A stretch of 64,000 nt of DNA from Psammoneis japonica (taxonomy: Eukaryota), in the NCBI GenBank assembly GCA_008632985.1, contig QPGO01000021.1, positions 434,001 through 498,000 of the forward strand, read 5' to 3'. The stretch's first letter is position 1; every line of letters starts with the position of its first letter. Below the pieces are notes generated by a model. It had not been told where the DNA came from, did not search any database, and was given only the letters and a program-made list of their open reading frames with translations. Of this stretch, positions 1 through 64,000 are shown piece by piece. Both the position numbers and the translations under genes were made by a program.

Positions 1-175
1 TCTTGCTCTTTGTTGCTCTTCGGAAGAATGAGTGAAGCAAACGAGAGAAGAGCAGAAAAAACCGTCATTTGCTCGCCAAGTTCGCGCAAGCACGTTCAAA
101 TTTGAATTCAAATGGTTTGCATGACCCAACGGTCAAATGCGGGTCATTTGCCTCGTCGCACTGCACAAGGTGGGC
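1..175 (-). repeat. Split direct repeat, copy A2 (truncated by window edge)
   Basis: Gap-free match to 6017-6191 with 6 mismatches (positions 21, 66, 67, 113, 120, 154). Confidence 0.95.
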
Positions 176-384
176 GGCTCACGCCGCCCGTCTTGTTCCT
201 TCTCCTGCGGCTCTCTAGCGCCATCTAGAGATCTTCCAATGATGGACTGGAATGGCTTTGCTGGCAGATGTGCAAGCCTCATTCCCAAAAACCCAAGCTG
301 GAACGGCAGGGCCTTCCAGCAACCACCCACAGTGCCGTGCACTTTTGGGAGGGTGGGTGGGTTGAGGCAGGAAGGCTGTGGTGA

Positions 385-1503
385 TCAGGCGTCTTGAGGA
401 TTTTGAGGGACGTCAGCATTGGGGTGGAGGACGAAGTCGCCACCGGCGAGCATGTCGCGAGCGAAGTTGCGCATGACTGGTTCTGCTTGCAAGTGCAGGT
501 GTCGCAACATTTCGTCGGATCGCCAGCGGCCTGAGAGCCGAATGAGATCGGTGTCTGCGCGGGCACAAAGGAGGGCCATTGCTCCGGCGGCACGAAGACA
601 CCGAGCGGCAACATCTCGGGTGGTGAAGCCGAGATTAGCCGGACCGAGAGCAGTGACAGCATTGCGCAGCATGCTGGTGATGTCAGCCGGGAACACACGA
701 CGCCAGGTGTTGTTTTGAAAGTGAACACCAAGGGGTGTGTCAGGGAGCGCACCGTGGGTGCGCAAGTGTTGGACACGGCGGATGAGGGCTTGAACCGGGC
801 ACAGGTGGGGGTGACCGGAAAGACCAAGCCCTGGAACTTCGCCTCGCACTCCATTTTTCTGGGTGGCAAAGGTGAGAGTGGCGAAGTCTGCTGTGTCAAG
901 GTGTGCAAGTGGAACTTGCATGGCACCCAGGTGAGCACCACCAGACGCAAGCCGGACATCGGCGAGACGAAAGGGGGTGGTGTCTGATGGTGTTGCGGTG
1001 CACTCGCCAGGCCGTGACAAGAAGAAAAAGGCAAGTGCAATCATTTCAGCAATGGCTTGTGTGCCCGGGTCATTGCTGAGGGCTGCGGCGGTCATAATCC
1101 ATTGCAGCACTGCAATTGGGACCGGTTTTACGCGGTCTGGGGGTGGATCCTGCTTCTTGTAAAAGCGGACTTGCCGGGTGAGGTGGAAATCCATTGTGCC
1201 TTGGGATGTGTGGCGTGGATCCGGGGACCCCATTGCAGCGAACGTTTGGCCAACCGAACGTGCGGCATCTTCAGCGGTTCTTCCACGGACGGGATTGCCC
1301 ATCGGCGCGAGGACTCCTGTGCGGTGTCGGTGCAAGAAGACTTGGAGGAAGACAACAGGGTCGTCAACGTCTTCGAGGAGTGGGTCAATGGCCAAAGAGG
1401 AGCAGAACTCTCGCCATTTGTCCCAATGGGTGTTGGCGGCGGAGGCTCTGGAAGAGGTGACGCCATGCTGGACTGCGCGTTGAGCAGCATTGAGATCACG
1501 CAT
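385..1503 (-). pseudogene. Tyrosine recombinase of Ngaro element; catalytic Tyr mutated to His
   Basis: Motifs FFFLSRPGEC (cf. FFFLLRPGEY), TFATQKNG, ARCLRAAGA, GRWRSDEMLRHLH (cf. GRWxSxxxxRY); codon CAC at 499-501; only 1 Tyr in 372 aa. Confidence 0.9.
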
Positions 1504-3365
1504 GAACTCAGTTCTGGTGGAGGCGTCCAGAGACGCCAGGAGAGTTTCTGCAGACAGTGCAAATTAAAGTGGTGCAAAAATTCACGGTTGGACAAAGACT
1601 GCAGTCGTGAGGCATCGTCAGCGGCAGTGTTGAGGCATCCAGGCAGGTGGTCATGCAACCCCAAGTGGCGATGGCAGCGTTGATGGCAGGATTGGCATCG
1701 AAGCAACCGGGAGGCGGGTTTGACGGCAGTGGTGGCACCTTTACGTTGCCAACACATGGTGCCTGAATTGTCGGTGTGTGAAAGACTGGCACGTTCACGG
1801 ATGTCAAAACAGTCGGCGGCGCCGAAGGACTGAATGACACTGCCGGCAAGTTCCAGGTCTGTGTTGGTGATGGGACCGCGTGGGTTGGAGAAAGTGGAGA
1901 GTTGACTGCTGACACTTTTGGGAAAGGGCAGTCGCCACACTGCAGGACCCGCATCTCTCTGTTGACAGCGTCTGCAATTGCCAAAACGGAGAGTGGCTGC
2001 TCTGGGTGCTGTGGCACTGGTTGGCAGGAGGACGCCGCCTGCGCCGTGACCTGCAGCATCATGACAGCCAGTGAGTGTTGGTTTGAGTGGAACCAATTCT
2101 TGAATGCGAACGGGTCGGGCGTCTAGGGTAGATTCTAGATTCCGAAAATCATCTGGTGCGCAGTGCGCATTGGCGGAGATCCGGACGCGTGAGTCCGGTG
2201 TGGTGTGTCGGAGATTTTCTTGGAGTGCTGAGAAGAGACCCCGGGAGCCAGGGACAGCAATGCTCAGAGAGCGTAGCTCTCCCAGCAATTTCTGACAATC
2301 GGAGATGGCAGCACGTTTACGTGTGCGGGGGAAATCCTGGTGCAGCATTATGTGAAGTCGGGCACGCCGTCGGGGCGCAAGCCGGATGGTCGTGGCGCGA
2401 GCATCTATGAGCCAACCCAGGACTTCTTTCTGCGTGGACCATGTGGCATCACCCTGGCGGAGCTTCTTGATGGAGACGGGCTCTTTGCGGGTGGCTGGGT
2501 CATGTGCATCGAGTGGGCGGAAAACGTCATCGAGAACATGCAGCATTGCATGGTGAACGTTGCGACGGGCTTGTTTCGAACCTTGCGCAGCGCCGAGGAA
2601 GTCGTCCACATAGATGTCGATGCATTGCAAGCGGCGGCACCGACGCGGACGGAGGTGTGGGTCGGGCGCATTGGGAATGGGCACGGCCTGGGAAGCTGCG
2701 GCAACTTGTGGTGGTTGGTGCTTCAGCGGGCGGCTTTCTAAAAGCGATTCCAGTGGATGTGGCGGTGCTTGGACGTTGCGCACCAAATCCAAATTGGCGA
2801 TGTCAGCGACAGTCTCCGTTGCTGTGCAGAACAATGGCGGGGAGTTGGCCCAGCCCATGGGCAAGCGTGTTGGGATTGCAACCAATGGTGGTTCGCCCGG
2901 TTGGTTCGGGAACACTGCACCAAGTGCAGGAGCCTGTTCTGGCGCAACTTGCATGCAGTGACAGCCATCAGCCAAGACGATCTTCATGAGATAGACCGTG
3001 CCTTTTCTGGGATCGGCAAGTGGGATACGGCGTAGAAGGCGGTCGAAGGCACGTCCAAATTGCATGGCTTCCATTGCAGCGTTGGGTTGCGTGGAAGGAT
3101 TCAGCCCATGACAGGCACAGTCTGCAATGGGGCGGGGACGTCGACCATGTTGAGGCACCACGCCAATTGGGCTCAGGCGAAGACCGGGGGTGTGACGCAC
3201 TTCCTCGTAAGGGATGACAACCCAAAAACCCTTCTCGACCACATCGGCCATGTCTTGGCGCAGAAACTCGATGTGTTCGTAGGCGGATTTGTGTGGACCC
3301 CTGGAGATGCTGGCGTCTAGCTCAGCATACGTCCATGGTGCATCGGCGGCGGTGATGGGGGCACC
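1128..3365 (-). pseudogene. Reverse transcriptase / RNase H of Ngaro element
   Basis: LSPIGVVPQ..RRPRPIAD, LPMGWANSPPLFC, IYVDDF, KEVLGWLID, DAAGHGAGG, TNTDLELAG, HTDNS, NTAADDASR. The frame continues upstream of 3251 (..RGPHKSA..FLRQDM) to a TGA at 3366-3368 that is probably CGA>TGA. Confidence 0.9.
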
Positions 3366-5921
3366 TCAGTGCTTGCAAGTGCTCAGCAGTCGGTGAGCTG
3401 GGTGTTGCTTGACTCGGTGGAGTGGACCCCAATCACCTCTGCCGCTGCAATGACGTGACAAGCAACTGAGACCTTTACGACGCAGTGACGCAGCATCAGT
3501 TCGCATGTGCTCACCTGGTTTGTCATTGTAGATTGCGGCAGCAACATCCTGTCCACGGGTGGTGGGGCGGGTGCGCTGCCTCTTGAAATTCTCCACAGTT
3601 GGGGGTTGTGGACGCGATGGCGCGTCGACCATCGCGGATGAAGGCTCTTGGCTCCAAGTCCCCGAACTTGGGCCATTGCCGAAGACCTGTTCGGTCTTCC
3701 AGTTCTCCTCACCCCAGGTGAGAAGGGTGGCCTGTTCGGCGTCTGTGTGGTCATTGCGATGATCATGGGACGAGCCACAGTTGGTGTCACATTGCCCTTT
3801 GTAATGGCAGGGAAAGCAACGAGGACGACCTTGGGCATCTTTGGGAAGTTCGATGTTGTCCCTTGCGCATCGGTTTTTGACATCGCGTGACCTGACGTTG
3901 GGGCGGTCACGAAGGTTGGCGAAGCGGTCATCACAAGAAGGGTTGCGGACTACGCTGTTGCTCCCTGCGGCTTGACTGATGGGGGGCATGTTGGCAGGCT
4001 GGTGTTGAGTTGCCGGGGCCGGTGCGGCTCCCAGCACAGAACTGGGGCTGGCAGCTTGCATGCTGGCGGGCAAGTGCGGGCGCCAGCACATGATTCCTTT
4101 AGCCGCTTCAAACACAACGTTCAATGGTGAGAATGGAAGCGGGTGAAGGGAGGCTTCTTGAGCCTTGAACCAATGGCGGACTTCAATCTGCGCACAGCGT
4201 TGAAAATCCACGGGAAGGGTTGGGCACCCAGCAGCCTGTGCTGCCAACTCATTGGCATGCCGGTCCATGTCTTGACGTTGACGGGTGAGCCACTGGACAA
4301 CTGGATGGTTGGCTCCAAGTGAGGCAGAAAGCACCAGGTGGTGTCCATCGCAGGACTGCTGAGCGGCTTGCATTGTCGTCGCCACGAGCGCCTTGTCTGG
4401 TGCTTCCAGGATCTGCGTGTCTTGGAGGGACGGGGCCACAGCGCCGCCATGAATGTGCATGTACATGGCCTTGCGACAGGCGATCTGCTCGGCACTGTCT
4501 GGCGTGGCAATCCCAAACTGGAATGGGGTGATGCCTTGGGTTGGCTCGTCTTGATTGTGACCAGCAAAATCGAGCTGTACGAGCTTGGTGACAAGGCCAA
4601 CCGTGACTGGTGCGTCAAAATGAACGGCCATCGCCTGGCGTTGCTCGTCAATTGCATTTTGGACGACTGTCAGGCGGCCTGTCTTAGGCGCTGCGGCAAG
4701 GGCGGCCCACACAGGCGGCAGTGCTGTCTCGTTGAGGGCGTGGCACCAATTCATGAGCTTGGTGACACCAAAAGGTCCCCAGAACTCATTGGGAACCTTG
4801 CCCCGGGCAGCCGCTTGTTGACGTGCGGCAGCGTCAAGTCGGAGTTGTCGTTGTTCAGTGGTGAGCTCTTCAATGGCCTGCACAACCGGCTGGAAGTGCT
4901 GCGCGGTGGGTGGTGCACGACCCAGTCTTCCAGGGATGTCCCGCTCCACCTTGGCATCAAAAAATTGAGTGAGGGCTTCGTCAGGGGGGCGTGTCATGAC
5001 AGGCCAAGGTCGCGCCACAACAGATGCCACTTGGTTGTTGGGAGTGGCACAGCAGGCGACGCGCAAGAAGTCGAGCAGTGGTCGGATGGCAGCCACCTTG
5101 TCAGCTGCCGCAGCGGCGCCGTGCACGCGCTGGTGGGCTTGTTTGGGATGCAAGGGCTGTGCCAACAAGAGCGGCACGGACTCAAATGGCACGTGCATTG
5201 CATGTCGTGTCCGCACGACCTCCGAGTTTGGTGCATCCTCAGCCAGATGCGGATGCAGGCCTTCCGCATTGTCAGTGACATGCTCCAGGAGTGCGGCGTG
5301 GGTCGGTGCCCCAGTCCCCTGCTGTGCCAAGTTGAATGAGTCGTCCCCGAATTCGACCAGGGTAAACTGTCCACGGGTTAGGTCACCTGCCATTGCGTGC
5401 GTCTCACCGTCCCAAGGTTCGGCAGGTCCAACCACGGTCGTCGGATAAGTGGTGACGCGGTGCAGGACTTGGATCTGTCCTTCGTCCGCTGTGCCGTCCT
5501 CTTGGCAGTGTGTGATGACTGCCATCGGCTGATCGTGACTTGACGCCGCTGCAACTCGCCCATGGAGTGACCCGGGGTTGTGTCTCGAAGGTCCCTGAAC
5601 CGGAACCGCGAAGTCTGGCATCGACTCATCGCATGCCCCCCGGTGTGGGTCGTCAGCGGCTGTGAGGTAAAAATCCCGATGCATCGCAATGACCGGCGGC
5701 ACTGCCGGCACGGCTTGTGCACCCGGTGGCGGTGGCGGCACGACGGCTCCTGCTGCTTGCGGTGCCAACGGAGGCACCGGGACTTGTGGAGGAGGAGGTG
5801 GGGGAGCGTTTTGGGCTGCCGCGGCAGCTGCTGCAGCTCCTCTTTGCGGTGGAGCAGGGTCGTTGGCATTTTGGGCGTTCTGGGCCCCTTGTCCTGCGTT
5901 TTGCTGCTGTTGCGCATCCAT
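3366..5921 (-). pseudogene. Gag-like ORF1 of Ngaro element (reads through into the pol N-terminus)
   Basis: Long ORF with Pro/Ala-rich N-terminus and a Cys/His cluster (CFPCHYKGQCDTNCGSSHDH) near its C-terminus; same frame as pol; lies directly after repeat A1. Confidence 0.8.
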
Positions 5922-6016
5922 GATGGACTCACCAAAGGTTCTTCCTGCGAACAATGGGGAGCTGCGGCGGAGGCATCCTGCGCCGCGTCGACAGCGTTAA
6001 AAACTGTCTAGCGGCT

Positions 6017-6191
6017 TCTTGCTCTTTGTTGCTCTTTGGAAGAATGAGTGAAGCAAACGAGAGAAGAGCAGAAAAAACCGTTGTTTGCTCGCCAAGTTCG
6101 CGCAAGCACGTTCAAATTTGAATTCAAACGGTTTGTATGACCCAACGGTCAAATGCGGGTCATTTGCCTTGTCGCACTGCACAAGGTGGGC
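6017..6191 (-). repeat. Split direct repeat, copy A1 (5' end of the Ngaro element at 6191)
   Basis: Match to 1-175 stops abruptly after ...CACAAGGTGGGC at 6191. Confidence 0.95.
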
Positions 6192-9100
6192 AGAGTGGGG
6201 CTCATTGGCAGGGTTCAACGAGTGCGTCCACATCCACCTCCAGCAGCAGCTTTGCAACATCATCTCATTGCTGATGTCCTTCCAACCAAGACAGGTTTTC
6301 CTCTCTTTGTTGGCACTGTCACCAGTCAATGCTGAAGACAGAGTGCCATTGCCCTGAGGAGCTTGTGCCTCCAGTGAAAGGTGCTTTTCTTGCTGTCTTT
6401 GTTCGCGGAGTCAAGCACCAGCACCCCCTGCAAGAACTTTCTCTCTTTGTTGTTTGAAGCTGTGACACTCTGTTGATTTGGTGTGTCTGCTGTCATTTGG
6501 AACTCATCAAAAGTGCAAACACTCATGGATCATTTCCCAGACAGACAACTCATTGTGGCAAACCAAAACCCCTGTCTGCGTTTCTCAATCTTGACCACAC
6601 CACAACCAAATCTCCTGCTGTGGTGGTGCAGCGTGACACATGGATGGATTCTGGGATCTGCAGTTTGTCATCTGCCCTTGTTTTGACTTGTCTTGCACTT
6701 GCCCCCAGATGAGCAGATGTGCTCATTGGGGTGCACCACAGCAGCCCTCTGCTCTCCAACAGCAGAGAGCAGGGTTGTTGAGTGTGCTGGTGCAATTTTC
6801 CATGGCAGAAAAAAAATCCCAAAGTGCAGTCTGGCTGTGTGTCATGAGAGAGTTTGTCCCATGTTCTGGGGCAGGGATGTGCGCACTCTTGTTCCTTTTT
6901 TCTGAAAGCACCACAATGTCAAACAACAGCAACGGCGAGCAACAACAACATTGACAACCCCAGAAAATGTGCCAACATCAACTGCCAATGTGGTGGAATG
7001 GCCATGAGCACCCATGCATGTCCTGGTCATCATTGTCAAAACATTTGCACCACATGGCATGTGTGGGGTGGCTGCAAAAAAGCCCACCCAGGCACCTGCA
7101 CCTTGTGTTGTGCCCCAATTTCAAAAGCAACAGACCCACTCAAACAGCACCACACCCACCCTGAGAGGATCTGGGGTTCAGCAGAAACAACAGCTTCCAC
7201 CACCACATCAGCAAGAGGGCCAAATCTTCCTCCAGCTGCAGACATGACAAACAAAGAGAAGAGATGAAAAAGCGGGATGTGGAAAGCTGCTGCAAGACAG
7301 AAACAAATGTGCTCTCACAAGCCTTGCTCTCCATGCCTGAAACCCTCTGGTGCAATCATGCAATGCTGTGGTGCACTTGCCAAGTTCATGCCTTTTTGCA
7401 ACAATGCAAGTCTTGTTGCAACCCCACCCATTTCCAAACTGTGAGCATTGACAAAAATTCAACGAGAAGAAGTTGGAGACACCAAAATGGAGTGGTCCAA
7501 AAACAATGTCAAAGAAGACTTCTTTATGTTGGCAGCCCCGCCAAGTGTGTTGTGAGCTCAAGCTGTGCTGTCTTACAACAAGGGAGCAATCATTGCCAAG
7601 CACAGCTCCAAATGCATCAAGTTGCTTTTGAGCTGCAGCACCATGGTCTGTGCTTGACAAAGAAATGAGTGACAGTGCCCCAACTTCAGTGGCTGAATGA
7701 GCAAAACCTGGGTGAGCTGATGATGCCAGCAGCAGGACACTTGATGGCAGGACATGAGCCCAGTTTCCAATCATGCTTTGCTCGTCATTCATCAAATTGA
7801 GGAAATCCCACAGAGAGAAGAAAGCTTGGAGGAAACTCAAGAGCAGGGTGGTGTGAACGCCTGCATCTCAAGCAAGCTGTGCCCAGCACCCACAATTTGT
7901 GCACTGAATGAGCTGCAGCAAGACAGAGTGAGTCTTGAGACATTGTTGAAATTAAACAAGAGAACAAAACAGAGAGCTCAAATGCACCCACACTTGTCAC
8001 TCAGCTGTGCCAGCCAACTGCCGGGCCACACTGCCCTCCCACCAAGGCAACCACAAAGTCAAAATGCCAAGCAACAAAGAGTTGTGGTGTCAAATGTGAG
8101 TGGGGGCAACAACACCAGCTTTTGCAGGGGGGCAGAAGAAACTCCCTGGTCATTCACACCAACAGAAAGAGGGGGAGGGCAAAGCATGGGTGCTCAAACT
8201 GCTGGTTGCATCAGGGATGATTGCCAAAGCACCAGCAGCTGACAAAGTGCACTCAGTCTGCAGCAAAGGGGAGTCAGCCATCAACACTCTTCAAGCAATG
8301 CAAAAAGACAAGTGGCACAATGGGCACCCCAAGCTCAGGATGCAATGCACACAGCAGCAACAACACAATGAGATGACATTTGCTGTCTCAGCCATGGTGT
8401 CATTCATGTTGCACTGTTGCACATCAATGGAAAACCCCAAGTGTGCAGAAACAAGAAGTCAATGATGAGTTGGTGCAAGAACATGCCAAACAGACCTTGG
8501 TCATGAAGTGCAATGAGAAATGCATGTGAGGGTGCAACACACACAACAAGGTTGACTCTGACAATGGCGCGTGTCATGTCAAGAGTTGCAGTGTGTCGTG
8601 GAGCTGCTGGTGTGTGCCAACAGAGAAAACTCCAAATTTTCAGGAGCAAGAGAATGAGTGGTGAGTTGGCACAACATGCAACAAGACAGATCACAAAAGT
8701 TGAATGCAGTGTGAACCTTGCATGGCACAAGCAGTGCACGTGCAACATGCACAACAAGGCAGTGGTTGTGTTGAGTCAGCCACAGCATCACAACAACAAA
8801 AATCCCAATTTTGCAAAAGCAAAACAATGACCTTAAAAAGAAACAGACCACAAACATCAAATTCAATGAAAGCAACATTGATGGAACAAGCACAAGGTGA
8901 GAAAAACATGCCACATGGCTTTTCTGCATCAAACACACCCGGGGGGGGAGGGGGCAAAAAGTGAGACCAGAGGCAAAGCAATCAAACTGTCTTCTCTGGC
9001 AACACAACCAACCACTTTTCCTCACTGTGGCATGTTGATTCATTTGCACTGATGGCTCACACATGGGCCCAAACTGCAACCTAAGAAAATTGTTCCATGG

Positions 9101-11131
9101 CAGGGAAAAAATGGGGGACACCTGTGCCACCAGCAAAAAAGCCTCGGCTCTCCTCCTCACAAACAATGTGCCAACAAGAAAAAAGGCAAAAGACAGGGTG
9201 GCAAGGTGATGGCAAAGCAAAGCCACACACTGACCCAATGGCACCAAGCCCATTGCTTGAAGACATTAAATGCGCTGGTCTGCTTGTGAACAAACCAGCA
9301 CACTTTTGCACAAAATTCATGTGCACCCCAGAGACACTTGTCACTTCTCAAGCCTCCACTCTCTCACACACAACACACTGCACAGAGGAAAAGCCAATGA
9401 GATGCCTCAGAATCCAAAGAAGAAATGCACGACAATGAAGAAGCAATCAAAGAAGTCAAGCCATCTTGACAAGAACTCATCAAGCAGTGATGATCTCTTT
9501 GCCAACATCAGACCCTAAAGAGATGGAAGATCAACAACCTGACACCAAGATGATCTTGCCAACAACCTTGTGTGAGCAAGAATCATGTGCACTCCTCCAC
9601 TCCATTGGAAAACTTGGAAGAACAAGAGTCAGAAGCAGAAGATGAGCCATTGGAAATGTGAGATAAAATCAGAAGATGTTCAACACATGGCTGACAACTC
9701 TGTCAAAGCCAAAAGCACTCTGAGTGGTCCCCCAAGAATCTCAAAGCAAGCGCTGGCAATTGTCCAAGAAATCCTGGGTCAAAACACACCAGATGGAACA
9801 TGTTCAGGGTGGAATTGGAGTGTTCCTGTGGAGAGCGGTGAGATCTTTGAAAGACACTCCAGAAGAAATGCTCAGCAGCTGGAAGCTGTTCAGTTTGGCA
9901 GGAAAGCCAAATGAGCTGAAGGTGACAAAGAAGCAAGTGTGCAACTCCATTGTGTCAAAAATGACAATGCTGTCATGCAACCCAGTGCACAGAGCAGTTG
10001 TGTTGGAGAGATCTGTGTGGTGAATTTGGTCTTCAAGAGAAGCTTGAGTGTGGACAAATCTTTGAGGAGAACAAAATGATTTGAGAGATTGCAAAGGAGA
10101 AATGTCAGATTCTGTGTACACATCATGAAAAAAAACCTTCCAGTGCAGCAACAGACACGGTGAGAAAAGAGAGACACCTGCAGAGACTGATCTCTGCAAG
10201 TTTGCTTCAATCACTGGGTGTCCACCATTTGAAGAATTCAAAGAGGAGCAAGGTGTGGAGGAAGATTTGGTGCACATTTGCTCCCAACCCCTCTGGAACA
10301 GAAGGCACAGAGGTGCAACATGAAGCACAGCAATGAAAGAGCACAGATTTCTCAAGAGCATTGGTTCAATTCTCCATCAAGAAGAGCTCCACTCATGCTG
10401 TGAAAAAAGAGCAGAAGCCAGCAAGAGACATGAAGAGACACCAACACAGGCCACATCATTGCAACTGGGAAAGCATGCCTGGCCCTCCAAATGGCAACAG
10501 GGCCAGACAGATTTGGGTGGAAGAAACAAGCAAATGGAGAGTCCACTTGACTGAGCAAGGAATGGAAAAGACATGCAAAACCAAGGGAAGGTCAAGATGC
10601 AGACAAACAAAAATTGAAAGGAGCACAACACTGTTCTCATGAAGAAAGAGCCCCTGTTGTAAAAATTCAGATGCCTCACAGACAGACTGGCAGCAGAACA
10701 AGTGCTCCAAGAAACCTGTGAGAAAAAGGGGCAGCTGAGATCTCATGAAGCAGCCTCAATCCCATGGTGTGCAGCCAGGTTGCATGAAACTTGAGCCAGT
10801 GTGATGCAACCTGGTGGTGCCCACCCACAGCTTTGTTCCATCAGGCCATGGAGGAGAGCAGGTTGTGCTTGCAAGTTCTTCAACAGGGTGGGGAACAACT
10901 GGAAACAGTTTGGAGCTGCTGGTGTGTTGGAGGCAGGAAAACTGCAAGCATGTCTGTGACAGCGTTGGTGTGGTGCACCCAACACTTTCTTCCACACCAA
11001 GTTGATGAGCAGGAGTGCCAAAGGAGGCAAGGACAGAGAGCAGCATGGCACACAGCAGTTCTGGCCTGTTTGCTTTTCAATCTTCAAACAATTCAATGAT
11101 GCACATGGAGTGTGCTCATCATCAATCAATG
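6192..11131. other. Heavily decayed repeat-like sequence (TpA- and CpG-depleted), origin unidentified
   Basis: Hand count about 1 TA and 4 CG in 8001-9000; dense short Cys/His-rich ORFs in all frames without recognisable motifs. Confidence 0.6.
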
Positions 11132-11136
11132 GCAAG

Positions 11137-11414
11137 TGACAGAAACTGAAGGCAAATGGCAAGAATTCAAACTACAACTCCTCACTGCTGTCTAAATGGC
11201 AGATGAGTCTCCGCTCAGAGACCGTCACAGGAGCCAAAAGACGTGCAAGTCAGCACAATCGGGCCACTGTTGTCATTCTTGTGAGCCGTGTGGCTTGAAA
11301 GCAAACTGCATTGCGCGCGCACGCGTGGAACTAAAGAGCACACAAAACTGTGCACGGCAAACTAAACAGCGCGTGACATTTCGCGCACACCTGAATCCTG
11401 TTCAAATCCTGTCA
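11137..11414 (-). repeat. 3' LTR (278 bp)
   Basis: TGACAG..CTGTCA inverted termini, adjacent PPT and TSD; 11248-11414 aligns gap-free to 15483-15649. Confidence 0.92.
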
Positions 11415-12390
11415 CTCCCCAGTTTGCTTGAGGAGTCACAGAAACAGATTCGACTTCGGATGGAATGAAGTTCCAAAACATGAGGGGACAGAGAAGGTCC
11501 CAGATTTGGGAGCAACCCCAATGCTTGCTGAGAATGTCAGCAGGGTTGCAGGAGCCTTCGATGAAGTGGAGCTCAAGGTGACCAGAGGCAATCACCTCAC
11601 ACACACGATGGAATGACAGAGCGGTGTGTCACTTGTGTAACTTGGAGTGCGGGATGGTGGCACTGTCCACAACCGACTTGTTGTCACCAAACACGTCGCA
11701 CACTGGGTGCACTCGGATCTTCTTGTGTCCCGCAGGAGGAGTGGAAGACTTGGAGGGCCCACAGTCATGAAAGACTTTGCATTCATCGAGTTGGTCCATC
11801 TTGAGATTGGTTGCATCTCCCCATTTGCGGTTGCCGTTGCGTTCGTCTGGGGACATGGCATGTTTGCAGTTCCGGGAAACTTCACATCCACACTCACAGC
11901 GAGGTGCAGTGCAGAAGGAGCAAAGCTTGGCTTGGTTGGCCATGCGGAACAGCTTCTTCTGGCGCCTCGCGATGGTGCGGAACCGCTTCCAGCCATCAGC
12001 GTCGAGAAGTCCGTTCTCTCGTGCATAGATGGCGCAGGTGACAGGGTCATCCTTGGTGATGATGGCAAGAGGCTCGGACATGATCTCCCCACTTTCCCAT
12101 TCAAGCATGATGTTGCAGCTTGAGCCTTTCCAGGTTGGGTCATGAGGCTTCAGAGGTCCTTCATGTGACACAATGTGTTGAAATTTCCAAACAGCAGTGT
12201 CTTCGTCTTCTTGCTCAATGTGATTCATGATGACAGAGCAGACGAACTCAGTGAACTTGGGGTTGCCATTCACTTTCCAGTTGTGATCTTCAATGGCCTT
12301 GACGATGCGAGCTCTGTGGCATTGTCCATCCTCTTGTGGCTGCATGAGGAAGGTGCGTCCAATGATGTCTTGCAGATCAAAAACTGGCAT
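11362..12390 (-). pseudogene. Copia pol remnant: post-integrase region fused to RNase H C-terminus (RT deleted)
   Basis: DIIGRTFL, WKFQHIVSHEGPL, EWESGE..EPL..DDPVTCAIYA.ENGLL..GWKRF, GHKKIRVHPVCDV joined directly to FGDNKSVV..PHSKLHK*HTALSFHRV..NPADILSKHWG. Confidence 0.9.
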
Positions 12391-12498
12391 CTTGGGTGTC
12401 CTGATCTCCCCACCAGGTGAATCGACGGGGTTGTCGTCATGGCGAGATTTGATGATGGGTTCAGGTGGCTCCCCATCAGGAGGATCAAGACGCAGGTT

Positions 12499-14528
12499 TC
12501 AAATGGAAGGATCGGTGGTGGTGGATCGTACATTGGACCGGCAGAGGATCTTCTGAGTGATGGCGATGCACTGCAAGCCGTTGGGCACCTTGACAGAGCG
12601 ATCGTTGACATCGTGTTTGTGCCATTCGAGCTGGCCACAGGAATGAATGGTCTTGCCCTTTCCCGTGTGTGCGCGCTGGTGGAGGATGGCGATGACGGGA
12701 CCATGCTGTGTCTCTATGACAGCACCAGTGGTGACAATGGGGATGTCCACCAATTGATGGTCGTCAACACCCTGAACGTCGACTTGGCGAGAGGTGTGTG
12801 CAATGACGCGAACGTCGTCACCAGCAATGCCGCCGTTGGCTCCACGATCAACTAGAGCACCAGTGCATGTGGAGCGATGAGCAGAGGCAGAGCAAATGAC
12901 ATTGTGGTTGTCAACGCGGCGGCAAGTGCGGCCGTTAAGTTCCATGTCATCTGGAGGAGCAGGCGAGGCAGAGGGAGCGGCGGATGGGCCCGGTCGACTG
13001 GCTTTGGGGGCTTGGTTAGGAGACAACAGGCGTTGCAGATCACCGGGTGGTGGTGGCTTGTGCTTGGTGAGATGCGCTAGAATGGGATTGTCTGAAGTGG
13101 CACCCACATTCGGAGCGGGATCACCAGAGTCAGCAAGAGTCATGGCGGACAAGTTGACATCACCGTCACTCCCAAGTCGTTGGTCGTGAAGGTTGACCGC
13201 AACGGACTCATGGCAGTTGCCGGCTCGTGGGTTGCAAGGAGGCGGCCGAGAATGCCCAAGGATGATCGCCTTGGAGGAATTGGGCAACGAATCCCAAATC
13301 CGTTGGTGGTCGGGAGGGAGACGTTTCCATTGGTTGCCGGTGAGGCTGGGACCGCGGGTGCAGGCAGCGTTGGCCTGAAGGACGTCAATGTTGCTGTCGA
13401 TGTCACAGAACACATCATCGGATGGTTCCTCGGAGCAGACGTCATGTGCGTGTGTGACGCGGCAGGGAGCTTGAGGTGTCGTCTTGGGTTGAAATGTGCT
13501 GTCGCATTGAGCCGCCGCGGAGAGGAGCAAGCCACAACACTCTTGCCACTCTGCGTGCGATGTTGATCAGCTTGGTTCTTGACGGCGAGGAGTTCCTCGA
13601 CAGGATGTGCGGCATTCTCGAGCATGACGCGCTTCTGTCCTTCAGAGAAGTGGTCACTGGCTGGGATGAGTGCCTCGCATTTGCGCAACTGATCCTGCCA
13701 ATGAAGGATGAACCCGTGGGTCGGACCTTTCCAAGTGCCATCACCAAGGCGTGTGGTGGTGAGGTGCGTGAGCAAGGTGGAGGACTCGATGGATGCGTGG
13801 GTGGAGGCAAGTGCATGCTCGGACAAGGCGCGGCAGATGGTCTGGGCATCAGAAGACCCCACATTTTTGTGAATGAGAGCCTTGCCCTTGTCGGTGAGAA
13901 GGATGCGTTCAAAGACAGCGAACATGCACTTTTGCTGTTCAGCAAAGAGCAGTTTGTCTTCGGGGCTGGTCGGTTTGTACGACGAGTCTAGAATGCACTC
14001 GACGTCTTGGGCACGGGCTCATGCCACAAGTGAGGTGTGCCAAGTGTGCCACTGCTTGTCGGATTTGAGAGCCGTGAAAGCATTGGGGTCATGCTTGATG
14101 CCTTGCTTGAAGTCTCGCACTGGGTCGCGTGCCTTGGTCAGGATGGTGACATGCGGGGGTGCAAGAGGTGAGCTGCCGACGGACACAGAAGACATGCAGT
14201 CGGGGCTGAGGCGGTGGGAAAGGAACTCATCATGCGTGAACAATGAGGAGTCATTGGCAACATCAAGGCCTTTGTGTGTTTTGACAATGTACAGACTAAC
14301 TGGAGCTGCCAACATGTTCTCACAACCTTGGGGCAATGGGATCACATTGGTGCCGTTGTCACACTCAAGCGAGTCGATTTGGGAAGGCATGAACGTGAAC
14401 AGTTCTTGGCGCGAGTCCATGCCGTCATGGGTCAAAGCCAAACAAAGAGGGCTTCCAGCACCTTGGGCAAGCATGGTTCCAACAACGTGCTCGAAACCAT
14501 TGGTTTGTTGCTGACGAGTGAGAACCAT
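12499..14528 (-). pseudogene. Copia gag-protease remnant
   Basis: FKQGIKHDPNAF..KQW..W, A*ARAQDV (internal stop 14019-14021), MFAVFERILLTDKGKAL, FILHWQDQLR, MLENA; frameshift near 13530; protease LVDRGANGGIAGDDVRV and TIHSCGQLEW. Confidence 0.88.
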
Positions 14529-15482
14529 GGCAGACAAAAAACGGTGTCAGGGCAAGTGATTCTTGTCAGGACGTGGAGGTGGACTTGAAACTTGAGTGGG
14601 AATGGACTTGACTTGAAATGGACTTGACTTGAAATCTTGAACTGTCTTAAAATCAGAAGTTGCCGGGTTGTGCTGTCCCATTCATTGTCAAGTGCTAAAC
14701 TTCCCATCCGGTCCGCAGAGTTGTGCCGGCACGTCCGAACCCACAGCCAGCGGCGCTTTGGGTTGCTTGCGAGCAGAGCAGTGGGTTGTAAACCCCTGCA
14801 GGCAAGCTGACTGGAGGTGGACAAGACCCCCGAACCGTTCTCATTTTATGTCAGTTGGATTTCCCGATCAGGCTGGCCAGTTGACGCAGGCGTTGGGCGC
14901 TGTGGACGAACGAACAAACGCGGGAAAACACCCTCGCCCCAACGCAGGCTGCAATCACGGCCACTTGCTCTCACAGTCGTCCTCGTGGACCTGGCAGAAC
15001 TGCAGAGCACCAGCAGTCCGGGGCAGATCAGGTGCAAGAGACTCGGTGTGCCTGTAGAGTGGTGGCAAAGCCGCAGTCCAAAGAGTGGGTTCAAGTTCTT
15101 GGCCGTGAAGACACACACACACATGTCTTCAGCGACGAAGATCTTCGAATGTGTGGGGCTCTTGACCATTGACCGTTGAATGGGTGTGTCAAGGGATGAG
15201 GATCAAGGACAGACTTGGACACAACCGTTGAATGTGTGTCTTCAGCGACAAAAGGCAGCACAATCAATCCAGACATCCAGCGGTGAGGAGAGTTGACGGT
15301 GACGTTAAATTCCTGCCAATGCCTGGCATTGAATGCGCGTCCCGCAGACTTGCCGATGCACACATGGGGCACATGCGGAGGTCCACGCAGAATTGAAACA
15401 GCATCGTCGGCAAATCAACGACGACAATGGCGGTTGCTCAATGGGTTGACAATGAGCAAGACTGTCAATCTTTTTTTTTTTC

Positions 15483-15649
15483 AGTCGGTGCAATCGGGCC
15501 ACTGTTGTTGTTCTTGTGAGCCGTGTGGCTCGAAAGCAAACTACATCGCGCGCACACGCGCAGAACTGAAGAGCACACAAAACTGTGTGCGGCAAACTAA
15601 ACAGCGCACAACATTTCGCGCACACCTGAATCCTGTTCAAATCCTGTCA
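15483..15649 (-). repeat. 5' LTR, truncated after 167 bp and followed (minus strand) by A11
   Basis: Aligns to 11248-11414; T11 at 15471-15481; the part equivalent to 11137-11247 is absent. Confidence 0.9.
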
Positions 15650-15654
15650 GCAAG

Positions 15655-18600
15655 CGCAAGAGCAACGATGCATGCAATCAATTCATTCCATCCTCAGCTG
15701 TCTGCTCCAATTTGGGTGGTCCAGGAAGCACGTCATTGGCTCTGGGTGTGTCAGGCACCATGGTGTTGGATGAGGGTGTTCTGCGGGAGTGTGTGGTGGG
15801 GGAGGTGCGCGAAGCGTGCTTGGTGATGGGGAGAAAAAGGGTGGGCCAAAAGTGCAGACAGACGGTCGGGATGAAGAGTTGTCAGTGAGAACAGGATGGT
15901 GGATGAGTTGATCTTGGCATGAGGAGAGATGATGAGAGAGGGTGCAGCTGAAGTTGAGGCTGAGGATTTGAGAAGCCCAAAGTTGAGGTGCAGTGGTGTG
16001 GTGGGAGGAGCCAAAACGGTCAGGAGAAAGTTGTTTCCAGGCCAAGTTGGAGTGGACGAGGACATTGGAAGGGGCAAGCAGTGAGTTGGTGAAGGCGAAA
16101 AAGGGCGCTTGGGAGTTGGAAAGGGTGGGTGGGCTTGTCCAAGGTGGCTTGGGTGGGAGGGGTGGGGTGGAGGCGGATGTTGAAGCAGAAGTGCCAAAGA
16201 AGAAGATGTGAAAATGACACCCGATTCCGCCAAGATGGTCAAAGGTGAAGGGGAGAACTGGGGATCACACACTCAAGTTTGAGAATGCAGCAAATGGAAG
16301 ATGGCTAGACTCTTAGTGTGTTTTCTGCACACAACAAATGCGGGCACTTGCCCATCGTCGTGTGTCATTCTGAGTCACGAATGGTGATTCGTGGGCAAAA
16401 AAGGTCTGAAATCTGTCCTTTTGAGAATGAAACAACACGGTGAAGTGCGGGTCACCATGGTGCTCTTTGAACACCAACATGTCAAAATTCAATGGGGCAC
16501 ACGACTGCGTCTCGACCGCAATTAAGCTCAGCAGATAAACTTGTGCTTGCACAGCCATGAGACGCTTTCATGCGCCCCATTAGATTTTGAGATTGTGGCA
16601 TTCAAAGAGCGCCATGGAGCTGACGGTTTTTTGATGTTTTTGTGTCAGCAATGATTTCCCTGTAGAAACCCAGCACAATCGCATGCGGGTCATTTCAGAA
16701 ATCTCTTGGATGCAAATTTAACATTTCTCAACAGCAGTTGATGCAATGTGCGGCACAATCAAGAAAATGCCAAAAAAGACTGACCCCACCAAAGCTGCGG
16801 CATGCACTGCCATGTGTTGTGCAAAGGAGGGGAAGTCTCTTTGTCTTGCAAAGGTCAGCCAAGACGTGAACGAGAAACATTTTGGAAATCAACAGAATTG
16901 TGGCGGACACAATGAGCCAAACCACGTGCACTGCTGATGAGCCTTGGTTGCCTCCACCATTTTGAGAATGGCCAATGTAAAGAAAGGCAACTGCTCTGGC
17001 TCCAAAAACAATGAGCAGCCAACCAAGGCTTCATTGGATGAGTTGCAATGAGCGGGAAGTCGTGAGAACTGGCATCTTTTTGTTTGGCATCATGGCTCAG
17101 CACAAGTTTTGGTCTGCTGCCGAATTTGTGACAAGCGGGAAGACACAAGAATTGGCACTGTTGTTCAGCACTAGTTTGGCACTGTTTGCCAGCACAAGTT
17201 TTGTGCCATCTGCAATTTGTGAAACTTCATCCTTGTCCAGCTGCAGGAGTGAACCTGGTGCATTGTCCCTGGGACTCGCCGTCATGACCTTCCATTGCAG
17301 AATTGTTGCTGTGGGTGAACTCAAGGCCAGCCAAGTCGGCATCAGCAGCACCGCCAAACCAACAGTCTTTGCGAATGGATGCCATGTTCCCATCATTGTT
17401 GATGGGAGTGCCGTGCCACGTTCCCCAATGCCGCTGCTGACAGCATTCTCATCACAATGCTTGCAATGTGTGCGAGGCTGCACAAGATTTTGATTGCATG
17501 TGCGGTCACCGTGCAAGATGTTGCAAAGATGGGTTCCAGTCCTGGGTGGGACTCCGTGTGACATTGGGCCCGCAGAATTCCATGTGCAAGCTCCTCAGCA
17601 AATTTGCTCTGCAATGAAAATGCAAATGATTGCCAACAGAAAAAGAGGCAATTTTACGAACGCATCTCCTCCTCCACACTTGAAGCACATCATTGACAGT
17701 TTGCATGGGCATGTTCTTCAGACATCAAAGAACACACCCAGCACATTTTCATTCTCACAAATGTTGAAAATAGAAAGCCTTTGGCTTGGCAAAACAGGGA
17801 GCATGAAACACAATTTCGGAGAACACAACACATAGAAATGCACATGCGCAACATGCAATGCAATCCAAAAAACCATTGATGTCACAGTGCAGCAGTGCGA
17901 AGTCCCACCCAGAGCTGGAGCGCATCCAAACACAGAACAACACACAATGAGGTGCGGTCTGTCCAACCTCACATTGCTCCCAGACTTCAGTGCGTCATCC
18001 CTGCAAGGGGAGAAGGAAGAGTCTGGCTTGGTTGATGGCGTCGATGATGTCAGAGTTGGGAGCGGATGGTGCAGAGCAACCGAGCAGCTTGATGGACCAG
18101 CTGCGCTCTCATGGTTTGGCCGGCCAAGTGGCTTGCCTCGCAGGGAGGGACCCGGAGAGGTGTCTCGCAGTCACATGAAAGGTGCACGTCAACCAGGCAT
18201 TGTGTGCCAATCAGGGCCTTGAAGTTTGAGTTGTTTTTTGGAATTTTTTGAAAAAATGGGACCTCGTTGGTCTGTGAAAGGAGGAGCAAACGGAGCGTGA
18301 TTTTTCAAACCGGATGGATGGGTCTGACTTTTGTGGACCAAGTGCAACACATGAAGATGGATGAGGAAACAATGGTTTCAGGGTTCTGTCTGTGCTGCGA
18401 TGCATGGAACACCGATCATGAAGTTGAGACCAAAATTCAGAAAAAGAGCTCATGACACACCACACAATTGCATGAAAGCACAAAGGTCTCCAAAATGGTT
18501 CTGCAGATTTTGTTGTCATTCGCTCATGTTGTGCAGCTGAGTAAAAGAGGTGTTTTGGAAACAAGAAAAGTGGGGGGATTCTGACTCGTTTTCGAGATAA

Positions 18601-21480
18601 AAGGCACCAAAGTTGTTAAAAAAAACAGCACGAATGACGTCACTGCCTGCAAAAGTGTTCTTTGACGAGAACGCATGTGAGGAGTTGCAAATGTTGTTCG
18701 TGAACATAAAAGTGTGATTGTGTGACGCCAAGTTCGCCAATCGTGTTTTTGAAGGGCCACACGACAGCATTGTGATGATTGTGACCCAGTCATGCTGTAG
18801 AATGATGCAAATGATCACATCATGTCATGACACATCATGTGACATCGACATGTTGCCTTTGTTTTGACATGGCCAATTGCACAGCAATTTGTCATTGCGA
18901 CAAATGAAAGAGCATTTCGTTGGTTCTTTTCCTTTGACAAAAATGTCGCAAATCTCAGGAAGAGTTTTCTGATTGGCCAAAACACTTGGGGACAATGCCC
19001 TCTGACAAAACATCACACAAGCCCCACAAAACAATCACTTGAGCCCCTTAAAACTGACACAGCACCCATCTGCCTGTGCATGTGTTGTGATTGCAATCAT
19101 CACAGTCCCTGCCACTGTGATCGCACCAGCCAAAGACAAAACAATGACAGGCGACGGGATGCCTGCAGCCAATGGCACAAACATTGGAGTCCTCATCACT
19201 TTGTCAGAAGCAAAGCCTGAGATGTCAAGATTGAGAAGCAGTCCTCCGGCCAGTGCATCGAAAATGCAGCACACAGAAAAAGAGTTTTGTGCTTGCACAC
19301 CATGACCATGCTTTGTGCAGTTTGTTCCCTTGCCATTTTGTTCTGTCATGATTTTCAGTGCCTCACCATGAATCATCTGTGTGTGGTTTTAAATTGTACA
19401 GCAGGTTCTCTGCTGCTCTGCATTGCCAGAAACTCCTTCACAAAACATGGCCCACTTCCATGCACACGCTCCATGCTTGTGTGTTGCTTCAGCACCTTGC
19501 TCAAATCATCAGCTTGTCCAGTGCATGCAAAACTTTGATGACAAGCACAAGACAGAAACACAGCAAAACAACAAAACTCTTTTGCAGGGGTGCAGCTGGT
19601 GCATCTGGGGAGCAAAGCCAATTGGCGTGCTTTTTGCAACCTCGGCAGGGTGCCCTTGCCTTTTGCCTTTGCAGTGCCTTTTTTCTCTTCTTCTGATCCA
19701 GTGCTCCTGTTCCCTTTTTTCAAGATCATGCACATGACCCAACTTTGAGTTGTCTCCAGTGACTTTGCTCACCCCAGTTTGTGGCACGACCCCTGCTCTC
19801 ACTTGCAAACCCAGCCCTGCTGGCAGCTGGAAATGAGCTTTCTTGTTGTTTTTCTTCATGCACAAAAACAGCTCAGCAGCAGCTTCACTTCAAGCAAGAG
19901 ATCTGCTTTTGGCAACTGCCATCTGGCTTTGTTGGGTTCTTGTGACTGCAGCTCTTTCAAAGAGCAAGCTGGTGTGTCTGGGTTGCCACCTGGCGCTGCC
20001 CCCCAAGCTGCAGCTGCTGTCCACACAGCACACTCGCACCACAGCACAAGCTGGGTGAAGGAAAATCCTTGAGAAACTGGCCATTTCATGTGAAAACTGC
20101 ATTTGGAGGAGTTTGCTCTCAGCTGCTTGGATGTCAAAATTGAGCCCATTGCAAAACAAACAACCAGCTTGTCCTGGCGAGTGGACCAAGCTGGGACTTC
20201 TCTTCCACCCCAGTGAGGCCCCCCTCTTTGCTTTTCATTTCACATTGCTTTCAACACAAGAGTCTTTGTGACTTGATTTCACCTTTTAACACAGCACAAC
20301 TTGCGTGGCACTTGAGCTTTCTTTCACAAAACTTGCAATTCATGCCAACCATGGAGCTGTCTGAGAATGCAAATCTTTTGTTTTTCCAACAGCAAAACCT
20401 GTGTTTGCTGCAGCAGGTGCCTTGCTGCTGTGTCTTCTGTGCACCAGTGCACCATTTCTTGTCCCATCTGCTCTCTTGCCCCCTTGACTTCAAGCTGCTG
20501 CACGCCACAACTCAGGTTGCACCAAATGTCCCAGATCTCCAGGAGGCACGATGGTGCTGCAGCTGGCACTTGCCTGTTGGGCCCTTCTTCTTTCTGATTT
20601 TGTCAACAGCCAGCCAGAGTGCCAACACTCAACATTTGCCGCACCACCGCAACAAGCCTGTCACCTTGCTCTGCTGCCCCCCCTCCTTGCCCACATCATC
20701 CATCATCCCATCACCTCTTTCCATCAATCATGTGCCCGCCCACCCAGCACCACCTTTCCTCCTTCTGTGGCCACCCAAGTCTGCGCGCAACTTGTCCCGT
20801 GTGCTGCTGAGGTGAGCCTTGTTTGGGGGGGGGGGTCATCCCCACGTTTGTCCCAAAATTGCCACTGCACTTGAATGAGGTTTTTTGTGGTGTTCATTTT
20901 TGAACACAAGAATCATGCATGGTCACACCCGATCGTGCACGAAAACGAGAACCATCAGCACCGCAATCGAAGCACGACAATGATGACAATCATCGACATT
21001 TCTCAAAAACGAAGTTTGCCGTCTGCCAACTTTTCATGTGTGTGCAATCTTTGACACGAGTTGGCAGACGGACCACCTCCGACACAGACTCATGGCTTGT
21101 TGTTTTCACCACGGTGAAGCGCGGTGAAATTCACAAAAAATCATGCAAAACACGAGTTGTTCGGCCAAATTCGAGCCAAAAAAGCAGCAACCGACCACCC
21201 TTGATGGGTTTTTGGAGATGCCTGTCCCGTTGAAAAATTTTGCGAACTTTTTTTTGCACATGCAAAATCTCAAGAATGAAAGACAAAATCGAAAATCGGC
21301 TTTCGTCACGCCACACAGGACACTCTGCTGTGTGGCGTGATGAAACCCGATTTTTGAGTTTCGTCATGGTGAGACCCCCAGAGCCCGTGCAAATTAGTGA
21401 CAACTTTTTGTCCTCAAGCATTTGCACAATGTGCAAGTTTGCACGAACATTGCGAGCTCCAAGAGAGAAATGTCGTTACA
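15655..21480. other. Decayed TpA-depleted mosaic of unidentified elements and gene fragments
   Basis: TA nearly absent; 17500-17930 is homologous to 33830-34250; a protein-like hydrophobic ORF at 19035-19376 (-); non-coding A/T-tract-rich stretches near 16300-16720, 18230-18960 and 20900-21500 resemble transposon ends. Confidence 0.55.
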
Positions 21481-21731
21481 TGCATGTCGATGCCGCAATG
21501 TGCACATTCTGGCTAGAACATAAAAAATCTATCGCCAATCAACAAGCGACAGTCATTGTCACTTAGGAAATCCCAATGCTTTCAGAGAAGGTCAAAGCGT
21601 CCCAGAGATGTCCATTCGACATGAGACACAATTCGTCTTGAAGAGCTCTTTACGAGCTTTCTCTTGATATATAGGTTATGGGGTCTATGAGGACATCCTG
21701 AAAAAAAGTTCGCAAAATTTTTCACCGGGAC
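21224..21731. repeat. 31-bp inverted repeat pair (MITE-like or subterminal repeats of a DNA transposon)
   Basis: GTCCCGTTGAAAAATTTTGCGAACTTTTTTT (21224-21254) vs reverse complement of 21701-21731: 1 mismatch. No clear TSD. Confidence 0.7.
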
Positions 21732-22042
21732 GTAGGCAAACACCAGGTGCAGGAGGCATCTAATAAATAGAGCATGATGTCACCTTCTCATCCATGTCAC
21801 CGCTTCGTCACGTATTCATTGCCCCTTAAACTTGTGCCTTAAATATGTCAGCATCAATTCCGGACAAACTTCAACGTTCTCCGACGCCCTCGAATCTTCC
21901 ATCAGCCATCATCAGCAACGATCATCACCACGACATGATTGTTCTTTGGTTGTTGTCTTTTGACTCGAAGGGTCTATTACCACAACATTGTCGATTGTAG
22001 GTCCCAAAGGCGTGTGCACCGCTCAAGTGTGCTGCTCAAGTC

Positions 22043-23598
22043 ATGTTGATTGGTGGGAAAGCATTGTTTCTGCGCAAGCCGCTGTTGACATCTCGAAGCT
22101 TCGCGTCCCCTACCATCGCCAGTTGCCGTTTCAAGATGATTGGTCGGAAATCATTGTTTATGCGCAGACCACTATTGACGTCTCGTGGCTTTGCCTCTAC
22201 TAGTGCCACCACTATTCGCAGAATTGAGGATGCAAAGGACGAGCCCAAGCCCGTGTTCTACGTGCCACGAGCAGAACGATCCAGCCGCGCGGTATTTTCT
22301 TTGGATGCAAGGATGGGAGAGGAGAGACTTACAAGAACAGATCGTCTCTGTCCTACTCGTGAGCTGAATTACACGCCAGCACACTGGAAACGACACAAGA
22401 ATCCCTTTCGACGACTTCGACACGTAAGTAACAATTTCATGTTCTTTTTCGAAAGTTTTCTGTATTCATCTTTCTTTTTTACGGGAACCATCAGGTATCG
22501 TATATGCTATTGAGTAGTCCGTTTCAGCGACTATTGTTTCCAGATCTAACCATGGTCGCCCTAATTTCGGGAGCGCTAACGTATTACAACGAGTTTATCG
22601 CACCGGCGGAAACAATGGCATCCGTCTCTGCCGCTGGGTTTGGTGGGGCCACGACGGCAATTGGACTGTTGGCAGGTTTCCGTCTCAACACTAGCTATGG
22701 GCGTTACGAAGAGTGTCGCATATTCTGGGGAGACACAAATAATACTATTCGTGACCTAGCGAGAGAGACCATGATGTGGATGAAGGACAAGGACCAGCAG
22801 AGGCGTATGCTGAAGCTGTGCAAGGCTTACCCGGTGGCCCTTAACTTCCACCTAAATGCCAAGGGTGGTCACCACAATATCCAACGCACTGAAGGCGGTA
22901 GTGTAAATCTCACGGGTGACACTGCTTTCCATTTGGATACCACCTGTCCTGACAAAAAGACTCTGCACTCGTTTGACGACCGTATCCACGCTGAGTTCAA
23001 AGCCGAGCTCCGTGATATTTACATGGATGGCAAAGATGAGGAAGATTACCAACGCATCTGTAACGTAAAATACAAGGGCGGAAACACTCCATTAGAAATG
23101 CTTACGCTCATGGGGGAAACAATTTCGGGAAGCGTCGGGACGGTGGATCCTATTTATGTGCGAGAAATGGATGAACAATGCCAGCGTTTGTGTGCGGCCT
23201 TTGGAGCAAGTGAGCGTGTGTTGCGTACGCCCTTGCCCACCGGGTTCACCCGACACTCATCACGTTTACTACTCTTCTGGTCATCTGCGTTGCCATTCGC
23301 CCTATATCCTGCCATGGGACCCTTTGGAACCCTGCCAACTGCAGTTTTTACTTCATGGGCTATTCTAGGTATCGAAGGTAAGCTTCACACCTCCCATTCC
23401 TTTCGATAGATCCTTTGTTTCTCGTCTCACCCGTTTGAAAAACCTTGCCTACTAGATATTGGAGTGCAGCTCGAGGAACCTTTCGACATTTTACCGATGC
23501 GTCAGTACAGTGACGGAATGTTTGATGCGATCAATCAAGTGGAAAGAAATTTCACTCCATACATACCGCCATCGGTTGCAGGGAAGATACCACAGTAG
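22043..23598 (+). CDS. Bestrophin-like (UPF0187/bacterial-type) anion channel; 3 exons 22043-22423, 22495-23377, 23456-23598
   Basis: LLAGFRLNTSYGRYEECRIFWG, ERVLRTPLPTGFTRHSSR, spliced GIEDIGVQLEEPFDILP; GT-AG introns preserve the frame. Confidence 0.92.
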
Positions 23599-24208
23599 AT
23601 TGTTGCCCATATGTGACTTATTTAGCATATAGTTGTCGATTTCGATTTGTTTTACTCGCCAGTCACTGTCCTGTTTTTCACAAGCTAATAGCCACACTTT
23701 TCCTTGCATCCGGAAGGCATCGTGGCAGAAGAGAACATTTCTTACGCCAAAAAAGATCGTCGACGACCCAGAGTTCAAAGAAATGATTGAAGAGAGGCCC
23801 AGGTTTGCCAAAGCTGACGAAGATGTCGTCTCGTATCCATGGCTTTCAGAAAGTACCTCATGGTTCCCGAGATGAGTCCACCTTTCTCGAAGGCCATGAG
23901 CAAATTCAGTGACAGACACTAATTCTGGCATCTCTTCGACGGTTTTGTCCAATTGAAACTACAGATACAATTATTGTGACTTGTGAGGCGTCTAATTTAA
24001 TTGTTGAATTGTTCTCACACCACAAGCAAATCGCTTTCAGCGTCCATGAGGTAAGGCTTTCCAGCCAAAGTCAAACGTTGCGTTCATCGGTTCACGGAAG
24101 AAACATAAGCATGTGCTTCTGTATGTTGCCGATAGCAGCGAACGAAGAAACAAGCGCCAACAAAATTCATGTCCGTTCATCAATTTAGCCTGAATTCTTG
24201 TTTACAGG

Positions 24209-25541
24209 TTACAACAAGAAGAGCACCAACGACAGAGCCATGATTGCCATCCCACCAATAAACGAGTAGGTAACAACCGTGTCTTCGGGATCATAGCGGT
24301 GTGCAGTAGGAAGAAGCTCCCTGGTACTAATGATTACCATCATACCGGCGACCAGTCCAAACAAGATAGCGTAAAGTTCGTTTGAAAAGGAATTGGCAAG
24401 AACCGCCCATCCCAAAGGGCGGCAATTGGTTCAGACAAGCCCGACACACATGCCCACCCGAATGCCTTCCAACGATTACCAGTGGCATAATATATGGGCA
24501 AGGATACACATAGACCTTCTGGAATGTTATGAATTCCAATGGCAATCGCAAGGACCGCACCGACTTTTGGATCGTCAAGGGCGGCAACAAAGGTGGCGAG
24601 GCCTTCAGGGAAGTTGTGCAAACCAATGGCAACCGCGGTGTTGATTCCCATTCTGACGAGCTTACGATTCTGTTCCTTTGCCTCTAGTTCTTCGGAAGTT
24701 AGGGCCTTTTTCTTTTCTCCGAAACTCTCATCCTCGCTGCCTGATTCAACAGGCTTGACCCCTTCAGCTAGATGAGTGCTTTCGCCTTGTTCGACACTCG
24801 TATGGCTAACCATATCGTTGTTTTCCTCCGGTACTACATTCTCTACATCCTCCTCTAGCTTATGCTCGTAGGGCACCTCTTTGCTTTCTCCCTCTTGCAC
24901 CCCTGCCATTTTCTTCCAGTCTTCTAGTTCACCCACGGGATCGTCAGCACAACAAACGCAATGAGGAGCTAGAATATCGTGGGTGCCACCTTCATGGTCG
25001 TGATCGTCCATGCAAATGCCCTGATCAGCCGGGTGGTCATGTGAGTGTACGTGACGACCCTTGCTAAGGCACTTGACAACGAAATCAATAATCTAGCACA
25101 GCAACAAAAATGTGAGCGGAAATGATTGCGTAGAAACTTACACAGCTCCAGTACTGTGACATCATGTCCATGTCGCCTCAACGCCCCGCCAAAACATCAT
25201 GCTTTTTCAGGCCATGGCATGGGTTCTTTCAACAGATCATCAACACTTACCAGCATGAAAACCACACCACCAAAGAAGCATACTGTTGCATATATTTGCG
25301 CCATTTTCTCAGAGAAATCAGCATCCAGAAAGCTGTCTACTGACTTCTGAAAGATCTCAACAAACGAGACATAGGTCATGACACCTGCAGAGATACCCAA
25401 CGCCCCAGCCAATACCCGCCTCGATGCCAGCTTAACAAGGGACGGAAAAAAGACCACAGAGGCACCCAAGGCAGTCGCAGCCCCTGCTCCGATCACTAGG
25501 GCAAAGGCTACCCCAACGTTTGGGTCATCGGTGGTGCCCAT
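24209..25541 (-). CDS. ZIP-family (ZupT-like) zinc/iron transporter; exons 25541-25251 and 25092-24209, with an apparent 1-nt deletion near 24415
   Basis: [17 protein letters not shown], His-rich loop, [45 protein letters not shown]. Confidence 0.92.
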
Positions 25542-26019
25542 CTTGAACCTTGAATCTTTGTGCAGATTGCAGGTTGCAAAAAGCCGGAACAAGGCACGCA
25601 CCAGAGGACAAAGGTGGGGCGTGTCAAATCCAATGAATCGGGGGAAGTGAACGGGGGGGCAAAAAGGAGTCCTCTGTAGAACTCAACGATAGGTGTCATA
25701 CTAAAGATCAACTGTAAGGTGAGGGGGGATTCTCAAGTGATTTCGTCTACAGTACATGCGAAGCCGAGTTCAACGAAGTTGCTTCCACGTGGAGGTGATA
25801 TCACGAGGTTCTGACCTGACCGCTGACCGCCACCCCGCCCTCTAGCCCTTGCCCTTCATAGTCTGCCTGAATGAGTAGCAAACCCAGTCCATTATTTTTC
25901 TCCTACTCACTCTCTAGATAGCTAGTTGGTAGCAGAAAGTAGAATACTAAAACTCTCAACAAATGAAAAGGTGGTAGTTATTGTATTTACGTTGTAGCTT
26001 CTCATACTGCACCTTTTAT

Positions 26020-29000
26020 CTATGTTTCGTGAGTTAACAAGAAAAGCTGCCATTGAGGCGTCTTCTCAGCCAAGGGAATCATAGAGCTCGTCCCCATTGC
26101 TTGAACACCCCAACCACTCGGTGCAAAAACACGGATTTGGTTTGGTTGAGAGACCACAAACGGCCAATCGATCTTCCCGCCCTTTTCGCCAGATGGAACA
26201 ATCTTTCCGTCTGCAATCTCTCCATCTTGGGGAGACAAGCGAACTCTGGCCATGACTGATGCAGCAACTTTTCCGTCCCCAGCAAGATTTAACGGGGGGA
26301 TCGAATGGTCTTTGATGAGTCTCTGAATCGTCTCCCCATCATCTCCAGCAATCATTACAGTCGGAGGCGCGTCAACGTCCTCAGTAGATTCTCCGCTGCC
26401 CGACATCAAGAACAGCTCTTCGGCAACGCTGTTGACTATGACAACGACTTGGGCATGTCCCATGTTGATGGCTTTTGATTCAAATGGGCATTTCCCTCGC
26501 ATTGCCAGTTGTATCGTACTCTCGTCTTGGTCTAGTACAGAGCCCACTTCATCGCAACAAAGCGGATCCGAAGTTGGAGGAGCGCGAATTTCTCCTTCCA
26601 TGTCCAAGCCACCGCTTTCCATCAAATGACTTATTTGCGTTTGCCCGAATAACGCAGGAGCACATGGAAACTGTCCCAGAAGTATCTCATTATCAACGGC
26701 AACATTCCGGTCACCGGTATCTAGCTGTAGAATGACCTTCTTGACAACGGAAATGCTACATATGAAAGTGCCACTCTTTGCGTCCGTAAATGCAACTTGT
26801 CGGTCATACATTTGCCTTTTCTCGCCAGTACCTGGTGATTCGCTGCTCCCGAGAAACATAGATTTCCAATTTGATCGTGCCGACGAAGCAGGCTCTGCCT
26901 CTAGCCCGGCTTCTGCATTCTCGGGCTCTTTATCTTGAACAACAGGAGACTTTAGATACACCATGGCGAATTGCGAGTCTATTTCCGGATTGAAGGTTAC
27001 CGAAATTGATTCATCTTTGTCAAGCAGCCTAGCGTAGAAGCCCCTGCCATCTTCAAAGAGAGCAATGTCGAAGTCTCCTAGACCCGCAACCGTGACTCGC
27101 TCTGTACCCAAAGCAGGCTTTGGAGAAGATGATGACTTCTGTTCCTTCATAGAAAGAGAACAGGTTTGATCACGCCCTTCCCACGGCGTCCCACTGTAGA
27201 GGCCGGTTCCGTAATGTGCTGCAGCATCTAGTGCTGACACGATCGAAGCGCCAGCATGAGATGACACGTCGTTCGAAGCTGAGGAGATATATGTGTCCGA
27301 GTAATCGAGAGCTCCTCCATTCAGAGCGCGAACCCACAAGAGAGCAGAGTTGTGAAAGTTGGGACACGACTTCATTAGCGAAGCGCCATTACCCAGACCT
27401 TGGTATTCGAAACCGACGTGTGCAAGATTGTCTCCGCCTTCAGTCGAATTAGGTTCTTTCATTGATGGATGAAGTGGCCCTAGAAATGGAAGTTCGAACG
27501 ACTCTGGATTCGGGGTGCCGGAAGGATCAGACGTCTGCTGTGCGAATACTTTTCTCTGGAAAGTGTCCTCTTCAGAGTGTGTCAAATGATTGCTGTACTT
27601 CAATGATGGGGTTTCCTGAGTCCATTTCTCTGGCCCAGCTTCCTTTCTAGCAGCTGCTGCAGCAGCCCAGGCCCGCCATTCGCTTCTAACTGTTCCTTTC
27701 CGCTTTTGTAGCCGATGTATAAGCCGATACTCCAACCTCGATTTCACAGCTTCGAGCTCGTCGAGCACTTCAACATCTTTCTTGGATTGCGTTTTCACAC
27801 TTTTTGCAGGCGTTGAGGCTGCCACGTGATGTATCGGATGAGCTTCCGTTGTGAAAACCCACTCACGTTCAGTGTCCGTGTGGAGAATGTTGTTATCGTC
27901 AAACATAAGAAAGAGGTACTTGAGGGTCTCGCTGAGGAAGAAACTTGGCATTTCGTTTGAAAGTGGAGGCCTCGTATCGCCATCCCCGCCATCCTCCTTT
28001 GGAAAGGAGCCAGTAGTGGACGGTGACACCCCCTTGATTGTGCGTATCCGCATTTAGCGTACGCCACTTCGTGAATCGCATGGAGCGAGAAGTCGGCAGC
28101 CCACAACCAGCCTGTTGAAGAGGCGTTGCTGCAGTTCTGTCGCATGTTGCCAAGGCCACTAGTTGCTTTGTGCAGAAAATAGCAGCTTTCCAATAGCTCG
28201 GGACGAAGCGGGTGGTGTCCAGCGCCTATACCGTCCACTTGCCACTGTGCGTAGTTAAAGCGTTCTGGTAAGAATCCAAGATACTCCCGTACTATAAAGA
28301 AGCTGTTGAGGCTTCTTGCGGCTGGGCTCAATTCACCCAAGAGCACCTGCATGCCGGGATAGAACGCCATGAGGCTCTCAAGAATTCGTCTACTGCCGCC
28401 CGACTGGATTCCAAAGTTCATGTCTACATCGGCGTACCACTCTCCTAATCTTGTACCATTATAAACTCCGTTGTAGACAGATACCAGCATTGTCCAAAAA
28501 TCTTCGTCTTCCGGGAACAAAAGGTAGTGCTTGATCAGATATTCGTAGAAAGAATCAGAATTTGATCCAATCCCGCTTAGAGTTTCAGTCCAGTCTCCGC
28601 GATTCACATCAATGTGCTTGCCCAACAAATTTAAGTCTGGCGAACGGCGTAGCCATAACGCTCTTGAAGCCAGCTTGCAGCCTTGCCAAAGCTTTCGTCG
28701 CCCGTCAGGCGAGATAACAGCTCCATTTCTAACGAGAGCGTTCCACCACCCGCAAGCGACGCCACTGTTGTTTCTCCCGGAGGAATGCCATACAACAGAT
28801 TAACAGTGCCATACGGGATACCCGTTTTAGTATCGAAAGCGGGTAACATTCGTTTTCCTAAATCAAGCGCTAGATCCAACAGAATACCGTCATATTTCCA
28901 ATATTTCTTCGTTTGACGAGTCCAACGCGTCGAGTTGTTTATACATTGCTCGAGACCTGCCCTGTACTGGAACGGTTGGTTTCGTCGTTGCAAAGAAAAC

Positions 29001-30600
29001 GAAGCTCCGTCAACAGCAGTATTCTCGCAAATTGGTTCTACAGGGCAAGTCAGAGAGTCGTCAATTGTGCCATCGACTCCCTGATGTTCGCCAGTGTTGG
29101 TTTCCGGCCAGGGTTCACCAATCCAGATTTGACCATGATCATTCCATACATCCCTTTCCAACACCTGGTTGTCCATGTAGGCGACAGCCAACTGATGCGC
29201 CGAAAGCAAACCACCCAAGACGCGAATGTTTGTTTCAAAGACACTGACGTTTTGATTCACCGCAAACAAACCACCAGTTTCTAGAATGGCTTGATGCAAG
29301 TCTCGAATACGTTCGACTCCACGGGCAAACTCTGTAAAGTTCTGCATCACAATTAGCGTGTCCAAGGAGTCAATAAGCGTAAGGGCGGGTAGTCGAACCA
29401 AGTGGAAGGTACCGGGTTTGCAAGAAAGTGGTTTGACTTCAGAGCAGGAAATGCGTGATACATATAAGAATCGTACGAATGTTGAAACATGTTCCGTATC
29501 AGTTTCCGATTCTCCTCGATGCGGGACGGAGGAAATGGTGGGAAACTAATGTGCAAGGACGTTGTCGGATCTGCAGCCTGCGAAGAATCAGGGAGAGACA
29601 AGTAGTTGTTCACGACTTGCTCCAAATCACGAGAGTGGGAAGCTGAAGCTACTGCATTGACGCTGGACTCCTTGGTCTTCTTTTCGTCTTTCTGGTGATC
29701 AATTATCGATTCAGATGTGGCACTTGTCTTAACCGAACGGGACTCCTCGTCGGCCGCCTCTGTTCCTTTAGCAGCTTGTTGCTCCTTCCGCGGTTCCGGA
29801 AAACATGCGTGCATGACATAATCACAGGCCAAGGGTTCCTCAACTCGAAGGATACGCTTCGTCGCCATGTGCGACGGGCACGTTTCAATTACAACAACAG
29901 CCCGTCGCTTCTTGGGCTCTCCTGCAGATTTGGTGGTAAAGGCACAGTTATCGCCGTTCTTGAAGAACTCCATTCCGGTTTCTCGCAAAGTATCGTGAGC
30001 CACGAGTTTAAGAGATTTCTTCCAAAAGGAAAGGTAGCTATTTGTCTTGTCATCTGGCATTAATGACCCCATGCTGTGTTCCGTTTCGCGATGCCAGGTT
30101 TTGTCATCCTCGGAGCGCGTCATACGAACTTGCACCATACTTTCACCCGGACACCACCGGTAGGTCCAATACGATGTGCTTCCCTCATTGTACCATAGAC
30201 ATCCATTCTCAGCTTCAAAAATCATGTCATCATCGCCGTCGCTGTTTCCGTTAGCAGCAGGATCGACGTTATGAGCATCGGTATTATGTCCTTCTGCCCA
30301 TGGGTATTCTAGTTTTTCTTTCTCAGACATATATCTAGCATAGTGCGACTGCACTGCATGTTCAAACAAATCTCTTCTACGACCTCGCTGGTGCCCTCCT
30401 GACGATACAGATTGCTGCTTCTTTCGTCGAAGTTGGTCTAGTGCGGCAACCTTCTCTTTTGATTTCTGGTGTTTTATCTTCTCCCACAACTGTTCAAGAA
30501 AGCCTGTGGCATGTTCGATATTTTTGACCCCTTGAGATGAGACTTGAACGACTGAATTCGCTATTAAGATGCAAAGGACCAGTATTATTCTCATTTTCAT
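26020..30600 (-). CDS. EDEM-like GH47 alpha-1,2-mannosidase with N-terminal signal peptide and MRH (OS-9/PRKCSH-type) domain and C-terminal PA domain; three apparent 1-nt deletions (~29444, ~28676, ~28043)
   Basis: MFQHSYDSYMYHAFP, LTLIDSLDTL, VSVFETNIRVLGGLLSAH, PAFDTKTGIPYGTVNL, DSFYEYLIK, PLRPELLES, MPSFFLSETLKYL, FTTEAHP; PA motif RGKCPFESKA; four ORF pieces join with single-base insertions. Confidence 0.9.
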
Positions 30601-30990
30601 CTTGAGACTTCGACTGTGACTTCTGCTTGAAGAAGATGAAGTGAACGAAAAACTCGTTCTCCGGTGTGGTTGACTAAAGCATGCATGACCCCGCCTTCTA
30701 GGTTGCCCAGACCCGCCAGGACGACTGTCAGTACCAGTGCCTTGTCCCGCAGTGCAATGTAATGAACTAGAAAACCGCGTCATTCGTAGGTATTCTGCCC
30801 GCCGCTGCTGCAATGTCATCGTGCATCTCCTCGTTTGCCGGCCGCTGTCGCGTCATTCATCGTTATGGTCACCGTCAGTCCGTCAGTCCAAGGAACGCAC
30901 ACTCTGAAGGTGGTCTGTTCAACACACGGGCAGCACGCACGCTTTACTCAGACAAAAGAGCATGCAAACCCAAACTCACTTGTACCGGCA

Positions 30991-32180
30991 CTATCTAACA
31001 TCCCTACGGTACCAACACTCTCTACTAGGGCCTAGAATAGACCCCACAGCACCCAAAGTACTCTAGAGACCGCACTCCACCCTATAGAGATTAGGGGAGT
31101 AGCGGCTGCTGGTACAGCAGCTTCTCTCTCTGTCATAGTCCGATCGTTCGAGAGCGAGAGGTGGTAATTTTCATCCTGAAAGGCGCTGGGATTTTCTAGG
31201 TACTCAAGAGAAACTAAGTAACTTTTTCTAAGAAAGCTCCGCTTGATAGTTTCACTTCTTGATGCAAAATGCACCACAGCTGTCTTGCACACCAGGGGGG
31301 CAAGGGTAATGCACGCAGCGTTCCCCTTGTGGACAAAACGTCCCAAGAAATCCATCACAACTGTTCTTTGTGGGCTTCAGACAAACTCCTTGAGGACACG
31401 TGGAAATGTCACCGCAGTATTTCTTGCGGTAGCAAACCTCACCTTGGTTACATTGGTTCGAGTCGCTGCAAAGTCTGTGGCACCTACTTTGTCGGTATCC
31501 AGCAGAAAGTGCTACACAGAGATTGCTGAATTCACACTTGGCACCGCATCTAACAGGATCATATTGCAAGGTGCAAGCTGCGTGGCCGGGTACTTCGCAG
31601 CGGCGTTGACAGGCATTATTCTTGAATGTGCACTTGTCGATACTCCTGCAGTTCCTCCTTGACGAGATCTCTGATTCCGAACAATCATAATCCCTTTCAT
31701 TCACACAGAGCTTATCCTCACGTAGCCAACGACATCCATCCTGCTCAAATAGTAGGCAGGAGCGTCTCTTTGACAGATCCGAACACGAATTGGGCTGACA
31801 CGGCTTTCCAAAAGGTGGGTATCGAAATTCGTTGGGACCACGAGCAAGTTCTGTACCACATGTGTAGACATAGTCCCTCGTGCTCGCGTCTAACTTCGTG
31901 ACCACCCATTCCCCTGTCACAGAACAACATTTCGCTCCACCTCGAGGCATGGCTTCGGGTTCACAGCACTTTTGTTCGTCGACACGACGCCTTTGATCGA
32001 ACGCTTCCACATTTTGTGATGCATGAGCTAGTGGAAGACAGAGTAGGAGGATCCATTTCATTGGGGAAACACACGAAGCTTCAATAACAAGTTATACTCT
32101 ACTCTATTTTGTAATATTCTCATTGGTGGGAATGCAAGTCGTCAATCTAATCTTACGAAAATACCCGTTGTCAGTTGAAT
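30991..32180. repeat. Segmental duplication, copy 1 (~1.2 kb)
   Basis: Colinear with 35417-36588, including gene, promoter side and 3' flank. Confidence 0.92.
31252..32061 (-). CDS. Secreted Cys-rich protein with a Kazal-like module (paralogue 1)
   Basis: Signal peptide MKWILLLCLPLAHA; C..ACTLQYDPVRCG.KCEFSNLCVA..AGY; ORF conserved in the second copy. Confidence 0.85.
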   Translation of the reverse strand: MKWILLLCLPLAHASQNVEAFDQRRRVDEQKCCEPEAMPRGGAKCCSVTGEWVVTKLDASTRDYVYTCGTELARGPNEFRYPPFGKPCQPNSCSDLSKRRSCLLFEQDGCRWLREDKLCVNERDYDCSESEISSRRNCRSIDKCTFKNNACQRRCEVPGHAACTLQYDPVRCGAKCEFSNLCVALSAGYRQSRCHRLCSDSNQCNQGEVCYRKKYCGDISTCPQGVCLKPTKNSCDGFLGTFCPQGERCVHYPCPPGVQDSCGAFCIKK

Positions 32181-35100
32181 GCACGTCGCGTTGTTTTCGA
32201 AACAAATGTTTTTTTGTCGTGCACCTTGATGGTGCTTGATGGTGCACCGAATCGTGAATCGTGAATCCAACTGTAGGACTGTAGGTAAGGTTACACGCAA
32301 ATCGTCGTGGACGAAGTTCTGTGTGCATTGTGGCCGTTGATCTGCAGCACGTCGACTCCAGAGACTGCACAAAATGAACGAACATTGGTGTGACCGGAGG
32401 GTTGATCATCGTTGACACATGGCATGTGGTGCTTCCACTTAATGACAAGAGGTGATCAGTGCACTGCATCTTGTTGCCGACAAAAAATCTGCAATGATGT
32501 TCATGAAGGACAACAAAGATGCATGCCATGAGAATGTGTCTGAGCTGTTTCAAAAGGAGCCGGCTCTTTTTCTTGCCTGAGTCATTGATTCTCTTCAAGT
32601 GTGCACTGCAACACCATTTTTAGCTGCAACACATCAACAAGAACAAATTCCGTCTGTGGCCAGACTTCGTCACCCTCTTTGTTTGTTCCAGCGCCAAAGC
32701 GATCATTTGCAACAACTGCGGGCTGCCGATGCAGTTGCTTTTGGAAGCTGGTCCTGACCCACAACTGTTTCTCACCATCGTCAACAATTTTCAATGTGTG
32801 CTGGAAAGAATGGAAACAAAACAGTTGAGAAGGCAAGTTGCAGCACTGAAATCCAAGAGGGAGCAAAAGGCTGCTGCTTGCCTGACGCCCACTCCTGTCA
32901 ATCCAAATGCACCAGTCATGACTCCTGAAGAAACAAGACAGCAAATGGTGTGGGGTCAAGACATGGAGCTTTGCACTGGTGGGCTTGTTTCCAAATTGAT
33001 GCAGGACTTTGACAACACAGCACGAGATGCACTGACTTCTTCTGTGTGGCCAATGGGCATCACTTTCCACTGACGGCACACTGGATGTTGAGATGCTGAT
33101 CACTCTGTTGAAAAAAAGAAGGATCATGCACATGGCACATGGGCAGCATCAGTTTCTTTGACAAGAGCACCAAGATCATGCATCAAAAACAAAGACCGGG
33201 TTGTGGTGCTTCACATCTTCTTGCTTCTGTGTGAGCGCAATCAATGCTTCCCCTCAGGAATGTTGCACTCATCTTTGAATTTGCCGGCATGGTGCATGGT
33301 GCTTCCACCTCATCACAAGAGGTGGTCAGTGCACTGCATCTTGTTGCCGATCAAAAATCTGCAACAACGTTCATGAAGAACAACAAAATGCATGCCGGAG
33401 AACATGTCTGAGCTGTTTCAAAATGAGCTGGCTCTTTCTCTTGCCTGAGATGATCGCCAACGTGGACAGCAATTGTCCGAGAAATGCAACATGCAAAGCA
33501 ACCAGTTCACAATTGCAATGAATGGTGTTGCTGTCTGAGAATGCATTCAGACATGGCAAAAAGGTGTTGTTCTGAAAAACAAGGATGGAGCCAAGTTTGA
33601 AGCATTAGAGTTGGTTGACAAGGATCCCTCTCAGTGCTGGGCAAAATGTTGTGCACGCCAAATGGATTCTTGAGCAAGCAACATCTTGACAATCTCACCA
33701 AGTTTTGAGTGCAAAGCAAGCAAGTGTCCCAAGCTGGCTAAAAGGCCATCCATCACCCACCCGACACAAGTGATTCTGCCGCCTTTGAGATGTGCATGGA
33801 TGGCATCTCAGTGCAAGTGAGTGATGCACATTGCTTGCAAAGTCCTTCACCAGATGCATTCCAGCCCTGTTTTTGTGACATTTGCTCACAGAATTCCATG
33901 TGCGTGCTCTGATGTGTGCAGCTTTAGAGTTGATGGATGCATTTGTCTTCAGCATCCAAACAAACAAACAATTTTGCAGTGCTGATGCACCTCCCAACAT
34001 GCTCAAAGTTTGAAAAACACACCTGCCCTGCAGAATTCTTAACACATTGGAGAATTGTGCAGAAGAAAAAATGGCAAAAGTTGTTGAATGAATTGCCCAA
34101 CAATGGCACTGCAAAATCAAAAATCAACACAAAATTTTGCCAAAGTCACGTAGACTAGAAATGTGTGTGCATGACATGTGGTGCAATCCAAAAAACTGTC
34201 GATGTCACAGTTCAGTGCTGCGAGGTCCCACCTGGAGCTGGAGCGCATCACCAGTTTGGAAATCACAATGTCCTTGGAGAGCATTTGCTGCAACAAACAC
34301 TTGCCCCACTCCACAGTGAGCTGTTCCGAATGAAGGAGAAGATCCATGAGGAAGGGCTCATGTGGGGAAGGGTTCCATCAAGAATGATGTTTCTCGGCTT
34401 CAATTTATGGAAATCATGCCCTGCAACAAAATGATGGAAAGAGTGTTTTGAGTGTTGGAGGCAATTGGAAGTTTGGAAGCAGATTCGCAAGGTGCAACTC
34501 ACACCACAGACAAGACAGCCAATTGGAGGCAATGTTTGTGCACGGTGATCAACTTGCAATCAAGCATGTCCAGACCATGGTCAACAAGCTGATGAAACTG
34601 GCCATTGAAACCAATGACCCAGGGTCTGATCAAGCTTTTCTAAATGCCATGGAATCTGTCCACCAGCCAATTGGCAACCTCTGCACAAACATTTACATTG
34701 TTGCCGGCATCTGTCTCCATTTCTGTGGCATCCAACCAATCCAGGCAGCGCACTTGGGTGGACCCGCATCCAGTGGAACACTGTTCCAAGACACAAGCTT
34801 TCAGCAAAAATGCTGGTGTTGATCCATGACCAACTGAGCCATTTGCTTGTCCAGAAATGGACAAAAACATTGACACCAGAGAGCAGTGTGAGATTGGTGC
34901 AATGCTCGGAAGTTGAAGACATCAAAGAACTTGCTCGCAACAGCAGCGACTCTACATCGACTGCACTGCACAAGGATCTAGCCAAGCAAAACTCACGGAC
35001 CATTGTGCTGACATTTGTTGTCAGCCTCGAATCATTCGCAAAGAAAAAGGAACAGTCAAAGGACGCTTGCGTTCGGGTTGCCATGCAACTCTACGAGGAA

Positions 35101-35416
35101 GGGAAAGCACACAAAGAGCACAATCGGGCCACTCATAACGGGGATCCCCACCTTTGCGAAATCCTCCGCAAGCAGCTGCTTACGTTCTTTGAAGGTGTCG
35201 GAAAACAGAACTGTGTCGAGTTGTTTGCGTCTGAAATGGAAGTCATGTACGATGAAATGCCCGCAACATCGCTTCAAGAGCAAATGTCTCAACAACAGCT
35301 TCGTCCGGATGACTAAGGACAAGGGATGCACAGCTTTTGACGACATGTGCGAACAAGCTAGTAAGTAACCCTACTCTACTAGAGCCCCCCACCTCGGCCG
35401 ATCCTCTAGAGAGGGC
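32181..35416 (+). mobile_element. Unidentified decayed element between the two duplicated units (core TpA-depleted)
   Basis: Bounded by the duplicated segments; internal direct repeat 32427-32581/33297-33449; fragmented plus-strand coding sequence homologous to 17500-17930. Confidence 0.55.
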
Positions 35417-36588
35417 CTATCTACCATCCCTACCAACACTCTAGAGAGTAGAGAATAGACCACACAGCACCCAAAGTACTCTACTAGAGACCGCACTCCA
35501 CCCTATAGAGATTATAGGGGAGTAGCGGCTACTGGTACAGCAGCTTCTCTCTCTGTCATAGTCCGATCATTCGAGAGCGAGAGAGGCGCTGGGATTTTCT
35601 AGGTAGTCAAGAGAAACTAAGTATCTTTTTCTAAGAAAGCTCCGCCTGGTCGTTTCACTTCTTGATGCAAAATGCACCACAGCTGTCTTGCACTCCAGGG
35701 GGGCAAGGGAAATGCATGCACTTTTCCCCTTGTGGACAAAACGTCCCAAGAAATCCATCACAACTGTTCTTGGTAGGCTTTAGACAAACTCCTTGAGGAC
35801 ATGTGGAAATGTCACTGCAGTATTTCTTGCGGTAGCAAACCTCACCTTGGTTGCATTGGTTCGAGTCGCTGCAAAGTCTGTGGCACCTACTTTGTCGGTA
35901 TCCAGCAGAAAGTGCTACACAGAGATTGCTGAATTCGCACTTGGCACCGCACCTAACAGGATCATATTGCAAGGTACAAATTGCGTCGCCGGGTACTTTG
36001 CAGCGGCGTTGACAGGCATCATTCTTGAATGTGCACTTGTCGATACTCCTGCAGTTCCTCCTTGACGAGATCTCTGGTTCCGAACAAACATAATCCCTTT
36101 CATTCACACAGACCTTATCCTCACGTAGCCAACGACATCCGTCCTGCTCAAATAGTAGGCAGGAGCGTCTGTTTGACAGATCCGAACACGAATTGGGCTG
36201 ACACGGCTTTCCAAAAGGTGGGTATCGAAAATCGCCGGGACCACGAGCAAGTTCTGTACCACATGTGTAGACATAGTCCCTCGTGCTCGCGTCCAACTTA
36301 GTAACCACCCATTCCCCTGTCACAGAGCAACATTTCGCTCCCTCTCGAGGCATGGCTTCGGGTTCACAGCATTTTTGTTCGTTGACACGACGTCGTTGAT
36401 CGAACGCTTCTGCATTTTGTGACGCAAAAGCTAGTAGCGGAAGACTGAGTAGCAGGATCAATTTCATTGGGGAAACACACGAAACTTCAATAACAAGTAA
36501 TACGCTGGACTCTATTTTGCAATTTTCTCATTGGTGGGAATGCAAGTCGTCGATCTAATCTTACGAAAATACCCGTTGTCAGTTGAAT
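35417..36588. repeat. Segmental duplication, copy 2
   Basis: Colinear with 30991-32180; both end ..CCCGTTGTCAGTTGAAT. Confidence 0.92.
35655..36467 (-). CDS. Secreted Cys-rich protein with a Kazal-like module (paralogue 2)
   Basis: Near-identical to 31252-32061 with the Cys pattern conserved; signal peptide MKLILLLSLPLLAFA. Confidence 0.85.
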   Translation of the reverse strand: MKLILLLSLPLLAFASQNAEAFDQRRRVNEQKCCEPEAMPREGAKCCSVTGEWVVTKLDASTRDYVYTCGTELARGPGDFRYPPFGKPCQPNSCSDLSNRRSCLLFEQDGCRWLREDKVCVNERDYVCSEPEISSRRNCRSIDKCTFKNDACQRRCKVPGDAICTLQYDPVRCGAKCEFSNLCVALSAGYRQSRCHRLCSDSNQCNQGEVCYRKKYCSDISTCPQGVCLKPTKNSCDGFLGTFCPQGEKCMHFPCPPGVQDSCGAFCIKK

Positions 36589-36698
36589 TGAGAATCAAGC
36601 AGAAGTCAGTCATGCCGCCATCGCTGATTGAGTCCCGGTTTTCGTGGTGGCGGCAAGACATTTCTGAAATAACACGACGACTCCTCCACTCTTTTCTT

Positions 36699-38186
36699 TT
36701 AGCTCGTCGTTGCCATGAATTGGTTCTCGAGGCTTTCAAATGGTTCCGGCACCAAGAACAACAAGTGGTTTCCGTTTGGACGAGTCTCCACTACACCTTT
36801 GTATGCCGTTCTTGGTACGCCTGCCTTTTCATCCGTCATGATTCCCAACAATTTCGACTTTGCTTTGAAATCCTTCATTGTCTCGTAGCCCAATCGAACA
36901 TTGCCGTCCTCGGAGAGTTTCTCTGCTTCTGCGACGGTCGTAGCCTGGACTGTGTTCTTAATCAAATTCCAGTACTCGACATTGAACAGTTCTGGATTTT
37001 GCAAAGTTTCAAAATCTTGATCTCGCCAGTTCACAGTCTGGTCAGTGTTGAGCTGCACTTCGCTGAGTTTTCCACCAAATTGATTCATACTAGCACCTCC
37101 CTTTGACCCAAAATGGAAGGTCCGTGATATTTCTGGCCGGAGAATCTGGCGTCCCTTTCGTTGCGGCGGTTCTCGAAGCCAGTCATCCCAATACGCATCT
37201 GGCCACTTTTCCTCGAGCTCGCCCCATATGTCTCGATTCATGAGCCACCCAAGTCCTGGGAAAAAGTCTGATCGTAATACACGTGTTGCATTCTTAATCT
37301 TTCCTTTCAAGCCATTGTCATTAAATGCCGAAGCAGCAAGAAGATTATTCTTGGGGTTATCCAACAACGGTGCCATGGCGCTCATGTAGTCAAAAAAGTC
37401 GGGCGCAACCTCAATGTCTTCCTCCAAAATTATGACACGCCGAGGCGGTGGATAAAGCTCCTTGTCAAAGTATGACTTGCCAATTTCGACATAAGACCCA
37501 GAAAACACGTGTCGCAGAGCCCAACCATAGTGAACAGCAAGTTTTTTATAGGATGCAGTTGGCCCTCGCAAATTAGTCTTCAGCGGCTCGTGTGTCAAAT
37601 GCAACAGCGGCACATCGACCGTGGCAAATTTTGCTTTGTACTTTTCAATTACCTCTTGCACTCCAGAGTTCGTTCCATCTTGAGATACGACAATAGGACA
37701 ACCCATGTTGCAGTGGTGTGACACAGTATTGAACACCTTCTCCAAGGTTCTTGCCAAGTATTCACCTCTCGAACATGTAAATATCAAAAGCGGAGACTCA
37801 TATTTCTTGAGATAATAATCTACCACGTGTCCTTGCTTTAATTCAGCCAATCTCTGTGCTTTTGAATGTGTATGGCTGTCCCCGAGTAGCATGTGTGGAC
37901 TTATGTGATCCGTCGTCGTATCCTCCTGCTGCTCATCACTTTTTGTTACGAGAAACACCATGGCACCCACAAGCCACAGTATAACAATTACTGAAAAGAT
38001 CAGAGCCATAGACAAGCCATTGAACGGACCTTTCTTTGGCTGCTGCCTTCCTTCACGAGGGGTGATGCGTGCCATGTTGTAAAATGCTGTGTGTGTCGAA
38101 TCGTCAGCCGTCAGCAACGGTTCCTGCCCTTCGTCATTGCCGATGACTGATTTTCTGAAAAAAAATGTCTGCATCATCTTCTGCAA
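36699..38186 (-). CDS. MGAT1: Alpha-1,3-mannosyl-glycoprotein beta-1,2-N-acetylglucosaminyltransferase I (GT13); start may be the ATG at 38075
   Basis: Type II TM anchor; VSQDG, IILEEDIEVAPDFFDY, SAFNDNG, RSDFFPGLGWL, YWDDWLR, RPEISRTFHFG. Confidence 0.95.
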   Translation of the reverse strand: MQKMMQTFFFRKSVIGNDEGQEPLLTADDSTHTAFYNMARITPREGRQQPKKGPFNGLSMALIFSVIVILWLVGAMVFLVTKSDEQQEDTTTDHISPHMLLGDSHTHSKAQRLAELKQGHVVDYYLKKYESPLLIFTCSRGEYLARTLEKVFNTVSHHCNMGCPIVVSQDGTNSGVQEVIEKYKAKFATVDVPLLHLTHEPLKTNLRGPTASYKKLAVHYGWALRHVFSGSYVEIGKSYFDKELYPPPRRVIILEEDIEVAPDFFDYMSAMAPLLDNPKNNLLAASAFNDNGLKGKIKNATRVLRSDFFPGLGWLMNRDIWGELEEKWPDAYWDDWLREPPQRKGRQILRPEISRTFHFGSKGGASMNQFGGKLSEVQLNTDQTVNWRDQDFETLQNPELFNVEYWNLIKNTVQATTVAEAEKLSEDGNVRLGYETMKDFKAKSKLLGIMTDEKAGVPRTAYKGVVETRPNGNHLLFLVPEPFESLENQFMATTS

Positions 38187-38554
38187 AGTGCCTCCACACG
38201 GACAAAGGACGGGCGTGCGTCGTCGGGCAAGTGCGTGCTGGTCGGACGGATCGGTGGAGCTTGGAGCCTGGAGCTGCCGACCAACACTTCGTCCTGCCTC
38301 TATCTACCTAGGCCTCTAGCTATCAATAGAGAGGAGACTAACTATACCACTTTAGTGAGGGTAGACACTATCAGCATGCTGCGATGCTTCTTCCGCTATC
38401 TGCATCTAATCTGGCGTGAAGTAGTTGGTCCTTACCTTGAGACTCTTAGATCCAAGGTATTTTGCAGTATAGTGACATTAAGATCTTTCCTTATGCCTTT
38501 AGCTAGCTACAAACACAATTTGCTCGTTAGCATGATGTGTCTTTGTTCTGTACC

Positions 38555-39096
38555 TTAGATTTCCATGTTGGTGATAGTTTGCGTCTCTACCTGGGACACT
38601 CCGTCAATGGCCTTGATCTTTTCAAGGAACTCACTCTCCGGAGCAAAACCATTCTCCTCCCAAGGACCAAAGTCATCAAGAGGCACAGTAGTCATTAGCT
38701 TAAAGTCCAAACAGGATCCACAGACCAAACGGTTGACGGTGGCATCCTTGGACGCCTTTTTGATTTCAGGCAGCAACTCGTCGACAACCTTGGCAATGGC
38801 CTCCAAGGATTCAGAATCGCTCTTGTCGCCCGTGTACTTGCAACGCCATTCACGGCAGACACGGTCAAACGACATGCTTCCATTGGCAAGGGGGACCGAG
38901 TTCAAAGCCGACGTTGACTTGGAGCGAAAGGCCTGAGGAGCAAAGGCCTTCTTAGAACCAGTAGCACGGAGGCAAGCGGTGAGACTCGTCGATGCATGAA
39001 AACAAAAAAAACTTCAATGTTCAACCCAAAAAAGAACAAATCACTCACCGATGCAGAGGCGTAAAAGACGGAGAGGAGAGCAAGAGAGGTCTTCAT
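38555..39096 (-). CDS. Small plastid-targeted protein of unknown function; exons 39096-39049 and 38947-38555
   Basis: Spliced N-terminus [21 protein letters not shown] gives signal peptide plus ASAFAP motif; mature part has [17 protein letters not shown] (CxxC), VETQT. Confidence 0.85.
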
Positions 39097-39362
39097 CGTG
39101 ACGGTAACGCAAGCTTTGATGATGTCTTCGATTCGATAACTGCCGATTGTTGCGGCATCCGACATGGCGATCTTTCGTGTTGGCGCCGATGACGTACGCA
39201 CGTGCATTCTACACGAAAAACATACTGAGTCAGTCGGGGGGAAGATCGCGCTTCGAAATCTTTCCCGCGCCGCAATCACGACTTCACTTCACGTCGGGAA
39301 ATGTGGAGTTACAATCGAAAAACGACGCATAAAACTACCAGAAGAGCGAAAAGCAGTAAGGC

Positions 39363-40499
39363 ATGATAGATACAAGCGAAATCGATAACGTTATTGTGGT
39401 TGGATGTGGCCTCGCGGGCCTTGCCGTGTCGCTTTGTCTCGCGCAAAAAGGATTCCATGTGGACATTGTGGAGCGCCGCGACAATTTTGAATCGAAAGGA
39501 GCAACGTTTGGGCTTGCACCCAATGGTCAAAAGGCAATGCGAGAGTTTTGTCCAGATGCTTTGGACTATCTCAAATCAATAGGCATTCTGCTTAGCTCTG
39601 GTGGATACATGCTTCCGTGGTGGGAAGTACGCGATGCACTGTTGGAACGAGCAACCAAGAATCCAGAAATTGTTCTTCACATGGATATGCAAGTAGCTTC
39701 TGTGCAAGAGACCCCCGAGAAAGCAATCATCAGGTTTTCTAATTCAGACTCCGTGATGGAAGGAAAAGTTGTGATTGGTGCTGATGGTGTTCATTCTCAG
39801 ATTCGTTCTCTGATTGGCGCAAAACCCGCGGTACCCACGGGCGCGTCTGTTTGGCGAGGACGCTTGGATGTGAGGGAAATACCTTCTCTATCACATTTGC
39901 TGACCTCAATTAATATTGCAAAAATTTTCATGTTTGGTAGCACCGCAGTTTCTCTCTTTAATTTTCACCCAAAGCTTCCAGGGATCATTGCGTGGGTTGT
40001 TTCCAGTAAAGCCGCAGATGTTCAACATGGAAAAACAACGCCATTGGACTTGATTGAGAATGAAAGCCACGACGACAAGGAGACGATTTTGGAGATTTTC
40101 AAACTTTCCAAAGAAGACGACTTGAAGTGGAGTACCGAAATGTCGGTTGTGAAATTAGACGAAAGTTGGGGAGGCAAGGGGCGAACGACGCTTGTTGGCG
40201 ACGCAGCACATGCCTTGCGACCCGCCTCTGGGCTTGGTGGTTCCCTTGCATTTGAAGATGCAGTAGTGCTGGCAAGAATGTTGGGAGAGAACAAAGACTC
40301 TGTAGAGGCACTTCGAGCCTTTGAAGAAAAGCGTCTACCTCGGTGCAAGGCCATTTCAGACGACCAAACCCGTCGATCCGAAGCCACATACAAAAAGGAC
40401 GTTGAGATTCCTCCCTGGAGCAAAGAATTCACCGAGTGGCTCAATATGGGACCAGATGCTCCTAGCTTTCCTCCGAATGAAATATATCAGGAATCTTGA
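39363..40499 (+). CDS. FAD-dependent monooxygenase (flavoprotein hydroxylase family)
   Basis: GCGLAG Rossmann motif, VIGADGVHSQIR, LVGDAAHALRPASGLGGSLAFEDA. Confidence 0.93.
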   Translation: MIDTSEIDNVIVVGCGLAGLAVSLCLAQKGFHVDIVERRDNFESKGATFGLAPNGQKAMREFCPDALDYLKSIGILLSSGGYMLPWWEVRDALLERATKNPEIVLHMDMQVASVQETPEKAIIRFSNSDSVMEGKVVIGADGVHSQIRSLIGAKPAVPTGASVWRGRLDVREIPSLSHLLTSINIAKIFMFGSTAVSLFNFHPKLPGIIAWVVSSKAADVQHGKTTPLDLIENESHDDKETILEIFKLSKEDDLKWSTEMSVVKLDESWGGKGRTTLVGDAAHALRPASGLGGSLAFEDAVVLARMLGENKDSVEALRAFEEKRLPRCKAISDDQTRRSEATYKKDVEIPPWSKEFTEWLNMGPDAPSFPPNEIYQES

Positions 40500-40606
40500 T
40501 CAGTTATATGGCTGCACCAGTTTCTTTAGATAGACTTCGAAAACAGTACATTCAATGATTTTCATGGCAAAACTCAATCAAACGCTAGTAGCTTCAACTC
40601 GTTAGT

Positions 40607-41674
40607 TTATGCTTGCTTGTTGTACACTGGCTTTGCAAGGGTACGTCCCATTTGTCTAGCCAAAATATTAAACGCTTCATAAGTTTGCTCCATGTCACTC
40701 TCCACTCTGGGTTTCTTTCGTTGTGCAGCAATGATCAAAAAGGTCTTGATCATTTGATACATGCAATAGAACAGAACAATGTAAACCATGGGCCTAGCAA
40801 TGCGAAGGGTAGCTTCCTCCTTGGCATAGTAGATGCGTTCGCATTCCTCAAGGTTGCGACTCCAAAACATTTCGTCTCCGTGATAAGTTATTCTTGCACA
40901 AATACGTGCCATAGGCGCCCCTTCCCAACCAACCAGCGACGGGCCGTATCTTACATTTAATGAAAGGCATAAGATGAAACAAGTGAGTTAAACATACCAA
41001 TCATACCGGTATAGTCAGAGGCACATTGCCACACACCGGTACATTTCTCTAAGGGGAACGTCAATCAGAACTCGTGTCAAGTTCATTGGCAGCGACAACA
41101 AAAAGGTCATCGACACGTGATAAAACTCGTGCAAATCGTCCAAGAGCGATATGAATACTAGAGCCACAAGAAGAACAACCGCTAATAGAAGCGCACTTTG
41201 AAAAGACAATCCGCCTCGTGCGTAGTTTGACGAAAGGTCGTCGTTTGCTATATGACACGAGTCTGGATCCAACGACCAAACGTCCTCTTGATACTCCTCG
41301 TGGTGTTGCAAGATTTGTTCCAATGGTACAAAAAGTCCGTCCCGTTCTCGAAAAATACCCTGAACAGTCGTGAGAATATGAAAGAATCATCAATTGAGAG
41401 AGAATGAAACACAAATTCCTAATTCTCGTCAGGATGAACAGTTTTTCTTACTGCAGCTGGTCCGTCGTTTGCCAAGAGAACGCAAGAGGCTTGAACAATA
41501 CATCTACCCAGGCGCTCTTCCGACATGTTTGGTGTTACCATTACTTTTACAACAACACTAGTGGGCTGCCATGGAAAATGATGGTGGTGGAGAGGATACC
41601 GTTCGTCGTGTTGGGTTCTCCGCCTTCGAACTTGACTCCGAATCAACAGCGTGAAAGTCGGACGCTCGTCATTT

Positions 41675-41730
<56 letters not shown>

Positions 41731-41970
41731 CCTTGCAATTATGGGAGATGGTGGAGGATTGACATGTGCTGCCGCTGCTGGTTCAGATCTCTCGCGAGGC
41801 GAAAGAGGAGGTTGAACCGGTGCTTGAACATTTTGTGGTGGTTGCTGAAGTAATGCCTGTTGTTCTTGTTGCGTTGTTTCTTCCTCGATTTGTTGCGAAC
41901 GTCGAGATGATCTTCTCGTCGTTCTTCTGGGTGGTGGCGGTGGAGGAGGAGGCGGAGGACGATCGGCCAT
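40607..41970 (-). CDS. Hypothetical membrane protein with polyP and polyQ tracts; 3 exons
   Basis: ORF pieces 41970-~41452, ~41359-41038 and ~40950-40607 join in frame at GT-AG junctions (PAA|GIFRERDG; MYR|YGPSLVGWEG); two hydrophobic segments; CAG/CAA tract ~41673-41730. Confidence 0.75.
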
Positions 41971-42341
41971 TGCGGAAAAGACAAAACAGGAAAAAGAAAA
42001 AAACGGTATGTTTCAAAATAACGGCTCAATTTTCAAAAATTCCACGTGTAACTTTCCTAGAACAGAAGCGAAGATGATGGCATCAATCAACACGATGGAC
42101 AGCCAGACGCACGTGCATTGTTCTCGAGCGAATGAAAGATGTGGATTCTACGGTGAAATTGGTATGTTGACGTCAGCGAACATCTGGTGATCGAATGAGG
42201 GTACGCGATCTCTCGTACAATTTCTACGTAGAAAAAGCGATCTTTTTCGTATCTTTTGCCGCGACGCAACATGCCAAACAAACCGGGATCGTCATTTCAC
42301 ATCCACCACCTGCGTTGAAAACTTGAAACTGCATCGTCACC

Positions 42342-42902
42342 ATGGCTGAATCGGAAGAACCCCCTACCAAGAAGGCCAAGACGGGCTGGGAAGAGCATAC
42401 CCTCAACTGCTCTGAAGCCGTGATGAAGGCTGATGAGGGCCGTCACTTGGCTGACATTGCCAACGATCCCATCTCCACGCTTCAGGGCATTGGGCCTCTT
42501 GCCGAGCGCGTCTTGAGCGCCATGAAGGTCAACACGTTACGCGACTTGGCTACGTACAAGTATTACCTTGTCTCGCGCGCTCTCGTCACCATGGCCGAGA
42601 CTGAAACCAAGGGCGGGCGAACCGCCGGGTCCGTCATGAATGTCGATAAGGCTGTGGATAAGGACTATGAAGCCAAGTCCTTTGCTGAAATTGTCGAGGC
42701 TCCCATTTCGGCACTCGAGGGACTTACCGACGAGGCTGATGGCCTGTTGAAGGAGTTGGGCGTCAAGACTATTGCGGACTTGGGAGCTCTCAAGTACTGC
42801 CGTTGGGCCGAAGCGATCTGTCTCCTCGGAGACAAGTACGAGCACACCAAGAACGCCGCGGAACGCAAGGCCGAAGCTGCGCTCAAGAAGTTGCAAAACT
42901 AG
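42342..42902 (+). CDS. Conserved hypothetical protein made of two tandem copies of a ~70-aa domain
   Basis: PISTLQGIG..LSAMKVNTLRDLATYKY vs PISALEGLT..LKELGVKTIADLGALKY; strong GC3 codon bias. Confidence 0.85.
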   Translation: MAESEEPPTKKAKTGWEEHTLNCSEAVMKADEGRHLADIANDPISTLQGIGPLAERVLSAMKVNTLRDLATYKYYLVSRALVTMAETETKGGRTAGSVMNVDKAVDKDYEAKSFAEIVEAPISALEGLTDEADGLLKELGVKTIADLGALKYCRWAEAICLLGDKYEHTKNAAERKAEAALKKLQN

Positions 42903-43199
42903 AGTGTATGTTTGAATGGGGGGGTCAGGAGAAATGGGGAGAGGAGTGTGTTATTCAGGAAGCAAGCATCGGGAGCTCTAATCGATTAGGATATCTTTTA
43001 AAGAATAGATGATGTAGAGCGAGGATTGTTTTGCAATTCTGACATACTACATTGCTTCCCTTAGATCTTTGTAGAATTGCTGTGCTTTAGGTCAACCGTA
43101 GCTATGTTGATGGTAAGCAGGTTGACAAGCTTCAAAATCTTCTTTACGGTGCTGTATGTCAGAAAAACTAAACTGACGTTTGTGAATGAGGTCGAAACG

Positions 43200-46100
43200 C
43201 TGGCATCACTTCCTGTGACTGTCGAGTGTGCATGAGGAGTGACATGTAATCATGCACTCTTCTGTAGCTTGTGTGCATTGGCAGAAAGAAAATGTAAGCT
43301 TCTTTGGCCGTCGGCGTCATTTTTTTGGAAATCCAGTTCCTGTGTCAGAATCAACAGGGCATCAAGCTTTGACTGCTTCACTTCAATGCTGGCATCATGC
43401 AATTCACTCATGAGTTCCAACAAATCAGCTGATCTTTGGCAAGAAAGCCAATCTCACAGAAAACAACATGTTTGAGTCAGCTCACCCTTTTGCACACCCT
43501 GTTTTTTTTAAAACAGCCACATGGTGCTGAAAATGAACAGGGAAATGGCATCTCAAACATGGGCACTGAAAATGGCCTTGTGCAGTTGACCATGATTTAA
43601 CATTGTGAAAGCACAAAAAATGATGCCACCAAAATGACTTTCTCTTCAGGTGCCGCAACCTCCAACAAAGAAAGCAGCATGGCATTGTTGTCAACAAACT
43701 GATCTGAGGAAAGAAGATGCAAAACATTGGGGGCAGGGCCGTGAGGGACATGTGCAAAAAATCCCAGCAAAAACCACATGAAACGAGATGACAGGTGGGT
43801 GCATTGTCGTCACACACTCACACACAAGTGCTTCTTTACCCCAAGATTAAAAGAGCACATCTTTTCTGAGTTGTCATGAAACAAGAATTTGAAGACCTTT
43901 TCTTTTCAGACTGGAGCATGTGCGTGAAGCTTGTTTTCAAACAGCATTGGTGCAAGAGTGGGGGGTCAGCACTTGGTCATGCTGAGTCATGCGCTCACTT
44001 TTCATCTGATGGCTTTTCTCAAAGAAAATTTCCTCAAGTTGGCTGAGTAAAAAAAGCCATTGCACAAGAAAATGAGTGGCAACAAGTGTCTGCAATGTGC
44101 GCCAACATGAGTGGGGCTGCACAGCTGATGTGACAACCATCACGCAGGTGTGGTTGGGTCAAAGCTGAGCACCTCATCCATGTGTTGCTGAAAGACACAG
44201 ATCAGCACTCATGTGAGGACATTCACAAGTGAGGATTTTGCTGCTCCAATGTTGCAGCTGCACTGCATCCAGGTTGTGACAGTCCTTTCTGCAATGTGCA
44301 TGATGGCCAATCTTGGTTGAGTCATGAGGAGCTGTGGGTTCACACCAGAAAAAGCTCCAAAGGGTCTCACAAAGAGCTGCCAGCAAGTCTGTCTTCTTTT
44401 CCTTTGCACTGGCTGAGTGTTCTGGCCAGGTTGAAGGCTGGTCTGACATGAGCTGCACTTTTTTCCACATGGATCTGAGCTTGCTTTTGTGCCAAGCCTG
44501 CGCCGCAGTGATCCCCCCATCACTGTCAGCTGGCCCTGCCAACACTTCTCCACTGGACCTTCCCAACTCTGTGGGCAGCATTCCTCTTGCTCCAGCCAGA
44601 GCCTGTTCTTGATTTTCCTCTTGTTCTGAAATGCAAGAGATTTTTTTTTATTTTGAGTTTGCCTCTGATGGCCCCAGCAACACGTCCACAGTTTTGGCAG
44701 TGTCCCACATGACGATTTTCCACACCCTTCAGCAAAAACCTCTCAAGACATTGTGGTCAACAAAGATGTCATTTGCTCCGCCAGTGGCAAAACAGCTCTG
44801 GAAATCAATGTGGTGGCTCACAGTGGATGTCTGGTCTCATTCATTCCCAACACTTTGTTGCTTGCTGCATTGTCAGTGCTCATTGTCATTCTCTGATGCA
44901 TGATGTTGTCCACAGCAGGCTCTGCACACCTCTCTCCCTTTTTGCAATTTGGGACATTCCTTTTGCTCAGAAAACTTTGAACAACAATGCCGTTGTTGTG
45001 AAATGACACACGAGTGGGGTGAAATGGTTGTTGATGTGGCTTGCATTGCCAAAATCACAGCAGATGATGACCTCCCTGATTTTCCCAAGCCATCTTGTTC
45101 CTCAATCAGCTTTGGCTCCCAGCGACAAGTCTGTTCATCCTGAGCTCTTCTCATCAGCAAAAACTCCCCAAGTTGGCACCAAAGAGGTGCTTGTGGTGTC
45201 TTGACCAAGGTCTTGAAGGACAACCCTCATTTTCTCATCCTTTGTTCTTGCTGGCACTGTTGCAAACAACATGCTCTTGCTGTGAAAGCTGTTGTTATTC
45301 CTTTGCTTTGTTGCCCTGGCTCAATTGCTTTTTGTCTCAGCAACCACACTCGCTTGTTGGAGGGAGTGACAGATGTTGTTCCCTTCAAAGTTGCGCCAGT
45401 CCTCTCTTGCTCCTGGGCAAAACATTTTGGTCAAATGCAAGATTCAAAGCTCAAAACAAGTTCATCATCACCTGTCTGCCAATCTCCAGGCTGTGGTCAA
45501 TTGCCTGCTTCCTGGCAATGTCATCCCCATGGTTGGCTGAACACCATTGCCCTTTGAGCAATTCCTGGCATGTTGGATGACACCTCTGTTGCCTCTGCCA
45601 GCTGAGCACTTGAAAGATTGGCACAAGCTTTAACTTCAATGACTTTCCAAGATGACCCACAAGGGCCACGCAAATTTGTTTGTCAATCAACTCCAAAGCA
45701 TGGCTCAACATTAATTTGTGGCTCTTGCTCCAAATTTTGCAGCCTCTCCTCTGCAAAAACATCAGTCTCTTTTCCTCCAGCAGTTGCCTCCATGAAAGAT
45801 CCTCCTGGTGACACTGACATGATGGATGCTGCACACAGAATGAATCAGATTTTCTGCAGGGGGGGGGGGGGGGGGNGGCATCTTCCCTGGGTGCTGATTT
45901 TGTCTGATGCAGGTTTGCCAACCAATCTGTTGTGGCTGTTCCAACTTGTCCAAGAATGATCTGATTGAAGGTCCTCTTTTTGTCTTTCTCAGAAAGATTT
46001 GTCTCACACCTGCCAGCATGCATTTGGTGCAACTGGGTGCTTGTGTTTGATGGTTGTTGTGTGCTGGTGACTTTGTTGCATGCTGCCAAGTGCAGAGCAA

Positions 46101-48280
46101 AATTCCAGCAGACATTGTGGGTGTCTCTGGTGCATGCCTGGATGCCTCCAAACTGGAAGTCTGGTTGGGTCACTCTCTCATCATCTTTGAGCAGCAGCTT
46201 TGTTGTCTTGTGATTTGGTGGCTTTTTGACTCTGGCACCAACAGGATGGTCCTCTGCACAGCTGGTTTGTTTGGTTGTTGGACAGAAAGCATGATCACCA
46301 AACCATTGTTGTGTCATGTCACCATGCTGCATGTTCAATTTGCTCCTCATCTGCTGGAAAGACCATGGCTTGTGCACAACAAGCATGCTGTGCTTGCTCA
46401 AGGCAGAGCTCAACCTGAGCCCAATGTGGCGCTTCTTGCTCCAATTTGTCATGACGCATCTTGGCTCCTTTCCTGGATGAACCCAACAGAGAAGTGGCTG
46501 CATTTGGAGACCTCAATGCTCACCTCTAAAATCATGTGGGTGCTCTTGCAAGACTGGCCCATCAGCCCAAAAACTCTCAGATGTTGGACCTGGTTTGCTG
46601 CACAGGGCATCAACTTTGGCGCACATGTGTCCATGGATCAAAGAGGTCAGACAATGTGATTGCTGCTCCTTGGGCTCTAGATGCAGCTCATCCTTCTTGG
46701 TGTGAATCATTTGGACACAGAATTTTGTCAAATCACAGAGCGTGCTTTGTGGGCTTTGATGTGGCTGCCATTTTGGGAGTCCTGAGGCCACATGTTGATC
46801 TCCGTGTGGCAGAATTTGTTCTCTTCAGGCAAATTGGCCTGAGCACATGGCACAAACTTCCTGTCCTTGGACTGGGATGTGATTGAACAAATTTGCCAGT
46901 CATCATGTGCCACTGCATTTCACTTGGGTTTGTTCTTCACTGGATTGGCTTTTCCAGCATTGGCTTCTGGGTCAAAGGTTGCCAAGACCACACGTTGTCC
47001 CTGGTCAACTCATTTCCTTTCAATGCTTGAGCCAACATCAGAGCAAACAGATTGCTGGTGAGCTTGTTCACGAACGGTGCTTCCAGCCAGGACACATCAG
47101 CTGTGCTTCCCTTTTCTTGCTGTCAAGCTGATGGTCCGGCTGCTGCCAGTCTCAAGTCCTCCATGCACTGCGCTGCATCTGCTGCTCCTTTGTTGTTGAA
47201 GCACATGGGCAAACACAACTGGCAGCACTCACCCCACTTGGATTTTGTTGGTTGGAAGGTTTGCGCCACTTTGATTCATCATCAGAATAAATGCCATGTG
47301 TCTGCCATCAAGTTCCTCATCCACAATCTTGTTTCCATGAACAAAATTGCCCACAGGTGCAACCCAATCTGGCTGCATCACTCCTGCTTGTTGTGTGGTG
47401 TGAGGAACATCCCACATGCTCGAAGGCTGTGGTCAGATTCTCAAGTGTCCCCCTTGAACAAACCCTGGGGCAGAAAGTTCCTTCAAGGGCTTTGCAGGCA
47501 TCGCAACAAACTTGACACCATGCCCCCTTTTTGGGACTTTCTTTTCATTGCAATTGAAGCTTGGCATCATGATGAAATGGCGCATGAGCAGCATTTTGAT
47601 CACATGCCACATGAATTTTGGAGAGCCCAAAGCACCTCTGGACAGCATCAGGTGTTCAGTGCGGGCACATGTCAAAGCTTTGGAGTGTGTTTTAAACCAC
47701 TCATCTGCATGAAACTGGCACCCTTTGGGGACAACTCAAGTGGAGATTTTGTGAGCACAAGGATTGTGTTGAAACTGCGCTGCTTGTCAAAAACACAGTT
47801 TGTGCTTCTTTCTCTGCAAATGCAGATGTCAGCGGAGGCCACTCCACAATTTGAGCTTGGTTCATGCATGAATCAAAACCAAGCTGCATCTCAAATGCTG
47901 AGTTTGTTTTTCTCTGAAGCTGCGGGCACCAGTGGGCACAGCTCTCAAGTTGGTGTGCTGTGTTCAAAGCCCAACCAACATGTTTCTTGCATGACAAAAT
48001 CAACTGGAGAGGACCAGGAACACAGCTGCTTTGTTGTCACTTCCCAGATCACACTCAGACTGCTGATGGTGGACAGATTGACAAGGCTGGCAAACCGAGA
48101 ACCATGTGCTCAACAAAGTGTGGAACTGTTCTTGACAGGGTCCATCTTGGAAGAGGCCTTGTTGCATGAAAAAGCTTGGCAGGCAGTCTCAATGGAGGAC
48201 TGTGTCTTGGAGTTTGGTGTGGGTCCACTTCAGTGAGCCTCAAAACACAAATGGGACAATCCAACAGATAAAAACAACTT
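43200..48280 (+). mobile_element. TpA/CpG-depleted block containing a decayed non-LTR (LINE) retrotransposon with RNase H (about 45000-48200)
   Basis: Remnants DWDVIEQI (~46870), WVKGCQD (46968, cf. WVKGHQD), NA*ANIRANRL (cf. AxLNxxADxLA), and a C-terminal IKFLIHNL..NKIAHRCNP..SCLLCG..LDT.P..W..Q..G..Q.F region. Confidence 0.65.
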
Positions 48281-48636
48281 GCATGGTTGGTTTGTTGTGG
48301 ATCCCTAATGGCAAGAACAAGATCATGTTAGTTTGGGGTGAAGAAGTCAATAAAATGTCGCAGTTTGATTAGATTTACACTAACTTGAGGAGGAGAAAAC
48401 CAACTAACAACTGGTAAACAAGGACTTAGTATGAATGATCGGTTCTTCGGTTATATCGTCAGCTGCACTCATTCCATTTTGAAACTATTTCACGCTTTAC
48501 TCACATTTTAAGCTGGTTGCGGTTTGTATGTGCAATTTACAATTACTTTTACTCTAGCTAGAGTATTTCGAGATGTACACATTCAACTGCACCGACACAA
48601 AATAGAGATCAGACATGGCCACAACGTCCATGCTTA

Positions 48637-51600
48637 CTAATTCTTGCCTGCAAGAGAAGCAGCTAAAATTTCAGCCCGCTTCTTCTCCGCAATTTCTTTT
48701 CGTTTCGCACCAATCTCGGAAACGGAGAAGTCCTTCAGAACAGAGAGCTGAGTCGAGTCGAGAGTGCCGTTCTGCTCCTTGAGGATCTTTATAAGTGCAG
48801 ACCTACTCTTTTTCACGCAAAAATTCTTTTTGCATGCATTCAGCCCCACAATCGCGGGAACAATAATTGTATCGATAAAGGTCTGGTCAATGCCGGCCTG
48901 GGCCAAGACATAACACTTTGGACACTTTGGTGGCGGCCGCACACAGTAGTCTTTTTTCGGGACGGGAGTTCCAGCACTTTAAGAATCAAAGAGTTGTTGA
49001 ATGAGAAAACATCATGTCAGAGGGAAGCCGACAAAAACAAGAGAGCACGAAAATCCTATAACACCTACCATTGATCAACTGGCTCGTTTCGACTGCGTTG
49101 CATACATATGAGACCTTCCTCGCAGTGGCCATTTTCATTACAGTCACCTTCGCACAGTTTTAGGGGCATTGTCTCCTTCCTGCGCTTCTTCCACGTATGA
49201 ATTCGAGGCATTGAATTCCCCCCGCCTCCGCGTCTGAAACAATAGTTCTTGCCAAATTTTCCAGGTCCATCACTGTGCAAATGAGATTACGATACGAAGA
49301 GCAACGTAGTGAGGTCACCTTTGAGAGAGGCAAGTGAACAATGTAAACGCCGGACAAGAGCAAACACTCACCAACCGGGAATGGTTTCATTTCCTTTGCG
49401 CTTAAAGCACCAAAGACCTTTATCAATACGCAAGTAGAATGTGAGTTGCGCCAAGACAGTGGGTTAGAATAATAAGCAAGAGCCAGCGCACTCACCATCC
49501 CCGCATTCGTCGTTGTTTGTGCATGAACCGTGGCATTCAGACAGTTTCTCGGGCTTTCGATTCCTCTTGTGCGTGAAAAGCTTTGGTTTTGGTGGCGGGG
49601 GCTCCTCTCCCTCCTCTGGCTCAGTTCCTGCTCGATCAGTCAGTCCGAGAGAAGACTGTGGATCAAGTGTCGGAGATGACGTAAAAGGAGCAGAAGTCGG
49701 GAATGTCGTAGGGCTTGAAGAGGGAGATGAAGTGGGTGAGGGCGTCGGCAATGGCGTTGGTGAGGGCGTCGGTTCGATGGTCGGCTCCGAAGTCGGGGCT
49801 GAGGTTGGAGTCGACGTTGGAATTAGAGTGGGTTCTTCAGTTATCGTCTGCGTGGGCATGGCGGTTGGAGTCAGAGTGGGTTCTTCAGTTATCGTTTGCG
49901 TGGGCATGGCGGTTGGAGTCAGAGTGGGTTCTTCAGTTATCGTCTGCGTGGGCATGGCCGTTGGAGTCAGAGTGGGTTCTTCAGTTATCGTCTGTGTGGG
50001 CATGGCCGTTAGGATCAGAGTGGGTTCTTCAGTTGTCTGAGCAAGGTCGACTGCAATAGACTCCGTTGGCTGAGACGTCGGTAGCTCTGTGGGTTCAGGT
50101 GTTTCACGAGCGGTCGGTTCAGGTGTTTCAGACTCAGTTGGCTGAGACGTTGGAGATTCCGTACTCGATTCAGTTGGCTGACTAGTAGGCGACTGGGTGA
50201 TCGTCTCTGTCGGAGACTCTGTTGTCTGTGCAATGTCGACTGCAACAGACTCCGTTGGCTGAGACGTCGGTAGCTCTGTGGGTGCAGGTGTTTCGCGGGT
50301 GGTTGGTTCAGGCGTTTCAGACTCAGTTGGCTGAGACGTTGGAGATTCCGTACTCGATTCGGTTGGCTGACTAGTAGGCGACTGGGTGATCGTCTCTGTT
50401 GGAGATTCCGTTGCCTGTGCAATGTCGACTGCAACAGACTCCGTTGGCTGAGACGTCGGCAGCTCTGTGGGTTCAGGTGTTTCACGAACGGTTGGAGATT
50501 CAGTAGAAGAAGTAGGCTGGCTTGTCGGTTCTTCGGTTGTCTCTGTAGCAGCTTGCGTGGGAGCCGGCGTGAGAATGGTCGGTGAAGGTGTTTCACGAGT
50601 AGGCATTCCTGTAGGTTGCTCAGTCTCAGCTTCCGTGGGAGCCGATGTTGGAACCTGTGTCGGTTCAGGTGTTTCACGAATGTCGACTGCAACTGGGGCT
50701 ACGGTTGGAGAGGAAGTGACTCGTGCAGGGGCCGGCGTTGTGGGAGCCGGAGTCGAAGATGACCTAGTCAGCCACGATATTGCGAAAGAAAGCCATGAGT
50801 GAGACCAACAACTCTGCAATGAAACTAGCGACCTTTCATCTGACTTACCAGGTGTTTTCACCTACGCGTGGGCATCCTGCAGTGTAGACACCACCTCTCT
50901 GATCGATTTCAAACCCGTACTTTCCATTTTGTTCAACGACGGAAATTTCTGCTGGAGGAGCTACTTCTCCCTTATCGACTTGGAGAGCAATGTAGTGCGG
51001 TAATTTGCTGCCAGGGAACTCGTACGAGCAATCATGGTCCGTTCCACTTGCATGAACAAGCAAAACTGGTAGAACCTTAAAATTATCATTCTTGACAAGA
51101 AAATCCTTCAACTTTGCACCGAAGTACTCTTTGCGAGCCCTGGAAGAGGTGGGTGATGCGTGCGCTACTATAACTGCAGCTCTCAGTGTTCCTTGCCCGT
51201 GATAATATTCAATGTTTTGCTTCACCCAGTTAAAATTCTGTACCAGACGCACTGATGTAGAAGAGGCAGGCGCAACGAAACTGTTAGGAGTAGAAAACAA
51301 TGAGGGGTGATCAAACTGGCTTGCCGTCATACTCACCGTCCTCGTCGCCAATTGATGCTAGTCCAACCATGTTTATTCCCACTACTGCAACACCGTTACG
51401 CATGAACGAAAAATTTTCAGAGCGATCAATGCCTGGCAGACGTTCAGTGCCGGTATCCCGTGTTACCTGAACGCCAAGACTGGCCAAAGTACCAAACCCC
51501 CTGGAATTTCCACTGCCTAGAGTGTTTTGCCAAAACTGCCACGCCGAATCGGGATCTTTACAATTGTTCCACTCTTTGTCTCCTGGAGTAAAGAAAACCT

Positions 51601-51982
51601 GGCTAACGTCGTATCGTACAGCGTTTTCGTTCCTCGAGAACATGTTGGCAATGTTGTTGTATGCTTTCTGGTCGCACTTACTTGAACTCAACTTGTCTCC
51701 AAGGTGAACCATAAAGTCTGGAGTTCCGGGCGACTCTAAGTCGATGTCTCTCAGCTGTCCGTTCAAGCAGAAGCGAGAGTCGTAGTCAGATGTTGTGACA
51801 CCCATGGCGATGAACGAAGTAACTTTCTTGATTTCTCCTGCGGCGGGATCAAATGCTGGAAGCCCGGCGTCACAAGAGTATCTCGCCAACCTACGGCTCA
51901 CGTCATCTTCTATCTCATCCCACCCATAGCTCTGAGTAACAGAGCAGAAAAGGCCGCCCAAAAGGCAAAGGTTAAACCTCAT
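48637..51982 (-). CDS. Secreted mosaic protein: metallophosphoesterase-like domain, Thr/Pro/Glu repeat stalk, two frustulin-type Cys-rich domains; about 6 exons
   Basis: Signal MRFNLCLLGGLFCSVTQSYG; FMVHLGD, FFTPGDKEWNNC, ENFSF..VGINMVG; in-frame splices 51337/51251 and 50849/50763; CHGSCTNNDECGDG..CFKR..IPG and CEGDCNENGHCEEGLICMQR..DYC. Confidence 0.82.
49823..50490. repeat. Coding tandem repeats: 48-bp unit x ~4.5 (TEEPTLTPTAMPTQTI) and 189-bp unit x ~2.4
   Basis: AGAGTGGGTTCTTCAGTT recurs at 48-bp spacing from 49825 to 50017; GCAA(T/G)GTCGACTGCAA at 50041, 50230 and 50419. Confidence 0.92.
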
Positions 51983-52476
51983 TTTTGCAAGGCACTCCGA
52001 TGTGTTTGCAATTACTGCCTTTTCCAAAAATTGTGTGCGCTTCAAAGCAACCATAATGCCAATCCTGGATGTGCTACCGTGTGTCTTTTGCGTACATTTC
52101 TACGTGTTTTGCCGGGCTTATGTTTTCTTGCGCGTGATGGTCATAATGACCGACAATAACGACCCAAAAATAATTAGGAGAAAAGGTCATGTGACTTTTT
52201 GATATCTAAGCCCTTTTCGTCGTTTGTCCGTTAAAATTTTGATCCTTCTGAGAATGACCTTTGTTCCTTGGGTTGGATCTGAGATGAGCGAGACCTGACC
52301 ACGACCAAAACGCACTTTAGGGCCCTACGGGTATGTTACTCGAGAGAGTGCAGTAGTTGGTCATCGAATCGTTTTGGGGTGTCATTAGATGTACTGTAGT
52401 TGGTTTGGCTGTGTATCTTTCTTCGACAAGGCTCGCCCGCCCTTGCCAAATAATACAGTATAAGAGAGTGCGTTCA

Positions 52477-52549
52477 CTCTAGTAGCTAGCTCTCTCTAGC
52501 TAGAGCTACTCTAGCTCTACTAGTAGCTACTACTAGCTAGAGGGCCCTA
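52477..52549. repeat. CTAG/TAG-rich low-complexity tract
   Basis: ctctagtagctagctctctctagctagagctactctagctctactagtagctactactagctagagggcccta. Confidence 0.8.
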
Positions 52550-53069
52550 ACGGCAGCACTATCGTTTGAATTTCATATTCTTGACTTTCATTTTATCTGT
52601 CTCTGCGAGGGTCAAAGAAGTGCAAGAAAGGAGAAAATGAATGAAGGTATCATAGTATCATGATTTGTGCTTGCTGTCACTCTCTAGCTACGGAGAGTCG
52701 CATGAATGCACACCCGCAGGAGACATAACCAAGAATGGATGGCTTTTAGTTGCTGTTTGCCGCGTGTGATATCTCGTGGAACGTTGCTAACGTGTACTGT
52801 ACAAAAGCGTTTGAGACTGACTCAACGTCAAGAAGCAAAGGGCAGGCTACTGCCCGCTGGTCCGTCCCGGTACACTACATGTTTTAGTCGTAAGCCTGAC
52901 GACGCATTTCACTTCCACGACGTGCTTTTGAAAATACTCCACTACTTCTTTTACATACATTTCACAAGAATGACAAACTGGGAAGCTCTTGTTGGTACCT
53001 TCAGAACACATTCGACTCCCTTCTATCTACGACGTTTTCACTGACGAGAGAAAAACGTTTTGTTATACT

Positions 53070-53516
53070 TTAGCTGTGCGGTTTGTGTTCTTCCCCAGCT
53101 GCTCTGCAGAACTTTCCAACCTTTGCGACGATTTCCAAGTAATGCGTTTCTTCATAGAGTCTCGTTAGAGGCTTTCCGTCCTCAAACAAAATCATGGCTG
53201 GCGACTTCTTGTCTGCATCCCATGAAGCCGCAAGCTCGGGGTAATCTTGTTGCTTAATGCTGACAAGAGTGGCCCGATCTTTGAGCAACGTCTTGGCACG
53301 GAAAATATCGTCCTTGATATCCTTCTCGGTAGCGGCATCGTAAAAGTTAACCAGCACTGGCTTGTCGTCGGGAAACAAAGCCAAAATCTCATCCATTGTG
53401 TTGTACTTGGCCTGCAAAACCGAGTTTGACCGAACAAAGGCCGGCGACGAAGGCACAAAAGCCGTCGCCGAACCGAGAGCAAGCAGAGCAACAATCGAAG
53501 AAAGAGCCGTCTTCAT
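53070..53516 (-). CDS. Plastid-targeted thioredoxin-fold protein lacking the CxxC motif
   Basis: Signal plus SATAFVP motif; KPVLVNFY..., DYPELAASWDADKKSPAMILFEDGKP match Trx strands and the cis-Pro region; no WCGPC. Confidence 0.8.
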   Translation of the reverse strand: MKTALSSIVALLALGSATAFVPSSPAFVRSNSVLQAKYNTMDEILALFPDDKPVLVNFYDAATEKDIKDDIFRAKTLLKDRATLVSIKQQDYPELAASWDADKKSPAMILFEDGKPLTRLYEETHYLEIVAKVGKFCRAAGEEHKPHS

Positions 53517-53849
53517 GGTTTACACAAAAGAAAGAGTCGTTTTCTTGTGGCCAATGAGAAGGAGAAGCAATCTTCCATGGCGATCCATGAACGACTCAGT
53601 GCAGCGATCCCTTTATTGACGTCAGTTCAGTGGATACGATCTTTCGAAGATCTCGATTCAAAGTTCCTTCGGTATACTAATGATGCTACATCAAATAGAA
53701 TCTTAGCGACAGAAGAGCGAAATGTCTCTGGTATGTGCGCAGTCAGCCGTTCGAGAAAGATTCCCTTCCACGTGGATCACTTCAGCACAAACTCTCTAAC
53801 CAAATGGGCCAATGAAGCGCCGTCTCATTGTGTGTCATTTTTCTCGTCA

Positions 53850-56110
53850 TCCTTTGCTGCCACCACCGATGAGAGAGTGTTCAAGTTCTTTCCATTGTGT
53901 GCCTGTACAAACGCCTGCCTTCTCAATGGGGAGGATGCACTGGAGAGCTTGGCTCAGATGAGAGAGGGAGATTTTAGATGGCACTCTTTCAGGCAGGCCA
54001 CACACGAGGAGAGTGAAGCCCTTTCCCCTCGATTTTCTGGTGGTGGTGCAGGCCCTCCAGTCCAACAGATGTTCATGAGCAGATCCAGATTGGTCAGCTG
54101 AAGACTGAAGATCATGAGGTTCCTGTCCATCACAGATCACTCTTTGCTTCTTTTTCTTCTTTCACCTTTTTGTGCCACAATCTGCAAGCCAAAACACGCG
54201 CCACTTTGCTCCACTGTCAACTTTTGGCAAAGAGCTCAAGACAGTTTGGGGAGTTATTTGGAGCAGACAATGGGGCAGGGCATGCAACAAGCTTGTCACA
54301 CATCTGTGACACACATGTGACTGGGTCGCTCAATCACTCAAGGAGCTGGTCATGCGGCAACAACTCTTGCACCAGTCTCTCTGTCCTGATGGCCACAAGC
54401 TGCAAATGAAGACAACAGTGGCTGCAACAGCAATGTGGACAATGTCAAAGTGCAACAACTGGCATTTGCAGAGGGTTCTCAAGTGGTGACAAAACTGCCA
54501 ACAATGTGCCCGATTGACAGAAATTGAAGATGACTGGGGGTGGAAGAAAACAACACCTCTCCTTGCTGCTGTCTAAATGGCAGACGAGTCTCCATGCAGA
54601 GACCATTGCAGGAGCCAAAAGACTGGCGTCATGACATTGGCACTGCTGTCATTGTTCTTGCAAGCCAAGTGGCTCCAAAGCAAACTGCATCGCGAGTTGC
54701 GTGTGGAAATGAGAGCACGCGCAATTGTGCAGGACAAACTAAAATCTTGTTCAAATCCTGTCACCCATCCTCCTTGTGACTTTCCTTTTGCTGCTGCTGG
54801 CCAAGCAAAAGTGGAGCAGCAAATGGCTTGGAATTGCTGCCGGACTCAACCCCATCATTTTCTGAGCATCCTTTCCAAATCACATGCTTTGCAGCACCTC
54901 CTGTTGGAGTGCATGTCCACAAATCCAAATGCATGGTGAAAACTCTGTGCAACAACTTTGCTGCACTTGAGCAATCAAAGCAAATGGCTGAGTGCACATT
55001 CACCACCTTGAACAAGCTGAAACTTTGTGGCAAAGTCTGTGTGACATCAGATTGTCTCCAGTGGAAGTTGCCATGTTCAAGAAATGGCCACAACCACCAG
55101 AGCCAAAGTCAACTTGTCAAGCATGTTGCTGTGCCCAAAAATGCCACGCTTCTGTGCACCGGCACCCACATCACAGCCATTTCTGGTTAATTTCCATGCC
55201 CTGGCACAGCACCTGTGTTGGGAACTCTGGGTGTGTCATGGTGTTGAGTTTTGCCTCCCTTTGCCTGTGGTGGCACCTCATTTTGGAGACTTTGCATCAC
55301 CCTTGTGTGTCTCATTTCCACCCAACAACAACCCACCAACTTGGCGCGGCATGACAGACATTGTCTGGCCCATGGCAGACTCTGTGAACCTGCACACCAT
55401 GCAGCAAGGCCACTCTGGCAATCTTTTCCTTCTCCATGGTTTTGGTGGTGGTTGACAATGACTGAGTCAACAACATGGACAATGATCTTCAAGGTGCAAC
55501 TTCAAGTCAAAAATGCAGTGCATGTCATGCTCAACTGAAATCACCCTTGGAACAAATGTGGCTGTCATCAATGGGTCCCCGGCTGTGGCATTGATGGCCA
55601 TTGCACACAAAAATGGCAACCTGGTTGATCTTCAATTTTAATCACAGCACTCGGGTGCTCACGTGGCAGAGCAATCTTTGGGCCACTTGGCACAACACAT
55701 GAACAATTTTGGTTGCTCTTGTCTGTTTGAAATGGGTGCAACATCCCAAACATCAAAGTTTCTGCCATTTCAAATGACCAACAACTCAAGATGCTGTGTT
55801 CCATGCCTTCAATGTTGAGATGCCAAACTTGTCAAACCCTTGCTGTTTCTTGTGAGCTGCAACCCCCCGAAGCATTCCACCATGGTGCTGTCAGCATTCT
55901 GGTCAGTGGCTTCACATGCACTCAAGAGCACACTGGAGCTGCCAGTGGTTGCCTTTGTTTCCTTTCCCAAGAAACAATTGGACAGGAGATCACATCCCTG
56001 CACACTGTGAGTTGTGGCATGACATTGCTTCTGAGCTTCCACGCAAAAATGCCATGCCAACCGAGACACTGGTCAAAAAAGAGTGCAGTGCCCATTTTGA
56101 GTGGCTCGTT
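53850..56110. other. TpA/CpG-depleted decayed repeat block (possibly LINE-derived) carrying a solo LTR
   Basis: Hand count about 7 TA in ~2.2 kb; weak RT-like remnant LFGA..GAG near 54254; no intact ORF. Confidence 0.55.
54515..54763 (-). mobile_element. Solo LTR related to the copia element at 11137-15649
   Basis: TGACAGAAA..., CTGCTGTCTAAATGGCAGA.GAGTCTCC, AGGAGCCAAAAGAC, AAAGCAAACTGCAT and ..TGTTCAAATCCTGTCA are shared with 11137-11414; flanks CCGAT/CCCAT (4/5 TSD). Confidence 0.88.
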
Positions 56111-56296
56111 CCCGAAAATAATTATGATAAATCATCCCCCGGTATGTCCTGTGTGTTGTACGGTCGATGTGGGACTACCGCTATGCATCAGCGTTTGTTG
56201 GAGAATAGAACTCGAAAGCTCAGATGAAAGGGAGCACCAATTAACTAGATGAAACACTAAAAGGCAAGTGTACTATTACCTGCGTGTATCGGAGGT

Positions 56297-59200
56297 TTAA
56301 CCTAACCCAGTCGAGTTGCTCGGCGGTGTCATGGGAGGAATTTTCATTTCTTCTTTTGAAAGTCCTCCACGCAGGCATCCGTAGAACGTGGTCTCTCGCT
56401 TGGGATTATGAAGACCGCAAAATGCAACAGGTAACTGTGCAACGCCTGGAGTTCCGTTATGTGCAGCGCTTGAGCCTTCTGTGTAGGCACAATTGACAAA
56501 TGCAAGGGTGTACTGGTTGCAAAGAGCAACATCACGCGACCTGCTTTGCTCCAAACTTAGAGGTAGCGGTTTTGAAAGCAATTCCCGCGATTTACAGTCC
56601 CCAACTTCAATCGGCTTCGTCACGAGAAGGGCGCACATGGGATGAAATCGAACATGACACCCCTTTGCCGCACACCTGGCAAGCCCGTTGCAACTACCTC
56701 CCTTGCCGCAAATGGCGCAAGATTCTCTGAGCTGCATTCGCACAGGATGCGGCGCGCTTCTACAGGAGATGGCCTTGGTTTCATTATTCAGCCTACCACC
56801 AACGCTCCATATTCGACAAGCTTCGTGCACCCATCTTTCCTGATCAGCGTCATCATGGATGTCGTCTATGCGAGACATTGCACCTCCGATATGACCACAC
56901 ATCACACACGTCTTGTTCTTGGTATCAGCGTCATTCGTAGACAGACACTTCTCTGTCATATTGCTCAAGCTATCGTGGCAAGCGGCGCAACGCCAACCCG
57001 ACTGACTGACGTCGTCACGATGATGGCATTCTTCTAATGCGGGTTGCCCCGTCTTACCACGGTCGAGACAGCAATCCTGGTGCACAACGGTGCCGCAGTC
57101 AATGCAGGCTACAACGTCTGCATTGGTGTTGGAGGTACCAGTCCAGCACACGGAGCATGTACTTTTTTCACCAAGCTTGTTTAATATCTGAGGGACTAAA
57201 CAAGGCTTGAGATTTCCGGGCGTAGTGCAAACGGTCCTTACATATCCTTCATTCAACGGCAGGCAATCGATGATGGGAGGGGTGTGATGGGGTACACCAG
57301 AACCTTCGCCTCGCTTTGCGGACAACTTTTTGTCTCTACGGTTTTTCCCAAAAAGAAACTTATCTCGGTCCAAAGTACACATTGCGCTGTGCCGAAAAGG
57401 TAGCGGAAACGTCGAAATCTGTAGCGGGGTATTTGAGTGTCCAGTGAGTTCGGTAATTTGCTTCGCTCCATCGAAGGCAGAATCAACGGCGGCATCAATT
57501 TCTGCTTCATTGAGCAGGCAACAGTCGTCTTCGTTCGTTTTTCCAGTCTTTGCCGCATAAGCTTCCGTTTTATCTGAGCTTACCATGACGAGATTCCCGT
57601 TGAGTTTTAAACCAACTTTTATCTCTCGCGGACGCTTGAAGCTACCTCCTTCAAGACGCTCCCCAGTCAAAATAGAATTGTAGTTGTATCTGGAGCCAGA
57701 GCCAGATGGTGTTTTGCTTGCCCAGATCAGCCGCGTGCGCCCCACACTCACACGCTTGCGCTTGCCTCCGTTCTCACTACTATTTTTCTTTCCACCGTCT
57801 TTCGAAGCCGCTGCAGCTACGCTGCTACTGCCATGTCTGCAATCGTAGGACCCAAGATGACTTCCAAAGCCATCTTTGTCCATTTTCAATGCAGTTCCAA
57901 CATTGACATACCGTCCTGCCTGAACTTCCGCAGGAAGAGTCGCGGAACAGAGTAGAGGCCACGCCTTGCCTTCGTCCTCCCCTTGTGCAACTGGGAAGAT
58001 AGTACGGCGACTGCTGACAGACTCGACGTTGACAGATATCATCAACTTGCTTGAGTAGGACAATCCAATATCAATTTTCCTTCTCTTGTGTGCTTGAATG
58101 CTTTGGTATTCGCGGTATGCGATCTCCCCCTTGGCGCTCGGATCATCTTGTCCAATGGCTGGAGTTTCCTCCAACACGCCATTAACTATGCTCGAAGGCA
58201 CAGGCTTTGCATTTCCCAGCATCTTGAATGACTTGGAGAGCTTTTTCATTCTATCGACTTCTATGAAATCGACTGGCGTCACTTTCTGGTTCTTGCTATT
58301 CTCCTGCGCTAGAGATGGGTGCGGGCTGGACAGGGCGGTGAATTCAATCACACCTTGATCATGTGAGCGTCTCGCAGCTTGGCGAACCACATCCACATCA
58401 TCGTCCTGATCCAGGGAGCCACTTGCTTGTGATGACTCGTCATCCTCGCTATCTTTTCCAGTCTCAAACTGCCCGTAACCAAAAGGCCCATTACCAAGTG
58501 GGGAATAGAGCTCGTTTCGAGCATGAAGGACAGCAGGCATATCGTCGATATCTCTTGGGATGTTCTTGATATATGGAACAAGTTCATGGTCCCAGCTGAA
58601 GTCCATGGGGAAAAGAATGCCTTCGAGTAAGCGATTTGCATCGCAGAAAAGCGCTCGATGATGCGAACGTTCATCAACGCGTGCGAGTATCGAGGCGCAC
58701 TCATCGACACTGATCTCCGGTGCGTCTGTCACCTGAGAACACAACAGATACAAGAGAACGTTGTGTTAGACTAAAAACTTGGATGAACACTTATCAGAGC
58801 GATGAGAAGCTAAACACTATATCCTTTCCGGGCGCTACCTGCGTACGGTACGGCCCACCGCTGCGCTGACGAACGAGCACCGAAGCAAGGAGAAATAGCA
58901 AAAGAAACTTACTTTTTGTAAACTAGCATTTGTTTCTTGATTCTGATTCGAAACGCTTGACCCATTTCTAGAACGGGTGAAGTGAGACTTGCGTTCGATG
59001 ATAGGGCTCTCTTTCGTTTTAGTTTGCACAGAGGCCACTGAACTGGGACTCACGCTGCGACGACTGGCCCGTAGCTGTGAACCACCGTTTATACTTGCCA
59101 TATCTTCTTCCCGAGCGTCTTTTTTCGACGATTCACTGTCAGTTATCATTGGAGTATGCGTAAATGCACGTTCAGATGCTGATTGAGCTTTTTTATTTCT

Positions 59201-59425
59201 TAACGCACTTTCTCCTAGCTGGGCACAGCTCTGACCAGCTGGCGAATTCCCGTTTGCTGCATCGCTGTTATTGTTGGTTTTTGGCGAACCTTTTGCTGCG
59301 GCCGCTCGCCTACTGATTCTCCGAGATCGTTTCATACCACTTCCAAGGCTTAGTTCTGAATTATGTTTAGTGGCAGTATTTGTAAGGCGTTCTTCTCTCA
59401 CCGCCATGGCCCTTACCTGATTCAT
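56297..59425 (-). CDS. PHD + extended PHD (zf-HC5HC2H) chromatin-reader protein; intron 58912-58733; start uncertain
   Basis: CSVC..C.DCG..VHQDC..WRCAAC (PHD); CVMCGHIGGAM..WVHEAC, CAICG..RCAAKGCHVRFHPMCA..FCGLH (ePHD); basic Ser-rich N-terminus. Confidence 0.88.
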
Positions 59426-61642
59426 CCTCGCTGCGTCTTTGCGTTGGAAGTTTGAACGGTCGCGCGACGTTACGCGCAAAACAGCCTGTCTTTATCTCCT
59501 GTCTTCTTCTCTCGTCCTTTTTCTTGTCTCGCTTGCGATGGTTTAGACAACCCTTGGCGTTTGTTCAACATCATCGCGAAGTAAGCCACAGGAGAATGCA
59601 CAATAACGTGGAAGGTGGGATTTGAATGTTTCCTTTAAATTACTATAGCTACATCAAGAGTAGCACTCTAGGTACAAGTAGATCTGCTCCCCTTTCCAAT
59701 CAGCCTGGAAGTGACTGGTCGTTGATGCTGGAGATCTCCAAGAGCGATTCTGGTTTTGACAATGACTCAATCCTCAGGCTTGCCGTCTGATTCCTAAAGT
59801 GCAGCACTTGGCGGGCGAAAGAAAAACGCCACAGGTATTCAAAACCGCAAGCTAGAAGACCTTTGCATCCATCCTGTACTGATCACAAATATTAGGACAT
59901 AAGATGCCCCTGGGGTATATTCATCACCTGGTGGTCTGCTTCATGAACGCACAGAGACCTAAGCAAATAATAAACAGAAACCTGGATCCACGAAACTTGA
60001 TTCGCACCACCTAAGTGTCTCGAAAGAATCGCCGCCCACCGATGCGGTCTATCTGTGGAAAAAGTCTCTGATCCACCGGAAACACATACGGAGGGCTAGA
60101 GTAAGCTAATCACGAAATCAGTCCACATCATCTGGGCCTGGATAGATGTCAGTAGCGCTATCGGAAGCAACACGTCGCCTCTTTGCGAAAGCTCTACAAG
60201 AAGAAAAGCGGCCAGTAGATAGGCAATGTGAGCAACTAGCCAGTTTCTCAAATCAAACCACCAATGCCAATGAGCGTATGCCGACCAGGGCGGGAGGTCG
60301 AGAAAAGCAACACGTACCATCATCAAATCCCGCCCAATGAAACCGCTCAGAACGCAGAATCCGGCATCTTGGCGGCGCCTCTAAACACCGACCGATACTC
60401 AAAGCATCATTAGAATCGAATCAAATATATCCTGGGTACACTCTGCTACTTGCCGAGGGAGATGGGAATTGCAAACCGTGCAATTTATGCCGACGAGTAC
60501 TACTGAAGTCCACGTTAAATAATATATGCACGGGGTTGTAAGGTTACGGAGAACTCCATCCGACGTGGTGCTAAGAAGCCACAATGCCATTGATAGTGTT
60601 ATGGTGCAGGCATCGCGGGGCACTCATGCCATAGACCATGTCTATGCTTTCAGTTATGCCTTCACAATGTCGTCCCTATCCGCTCCCGACGAGCGAGCGT
60701 TATTGTACATGGTATGACGTGAAACATCGAAATGCTGATGATTCCCGAATCACTTTCCCCCGCGAACAAAGGTCGCCTACTAGTAGTAGTTTGCGCGTTG
60801 CCGGATCTTCTGCCAATCGTTCCCGTCACACATGTCTTTATTATCCGAAGCTAAGTTTAGATATGGATCTCGCATCTCGTCAACGAATGTTCATTAGAAC
60901 TTTTTGGCGCCGCTCGAGCCAACCGGAGTCCGCCATTGACCATTTACTGAATGATTAGGGCCCCTATGTACTGACTACAAGTACTGAAGCAAAGGCCAGA
61001 AACCAGAAATAAACGCGACCCAAAATCACAGACGCGACTCGAAATCTTGAGATGGCGCGAATTCTAGTTGAAAACGAAACACTCACGTCCGTAGTTTCAT
61101 CAATCGAACGATTTGAAATTTTGTCCAGTGTTAAGAAAACCCAGTGAATTTTTCGTGAGTATCGGATTTGTGAGTTCAATATTTAACATACCTATTCAGA
61201 TCTTAAGGAAAAAATAATTTGCTATTCCTTAAGTATCTCGGCATGGCAGTCGTATCAAGACTTGAGAGGAGTTCTTCTGCAACCGTCAGTTTTTGAACTC
61301 ATGAGCACTCACCGCCTCTGTCCCGGTTCAACCGACGGATGGCGGCTTTGCCATAAGTAATCGCTTACAATTTAAATTATAATGTATTAGGCCATTAATA
61401 CATATAAAAGCATTTTCTTGATTCTGGTTGGCGCGTTCGCGGCAATTTTCTGACTTTAAACAATTTCCACGTAGGAACTGATATCCATTGTACTGTACTC
61501 TGAAGCTGATACAAAGTTGACACGCCACGTACAAATCGTGGTATACAACGCGCCGGTCAGCATGGCCAGTCACACCGCGGCGCCAAAAATTGTGTCAACT
61601 CATTTTCTCCTTCCCATTTTTCCTCGATCGTTGCATCCAAAC

Positions 61643-63291
61643 ATGACGAGACACAACTTGTACGGCGACGTTGCGATGGATCAATCGGTGGAAACAGAAT
61701 ACACATTCAAACCTATTCAGGTAAGAAGGAGGATGCATCAATGACTCTCGTTTCCTCGGCGTCTCTGGCTTGATGTTTGCCGACTCGCGGTGGTGCTGAA
61801 AGTTCTCGTTTGTGTCGGCATTTGTTGCGACTCGTACCGGATGGGTTCAGTCCTCCACTATCTCTGAACTTGTTTATACAGTTGAGTGTGTTGTAGATGG
61901 CAGCACTCACTTGTGTTGGAGCTAGTGGCTCGTTGCATATGCCATTGTTTGCGGCAATGCTGTTGTGGTGTGAACACGATAACTCTCTGTATTCTGTTAA
62001 TTTCTGTATTCTTTTGTATCGAATTTCGTATTCAATTTAGAGTTTTCCTATTGAAATCAAAATACCAATTCTTATAAAACCGATCTCACAGAATGTTGAT
62101 TTTCACTACGTGCGACTTTTCAACTCTTTAGCCATGGGAGCGGAACGTATCTACACCGGTACAGTCGCTGCAGCAGGTGACAATGGGTGGTATCGAAGAG
62201 GTTGTGGAGTCCCTACCTTACGGCATTGAGGTCAGTTTTTCTCGTGTTTGGCGGTTGTCTCCCGCTTTGAATTTTATATATGTCTCTCATGTCTGTATAT
62301 TTCTATATTTTTTTCATTCTATCCGACCTTTCCGTTCACTGTCACAACGATACTTGACGTCACTTTACATGACCCGATGTCAAATTTTCGGCCAACTTTT
62401 TTTCAATACTCCCCATAAAACCGTTCCCACTTTTTCGCTCTTCCATGATTTGCGTGACTGATTCAGACTCCTCTCGACGAGAAGCTATGCATGTGCACTG
62501 AAGACCTTTATCATGACATGCGCGAACGACAAGTAGACTTTGTGTCACCGGAAACGTACATTCAGAATGATTTGTATCTGCCGTTCAGACGATACCTCGT
62601 GGACTGGATATCAGACGTGGGCGAACAATGCCGTCTGCACAATACTACCGTGCACGTGAGCATTCTTTTTCTTGACAAAATCTTTCGTAACCGTGATATT
62701 CCTCGCAACAAGTGGCAGCTCCTGGCCACTGCATGCATCACTGTCGCTGCAAAATATGAGGAAGCCGAAGAGCACTGTCCTCCGATTCCTGAGCTACTGC
62801 AGTTGACGAAGCTAAGCCATGCGGGTCACACTTCGCTCTCGTTTCGAGATGGAGAGGTTGAAGTTCTCCGTCTATTGGGGTGGAGACTTCGAGCTGTGCC
62901 ACCGTTGCATGTCATTGGATATTTCCTTGCCAAGGGCGTCACGTTCGAGAACGACTCTTGGCAGGGACGAGCCCTCATCGAAAAGATTCCCAAGTATGTG
63001 AAGAAGTACGCTGAGTTCTTTTGCAATCTCACTCTTCAGGACTACGTGTTTCAACAATACTATCCGACCCATCTTGCCGCCGGTATTCTTATGGCGTCTC
63101 GAGTAGCGCTTCAGTTGCAGCCACGATGGAGACCAGAGTTGGAGCGATTAACCGGTTATGACGAAGCCAGTATTGTTGACGTGTTTGAACATGTTTGGGG
63201 ATACTACGAGAAGCAGTTTCCTGGACACGGCTCAAGGTCGATTTCGCCCAGGAGTGTTGCCAGCTCACACAACATGTCATCGTTTGACTAG
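61643..63291 (+). CDS. Cyclin (N- and C-terminal cyclin boxes); main exon 62467-63291, probable upstream exons 61643-61720 and 62177-62230
   Basis: RRYLVDWISDV, TVHVSILFLDK, QLLATACITVAAKYEE, EVEVLRLLGWRL, FQQYYPTHLAAG; upstream exons inferred from phase-0 GT-AG junctions. Confidence 0.9.
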
Positions 63292-64000
63292 TCACACGGT
63301 CGTGCGTTTCGTATTTTACGTTTTGGCCGGCGGAAAGTTGCTCGGTCATACCTGTTTCACTATGTGGATTTGAAGGAAAGGCGTGGAGAGAATGATGTAG
63401 CTATTTATTCCTCTCATCTTTTTCATGCGGCTGGCTTGGTTTGAAACCTTGTCGCCACCCGCTGCTTGACTGTCATTGTTGACAACCCAAAGCACTTTAG
63501 TTATACCCGAAAGTGTGTTGTCACTGTCTAGCAGCTCGTGTACCGGTACATTATTTGATAACGACGGAATAGCGACCGCATTTACCCCTCTTGTAAACTC
63601 GTACTTCCTTATGTTCTCTACGAAACTCGAGCGCTTGTTTAGTTTTCAGTTTTGGAGGGAAAATTGTGACGAGCTTCGGCGTAGGATTAAAAATAACCGT
63701 TCGTGAAGGTTTCAATGTTCCCTGAAAAGTGCGGCAAAATTTTTGTCAAAGAAAAACTGGCGGCAACGCGGCAACCGTTGAGTGAGCACATCCCGTCCAT
63801 GCACCTCGCCTGGCGATCTCCAATCACATCCCTTAGTCTCACTCTTCTTAGTAGTAGTAGCAGATACCATGACGTCCTTGCTGCAAGTCGAACACGAGCA
63901 GCAGCTGTTCCAAAAATCGCTGAAATGGGGACTTTGTGCCTCTGTTTTGTTTCTTTCTGGAACAATCATTGTTGTTCCCTCCGTGTTGTGCGAGATGAAT

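Follow-up and report, generated by a model that had tools for sequence, protein, structure and literature searches.

Near-saturated loss of TpA in a 64-kb region of the diatom Psammoneis japonica: a new case of a recently described hypermutation process

Introduction

RIP, known from Neurospora and other ascomycetes and dependent on the sexual phase and on RID, converts CpA/TpG to TpA in duplicated sequence, which it needs as a substrate; it lowers the GC content and creates stop codons. APOBEC3 and ADAR enzymes act on single-stranded cDNA or RNA, and the resulting G>A or A>G changes are strand-biased. In diatoms, transposons are CpG-methylated, according to the accessible part of a published study (Hoguin et al. 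2023, PMC9998398).

The removal of TpA was first demonstrated experimentally in 2026 in an unrelated alga, Bigelowiella natans, in a preprint that is the sole prior description we found (Mettrop et al., bioRxiv 10.64898/2026.01.13.699255). As reported in that preprint, two regions of integrated viral DNA in the B. natans lines acquired 231 new mutations, of which 230 were A>G/T>C changes, all at TpA, and the TpA mutation rate was ~6e-7 per site per generation. Genome-wide, clustered windows were TpA-poor and CpA+TpG-rich, and reverse-transcriptase and DDE domains were over-represented among TpA-depleted coding sequences. An ADAT2-like adenine deaminase was proposed as the enzyme, and the Discussion of the same preprint gives 5′ U as the preference of ADAR-type enzymes (bioRxiv 10.64898/2026.01.13.699255). 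A preliminary description of the diatom DNA analyzed here knew of no account of such a system; this is superseded by the signature measured in the B. natans mutation-accumulation lines. Our literature search brought up no account of diatom repeats losing TpA. Here, we report a new, saturated diatom case of this very recently described process.

Results

TpA depletion in four blocks

We analyzed a window of 64,000 nt from Psammoneis japonica (GCA_008632985.1, contig QPGO01000021.1, positions 434,001-498,000, forward strand) by observed/expected (obs/exp) dinucleotide ratios. A 200-bp scan delimited four TA-poor blocks, A to D, at 1-21400, 32401-35000, 43401-48200, and 54001-56000. These blocks, covering 30.8 of the 64 kb, contained 126 TA against ~1,088 expected (obs/exp 0.07), whereas the 33.2 kb outside them contained 1,320 TA (obs/exp 0.59). 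The TG and CA ratios were 1.68 and 1.69 in the blocks compared with 1.15 and 1.19 outside, while AT (0.85 and 0.88) and AA/TT (1.27/1.21 and 1.16/1.15) were barely shifted. Obs/exp counts thus confirmed the four TA-poor blocks, the TG/CA excess, and the sparing of AA/TT given in the preliminary description, and its TA counts of 1 in 8001-9000, 3 in 7001-8000, and 19 in 22501-22800 were reproduced.

A mass balance against the host baseline gave a TA plus CG deficit of 1,888 and a TG plus CA excess of 1,981, and the GC content was higher in the TA-poor blocks. The blocks contained 3,210 TG and 3,081 CA, indicating that both strands were equally affected. TG/CA heterogeneity per 500 bp was not above that of host DNA, and so says nothing on processivity. 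Stop triplets counted on both strands of block A were TAA 70, TAG 57, and TGA 921. TA depletion was observed without CpG depletion in the two elements described below, with obs/exp values of 0.15 for TA and 0.83 for CpG in element 1, and 0.10 and 0.75 in element 2. TA density was 6.3 and 5.0 per kb in these CpG-rich elements, 2.3-2.6 per kb in three sub-blocks with CpG at or below 0.21, and intermediate in the 15.6-21.5 kb sub-block and block B.

Two recognizable elements and five other sub-blocks

Element 1 (1-6191, minus strand) is a retroelement copy that has been hypermutated and is probably DIRS-like, of the tyrosine-recombinase (YR) type. Its terminal direct repeats lie at 1-175, clipped by the window start, and at 6017-6191, and enclose ORF1 (3366-5996), ORF2 (1128-3365), and ORF3 (385-1563), which overlaps ORF2. 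ORF2 contains the YVDD motif of a reverse transcriptase and has >850 relatives, with a best identity of 62% and PF00078 recorded for some, so that the presence of a reverse transcriptase in element 1 is supported. For a tyrosine recombinase there is a lead: ORF3 of an intact relative resembled eukaryotic Phage_integrase clusters in one language-model match (0.98). A Pfam search of the ORFs of intact relatives of element 1 gave no match. Element 2 (11248-15649, minus strand), a second mobile element, is bounded by 167-bp direct repeats (11248-11414 and 15483-15649) and contains a gag-like ORF (13140-14546) with 63 relatives. Its identification as a retrotransposon-like element replicating via reverse transcription is supported. 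Searching the window by tblastn with 40 relatives found no element copies apart from the two known loci.

The sequence between the two elements (6192-11247) was poor in both TA (0.04) and CpG (0.10), with TG at 2.04 and CA at 1.70; its ORFs matched no Pfam family, and it is probably old, degraded mobile DNA. TA-poor sequence at 15650-21476 (TA 0.06, CpG 0.44) ended abruptly at 21477 and contained, at 17833-17926, a copy of a high-copy repeat found in block B too. Block B (32293-35092; TA 0.07, CpG 0.37) is an insert between host gene copies whose right edge was gradual, extending to ~35314. It contained a 155-bp direct repeat (32427-32581 and 33297-33449) and a high-copy family at ~33880-34546, where summed depth reached 19,918 compared with ~55-65 in adjoining bins. 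Block C (43296-48268; TA 0.04, CpG 0.15) contained long ORFs at 47031-48236 on the plus strand and 45451-46512 on the minus strand; a search of 47031-48233 against 1.84 billion representatives returned a single match that was not convincing (E 3e-4). Block D (53976-56118; TA 0.04, CpG 0.21) had a gradual left edge starting from ~53733, and its segment 54559-54743 is a third copy of the element 2 repeat.

The preliminary description had listed YR, LTR, and LINE elements as affected. One YR-type retroelement and one further family were supported, but the LINE was not confirmed; Pfam detected no transposon domain in 241 block ORFs (stop-to-stop, ≥70 aa, E ≤ 0.01). The sole match among these ORFs was DUF6589 at 34630-35313, with an E-value of 0.0036 and a score under the cut-off of that family. 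Re-scanning eight block ORFs by Pfam at E ≤ 10 gave nothing, a purine/pyrimidine self-comparison of the window, designed to see through transitions, added nothing to the repeats detected by plain blastn, and inverted and tandem repeat searches revealed terminal inverted repeats in none of the blocks. Mobile elements were recognized in two of the seven sub-blocks, and the origin of the other five was not recognizable.

Independent conversion of each copy

Repeat copies within the blocks differed in a characteristic manner. Five repeat pairs contained 22 CA/TG doubles in 780 aligned bp, whereas two control pairs with normal TA had 1 in 1,478 bp (Fisher p 9e-10), indicating that each copy was converted independently. 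All 23 mismatches in the two terminal-repeat pairs were transitions, and both pairs were 100% identical in purine/pyrimidine letters. The element 2 repeats, with 89.8% identity, differed by five CA/TG doubles, two TA/TG, and four CG/TG-or-CA pairs. The element 1 pair, with 96.6% identity, showed just one CA/TG double, indicating that it originally had few TA or was depleted before copying. A hand count on a three-copy alignment gave eight sites where CA and TG were mixed and CG was absent, and two sites where one copy still had TA. In this alignment, TA was conserved in CTAA contexts only and many CpGs were conserved; thus, the mixed CA/TG sites descend from TA, not CG.

The encoded proteins were damaged accordingly at TA-containing codons. 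In the two element families, conserved Tyr was kept at 2 of 17 positions, whereas conserved residues of other kinds were kept at 347 of 417 (p 8e-10). Lost Tyr had mostly become His (CAC/CAT) or Cys (TGT/TGC), and Val had become Ala (GCA), which bears out the Tyr>His, Tyr>Cys, and Val>Ala changes claimed earlier. CAC, CAT, TGT, and TGC are derivable from TAY and not from CGY. Along one ORF, on the same coding strand, T>C changes (Tyr>His) alternated with A>G changes (Tyr>Cys). ORF2 of element 1 kept one of seven conserved Tyr, against 267 of 322 for all conserved columns; its surviving Tyr codons include that of the catalytic YVDD. Tyr made up 0.7% of this reverse transcriptase compared with a median of 2.0% among 120 relatives listed, and Cys 2.8% compared with ~0.6% among 45 of the relatives listed. 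Similarly, the gag-like ORF of element 2 kept 1 of 10 conserved Tyr, with Tyr at 0.3% (median 4.0%) and Cys at 2.7% (0.7%).

Long ORFs of 876 and 745 aa nevertheless persist in the blocks, since TA>TG/CA makes no in-frame stop; TAA can become only TGA or CAA. All 80 metagenomic loci of the element 1 reverse-transcriptase family had TA obs/exp of 0.45-0.84. Relatives of this one family are thus not equally TA-free, a possibility that had been raised at the outset. The TA loss is mutation, not native composition or artefact.

Dependence on flanking bases

We compared the tetranucleotide contexts of surviving TA in the blocks with two baselines, including a host sample. ATAT had no survivors in the blocks, compared with 85 in the host sample. 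Retained fractions were 0.016 for ATAC/GTAT, 0.07 for GTAC, 0.17 for CTAG, and 0.47 for TTAA, and context dependence gave chi-square values of 115 and 105 (df 9) with the two baselines. Sensitivity is therefore highest where TA lies between a purine and a pyrimidine (purine-TA-pyrimidine) and lowest in TTAA. Editing by ADAR and by fungal ADAT favours a 3′ G. The order of 3′ neighbours in the blocks was T>C>G>A, which is unlike that preference and weighs against the explanation favoured below.

Block edges, host controls, and sequencing support

Change-point fits placed edges at 21477, 32293, 43296, 48269, and 56119. At these sharp edges, five of the seven, a few tens of bases separated TA densities of ~2-3 per kb from densities of 35-50 per kb; the other two (~34953-35314 and ~53733-54255) were gradual. 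Host genes in the window had normal TA. Two tandem duplicates of a gene for a secreted cysteine-rich protein (30991-32180 and 35417-36588, both minus strand) flank block B and served as controls with normal TA. With 91% identity over 1.2 kb, they shared 43 conserved TA and showed one CA/TG double in 1,200 bp.

In run X1, apparently a short-read DNA run, a 4,178-nt contig at depth 63.9 spanned 41735-45875 with 0 mismatches to the window. Host contigs of the same run had depths of 51-61, placing block C at single-copy word depth. This exact match indicates that the changes are fixed sequence and not a standing modification, and the base-calling artefact considered in the preliminary description is unlikely given this agreement at single-copy depth. 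Run X1 may be the source of the window's own assembly, in which case the agreement is not independent. The comparison of X1 contigs with the window gave a variant list of 361 rows. A second run, X2, showed spliced joints in genes and no cover on blocks B and C, which is not evidence of silence.

The earlier claim that the process is repeat-targeted was not supported, in that block C is at single-copy depth and the 91% tandem gene duplicate keeps its TA. A duplication trigger like that of RIP was rejected on the same two observations.

Discussion

Host-directed A:T>G:C editing of foreign DNA in the chromosome, of the kind found in B. natans, is the likely explanation of the TpA loss. The blocks would be integrated mobile-element DNA, comprising a YR retroelement, a retrotransposon-like element, and unrecognizable remains, in which double-stranded DNA would have undergone A:T>G:C transitions on either strand that turn TpA into TpG or CpA. 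Conversion would run at least two orders of magnitude above other substitutions and come near saturation. Each TpA would resolve randomly to TG or CA, copy by copy, so that copies diverge by CA/TG doubles. The elements would keep long open frames while losing Tyr and further TA-containing codons, and a slower, separate CpG>TpG/CpA decay from 5mC would overlie the older blocks. Deamination of adenine after T on both strands would be the most likely chemistry. Host direction and action after integration are, like this chemistry, what we infer; the 64-kb window contained no enzyme or guide for TpA conversion.

Alternatively, a host or element-borne deaminase could have edited free double-stranded retroelement DNA before integration, in the manner of APOBEC3 on retroviral cDNA, the chromosome itself never being targeted. 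We consider this unlikely. The five of seven block edges that are sharp to tens of bases fit already-edited incoming DNA as well as precise targeting, and the flanking genes and the 1.2-kb gene duplicate were spared. Both recognized elements replicate through reverse transcription, and independent CA/TG in terminal repeats is expected from an edited full-length double-stranded copy, so that free DNA, once edited, could equally have given the independent conversion of the two repeats. Nevertheless, the B. natans signature arose, according to the preprint, while the alga grew asexually, in viral DNA that was single-copy and had long been integrated, and known pre-integration editors act on single strands with a strand bias, whereas TG equals CA here. 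Moreover, TA density drops as CpG decays, which may reflect continued exposure. Old blocks could also have regained TA after a single editing event: new formation is roughly estimated at ~2-3 TA per kb, as many as survive in the blocks.

It is somewhat less probable still that the mutations are by-products of a base modification, in which T or A of TpA would be modified in silenced chromatin and mispair at replication; examples would be a modified adenine, or thymine in its oxidized forms, 5-hydroxymethyluracil and 5-formyluracil. In dinoflagellates, 5-hydroxymethyluracil takes the place of much of the thymine, preferentially at TpA. The signature does not distinguish T>C on one strand from A>G on the other, and the purine-TA-pyrimidine preference indicates a sequence-reading enzyme or chemistry. 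Against this, our literature search yielded no such base in diatoms, and the X1 contig identical to the window indicates fixed sequence. This reading departs from host-directed editing in chemistry and intent only.

A sequencing or assembly artefact, in which a modified base would cause true TA to be called as TG/CA, is highly improbable. Strand-specific misreading predicts all-TG and all-CA versions at half depth, whereas TG and CA were interspersed, and the block contig (depth 63.9) was close to the host contigs (51-61) and without mismatches in ~4.1 kb. Neither TA nor CG arises at the converted sites. The possible origin of the window from run X1 itself, which would make the agreement non-independent, is the point that speaks for an artefact. 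Least credible of all is a native avoidance of TA in these families, e.g., as an escape from a TA-specific nuclease or from TA-targeting transposon insertion, since all 80 reverse-transcriptase relatives had normal TA, 15 of 17 conserved Tyr were lost, and the same sites were resolved differently among copies of one family, while the survival of the long ORFs (876 and 745 aa), which together with the remaining Tyr of the catalytic YVDD would favour it, is accounted for by TA>TG/CA making no stops.

If host-directed editing is correct, the diatom case would show that TpA hypermutation is not confined to a single species, and would add ordinary retrotransposons to the integrated giant viruses known as its targets. 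The flanking-base rule is a constraint for any candidate enzyme, and diatoms, with their genetic tools, are a place to seek it. A natural TpA-directed A:T>G:C editor of double-stranded DNA would be of interest for base-editing work. Gene prediction needs a TpA filter, because the blocks defeat Pfam (no transposon domain in any of the 241 ORFs) yet are full of long spurious-looking ORFs. More tentatively, and with considerable doubt, a dedicated TpA editor of double-stranded DNA, converting A:T to G:C with a preference for purine-TA-pyrimidine, could be a general genome defence of SAR algae (diatoms and chlorarachniophytes), ancient or repeatedly acquired, that saturates all integrated diatom mobile DNA. 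In that case, the enzyme would be without natural precedent as a TpA-specific editor of adenine (or thymine) in double-stranded DNA, and the long open, scrambled frames, left because no stops are made, could seed new genes.

Comparison with known systems

The diatom blocks share with RIP dinucleotide-specific transitions in mobile elements, action on both strands, fairly sharp limits, and independence of copies. They differ in that TpA is removed, GC is raised, and no stops are made. RIP was rejected as the cause since its direction is opposite, TpA being lost and CpA/TpG gained here. APOBEC3 and ADAR systems are likewise deaminase-type hypermutation of mobile elements with a neighbouring-base preference. 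In contrast to them, both strands were equally affected here, and the B. natans precedent acts on chromosomal DNA. Editing of this type during retrotransposition was rejected for lack of strand asymmetry (TG equal to CA; Tyr>His together with Tyr>Cys). Decay of 5mC also yields TpG/CpA, and the older blocks have undergone it (CpG 0.10-0.44), but it cannot remove TpA, and the depletion was present at CpG 0.75-0.83; it was therefore rejected as the cause of TpA loss. The conclusion reached in the preliminary description, namely TpA-specific A:T>G:C change on both strands, independent of CpG decay and beyond what RIP, 5mC decay, or strand-biased editing can produce, was upheld.

The closest likeness is to B. 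natans. In both, changes are almost exclusively A>G/T>C, at TpA only, giving TpG or CpA by strand; in both, they have regional limits and affect single-copy DNA. The process is confined to foreign DNA in B. natans, where a de novo rate was measured, whereas the diatom case is known from its fossil signature, with two sub-blocks of mobile DNA and five of unrecognized origin. The host is a diatom (stramenopile) rather than a chlorarachniophyte (rhizarian), and the recognized targets are retroelements rather than giant-virus (NCLDV)/virophage inserts. The main text of the preprint does not mention context, while a flanking-base hierarchy is visible here. The depletion is also deeper, with TA obs/exp of 0.02-0.15 in the diatom blocks compared with 0.45 in the NCLDV region of B. 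natans, for which the cluster cut-off was 0.43.

TpA depletion in four blocks

A 1-kb scan of the window showed TpA observed/expected ratios of 0.02–0.23 at 1 to ~21.4, 32.4–35.0, 43.4–48.2, and 54.0–56.0 kb, compared with 0.42–0.89 in the remainder. The hand counts of the preliminary description were reproduced exactly (1 TA in 8001–9000, 3 in 7001–8000, and 19 in 22501–22800). Pooled over the blocks, termed A (1–21476), B (32293–35092), C (43296–48268), and D (53976–56118), there were 126 TA per 30.8 kb (0.07) versus 1,320 per 33.2 kb (0.59) outside. TG and CA ratios were 1.68 and 1.69 (1.15 and 1.19 outside), CpG was 0.48 (0.94 outside), and AT, AA, and TT were nearly equal inside and outside. 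Relative to the host baseline, the blocks showed a deficit of 1,888 TA plus CG and a surplus of 1,981 TG plus CA, indicating that the intermediate state in the series of pyrimidine-purine transitions accounts for the missing dinucleotides. TG (3,210) and CA (3,081) were balanced in the blocks; thus, both strands were hit, as had been claimed, and to an equal extent. Five of the seven block edges were sharp (21477, 32293, 43296, 48269, and 56119), with TA density switching between ~2–3 and 35–50 per kb over tens of bases, and the other two were gradual. Inverted repeats of 31 nt (21224–21254 and 21701–21731; 97% complementary, 446 nt apart) straddle the edge at 21477. If this candidate pair represents one small element, the boundary crosses it, which would favor position-dependent (chromosomal) editing.

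Host genes retain TpA

The TA-normal stretches encode ordinary eukaryotic genes, for GH47 mannosidase, GlcNAc-transferase I, FAD monooxygenase, cyclin, bestrophin, ZIP transporter, and PHD-finger protein. The best named relatives of GlcNAc-transferase I were from the diatoms Grammatophora, Mayamaea, Seminavis, Fistulifera, and Nitzschia (~50–55% identity), which places the window in a diatom that has no close sequenced relative in the database searched. Block B sits exactly between the two copies of a tandemly duplicated host gene (30991–32180 and 35417–36588), whose ORFs of 279 and 290 aa encode a Cys-rich secreted protein with a signal peptide; Pfam returned no family for them. These 1.2-kb copies, 91% identical, have 43 TA in common, indicating that duplication as such is not the trigger, in contrast to RIP. 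The term "repeat-targeted," under which the depletion had been proposed, is therefore not supported in this sense. Tandem repeats of 48 and 189 bp (92–94% matches) were also observed at 49815–50495, within a host ORF of 465 aa (49464–50861, minus strand) for which Pfam gave no family.

Contigs from two sequencing runs, both from one study, matched the window. Run X1 resembles genomic short-read contigs, with a word depth of ~51–64 on single-copy contigs, and run X2 showed spliced joints with CT..AC ends within genes. Across 26184–38370, these contigs showed scattered host-gene mismatches at full depth (e.g., 26184 T>C and 29551 G>A), indicating that the window is another haplotype or strain than the contigs, or a consensus.

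Mobile elements in the blocks have lost conserved Tyr codons

Element 1 (1–6191, minus strand) has direct repeats at its termini and three ORFs: the gag-like ORF1, which includes a zinc knuckle; ORF2, for reverse transcriptase (RT); and the overlapping ORF3. The ORF at 1128–3365 (minus strand) carries the YVDD RT motif and has more than 850 relatives (best 62% identity; PF00078 on record for some). The suspected tyrosine-recombinase (YR) affiliation was partly borne out: the organization of element 1 fits a DIRS-like tyrosine-recombinase retroelement, and the recombinase itself is a lead only, through ORF3 of an intact relative that resembles eukaryotic Phage_integrase clusters with high confidence. 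Direct repeats of 167 bp delimit element 2 (11248–15649), which carries a gag-like ORF; its protein (13140–14018), unrelated to that of element 1, has 63 relatives.

The element 1 ORF retained 267 of the 322 columns conserved among 60 relatives, but only one of seven conserved Tyr, the remaining six being CAC (His, four) or TGT (Cys, two); its Tyr and Cys contents were 0.7% and 2.8% versus ~2.0% and ~0.6% in the relatives. Similarly, the element 2 protein retained 82 of 112 conserved columns and one of ten conserved Tyr, with two changed to TGC and two to CAT/CAC, and a Tyr content of 0.3% versus a median of 4.0%. Combined, Tyr was retained at 2/17 positions versus 347/417 for other residues (p = 8e-10), which upholds the earlier observation of Tyr>His and Tyr>Cys changes. 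These His and Cys codons are derivable from TAY, not from CGY, and thus provide direct evidence that TA>CA and TA>TG both occurred on a single coding strand.

The window copy of element 1 has a TA ratio of 0.15, a CpG ratio of 0.83, and 58.5% GC. Among the best 80 of 423 confirmed metagenome matches to its RT family, mostly whole ~6-kb contigs, all 80 loci showed TA ratios of 0.45–0.84 (median 0.63), which represents the state of intact copies and not an absence of hypermutated copies elsewhere, because metagenome assembly favors abundant, young elements. The relatives are therefore not equally TA-free, and depletion is not a family property. Free-standing contigs of this family, ~5.5–6.5 kb long and with three ORFs, are common in both marine and freshwater metagenomes. 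In the two intact copies tested (L001 and L004), Pfam recognized no ORF.

Among the ORFs of all blocks, the sole Pfam signal was a sub-threshold match to DUF6589 (34630–35313, E = 0.0036), in an ORF that extends from block B over its gradual right edge. Part of block B (~33880–34546) is a member of a highly abundant repeat family that is also represented at 17833–17926 in block A. Many X1 contigs break or join at this part of block B; the summed X1 contig depth there, ~19,900 versus 55–65 in adjacent bins, should not be read as a copy number. In X1, block C was at single-copy depth.

Repeat copies were converted independently

Self-comparison of the window gave seven repeat pairs, of which five lie within the blocks and two in TA-normal DNA. 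Differences of CA versus TG at one dinucleotide numbered 22 per 780 aligned bp in the block pairs and 1 per 1,478 bp in the controls (p = 9e-10). Such a pair implies an ancestral TA or CG altered on different strands in the two copies. The terminal-repeat pairs (1–175/6017–6191 and 11248–11414/15483–15649) were 96.6% and 89.8% identical, and their purine/pyrimidine letters were 100% identical; hence, transitions account for all 23 mismatches. The second pair had 10 conserved CpG and 4 that changed; for TA, 1 was conserved, 2 were half-changed, and 5 were CA/TG doubles. A three-copy alignment, read by eye with the third copy in block D, showed eight CA/TG-mixed sites without CG, two sites at which one copy still has TA, and conserved TA solely in CTAA. 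Given the high CpG retention, fewer than one mixed site is expected from CpG, indicating that the ancestor was TA. In this alignment, ~85% of TA per copy is converted. Because ~340 bp per repeat pair showed zero changes other than pyrimidine-purine ones, we infer that TA conversion is at least 100–200 times faster than ordinary substitution.

Flanking context, CpG decay, and stop codons

TA survival depended strongly on the flanking bases (chi-square 115 versus host DNA and 105 versus 80 intact relatives, df 9). Retention relative to host was 0 for ATAT (none left; 85 in host), 0.016 for ATAC/GTAT, 0.054 for ATAG/CTAT, 0.063 for CTAC/GTAG, 0.073 for GTAC, 0.095 for ATAA/TTAT, 0.138 for GTAA/TTAC, 0.167 for CTAG, 0.205 for CTAA/TTAG, and 0.465 for TTAA. 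A one-neighbor-per-strand model fitted roughly, in which the 3′ order T > C > G > A equals the 5′ order A > G > C > T. TA loss was already strong in the CpG-intact elements 1 and 2, and CpG was 0.10–0.21 in the three sub-blocks of lowest TA density, indicating that TA conversion is faster and that CpG decay is a separate, slower process. On both strands of block A, there were 70 TAA, 57 TAG, and 921 TGA, whereas 10 kb of host DNA had 152, 208, and 356, respectively. Open frames of 876 and 745 aa are present because TA>TG/CA makes no in-frame stop, and do not imply function.

Mechanism and comparison with known systems

The depletion is real, and the core of the interpretation proposed for it stands. 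We consider it probable that the host directs TpA-specific A:T>G:C editing to integrated mobile DNA, for which the chemistry would most likely be adenine deamination on either strand. ADAR and fungal ADAT editing favor a 3′ G, unlike the order observed here, which calls for caution in naming an enzyme. The same chemistry could have acted before integration, on element DNA that was still free and double-stranded, as the sharp edges and the retroelement targets would allow; this is unlikely, however, given the lack of strand bias, the reduced density of TA in the sub-blocks with the greatest CpG decay, and the measurements in B. natans (Mettrop et al. 2026, bioRxiv 10.64898/2026.01.13.699255). 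A mutagenic modification of T or A, differing from deamination in chemistry only, is somewhat less likely still. Misreading of a modified base is very improbable: it predicts two strand versions, all-TG and all-CA, at half depth each, but the products were interspersed and depth equaled that of the host. An X1 contig (4,178 nt, depth 63.9) moreover spans 41735–45875, comprising 1.6 kb of host DNA and 2.6 kb of block C, with 0 mismatches, although this agreement is not independent if X1 is the source of the window. Together with this match, the Tyr changes in both elements, the TA-normal relatives, and the three-copy alignment contradict misreading and, equally, a native TA-poor composition, which is hardly credible.

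The preliminary description knew of no such system; however, the signature is the same in kind as that in the available text of the B. natans preprint. There, two integrated regions, one NCLDV and one virophage, accounted for 231 of 302 new single-nucleotide mutations in 15 mutation-accumulation lines. Of these 231, 230 were A>G or T>C changes, always at TpA, at ~6e-7 per site per generation (~1,000 times background) and in some lines only. The NCLDV region is transcriptionally silent and present as a single copy. The genome also contains 124 clusters of TpA-poor, CpA+TpG-rich windows, reverse-transcriptase and DDE domains are over-represented among its TpA-poor coding sequences, and an ADAT2-like adenine deaminase was proposed by the authors (10.64898/2026.01.13.699255). 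Diatom DNMT4 is described, in the accessible part of a diatom DNA methyltransferase paper, as a protein of no known function that is related to RID, the enzyme of RIP (PMC9998398). No account of TpA loss in diatom repeats emerged from our literature searches, and within their reach this is apparently the first diatom case. It is not categorically new: the phenomenon was first reported in 2026, and the blocks represent its second case, which is saturated and directed at retrotransposons. The host is a stramenopile and not a rhizarian, the identified targets are retroelements instead of NCLDV/virophage regions, and TpA falls to 0.02–0.15 compared with 0.45 in the B. natans NCLDV region. Neither diatoms nor flanking context are mentioned in the preprint's main text (10.64898/2026.01.13.699255); the diatom case contributes a visible sequence-context rule, together with the no-stop-codon consequence.

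Follow-up and report, generated by a model that had tools for sequence, protein, structure and literature searches.

How a recombinase gene can come to lack the tyrosine through which its product would act, and still be read as one long frame, is the question raised by a locus at the start of a 64,000-nucleotide stretch of diatom DNA (the window, in what follows). The answer that we consider very probable is that this is a dead Ngaro-like element in a pennate diatom, in which a host process has turned some 78% of TA steps into TG or CA, blind to reading frame and on both strands. The lost catalytic tyrosine is then a clear illustration of TA erasure, and no separate mechanism need be sought for it. 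From the window edge inwards, the element reads as follows.

1 to 175, minus strand: internal repeat A2, 97% identical to 6017 to 6191 and clipped by the window edge; B2 would fall beyond the window start.
176 to 384, minus strand: probable repeat B1, placed by its location between the recombinase gene and A2; the window has no second copy.
385 to 1503, minus strand: tyrosine recombinase (YR) open reading frame, 372 amino acids, with a predicted Cre-like fold; R164, K216, R304 and W327 are intact and Tyr335 is replaced by His.
1128 to 3686, minus strand: reverse transcriptase/RNase H (RT/RH) frame, with 885 homologues, the best 65% identical; its 3′ end overlaps the YR gene.
3690 to 5921, minus strand: gag-like open reading frame, with a C-terminal Cys/His knuckle-like motif at 3759 to 3818.
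6017 to 6191, minus strand: 5′ terminal repeat A1, the match to A2; a TA at 6136 is retained where A2 has CA.

The three genes stand in Ngaro order, all on one strand, and A1 and A2 of the split direct-repeat plan, A1-[ORFs]-B1A2B2, are present in the window; in three related loci (L002, L014 and L029) repeats also lie behind the YR gene, with a B-to-B spacing of 347-379 nt. Pfam gave no match for the YR, RT or gag proteins of the window. Homologues of the RT match PF00078 below the curated cut-off, and PF00589 was seen in 3 of 34 YR family members at an E value of 0.019 or weaker. Assignment of gag is by location and by 23-31% identity to the open reading frame upstream of RT in related loci, with no domain match. 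Space for a methyltransferase is lacking, as RT/RH overlaps YR directly and residues 1-331 of the YR model fit Cre, and no Pfam methylase match was found in five RT and two YR homologues. Absence of that domain is described as a trait dividing Ngaro from DIRS and PAT elements, with the rider that some PAT elements have lost it (PMC4157794). The layout A1-gag-RT/RH-YR-B1-A2 fits the Ngaro definitions given in PMC8547959 and PMC4157794, and with B2 beyond the window the label is kept at ‘Ngaro-like’. Features in common with Ngaro (DIRS order) as described from Cafeteria burkhardae (PMC8547959) are a length of about 6 kb, gag-RT/RH-YR on one strand, a 5′ direct repeat recurring behind YR and no space for a methyltransferase. 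Unlike that description, the YR here has R-x-x-R in place of H-x-x-R, and in the family gag and RT are in one frame, divided by a single stop. Summed depth in sequencing run X1 is 500-2200 across the element and 64 in the flank; this suggests that the family has many copies, but is not itself a copy number. Six related loci (L002, L005, L008, L024, L040 and L054) are circularly permuted or tandem, gag recurring after YR with a period of 5.9-6.3 kb, and may reflect assembly of multi-copy elements or circular intermediates.

Identity as a tyrosine recombinase, first proposed from the letters by the initial annotation, gains its support from predicted structure. Profile searches of PDB sequences gave no match for the YR and a fold search was needed. 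The model (pLDDT 90.7, built from 117 sequences) matches Cre in Foldseek (E 1e-6, TM 0.54-0.59) and in VIA (Z 18.1, rmsd 4.0, 270 residues aligned), the next matches being integron, Xer and lambda integrases, and by this model the protein is a tyrosine recombinase with a Cre/Xer-like core-binding plus catalytic fold. Catalytic residues of the class follow the pattern R...K...H-x-x-R...H/W, the set in Cre being R173, K201, H289, R292, W315 and Y324. Each of the four residues of this pattern listed above as intact is at least 90% conserved in the family. At residue 301 (601-603, minus strand) an Arg stands instead of the His of H-x-x-R, as it does in at least 90% of 117 YR family sequences; the H-x-x-R motif is the one given for the YR of Ngaro elements (PMC8547959). 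The structural alignment ends with model residue 326 on Cre 314, which puts W327 on Cre 315, and the sole conserved Tyr behind W327 is residue 335, eight residues on. Model residues 327-337 have pLDDT below 50, and it is by register and conservation, not by geometry, that residue 335 is taken as the equivalent of the Cre nucleophile. Two sites of the gene are pertinent.

499 to 501, minus strand: codon of the conserved nucleophile, here CAC (His), within RWRSDEMLR-H-LHL.
1000 to 1017, minus strand: motif LSRPGEC, in the family LLRPGEY, around catalytic Arg164, with Leu>Ser (TCA, 1015-1017) and Tyr>Cys (TGC, 1000-1002).

The YR has 777 homologues, the best 72% identical, and conservation was counted over the best 120 of them. 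Of the 119 that have a residue at position 335, 118 carry Tyr and one, P0003, carries Cys; position 163 is Leu in 115/120 and position 168 Tyr in 116/120. Both the CAC in the tyrosine position and the double change in LSRPGEC had been noticed by the initial annotation and are confirmed by these counts, as are its tallies of 1 Tyr in 372 amino acids for YR, 3 in 707 for RT (from the first ATG) and 5 in 862 for the gag frame (from TTG 5954). Homologues of the YR have from 2 to 12 Tyr, and at least 4 in 119 of the 120. The window copy has lost five of six Tyr-majority columns, that of the nucleophile included. Since recombinases of this class require the Tyr nucleophile, recombinase activity of the window copy has presumably been lost.

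That the family is naturally TA-poor with a His recombinase, or that the sequence is an artefact of assembly, is scarcely credible. The family does depart from the textbook motif in having R301 (at least 90%), but conservation of Tyr335 among homologues refutes a natural His variant, and TA is at ordinary levels in gene blocks elsewhere in the window. It had been asked of the original observation whether active homologues carry His or Cys at these positions; with Tyr in nearly all of them, the observation stands. Bearing on an artefact, an X1 contig matches 5005 nt of TA-poor flank with seven differences, X1 being possibly the source of the window itself. Columns with conserved Tyr hold no His or Cys in 112 of the 120 homologues and one in 7 of the 120. 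P0003, 71% identical and from a metagenome, has His or Cys at three of four such columns, its Cys at the nucleophile being the reciprocal of the His in the window. The top Atlas cluster for the YR carries a Bacillariophyta label, derived from two members.

The scale of the depletion extends well beyond one gene. TpA O/E in the element is 0.146, against a median of 0.64 and a minimum of 0.25 in 62 related metagenome loci, and CpG O/E is 0.81 against 0.89 in related loci. Seven repeat blocks of the window lie at TpA O/E 0.03-0.15, the six other than the element at 0.03-0.10, and three gene blocks at 0.53-0.64, and in a 1-kb profile the borders between the TA-poor domain and genes are sharp.

1 to 21000: TpA-depleted repeat domain, comprising, besides the element, one that is Copia-like and older flanking DNA.
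6192 to 11150: TpA O/E 0.03.
11161 to 15649: TpA O/E 0.10.
15650 to 21000: TpA O/E 0.06.

In the three open reading frames, 32 TA steps are observed where some 145 would be expected, about 110 or 78% having been lost, an ancestral level estimated from relatives that are just 30-60% identical in protein. The excess of TG plus CA (+247) exceeds the loss of TA plus CG (170). Direction and context are given by 634 conserved columns (at least 70% agreement among the 15 closest homologues), at 93 of which the window differs. A single A:T>G:C change explains 31 of the 93, and 27 of these 31 are in TA context against 30.5% expected (p 9e-11); at a 90% conservation threshold the figure is 17 of 18. Single C:G>T:A changes explain a further 15, of which 12 are in CpG (p 0.004), and the rest are 30 transversions and 17 requiring more than one change. 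Among 17 Tyr-majority columns 12 are lost, seven to His and five to Cys, with no other outcome.

Reversion in silico, a check proposed with the initial annotation, gives a concordant answer. The window protein and P0003 were kept out of the profiles, and a gain was counted when a single change added at least 2 bits; reversion of TG or CA to TA gained at 9/134 YR and 20/237 RT sites, against 1/321 and 2/547 for the same transition in the three other contexts (Fisher p 1e-4 for YR, 3e-9 for RT). Combined, TA-type reversion raised the profile score by 30.5 bits for YR and 70.2 bits for RT, other contexts giving less than 6 bits except for CpG in RT; CpG reversion gained at 1/113 YR sites (+2.4 bits) and 6/236 RT sites (+21.7 bits). 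In 60 of the 62 related loci the signal is absent, with pooled rates of 22/3605 and 114/12111. Mutation of TA to CA or TG, the cause first suggested, is thus supported by context, by reversion and by TA survival. Low TpA alone was rejected as a marker, as L026, L003 and L021 have O/E 0.25-0.41 with no TA-type damage. Two other loci, L057 (4/53 against 0/125) and L059 (6/85 against 3/199), show the TA signature at a nominal p below 0.05 that fails correction for 62 tests; together with P0003 they are leads to environmental relatives with like Tyr>His/Cys or TA-type damage.

CpG decay, a slower process, goes on alongside TA erasure. In the element TA loss (78%) is far ahead of CpG loss (roughly 10-20%), and TA loss is taken as the faster process because CpG in the element is near-intact with TA mostly gone, while the older flanks, where CpG O/E is 0.10-0.39, have lost both. 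Survival of TA is uneven, being 0.36 in RT against 0.16 in gag and 0.13 in YR (p 0.015). Surviving TA clusters within the RT region at 2124-3529, for which patchy editing, conversion by a copy of younger age or selection on the parent copy are candidate reasons. Over the TA-poor parts of the window (1-21000, 32300-34500, 43500-48000 and 54000-56000), the 5′ neighbour of surviving TA is T in 104 of 244 and A in 25 of 244, the corresponding figures in gene blocks being 400 and 543 of 2036; TTA/TAA may be hit less readily, or TA may form anew there.

Given such losses, is tyrosine itself the target? The proposal had been that TpA is mutated because doing so knocks out Tyr-dependent enzymes (YR, HUH/Rep, and RT through its YxDD motif), Tyr codons being the functional target. 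As arithmetic the logic holds: every Tyr codon contains TA, and every change in it is missense. The loss of nearly all Tyr-majority columns in the YR, the nucleophile among them, and of three of four conserved Tyr in P0003, with Cys at the nucleophile, is in keeping with it. However, Tyr codons lose TA no more than other sites do, survival being 0.24 both for codon positions 1-2, the Tyr case, and for 2-3, and 0.18 for 3-1 (chi-square p 0.76), and the 5/17 Tyr-majority columns retained are in line with an overall survival of 0.22 (p 0.56). Of the 27 TA-type changes at conserved columns eight affect Tyr, and the other 19 fall on Leu, Val, Ile, Thr, Lys or Met; non-coding flanks are more TpA-depleted than the open reading frames; and the tyrosine of the RT motif, one of the supposed targets, survives.

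2601 to 2612, minus strand: RT YVDD motif, its Tyr codon TAT (2610-2612) intact.

Specific disabling of Tyr-dependent enzymes does not therefore agree with survival that is equal at Tyr codons and elsewhere, and we regard tyrosine as an improbable target. Loss of Tyr may bring an evolutionary benefit, though nothing in the data shows one. In the explanation preferred, the host process would rewrite TA to TG or CA irrespective of coding. Tyr codons, since they start with TA, would in some 70% of cases become His or Cys, with the recombinase nucleophile included, and the same process would alter codons for Leu, Val, Ile, Thr and Lys and probably erase the gag stop (TAG>CAG).

The stop codons of the element are pertinent to the persistence of long frames. 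By enumeration, changes of TA to CA or TG create stops in 0 of 2560 cases and remove them in 384 of 2560, and it is because TA erasure cannot create stops that long frames persist. Dead elements may accordingly hold or even gain long open reading frames and look intact to annotation. The initial annotation had held that the frames stay open and that inactivation needs no stops. The second point stands for TA erasure as such, and long frames are indeed present, but RT carries a TGA and the gag frame runs into RT, the 862-amino-acid ‘gag ORF’ from TTG 5954 being gag plus about 107 N-terminal RT residues.

3366 to 3368, minus strand: premature TGA in the RT frame, in a column where 9 of 12 close homologues have His and the best match, P0121, has Arg.
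3643 to 3689, minus strand: gag/RT junction, with CAG (3687-3689) at the family stop position, then 6 nt, then a predicted hairpin opened by GGC (3643-3680).

Homologous RTs run upstream through the first of these sites with His, Arg or Lys, no related locus having a stop there, and the TGA came probably from CGA by the slower CpG decay. With this nonsense codon in RT besides the loss in YR, the window copy is dead for more than one reason.

At the junction, which reads GAA CAG GTC TTC GGC directly after the W motif of gag, relatives have an open reading frame upstream of RT that shares the RT frame and terminates at a single stop. An upstream stop is visible in 50 loci (45 distinct), and 43 of the 45 place it 80-200 codons before the RT match. 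The stop in these 43 is TGA in 38, TAG in 4 and TAA in 1 (e.g. L004:2348, L011:1997). GG[CT] is present at +7 to +9 in 29 of the 43, and a G follows all four TAG as it follows the CAG of the window. From such comparison CAG 3687-3689 is probably an erased TAG, the change having fused gag to the start of RT.

How the family would express RT downstream of that stop merits comment. Across 41 loci the 55 nt after it (+7 to +61) have a mean z of -1.85 against shuffles and a predicted hairpin, ten other offsets giving means of -0.28 to +0.25, and in 14 of the 41 there is no Met between the stop and the RT match. For the hairpin of the window itself z is a weak, non-significant -0.62 over 70 nt; four other spans gave values of -1.1 to -4.1. 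Pairing at +7 to +9 was 0.72-0.85 against 0.69-0.78 with the downstream part shuffled, and lends the GGY stem no separate support. For loci that are related to one another and a hairpin that is itself a prediction, stop-codon readthrough in this YR family is a fairly likely reading. An in-frame stop with predicted 3′ RNA structure is also found at the gag-stop-pol junction of murine leukaemia virus (PMC4178896), and the 3′ stem-loop near the alphavirus readthrough stop resembles the family junction (PMC3159437). Caution comes from Candida Tca2, also with an in-frame gag-pol stop, whose junction alone did not direct readthrough in yeast (PMC2194720). The present family differs from all three in being a tyrosine-recombinase element with mixed UGA, UAG and UAA, and in that its readthrough is predicted. 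Among the titles and opening lines of abstracts of top-ranked matches in freely accessible papers there was no report of readthrough in DIRS or Ngaro elements, and the in-frame stop with its hairpin would, if the prediction is right, be a readthrough signal in a tyrosine-recombinase retrotransposon new to the literature searched.

At what stage of the life of the element TA was erased can be approached through strand and repeat comparisons. By hand tally over YR and RT, the 27 TA-type changes divide almost evenly when read on the coding strand, 13 being T>C and 14 A>G, a balance that speaks against RNA, or a single strand of cDNA, as the substrate. Pre-integration editing of element RNA by an ADAR-like activity, or of single-stranded cDNA, has in its favor that ADAR prefers U before the edited A (10.64898/2026.01.13.699255) and that DIRS elements have single-stranded cDNA intermediates (PMC7192593). 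It predicts one direction on the coding strand, contrary to the tally, and sits ill with a TA difference between A1 and A2 and with erasure in non-coding flanks; strand symmetry refutes it unless several rounds edited opposite strands, and we give it very little credence.

A1 and A2 differ at 6 of 175 nt, by transitions only: three CG-type, one TA-type and one TG/CA double. Nine CG and no TA are shared by the two. Copies of a split repeat are expected to be near-identical at insertion (PMC6681497), and the TA difference implies that erasure acted on inserted DNA, at least partly. X1 contigs have TA at 2155 (four contigs) and 3174 (six contigs) where the window has TG and CA, in a comparison for which 40 of 984 differences were listed and X1 is possibly the window's own source. 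Classification covered 23 of the 40, leaving out 17 at 6348-6462 from one divergent contig. Among the 23, CG loss accounts for six (one a transversion) and TA loss for five (one a transversion, one part of a TG/CA double). One clear TA site and one ambiguous double in 175 nt, along with the two X1 sites, thus suggest that the process acts after insertion, on integrated chromosomal DNA. The His codon at 499-501 may nevertheless have come down from a parent copy in which it was mutated already.

Other repeats of the window are instructive in this regard. The stretch 11161-15649 (minus strand), which we take to be Copia-like from motifs and for which Pfam gave no match, has, beside its low TpA O/E, a CpG O/E of 0.73, and its summed depth in run X1 is very high. 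Its 167-nt end repeats (11248-11414 and 15483-15649) have 17 mismatches, all transitions at CG, TA or TG/CA. A third, older copy of the end repeat lies near 54544-54764. A 1.2-kb duplication (30991-32180 and 35417-36588, about 94% identical) is in TA-normal DNA, with 1-kb bins at 0.68-0.69, and A/G transitions after T make up just 9 of the 38 in it; at 30991-36588 duplication by itself brought no TA erasure.

What chemistry might be responsible is less certain. TA is a palindrome, and A>G on one strand is indistinguishable from T>C on the other. We would put at about even the chance that the step is enzymatic deamination of adenine: a TadA/ADAT-type enzyme, brought to silenced repeats, would convert A to hypoxanthine, which is read as G. 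The analogy is with Bigelowiella natans, where Mettrop et al. find that integrated viral DNA acquires TpA>TpG/CpA mutations de novo, at a rate per site and generation of about 6e-7, some 1000 times background, in a process active in some lines, and propose, without demonstrating it, an ADAT2-like deaminase (10.64898/2026.01.13.699255). For this step only, a competing suggestion is that TpA in silent chromatin carries a modified base (methylated adenine or oxidised thymine), which decays or is copied wrongly by a polymerase or repair route prone to error. In that case no deaminase would be dedicated to the task, and the process might have no part in defence. CpG decay, a by-product of methylation, is found in the same blocks, most strongly in the older flanks, and the palindrome conceals which base changed. 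Against this are the great excess of TpA over CpG loss in the young element, and, for B. natans, a rate that varies by line and is so far above background that its authors read it as regulated (10.64898/2026.01.13.699255). A modified base is accordingly a possibility that we consider doubtful, and deamination the better candidate.

Comparison with the repeat-directed mutation of fungi is apt. RIP makes TpA from CpA through C:G>T:A. As here, RIP in ascomycetes consists of transitions in a particular context, which ruin repeats on both strands but leave genes alone. TA erasure runs in the opposite direction, with TpA depleted rather than enriched and with C>T at conserved columns mostly in CpG (the 12 of 15 above), and has opposite consequences for stops, in that RIP-type changes create them in 384 of 2560 cases, the same number that TA erasure removes while gaining none.

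With B. natans the likeness is closer. NCLDV and virophage DNA there and the element here share TpA>TpG/CpA on both strands; the process there is confined to foreign DNA, as here TpA O/E is low in repeats with genes spared; and TpA-poor coding sequences of B. natans are enriched for RT and DDE domains (10.64898/2026.01.13.699255). The hosts differ, one being rhizarian and the other a stramenopile. De novo targets in B. natans are described as viral regions, one of them single-copy, at TpA Rho 0.45 (10.64898/2026.01.13.699255), unlike the retrotransposons and old repeats here at 0.03-0.15, which have CpG decay alongside and are known from sequence rather than from a de novo rate. A search for TpA loss in diatoms (top-ranked matches in freely accessible papers) returned fungal RIP, B. 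natans and unrelated papers, and no report; so far, by the literature searched, a TA-erasing process has been reported from that one unrelated alga.

A broader proposal, advanced tentatively, is that diatoms possess an enzymatic editor of DNA, directed at repeats and changing A to G, which would mirror RIP and is perhaps shared with Rhizaria across SAR. It would strip Tyr, nucleophiles included, and erase UAG and UAA gag-pol stops while leaving no nonsense codons, and preference for UGA (the 38 of 43 above), the lone TA-free stop, might represent escape. Were the diatom to share the TpA editor of Bigelowiella, the process would span two SAR lineages and be near saturation on retrotransposons. 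It could then stand beside fungal RIP as a second case of a genome defended by mutation, and a natural DNA adenine editor would have relevance for the base-editing field.

Beyond the TA-poor domain the window holds host genes at 22432-63291, for bestrophin, a ZIP transporter, a GH47 mannosidase with a PA domain, GnT-I, an FAD monooxygenase, a PHD-finger protein and a cyclin. For GnT-I, all eight organism-named matches among the 120 listed are pennate diatoms (45-53% identity), which is the ground for placing the host there; an Atlas search with one host open reading frame gave no usable match. A MITE-like element at 21224-21731, bounded by terminal inverted repeats of 31 nt (97% complementary) and with a further inverted repeat of 34 nt inside, lies where the TA-poor domain gives way to the genes. 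A Thr/Pro/Glu-rich protein with a Cys-rich end is encoded at 49467-50861 (minus strand), and its tandem repeats, in units of 48 nt and 189 nt, have ordinary TA (0.45-0.48).

Follow-up and report, generated by a model that had tools for sequence, protein, structure and literature searches.

Pyrimidine-purine transitions in an LTR retrotransposon insertion and TpA-poor domains of a 64-kb window suggest TpA conversion and CpG decay in chromosomal DNA

The window, that is the whole 64-kb stretch of DNA analysed here, carries a pair of direct repeats at 11248-11414 and 15483-15649, which belongs to one insertion of an internally deleted Ty1/copia retrotransposon on the minus strand. The parts of this insertion (element 1), together with a related solo LTR found elsewhere in the window, are as follows:

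11132..11136, no strand: left target-site duplication GCAAG, read directly, adjoining the LTR start TGACAG and identical to 15650-15654
11137..11414, minus strand: full LTR of 278 nt, TGACAG...CTGTCA, the 3' LTR in sense orientation, delimited by solo-LTR alignment and run X1 junctions
11415..15482, minus strand: internal region of an internally deleted Ty1/copia element, recognised by tblastn against homologues of ~1900 aa
15483..15649, minus strand: truncated LTR of 167 nt, the 5' LTR in sense orientation, recognised by the 167-nt direct repeat and the solo-LTR alignment
15650..15654, no strand: right target-site duplication GCAAG, read directly
54515..54763, plus strand: solo LTR from a related subfamily (~76% identity), with 28 nt deleted and the flanks CCGAT and CCCAT (4/5 match)

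The first-pass annotation had described a perfect GCAAG target-site duplication and a 167-bp LTR overlap from 11248. The duplication holds at 11132-11136 and 15650-15654; 11248-11414 is only a part of the left LTR, which is placed at 11137-11414 because the third copy (54515-54763) aligns on to 11137 and both have TGACAG...CTGTCA ends. A further GCAAG, at 11245-11249 and thus beside that coordinate, occurs there by chance. The right LTR is truncated by ~111 nt (its first part in forward-strand reading, its last part in the sense orientation), with a T-run at the break (15472-15482). Other family copies in the independent run X1 join internal position ~15468-15471 directly to 11137, loose ends found at 15471 in runs X1-X4 continue, in other copies, into the start of the LTR, and contigs of an independent run span both element junctions with 0 and 1 differing letters, respectively.

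The internal region keeps the polyprotein residues ~18-712, 1105-1421 and 1831-1904 of the 1924-aa homologue P0001, lacks the integrase and RT/RNase H parts (tblastn in both cases), and contains one frameshift near 13540 and three in-frame stops, all of them TGA. Homologues of the polyprotein (~50% identity, ~1900 aa) carry PF07727 RVT_2; the copy at 11137-15649 has lost the corresponding segment and itself has no Pfam match. The TGACAG...CTGTCA ends and the 5-bp GCAAG on both sides are those of a Ty1/copia LTR element, and we take the insertion to be related to the diatom Ty1/copia elements of the CoDi type, its membership of that group being putative. Short LTRs, TG...CA ends, a 5-bp target duplication and, in the relatives, a polyprotein of ~1900 aa with RVT_2 are common to both, and such relatives are abundant in aquatic metagenomes; the present copy differs in being without the integrase and RT/RNase H segments and a part of one LTR.

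The two LTRs had earlier been reported to differ only by transitions at pyrimidine-purine (YpR) dinucleotides, and this is borne out: the direct repeat is 90% identical, with 17/167 mismatches, no transversions and no indels, and all 17 mismatches, including the three examples quoted previously, fall at YpR steps. Such steps cover 98/167 positions (P = 6.2e-5 for all 17 mismatches), while 17 transitions out of 17 have P ~6e-5 given the transition share of 38/67 that a gene duplicate elsewhere in the window shows. In the only other LTR pair of the 64-kb window (1-175 / 6017-6191), 6/6 mismatches are likewise YpR transitions. The first pair has 12 differing dinucleotide sites, namely five CA/TG doublets (10 mismatches), three CA/CG, two CG/TG and two TA/TG; CG/x differences number five in this pair and three in the second, and TA/x differences two and one, respectively. 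Compared with the window copy, family copies in run X1 show 345 transition places and 50 transversion places, and 10 of the 40 variant places listed (of 414 among the family copies) are transitions outside YpR steps. Since this is a single insertion with the 5-bp target duplication at its true LTR ends, the differences arose after integration, as had been proposed, and the contrast of 17 differences at 98 YpR positions with none at the 69 non-YpR positions upholds the view that the change was far faster than background.

A model of CpG decay alone, fitted to ten CG/CG and five CG/x sites, predicts 0.31 CA/TG doublets where five are seen (P 1.9e-5), and its joint fit gives chi2 8.5 (P 0.004). 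Deamination of methylated CpG is certain for only 5/12 differing sites and is insufficient for all of them, in view of the doublet excess and the TA/TG sites. A TpA model fitted to one TA/TA site, two TA/x sites and five doublets yields 91% conversion per copy, which is paralleled independently by the codons discussed below (18/20 conserved Tyr lost); it requires the 167 nt to have held ~12 ancestral TpA, a figure on the high side. At both TA/TG sites of the pair the solo LTR 54515-54763 reads TG, so that parsimony gives a TpA gain and not a loss, the polarity here being deduced from a single outgroup that is itself saturated. At four CA/TG doublets of the internal region one state holds 71-100% of the depth of the other copies, and one conserved Gln codon of element 1 reads TGA, which together imply that some doublets are two-step changes from CpA and do not descend from an ancestral TpA or CpG.

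The composition of the window, examined by two-state segmentation and a 500-nt profile, is bimodal: 31.4 kb have TpA at 0.04-0.08, CpG at 0.14-0.58 and CpA/TpG at 1.6-2.0 of expectation, and the genic DNA has TpA at 0.53-0.65. The TpA-poor DNA lies in four domains, with borders that are sharp at 500-nt resolution, and a second retroelement (element 2) is found at the start of the window:

1..21500, no strand: TpA-poor domain 1, with TpA 0.08, CpG 0.58, CpA 1.64 and TpG 1.62 of expectation
32301..34900, no strand: TpA-poor domain 2, with TpA 0.06 and CpG 0.32 of expectation
43301..48300, no strand: TpA-poor domain 3, with TpA 0.04 and CpG 0.14 of expectation
53801..56100, no strand: TpA-poor domain 4, holding the solo LTR, with TpA 0.05 and CpG 0.22 of expectation
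1..6191, minus strand: second retroelement; direct repeats at 1-175, incomplete because the window begins there, and at 6017-6191

Identified retroelements or the solo LTR are present in two of the four domains. Element 2 has ORFs at 3366-5996 and 1128-3365, TpA at 0.15 and CpG at 0.83 of expectation, and homologues up to 62% identical, some with PF00078. The solo LTR and 20 kb of non-coding relics are equally TpA-free, with CpA and TpG both raised. Losses at the two dinucleotides follow different flank rules: surviving TpA is richest at TTAA (48 vs 106 genic), with none left at ATAT (0 vs 174 genic), and surviving CpG is richest at GCGC and poorest at TCGA, the A/T-flanked CpG being lost first.

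The intervening DNA evolves in a different manner. The 1.2-kb gene duplicate 30991-32180 / 35417-36588 (91% identity) has normal TpA and differs by 38 transitions vs 29 transversions, the tandem repeats 49816-50495 lie in normal-TpA DNA with mixed substitutions, and the genic ORFs are long and uninterrupted (GNT-I, 534 aa; a PHD-finger protein, 822 aa). Every named best match of the GNT-I gene is a diatom (49-53% identity). Among 79 related Copia loci in metagenomes, TpA is 0.49-1.15 of expectation and none shows Tyr->Cys/His; this sample is biased because both scan patterns contain Tyr, so that hypermutated relatives would be missed. In other hosts, many related Copia loci combine normal TpA with low CpG, which falls to as little as 0.16 of expectation. 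As judged from these TpA-normal relatives, in a sample biased towards loci that keep Tyr, the TpA-poor composition is apparently not inherited.

The coding sequences record the same loss. Of 20 conserved Tyr columns in element 1 (Tyr in at least 70% of at least 30 homologues), only two still read Tyr, the others being Cys (12), Trp (2), His (2), Arg (1) and Phe (1), while all the other conserved columns are kept in 298/350 cases (Fisher P 2e-12). Element 2 keeps 1/7 conserved Tyr, with two replaced by Cys and four by His. Conserved TAY codons now read TGY, CAY, TGG or CGC in 17/20 and 6/7 cases in elements 1 and 2, respectively; across 120 homologues, by comparison, the median share of 48 Tyr columns still kept is 90%. 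CTA->CCA and GTA->GCA changes are also present, and conserved Arg codons have become His, Cys or stop in 6/28 and 4/32 cases. Single-step transitions in conserved columns lie at TpA or CpG in 36/42 and 23/25 cases, values that are somewhat inflated by the priority given to these contexts where the ancestral codon was ambiguous. The changes are copy-specific, and at some of these sites TA is still present in other copies: 96% of their depth restores TAC (Tyr) at position 12116, where the window copy reads TGC, and 80% restores CTA (Leu) at position 11849, where it reads CCA. On the sense strand, the Tyr codons of element 1 show A->G 14 times and T->C twice (binomial P 0.004), and those of element 2 the opposite ratio, two vs four (Fisher P 0.025 between elements).

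These data are best explained, with good though not complete confidence, by a Ty1/copia insertion followed by two context-specific transition processes acting on the chromosomal copy, a fast one at TpA and a slower one at CpG. The first would change TpA very rapidly into TpG or CpA, that is A->G on either strand; it would be ~90% complete in the element and confined, with sharp borders, to transposon-derived domains, a retroelement or solo LTR having been identified in two of the four. The second would be a slower decay of CpG to TpG or CpA, ~20% complete in the LTRs. The 17 differences would then comprise five single CpG decays, two sites with TpA in one LTR only and five CA/TG doublets, most of which may best be explained by an ancestral TpA that was changed on one strand in one LTR and on the other strand in its partner. 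The change is assigned to the chromosome because the TA/TG sites and the doublets separate the LTRs of a single insertion, a comparison of copies rather than a time series. Loss of TpA and loss of CpG are most likely distinct processes, since their flank rules differ. By analogy with known systems, the first may be an enzymatic adenine deamination of DNA serving as a defence against mobile DNA, and the second may be deamination of 5-methylcytosine in methylated transposons.

The nearest parallel comes from mutation-accumulation lines of Bigelowiella natans (Mettrop et al., bioRxiv 10.64898/2026.01.13.699255). According to the excerpted text of that preprint, to which all the following statements on B. 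natans are limited, the changes that arose de novo within two integrated viral regions are nearly always A->G or T->C, all at TpA, and occur at ~1000x the background rate; the TpA-poor clusters are enriched in reverse-transcriptase and transposase domains, the hypermutable regions have no raised G/C to A/T rate, and adenine deamination of DNA is proposed as an anti-mobile-DNA defence, a host ADAT2-like deaminase being the candidate. The two systems have in common the conversion of TpA to TpG or CpA by strand (the evidence here being comparative, from Tyr codons and TA/x LTR differences), confinement to DNA of foreign or mobile origin while neighbouring genes evolve normally, a rate orders of magnitude over background, and TpA-poor, CpA+TpG-rich 1-kb clusters with reverse-transcriptase sequences among the depleted. 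The preprint defines a cluster as at least three 1-kb windows with TpA <=0.43 and CpA+TpG >=1.52 of expectation; 25/64 of the 1-kb windows lie within these thresholds here, in runs of 7, 7, 3, 5 and 2 and one single. They differ in host, which here has long uninterrupted ORFs and a GNT-I gene nearest to those of diatoms, and looks like a diatom; in target, LTR retrotransposons here and integrated viral regions there; and in the kind of evidence, comparative here and experimental (mutation accumulation) there. Moreover, TpA depletion is near saturation here (0.04-0.08; the viral region of B. natans has 0.45), the losses here follow a flank rule, with ATAT gone and TTAA spared, and CpG is lost in the same domains (0.14-0.58, with five CpG decays in the LTR pair), whereas the preprint reports the G/C to A/T rate as not raised.

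Decay of methylated CpG alone, by which CA/TG swaps would be CpG deaminated on opposite strands and the poverty in TpA would be inherited and unrelated, is improbable. It does account for the 5/12 sites that are plain CG/TG or CG/CA, for the depletion of CpG in the TpA-poor domains and for the CpG-poor Copia relatives with normal TpA. In the excerpted sources, diatom methylation is mainly at CpG, on repeats (PMC5124317), CpG methylation of diatom repeats is also described (PMC9998398), and LTRs of wheat transposons have raised transition rates at methylatable sites (PMC2996936). With the wheat case the insertion shares CG/TG and CG/CA LTR differences and an inflated LTR divergence, and with decay of methylated transposons generally the CpG depletion and the CpA/TpG excess; however, the transition/transversion ratio given for wheat transposons in that excerpt is 2.8 (PMC2996936), whereas the LTR pairs of this window give 17:0 and 6:0. 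Removal of TpA is beyond the reach of 5-methylcytosine deamination, and the doublets exceed expectation while ten CpG are intact in both LTRs. The TA/TG differences, the Tyr loss at 18/20 and 6/7 conserved positions (mostly to Cys/His) and the TpA level of the domains are left unexplained, and the relatives are TpA-normal while the genome's other copies still have TA at these positions.

A shade less probable still is editing before integration, in which RNA (through A-to-I editing by an ADAR- or ADAT-like activity that prefers a 5' U) or cDNA would be deaminated, so that the copies were born hypermutated and the chromosome was not mutated at TpA. The sense bias in element 1 fits editing of a sense transcript, and the retention of TA by other family copies fits a change made per copy; the opposite ratio in element 2 does not. 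As both LTRs are copied from one template, such editing would leave them identical, whereas two TA/TG sites and five doublets, in both directions, separate them. The solo LTR and the non-coding relics are also TpA-free, with CpA and TpG both up, and the B. natans signature, by the excerpted account, arises de novo in the chromosomal DNA of clonal lines.

Modified bases can give systematic transition-like miscalls, and assembly or base-calling errors at such bases, or selection against UpA and CpG in transposon RNA, have a very small probability: the independent-run contigs match the junctions and thousands of pieces contain similar variation, a ~95% TpA loss over 31 kb with sharp borders is unlike an error pattern, and selection would neither destroy conserved Tyr nor act on dead relics. 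Suppression of CpG and UpA in RNA viruses is in print (PMC3829696, in excerpt).

Transitions at TpA and CpG in the chromosome, as favoured above, would resemble fungal RIP (described in PMC2621366, in excerpt) as a genome defence in which dinucleotide-context transitions kill transposon coding and leave compositionally distinct domains. They differ in that A:T -> G:C at TpA leads here and TpA is depleted 10- to 20-fold, not enriched. RIP changes C:G to T:A, mostly at CpA, enriches TpA and is triggered by duplication. Duplication is not a trigger here, the 1.2-kb duplicate and the tandem repeats being untouched.

We incline somewhat towards the wider reading that a DNA-level, TpA-specific A->G hypermutation defence is not peculiar to one chlorarachniophyte, and that a diatom-like stramenopile has it too, acting at saturation on LTR retrotransposons and with its own flank rule (RTAY hit, TTAA spared). 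Side by side with the decay of methylated CpG, it would remove both of the self-complementary YpR dinucleotides from silenced DNA. To our knowledge, deliberate mutation of TpA in chromosomal foreign DNA was not known from any eukaryote before the 2026 preprint. If the reading is true, the system would be ancient or recurrent across the SAR group and a functional mirror of fungal RIP, and a second, unrelated algal host would suggest a widespread genome defence with a natural DNA adenine-editing activity.

The earlier claim that LTR-divergence dating is badly inflated here is supported, because the differences are post-integration, confined to YpR and far above the background rate; the inflation could reach orders of magnitude if the proposed processes are real, and as an illustration with the excerpted B. 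natans rates only, our own arithmetic gives ~800-fold. Since TAA and TAG vanish, transposon copies are dead by missense and yet have long ORFs, and annotation pipelines would over-call genes in TpA-poor domains. A simple TpA/CpG map would, in the same case, mark silenced foreign DNA without annotation. The first-pass annotation had overlooked both the mixture of two processes (CpG decay and TpA conversion) and the extent of the signature, which spans half of the 64-kb window.

The 167-nt direct repeat at 11248-11414 and 15483-15649 reported in the first-pass annotation is real and carries 17 mismatches, all of them transitions, with no gaps. All 17 lie at pyrimidine-purine (YpR) steps, which cover 98 of the 167 positions (P = 6.2e-5), and no differences were found at the remaining 69 positions. 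The repeat forms part of the LTR pair of an internally deleted Ty1/copia copy (hereafter element 1). Its anatomy had been described correctly as to the perfect GCAAG duplication and needs correction as to the extent of the LTR, the true LTR reaching 11137. When a third copy, the solo LTR at 54515-54763, is aligned to the left repeat, the match runs past 11248 as far as 11137, and the two share a TGACAG start and a CTGTCA end; the left LTR is therefore assigned 278 nt. The GCAAG at 11245-11249 is thus ruled out as the duplication and is a chance second occurrence. In contigs of an independent sequencing run (X1), other copies of the family connect the internal end (about 15468-15471) straight to the TGACAG start, and both junctions of element 1 are spanned by contigs of this run with 0 and 1 differing letters.

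Retroelement features of the window
11132-11136 and 15650-15654: GCAAG, perfect 5-bp target-site duplication at the true ends of element 1
11137-11414: left LTR of element 1
15483-15649: right LTR of element 1, first ~111 nt gone, T-run at the break
1-175 (truncated at the window edge) and 6017-6191, minus strand: direct repeats of element 2, a second retroelement
54515-54763: solo LTR of a related subfamily, imperfect flanks CCGAT / CCCAT, 28-nt deletion relative to the element 1 LTRs

Element 1 is encoded on the minus strand, and the proteins matched by its ORFs, at 38-68% identity, are polyproteins of roughly 1900 aa with RVT_2 (PF07727); only residues about 18-712, 1105-1421 and 1831-1904 of a 1924-aa homologue (P0001) are represented, integrase and RT/RNase H parts being deleted, and each of the three internal stops is TGA. 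Element 1 is a dead, internally deleted Ty1/copia copy derived from a single insertion. Element 2 has ORFs of 876 and 745 aa separated by a single TGA, and its homologues (up to 62% identity) include some with PF00078. A Pfam search with the ORFs of both elements themselves returned no family, even at an E-value of 10, and the protein atlas gave weak leads for ORF 11629-12498 (top score 0.84, with a single cluster each for Bacillariophyta and RVT_2). Matches of 240 transposon proteins to the window were confined to the two elements. The eukaryotic genes of the window (GNT-I, GH47 mannosidase, bestrophin and a PHD-finger protein) have long, unbroken ORFs; the named best matches of GNT-I are all diatom proteins at 49-53% identity, with no near-identical protein in the collection. 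The host is accordingly likely to be a diatom or something closely related, with a proteome outside the collection searched, and unlikely to be Bigelowiella natans.

The differing dinucleotide sites of the LTR pair comprise five CA/TG double differences (doublets), three CA/CG, two CG/TG and two TA/TG. Since the two copies of a 1.2-kb gene duplicate within the window are separated by 38 transitions and 29 transversions, a spectrum of transitions alone, as in the LTR pair, is not typical of the window DNA at large. Decay of CpG alone does not account for these differences. Both LTRs retain ten CpG, and a further five have decayed in one LTR, so that each copy loses a CpG with probability 0.2; on this basis 0.31 sites should have decayed in the two LTRs to unlike products, and five were seen (P 1.9e-5). 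A CpG-only joint fit to the three classes is likewise rejected (chi2 8.5, P 0.004), so that the CA/TG and TA/TG differences have another source. A model was fitted to the one TA/TA, two TA/x and five CA/TG sites in which q is the chance that an ancestral TpA has been converted in a given copy, TpG or CpA being equally likely products; it gave q = 0.91 and implies some 12 TpA in the ancestor; the codon-based estimate of TpA conversion, independent of the LTR model, is 18/20. Had the element been edited before it integrated, its LTRs would be the same, yet the two TA/TG sites and doublets in both directions separate them; this argues for conversion in the chromosome after insertion, in support of the earlier interpretation that the differences are post-integration. 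Some CA/TG doublets need not have originated from TpA: one conserved Gln codon of the element is now TGA, and at four internal-region doublets the majority of other copies share one state, so two-step routes from CpA also occur. Polarising the 17 LTR sites by the solo LTR failed because the latter is itself too diverged and too saturated; its state at both TA/TG sites is TG.

Conserved codons were examined by projecting 120 homologous polyproteins on element 1 and retaining columns with at least 30 aligned sequences and at least 70% agreement (n=370). Tyr was kept in 2/20 columns, against 298/350 for all non-Tyr columns together (Fisher P 2e-12), with Trp kept in 12/12 and Gly in 31/33; where conserved Tyr was lost, it gave way to Cys in 12 columns, to Trp and His in 2 each, and to Arg and Phe in 1 each. 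The homologues retain a median of 90% of 48 Tyr columns. Element 2, which belongs to another family of retroelements and whose relatives are of the RVT_1 type, shows the same TpA-loss signature and kept 1/7 conserved Tyr (Cys 2, His 4). Single-step transitions at conserved columns were located at TpA or CpG in 36/42 cases in element 1 and 23/25 in element 2, in counts that favour these contexts wherever the ancestral codon is ambiguous. The loss of TpA is thus a mutation of these copies rather than an inherited composition. Among the homologues, an ENA-derived Copia protein of 1888 aa (P0079) keeps 31/48 Tyr, with 13/17 of the lost ones replaced by Cys or His, and could represent partial hypermutation of a copy in a different organism.

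Across the window, observed/expected TpA per 500-nt bin falls into two ranges, 0.0-0.15 and 0.3-1.0, with abrupt changes from one to the other, and a two-state segmentation delimited four TpA-poor domains totalling 31.4 of 64 kb.

TpA-poor domains of the window (TpA and CpG as fractions of expectation)
1-21500: domain 1, TpA 0.08, CpG 0.58
32301-34900: domain 2, TpA 0.06, CpG 0.32
43301-48300: domain 3, TpA 0.04, CpG 0.14
53801-56100: domain 4, TpA 0.05, CpG 0.22

In these domains CpA and TpG stand at 1.6-2.0 of expectation and G+C at 0.47-0.53, and the corresponding values of the genic domains are 0.53-0.65 for TpA and 0.91-1.05 for CpG. Both recognisable elements are TpA-poor (0.10 and 0.15) yet still CpG-rich (0.74 and 0.83), and older relics in the window have lost both, which indicates that TpA loss precedes CpG loss. 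Stop triplets in the TpA-poor domains, counted on both strands, number 109 TAA, 71 TAG and 1432 TGA; the near absence of the first two leads to long chance ORFs (e.g. 45451-46512 and 47031-48236), and over-prediction by gene callers is to be expected there. The latter ORF (401 aa; atlas recognition score 836, unrecognisable) was treated as spurious. The single N of the window is at position 45876, and domain 1 holds an inverted repeat (16455-16617) with 59-nt arms, 80% complementary and 45 nt apart. A 94-nt repeat shared by two TpA-poor domains (34156-34249 and 17833-17926) shows 18 transitions against 2 transversions; seven CA/TG doublets account for 14 of the former, as saturation would predict.

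The loss of TpA and the decay of CpG are most likely two processes and not one, as their flank rules differ. Surviving TpA in TpA-poor domains versus genic DNA number 0 versus 174 for ATAT, 3 versus 194 for ATAC/GTAT and 48 versus 106 for TTAA; among surviving CpG in the TpA-poor domains, GCGC is the most retained and TCGA the least. RNA editing is disfavoured by the lack of a constant sense-strand bias, the ratio of Tyr-codon A to G changes on the sense strand being 14:2 in element 1 and 2:4 in element 2 (Fisher P 0.025), both minus-strand elements. A runs test on the two elements found no tendency for TpA conversions on one strand to group together (P 0.76 and 1.0). Duplication alone is ruled out as the trigger, as the 1.2-kb duplicate and a tandem array sit in normal DNA.

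Duplicated DNA and the adjoining gene
30991-32180 and 35417-36588: 1.2-kb duplicate, 91% identity, not hypermutated, flanking domain 2
36699-38303: intact GNT-I gene, adjoining the 1.2-kb duplicate

Tandem repeats at 49816-50495, in an ORF-rich region of normal TpA, have offsets of ~96, 144, 189 and 378 nt and 90-92% identity.

Copy-to-copy variation was surveyed with 8146 contig pieces of run X1 placed on element 1 at a likeness of at least 80%, which differ from the window copy by 345 transitions and 50 transversions. Among the 40 of 414 variant places listed, 39 are transitions, 28 of these at YpR steps; 10 transitions are non-YpR and one row pair mixes a transition with a transversion. At position 12116 the window has TGC (Cys) and 96% of the depth restores TAC (Tyr); at 11849 it has CCA (Pro) and 80% of the depth restores CTA (Leu). 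TpA lost here thus persists in other copies. Summed contig depth is 2e4-3e5 on element 1 and 64-72 on its flanks, a measure of many related pieces and not a copy number.

In 79 related Copia loci from metagenomes, TpA is 0.49-1.15 of expectation and Tyr is replaced by Cys/His in none, a comparison biased against hypermutated relatives by scan patterns that contain Tyr. Terminal direct repeats occur in 18 of the 79; ten pairs were taken as assembly overlaps because they are 100% identical and lie at contig ends, and one pair (65%) is not an LTR. The seven usable LTR pairs, from possibly chimeric assemblies, show 88 transitions versus 56 transversions, not tied to YpR steps. Six loci (L074, L076, L001, L002, L032 and L040) combine CpG of 0.16-0.25 with normal TpA (0.49-0.70 of expectation), which would be the usual signature of methylation, with the TpA process absent.

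A full-text search matched one report (bioRxiv 10.64898/2026.01.13.699255), a study of Bigelowiella natans in which mutation-accumulation lines showed two integrated viral regions mutating ~1000x faster than the remaining genome; 230/231 changes there are A to G or T to C, and all fall on TpA. It also describes 124 clusters of TpA-poor, CpA+TpG-rich windows in that genome, an enrichment of reverse-transcriptase and DDE domains in its TpA-poor coding sequences, and the authors' proposal of a defence by ADAT2-like DNA adenine deamination. The thresholds of that preprint select 25 of the 64 1-kb windows here. A search of literature that included few subscription journals found neither TpA hypermutation nor a RIP-like process described for diatoms. 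Diatom repeats are described as CpG-methylated in PMC5124317 and PMC9998398, and raised transition rates in methylated transposon LTRs of wheat in PMC2996936. Within the 64-kb window, the pattern of the LTR pair appears from sequence to be the local trace of targeted TpA hypermutation together with CpG decay, and the source of the window is probably the second known host of the TpA hypermutation first reported in 2026.

The warning in the first-pass annotation that LTR dating would be inflated is borne out, the Kimura two-parameter divergence of the pair being 0.114 and that at non-YpR sites 0. With figures borrowed from B. natans purely as an illustration, a 90% loss of TpA would take ~2e5 generations and a naive date at the background rate would be 1.6e8 generations, an inflation of ~800-fold by our own arithmetic.
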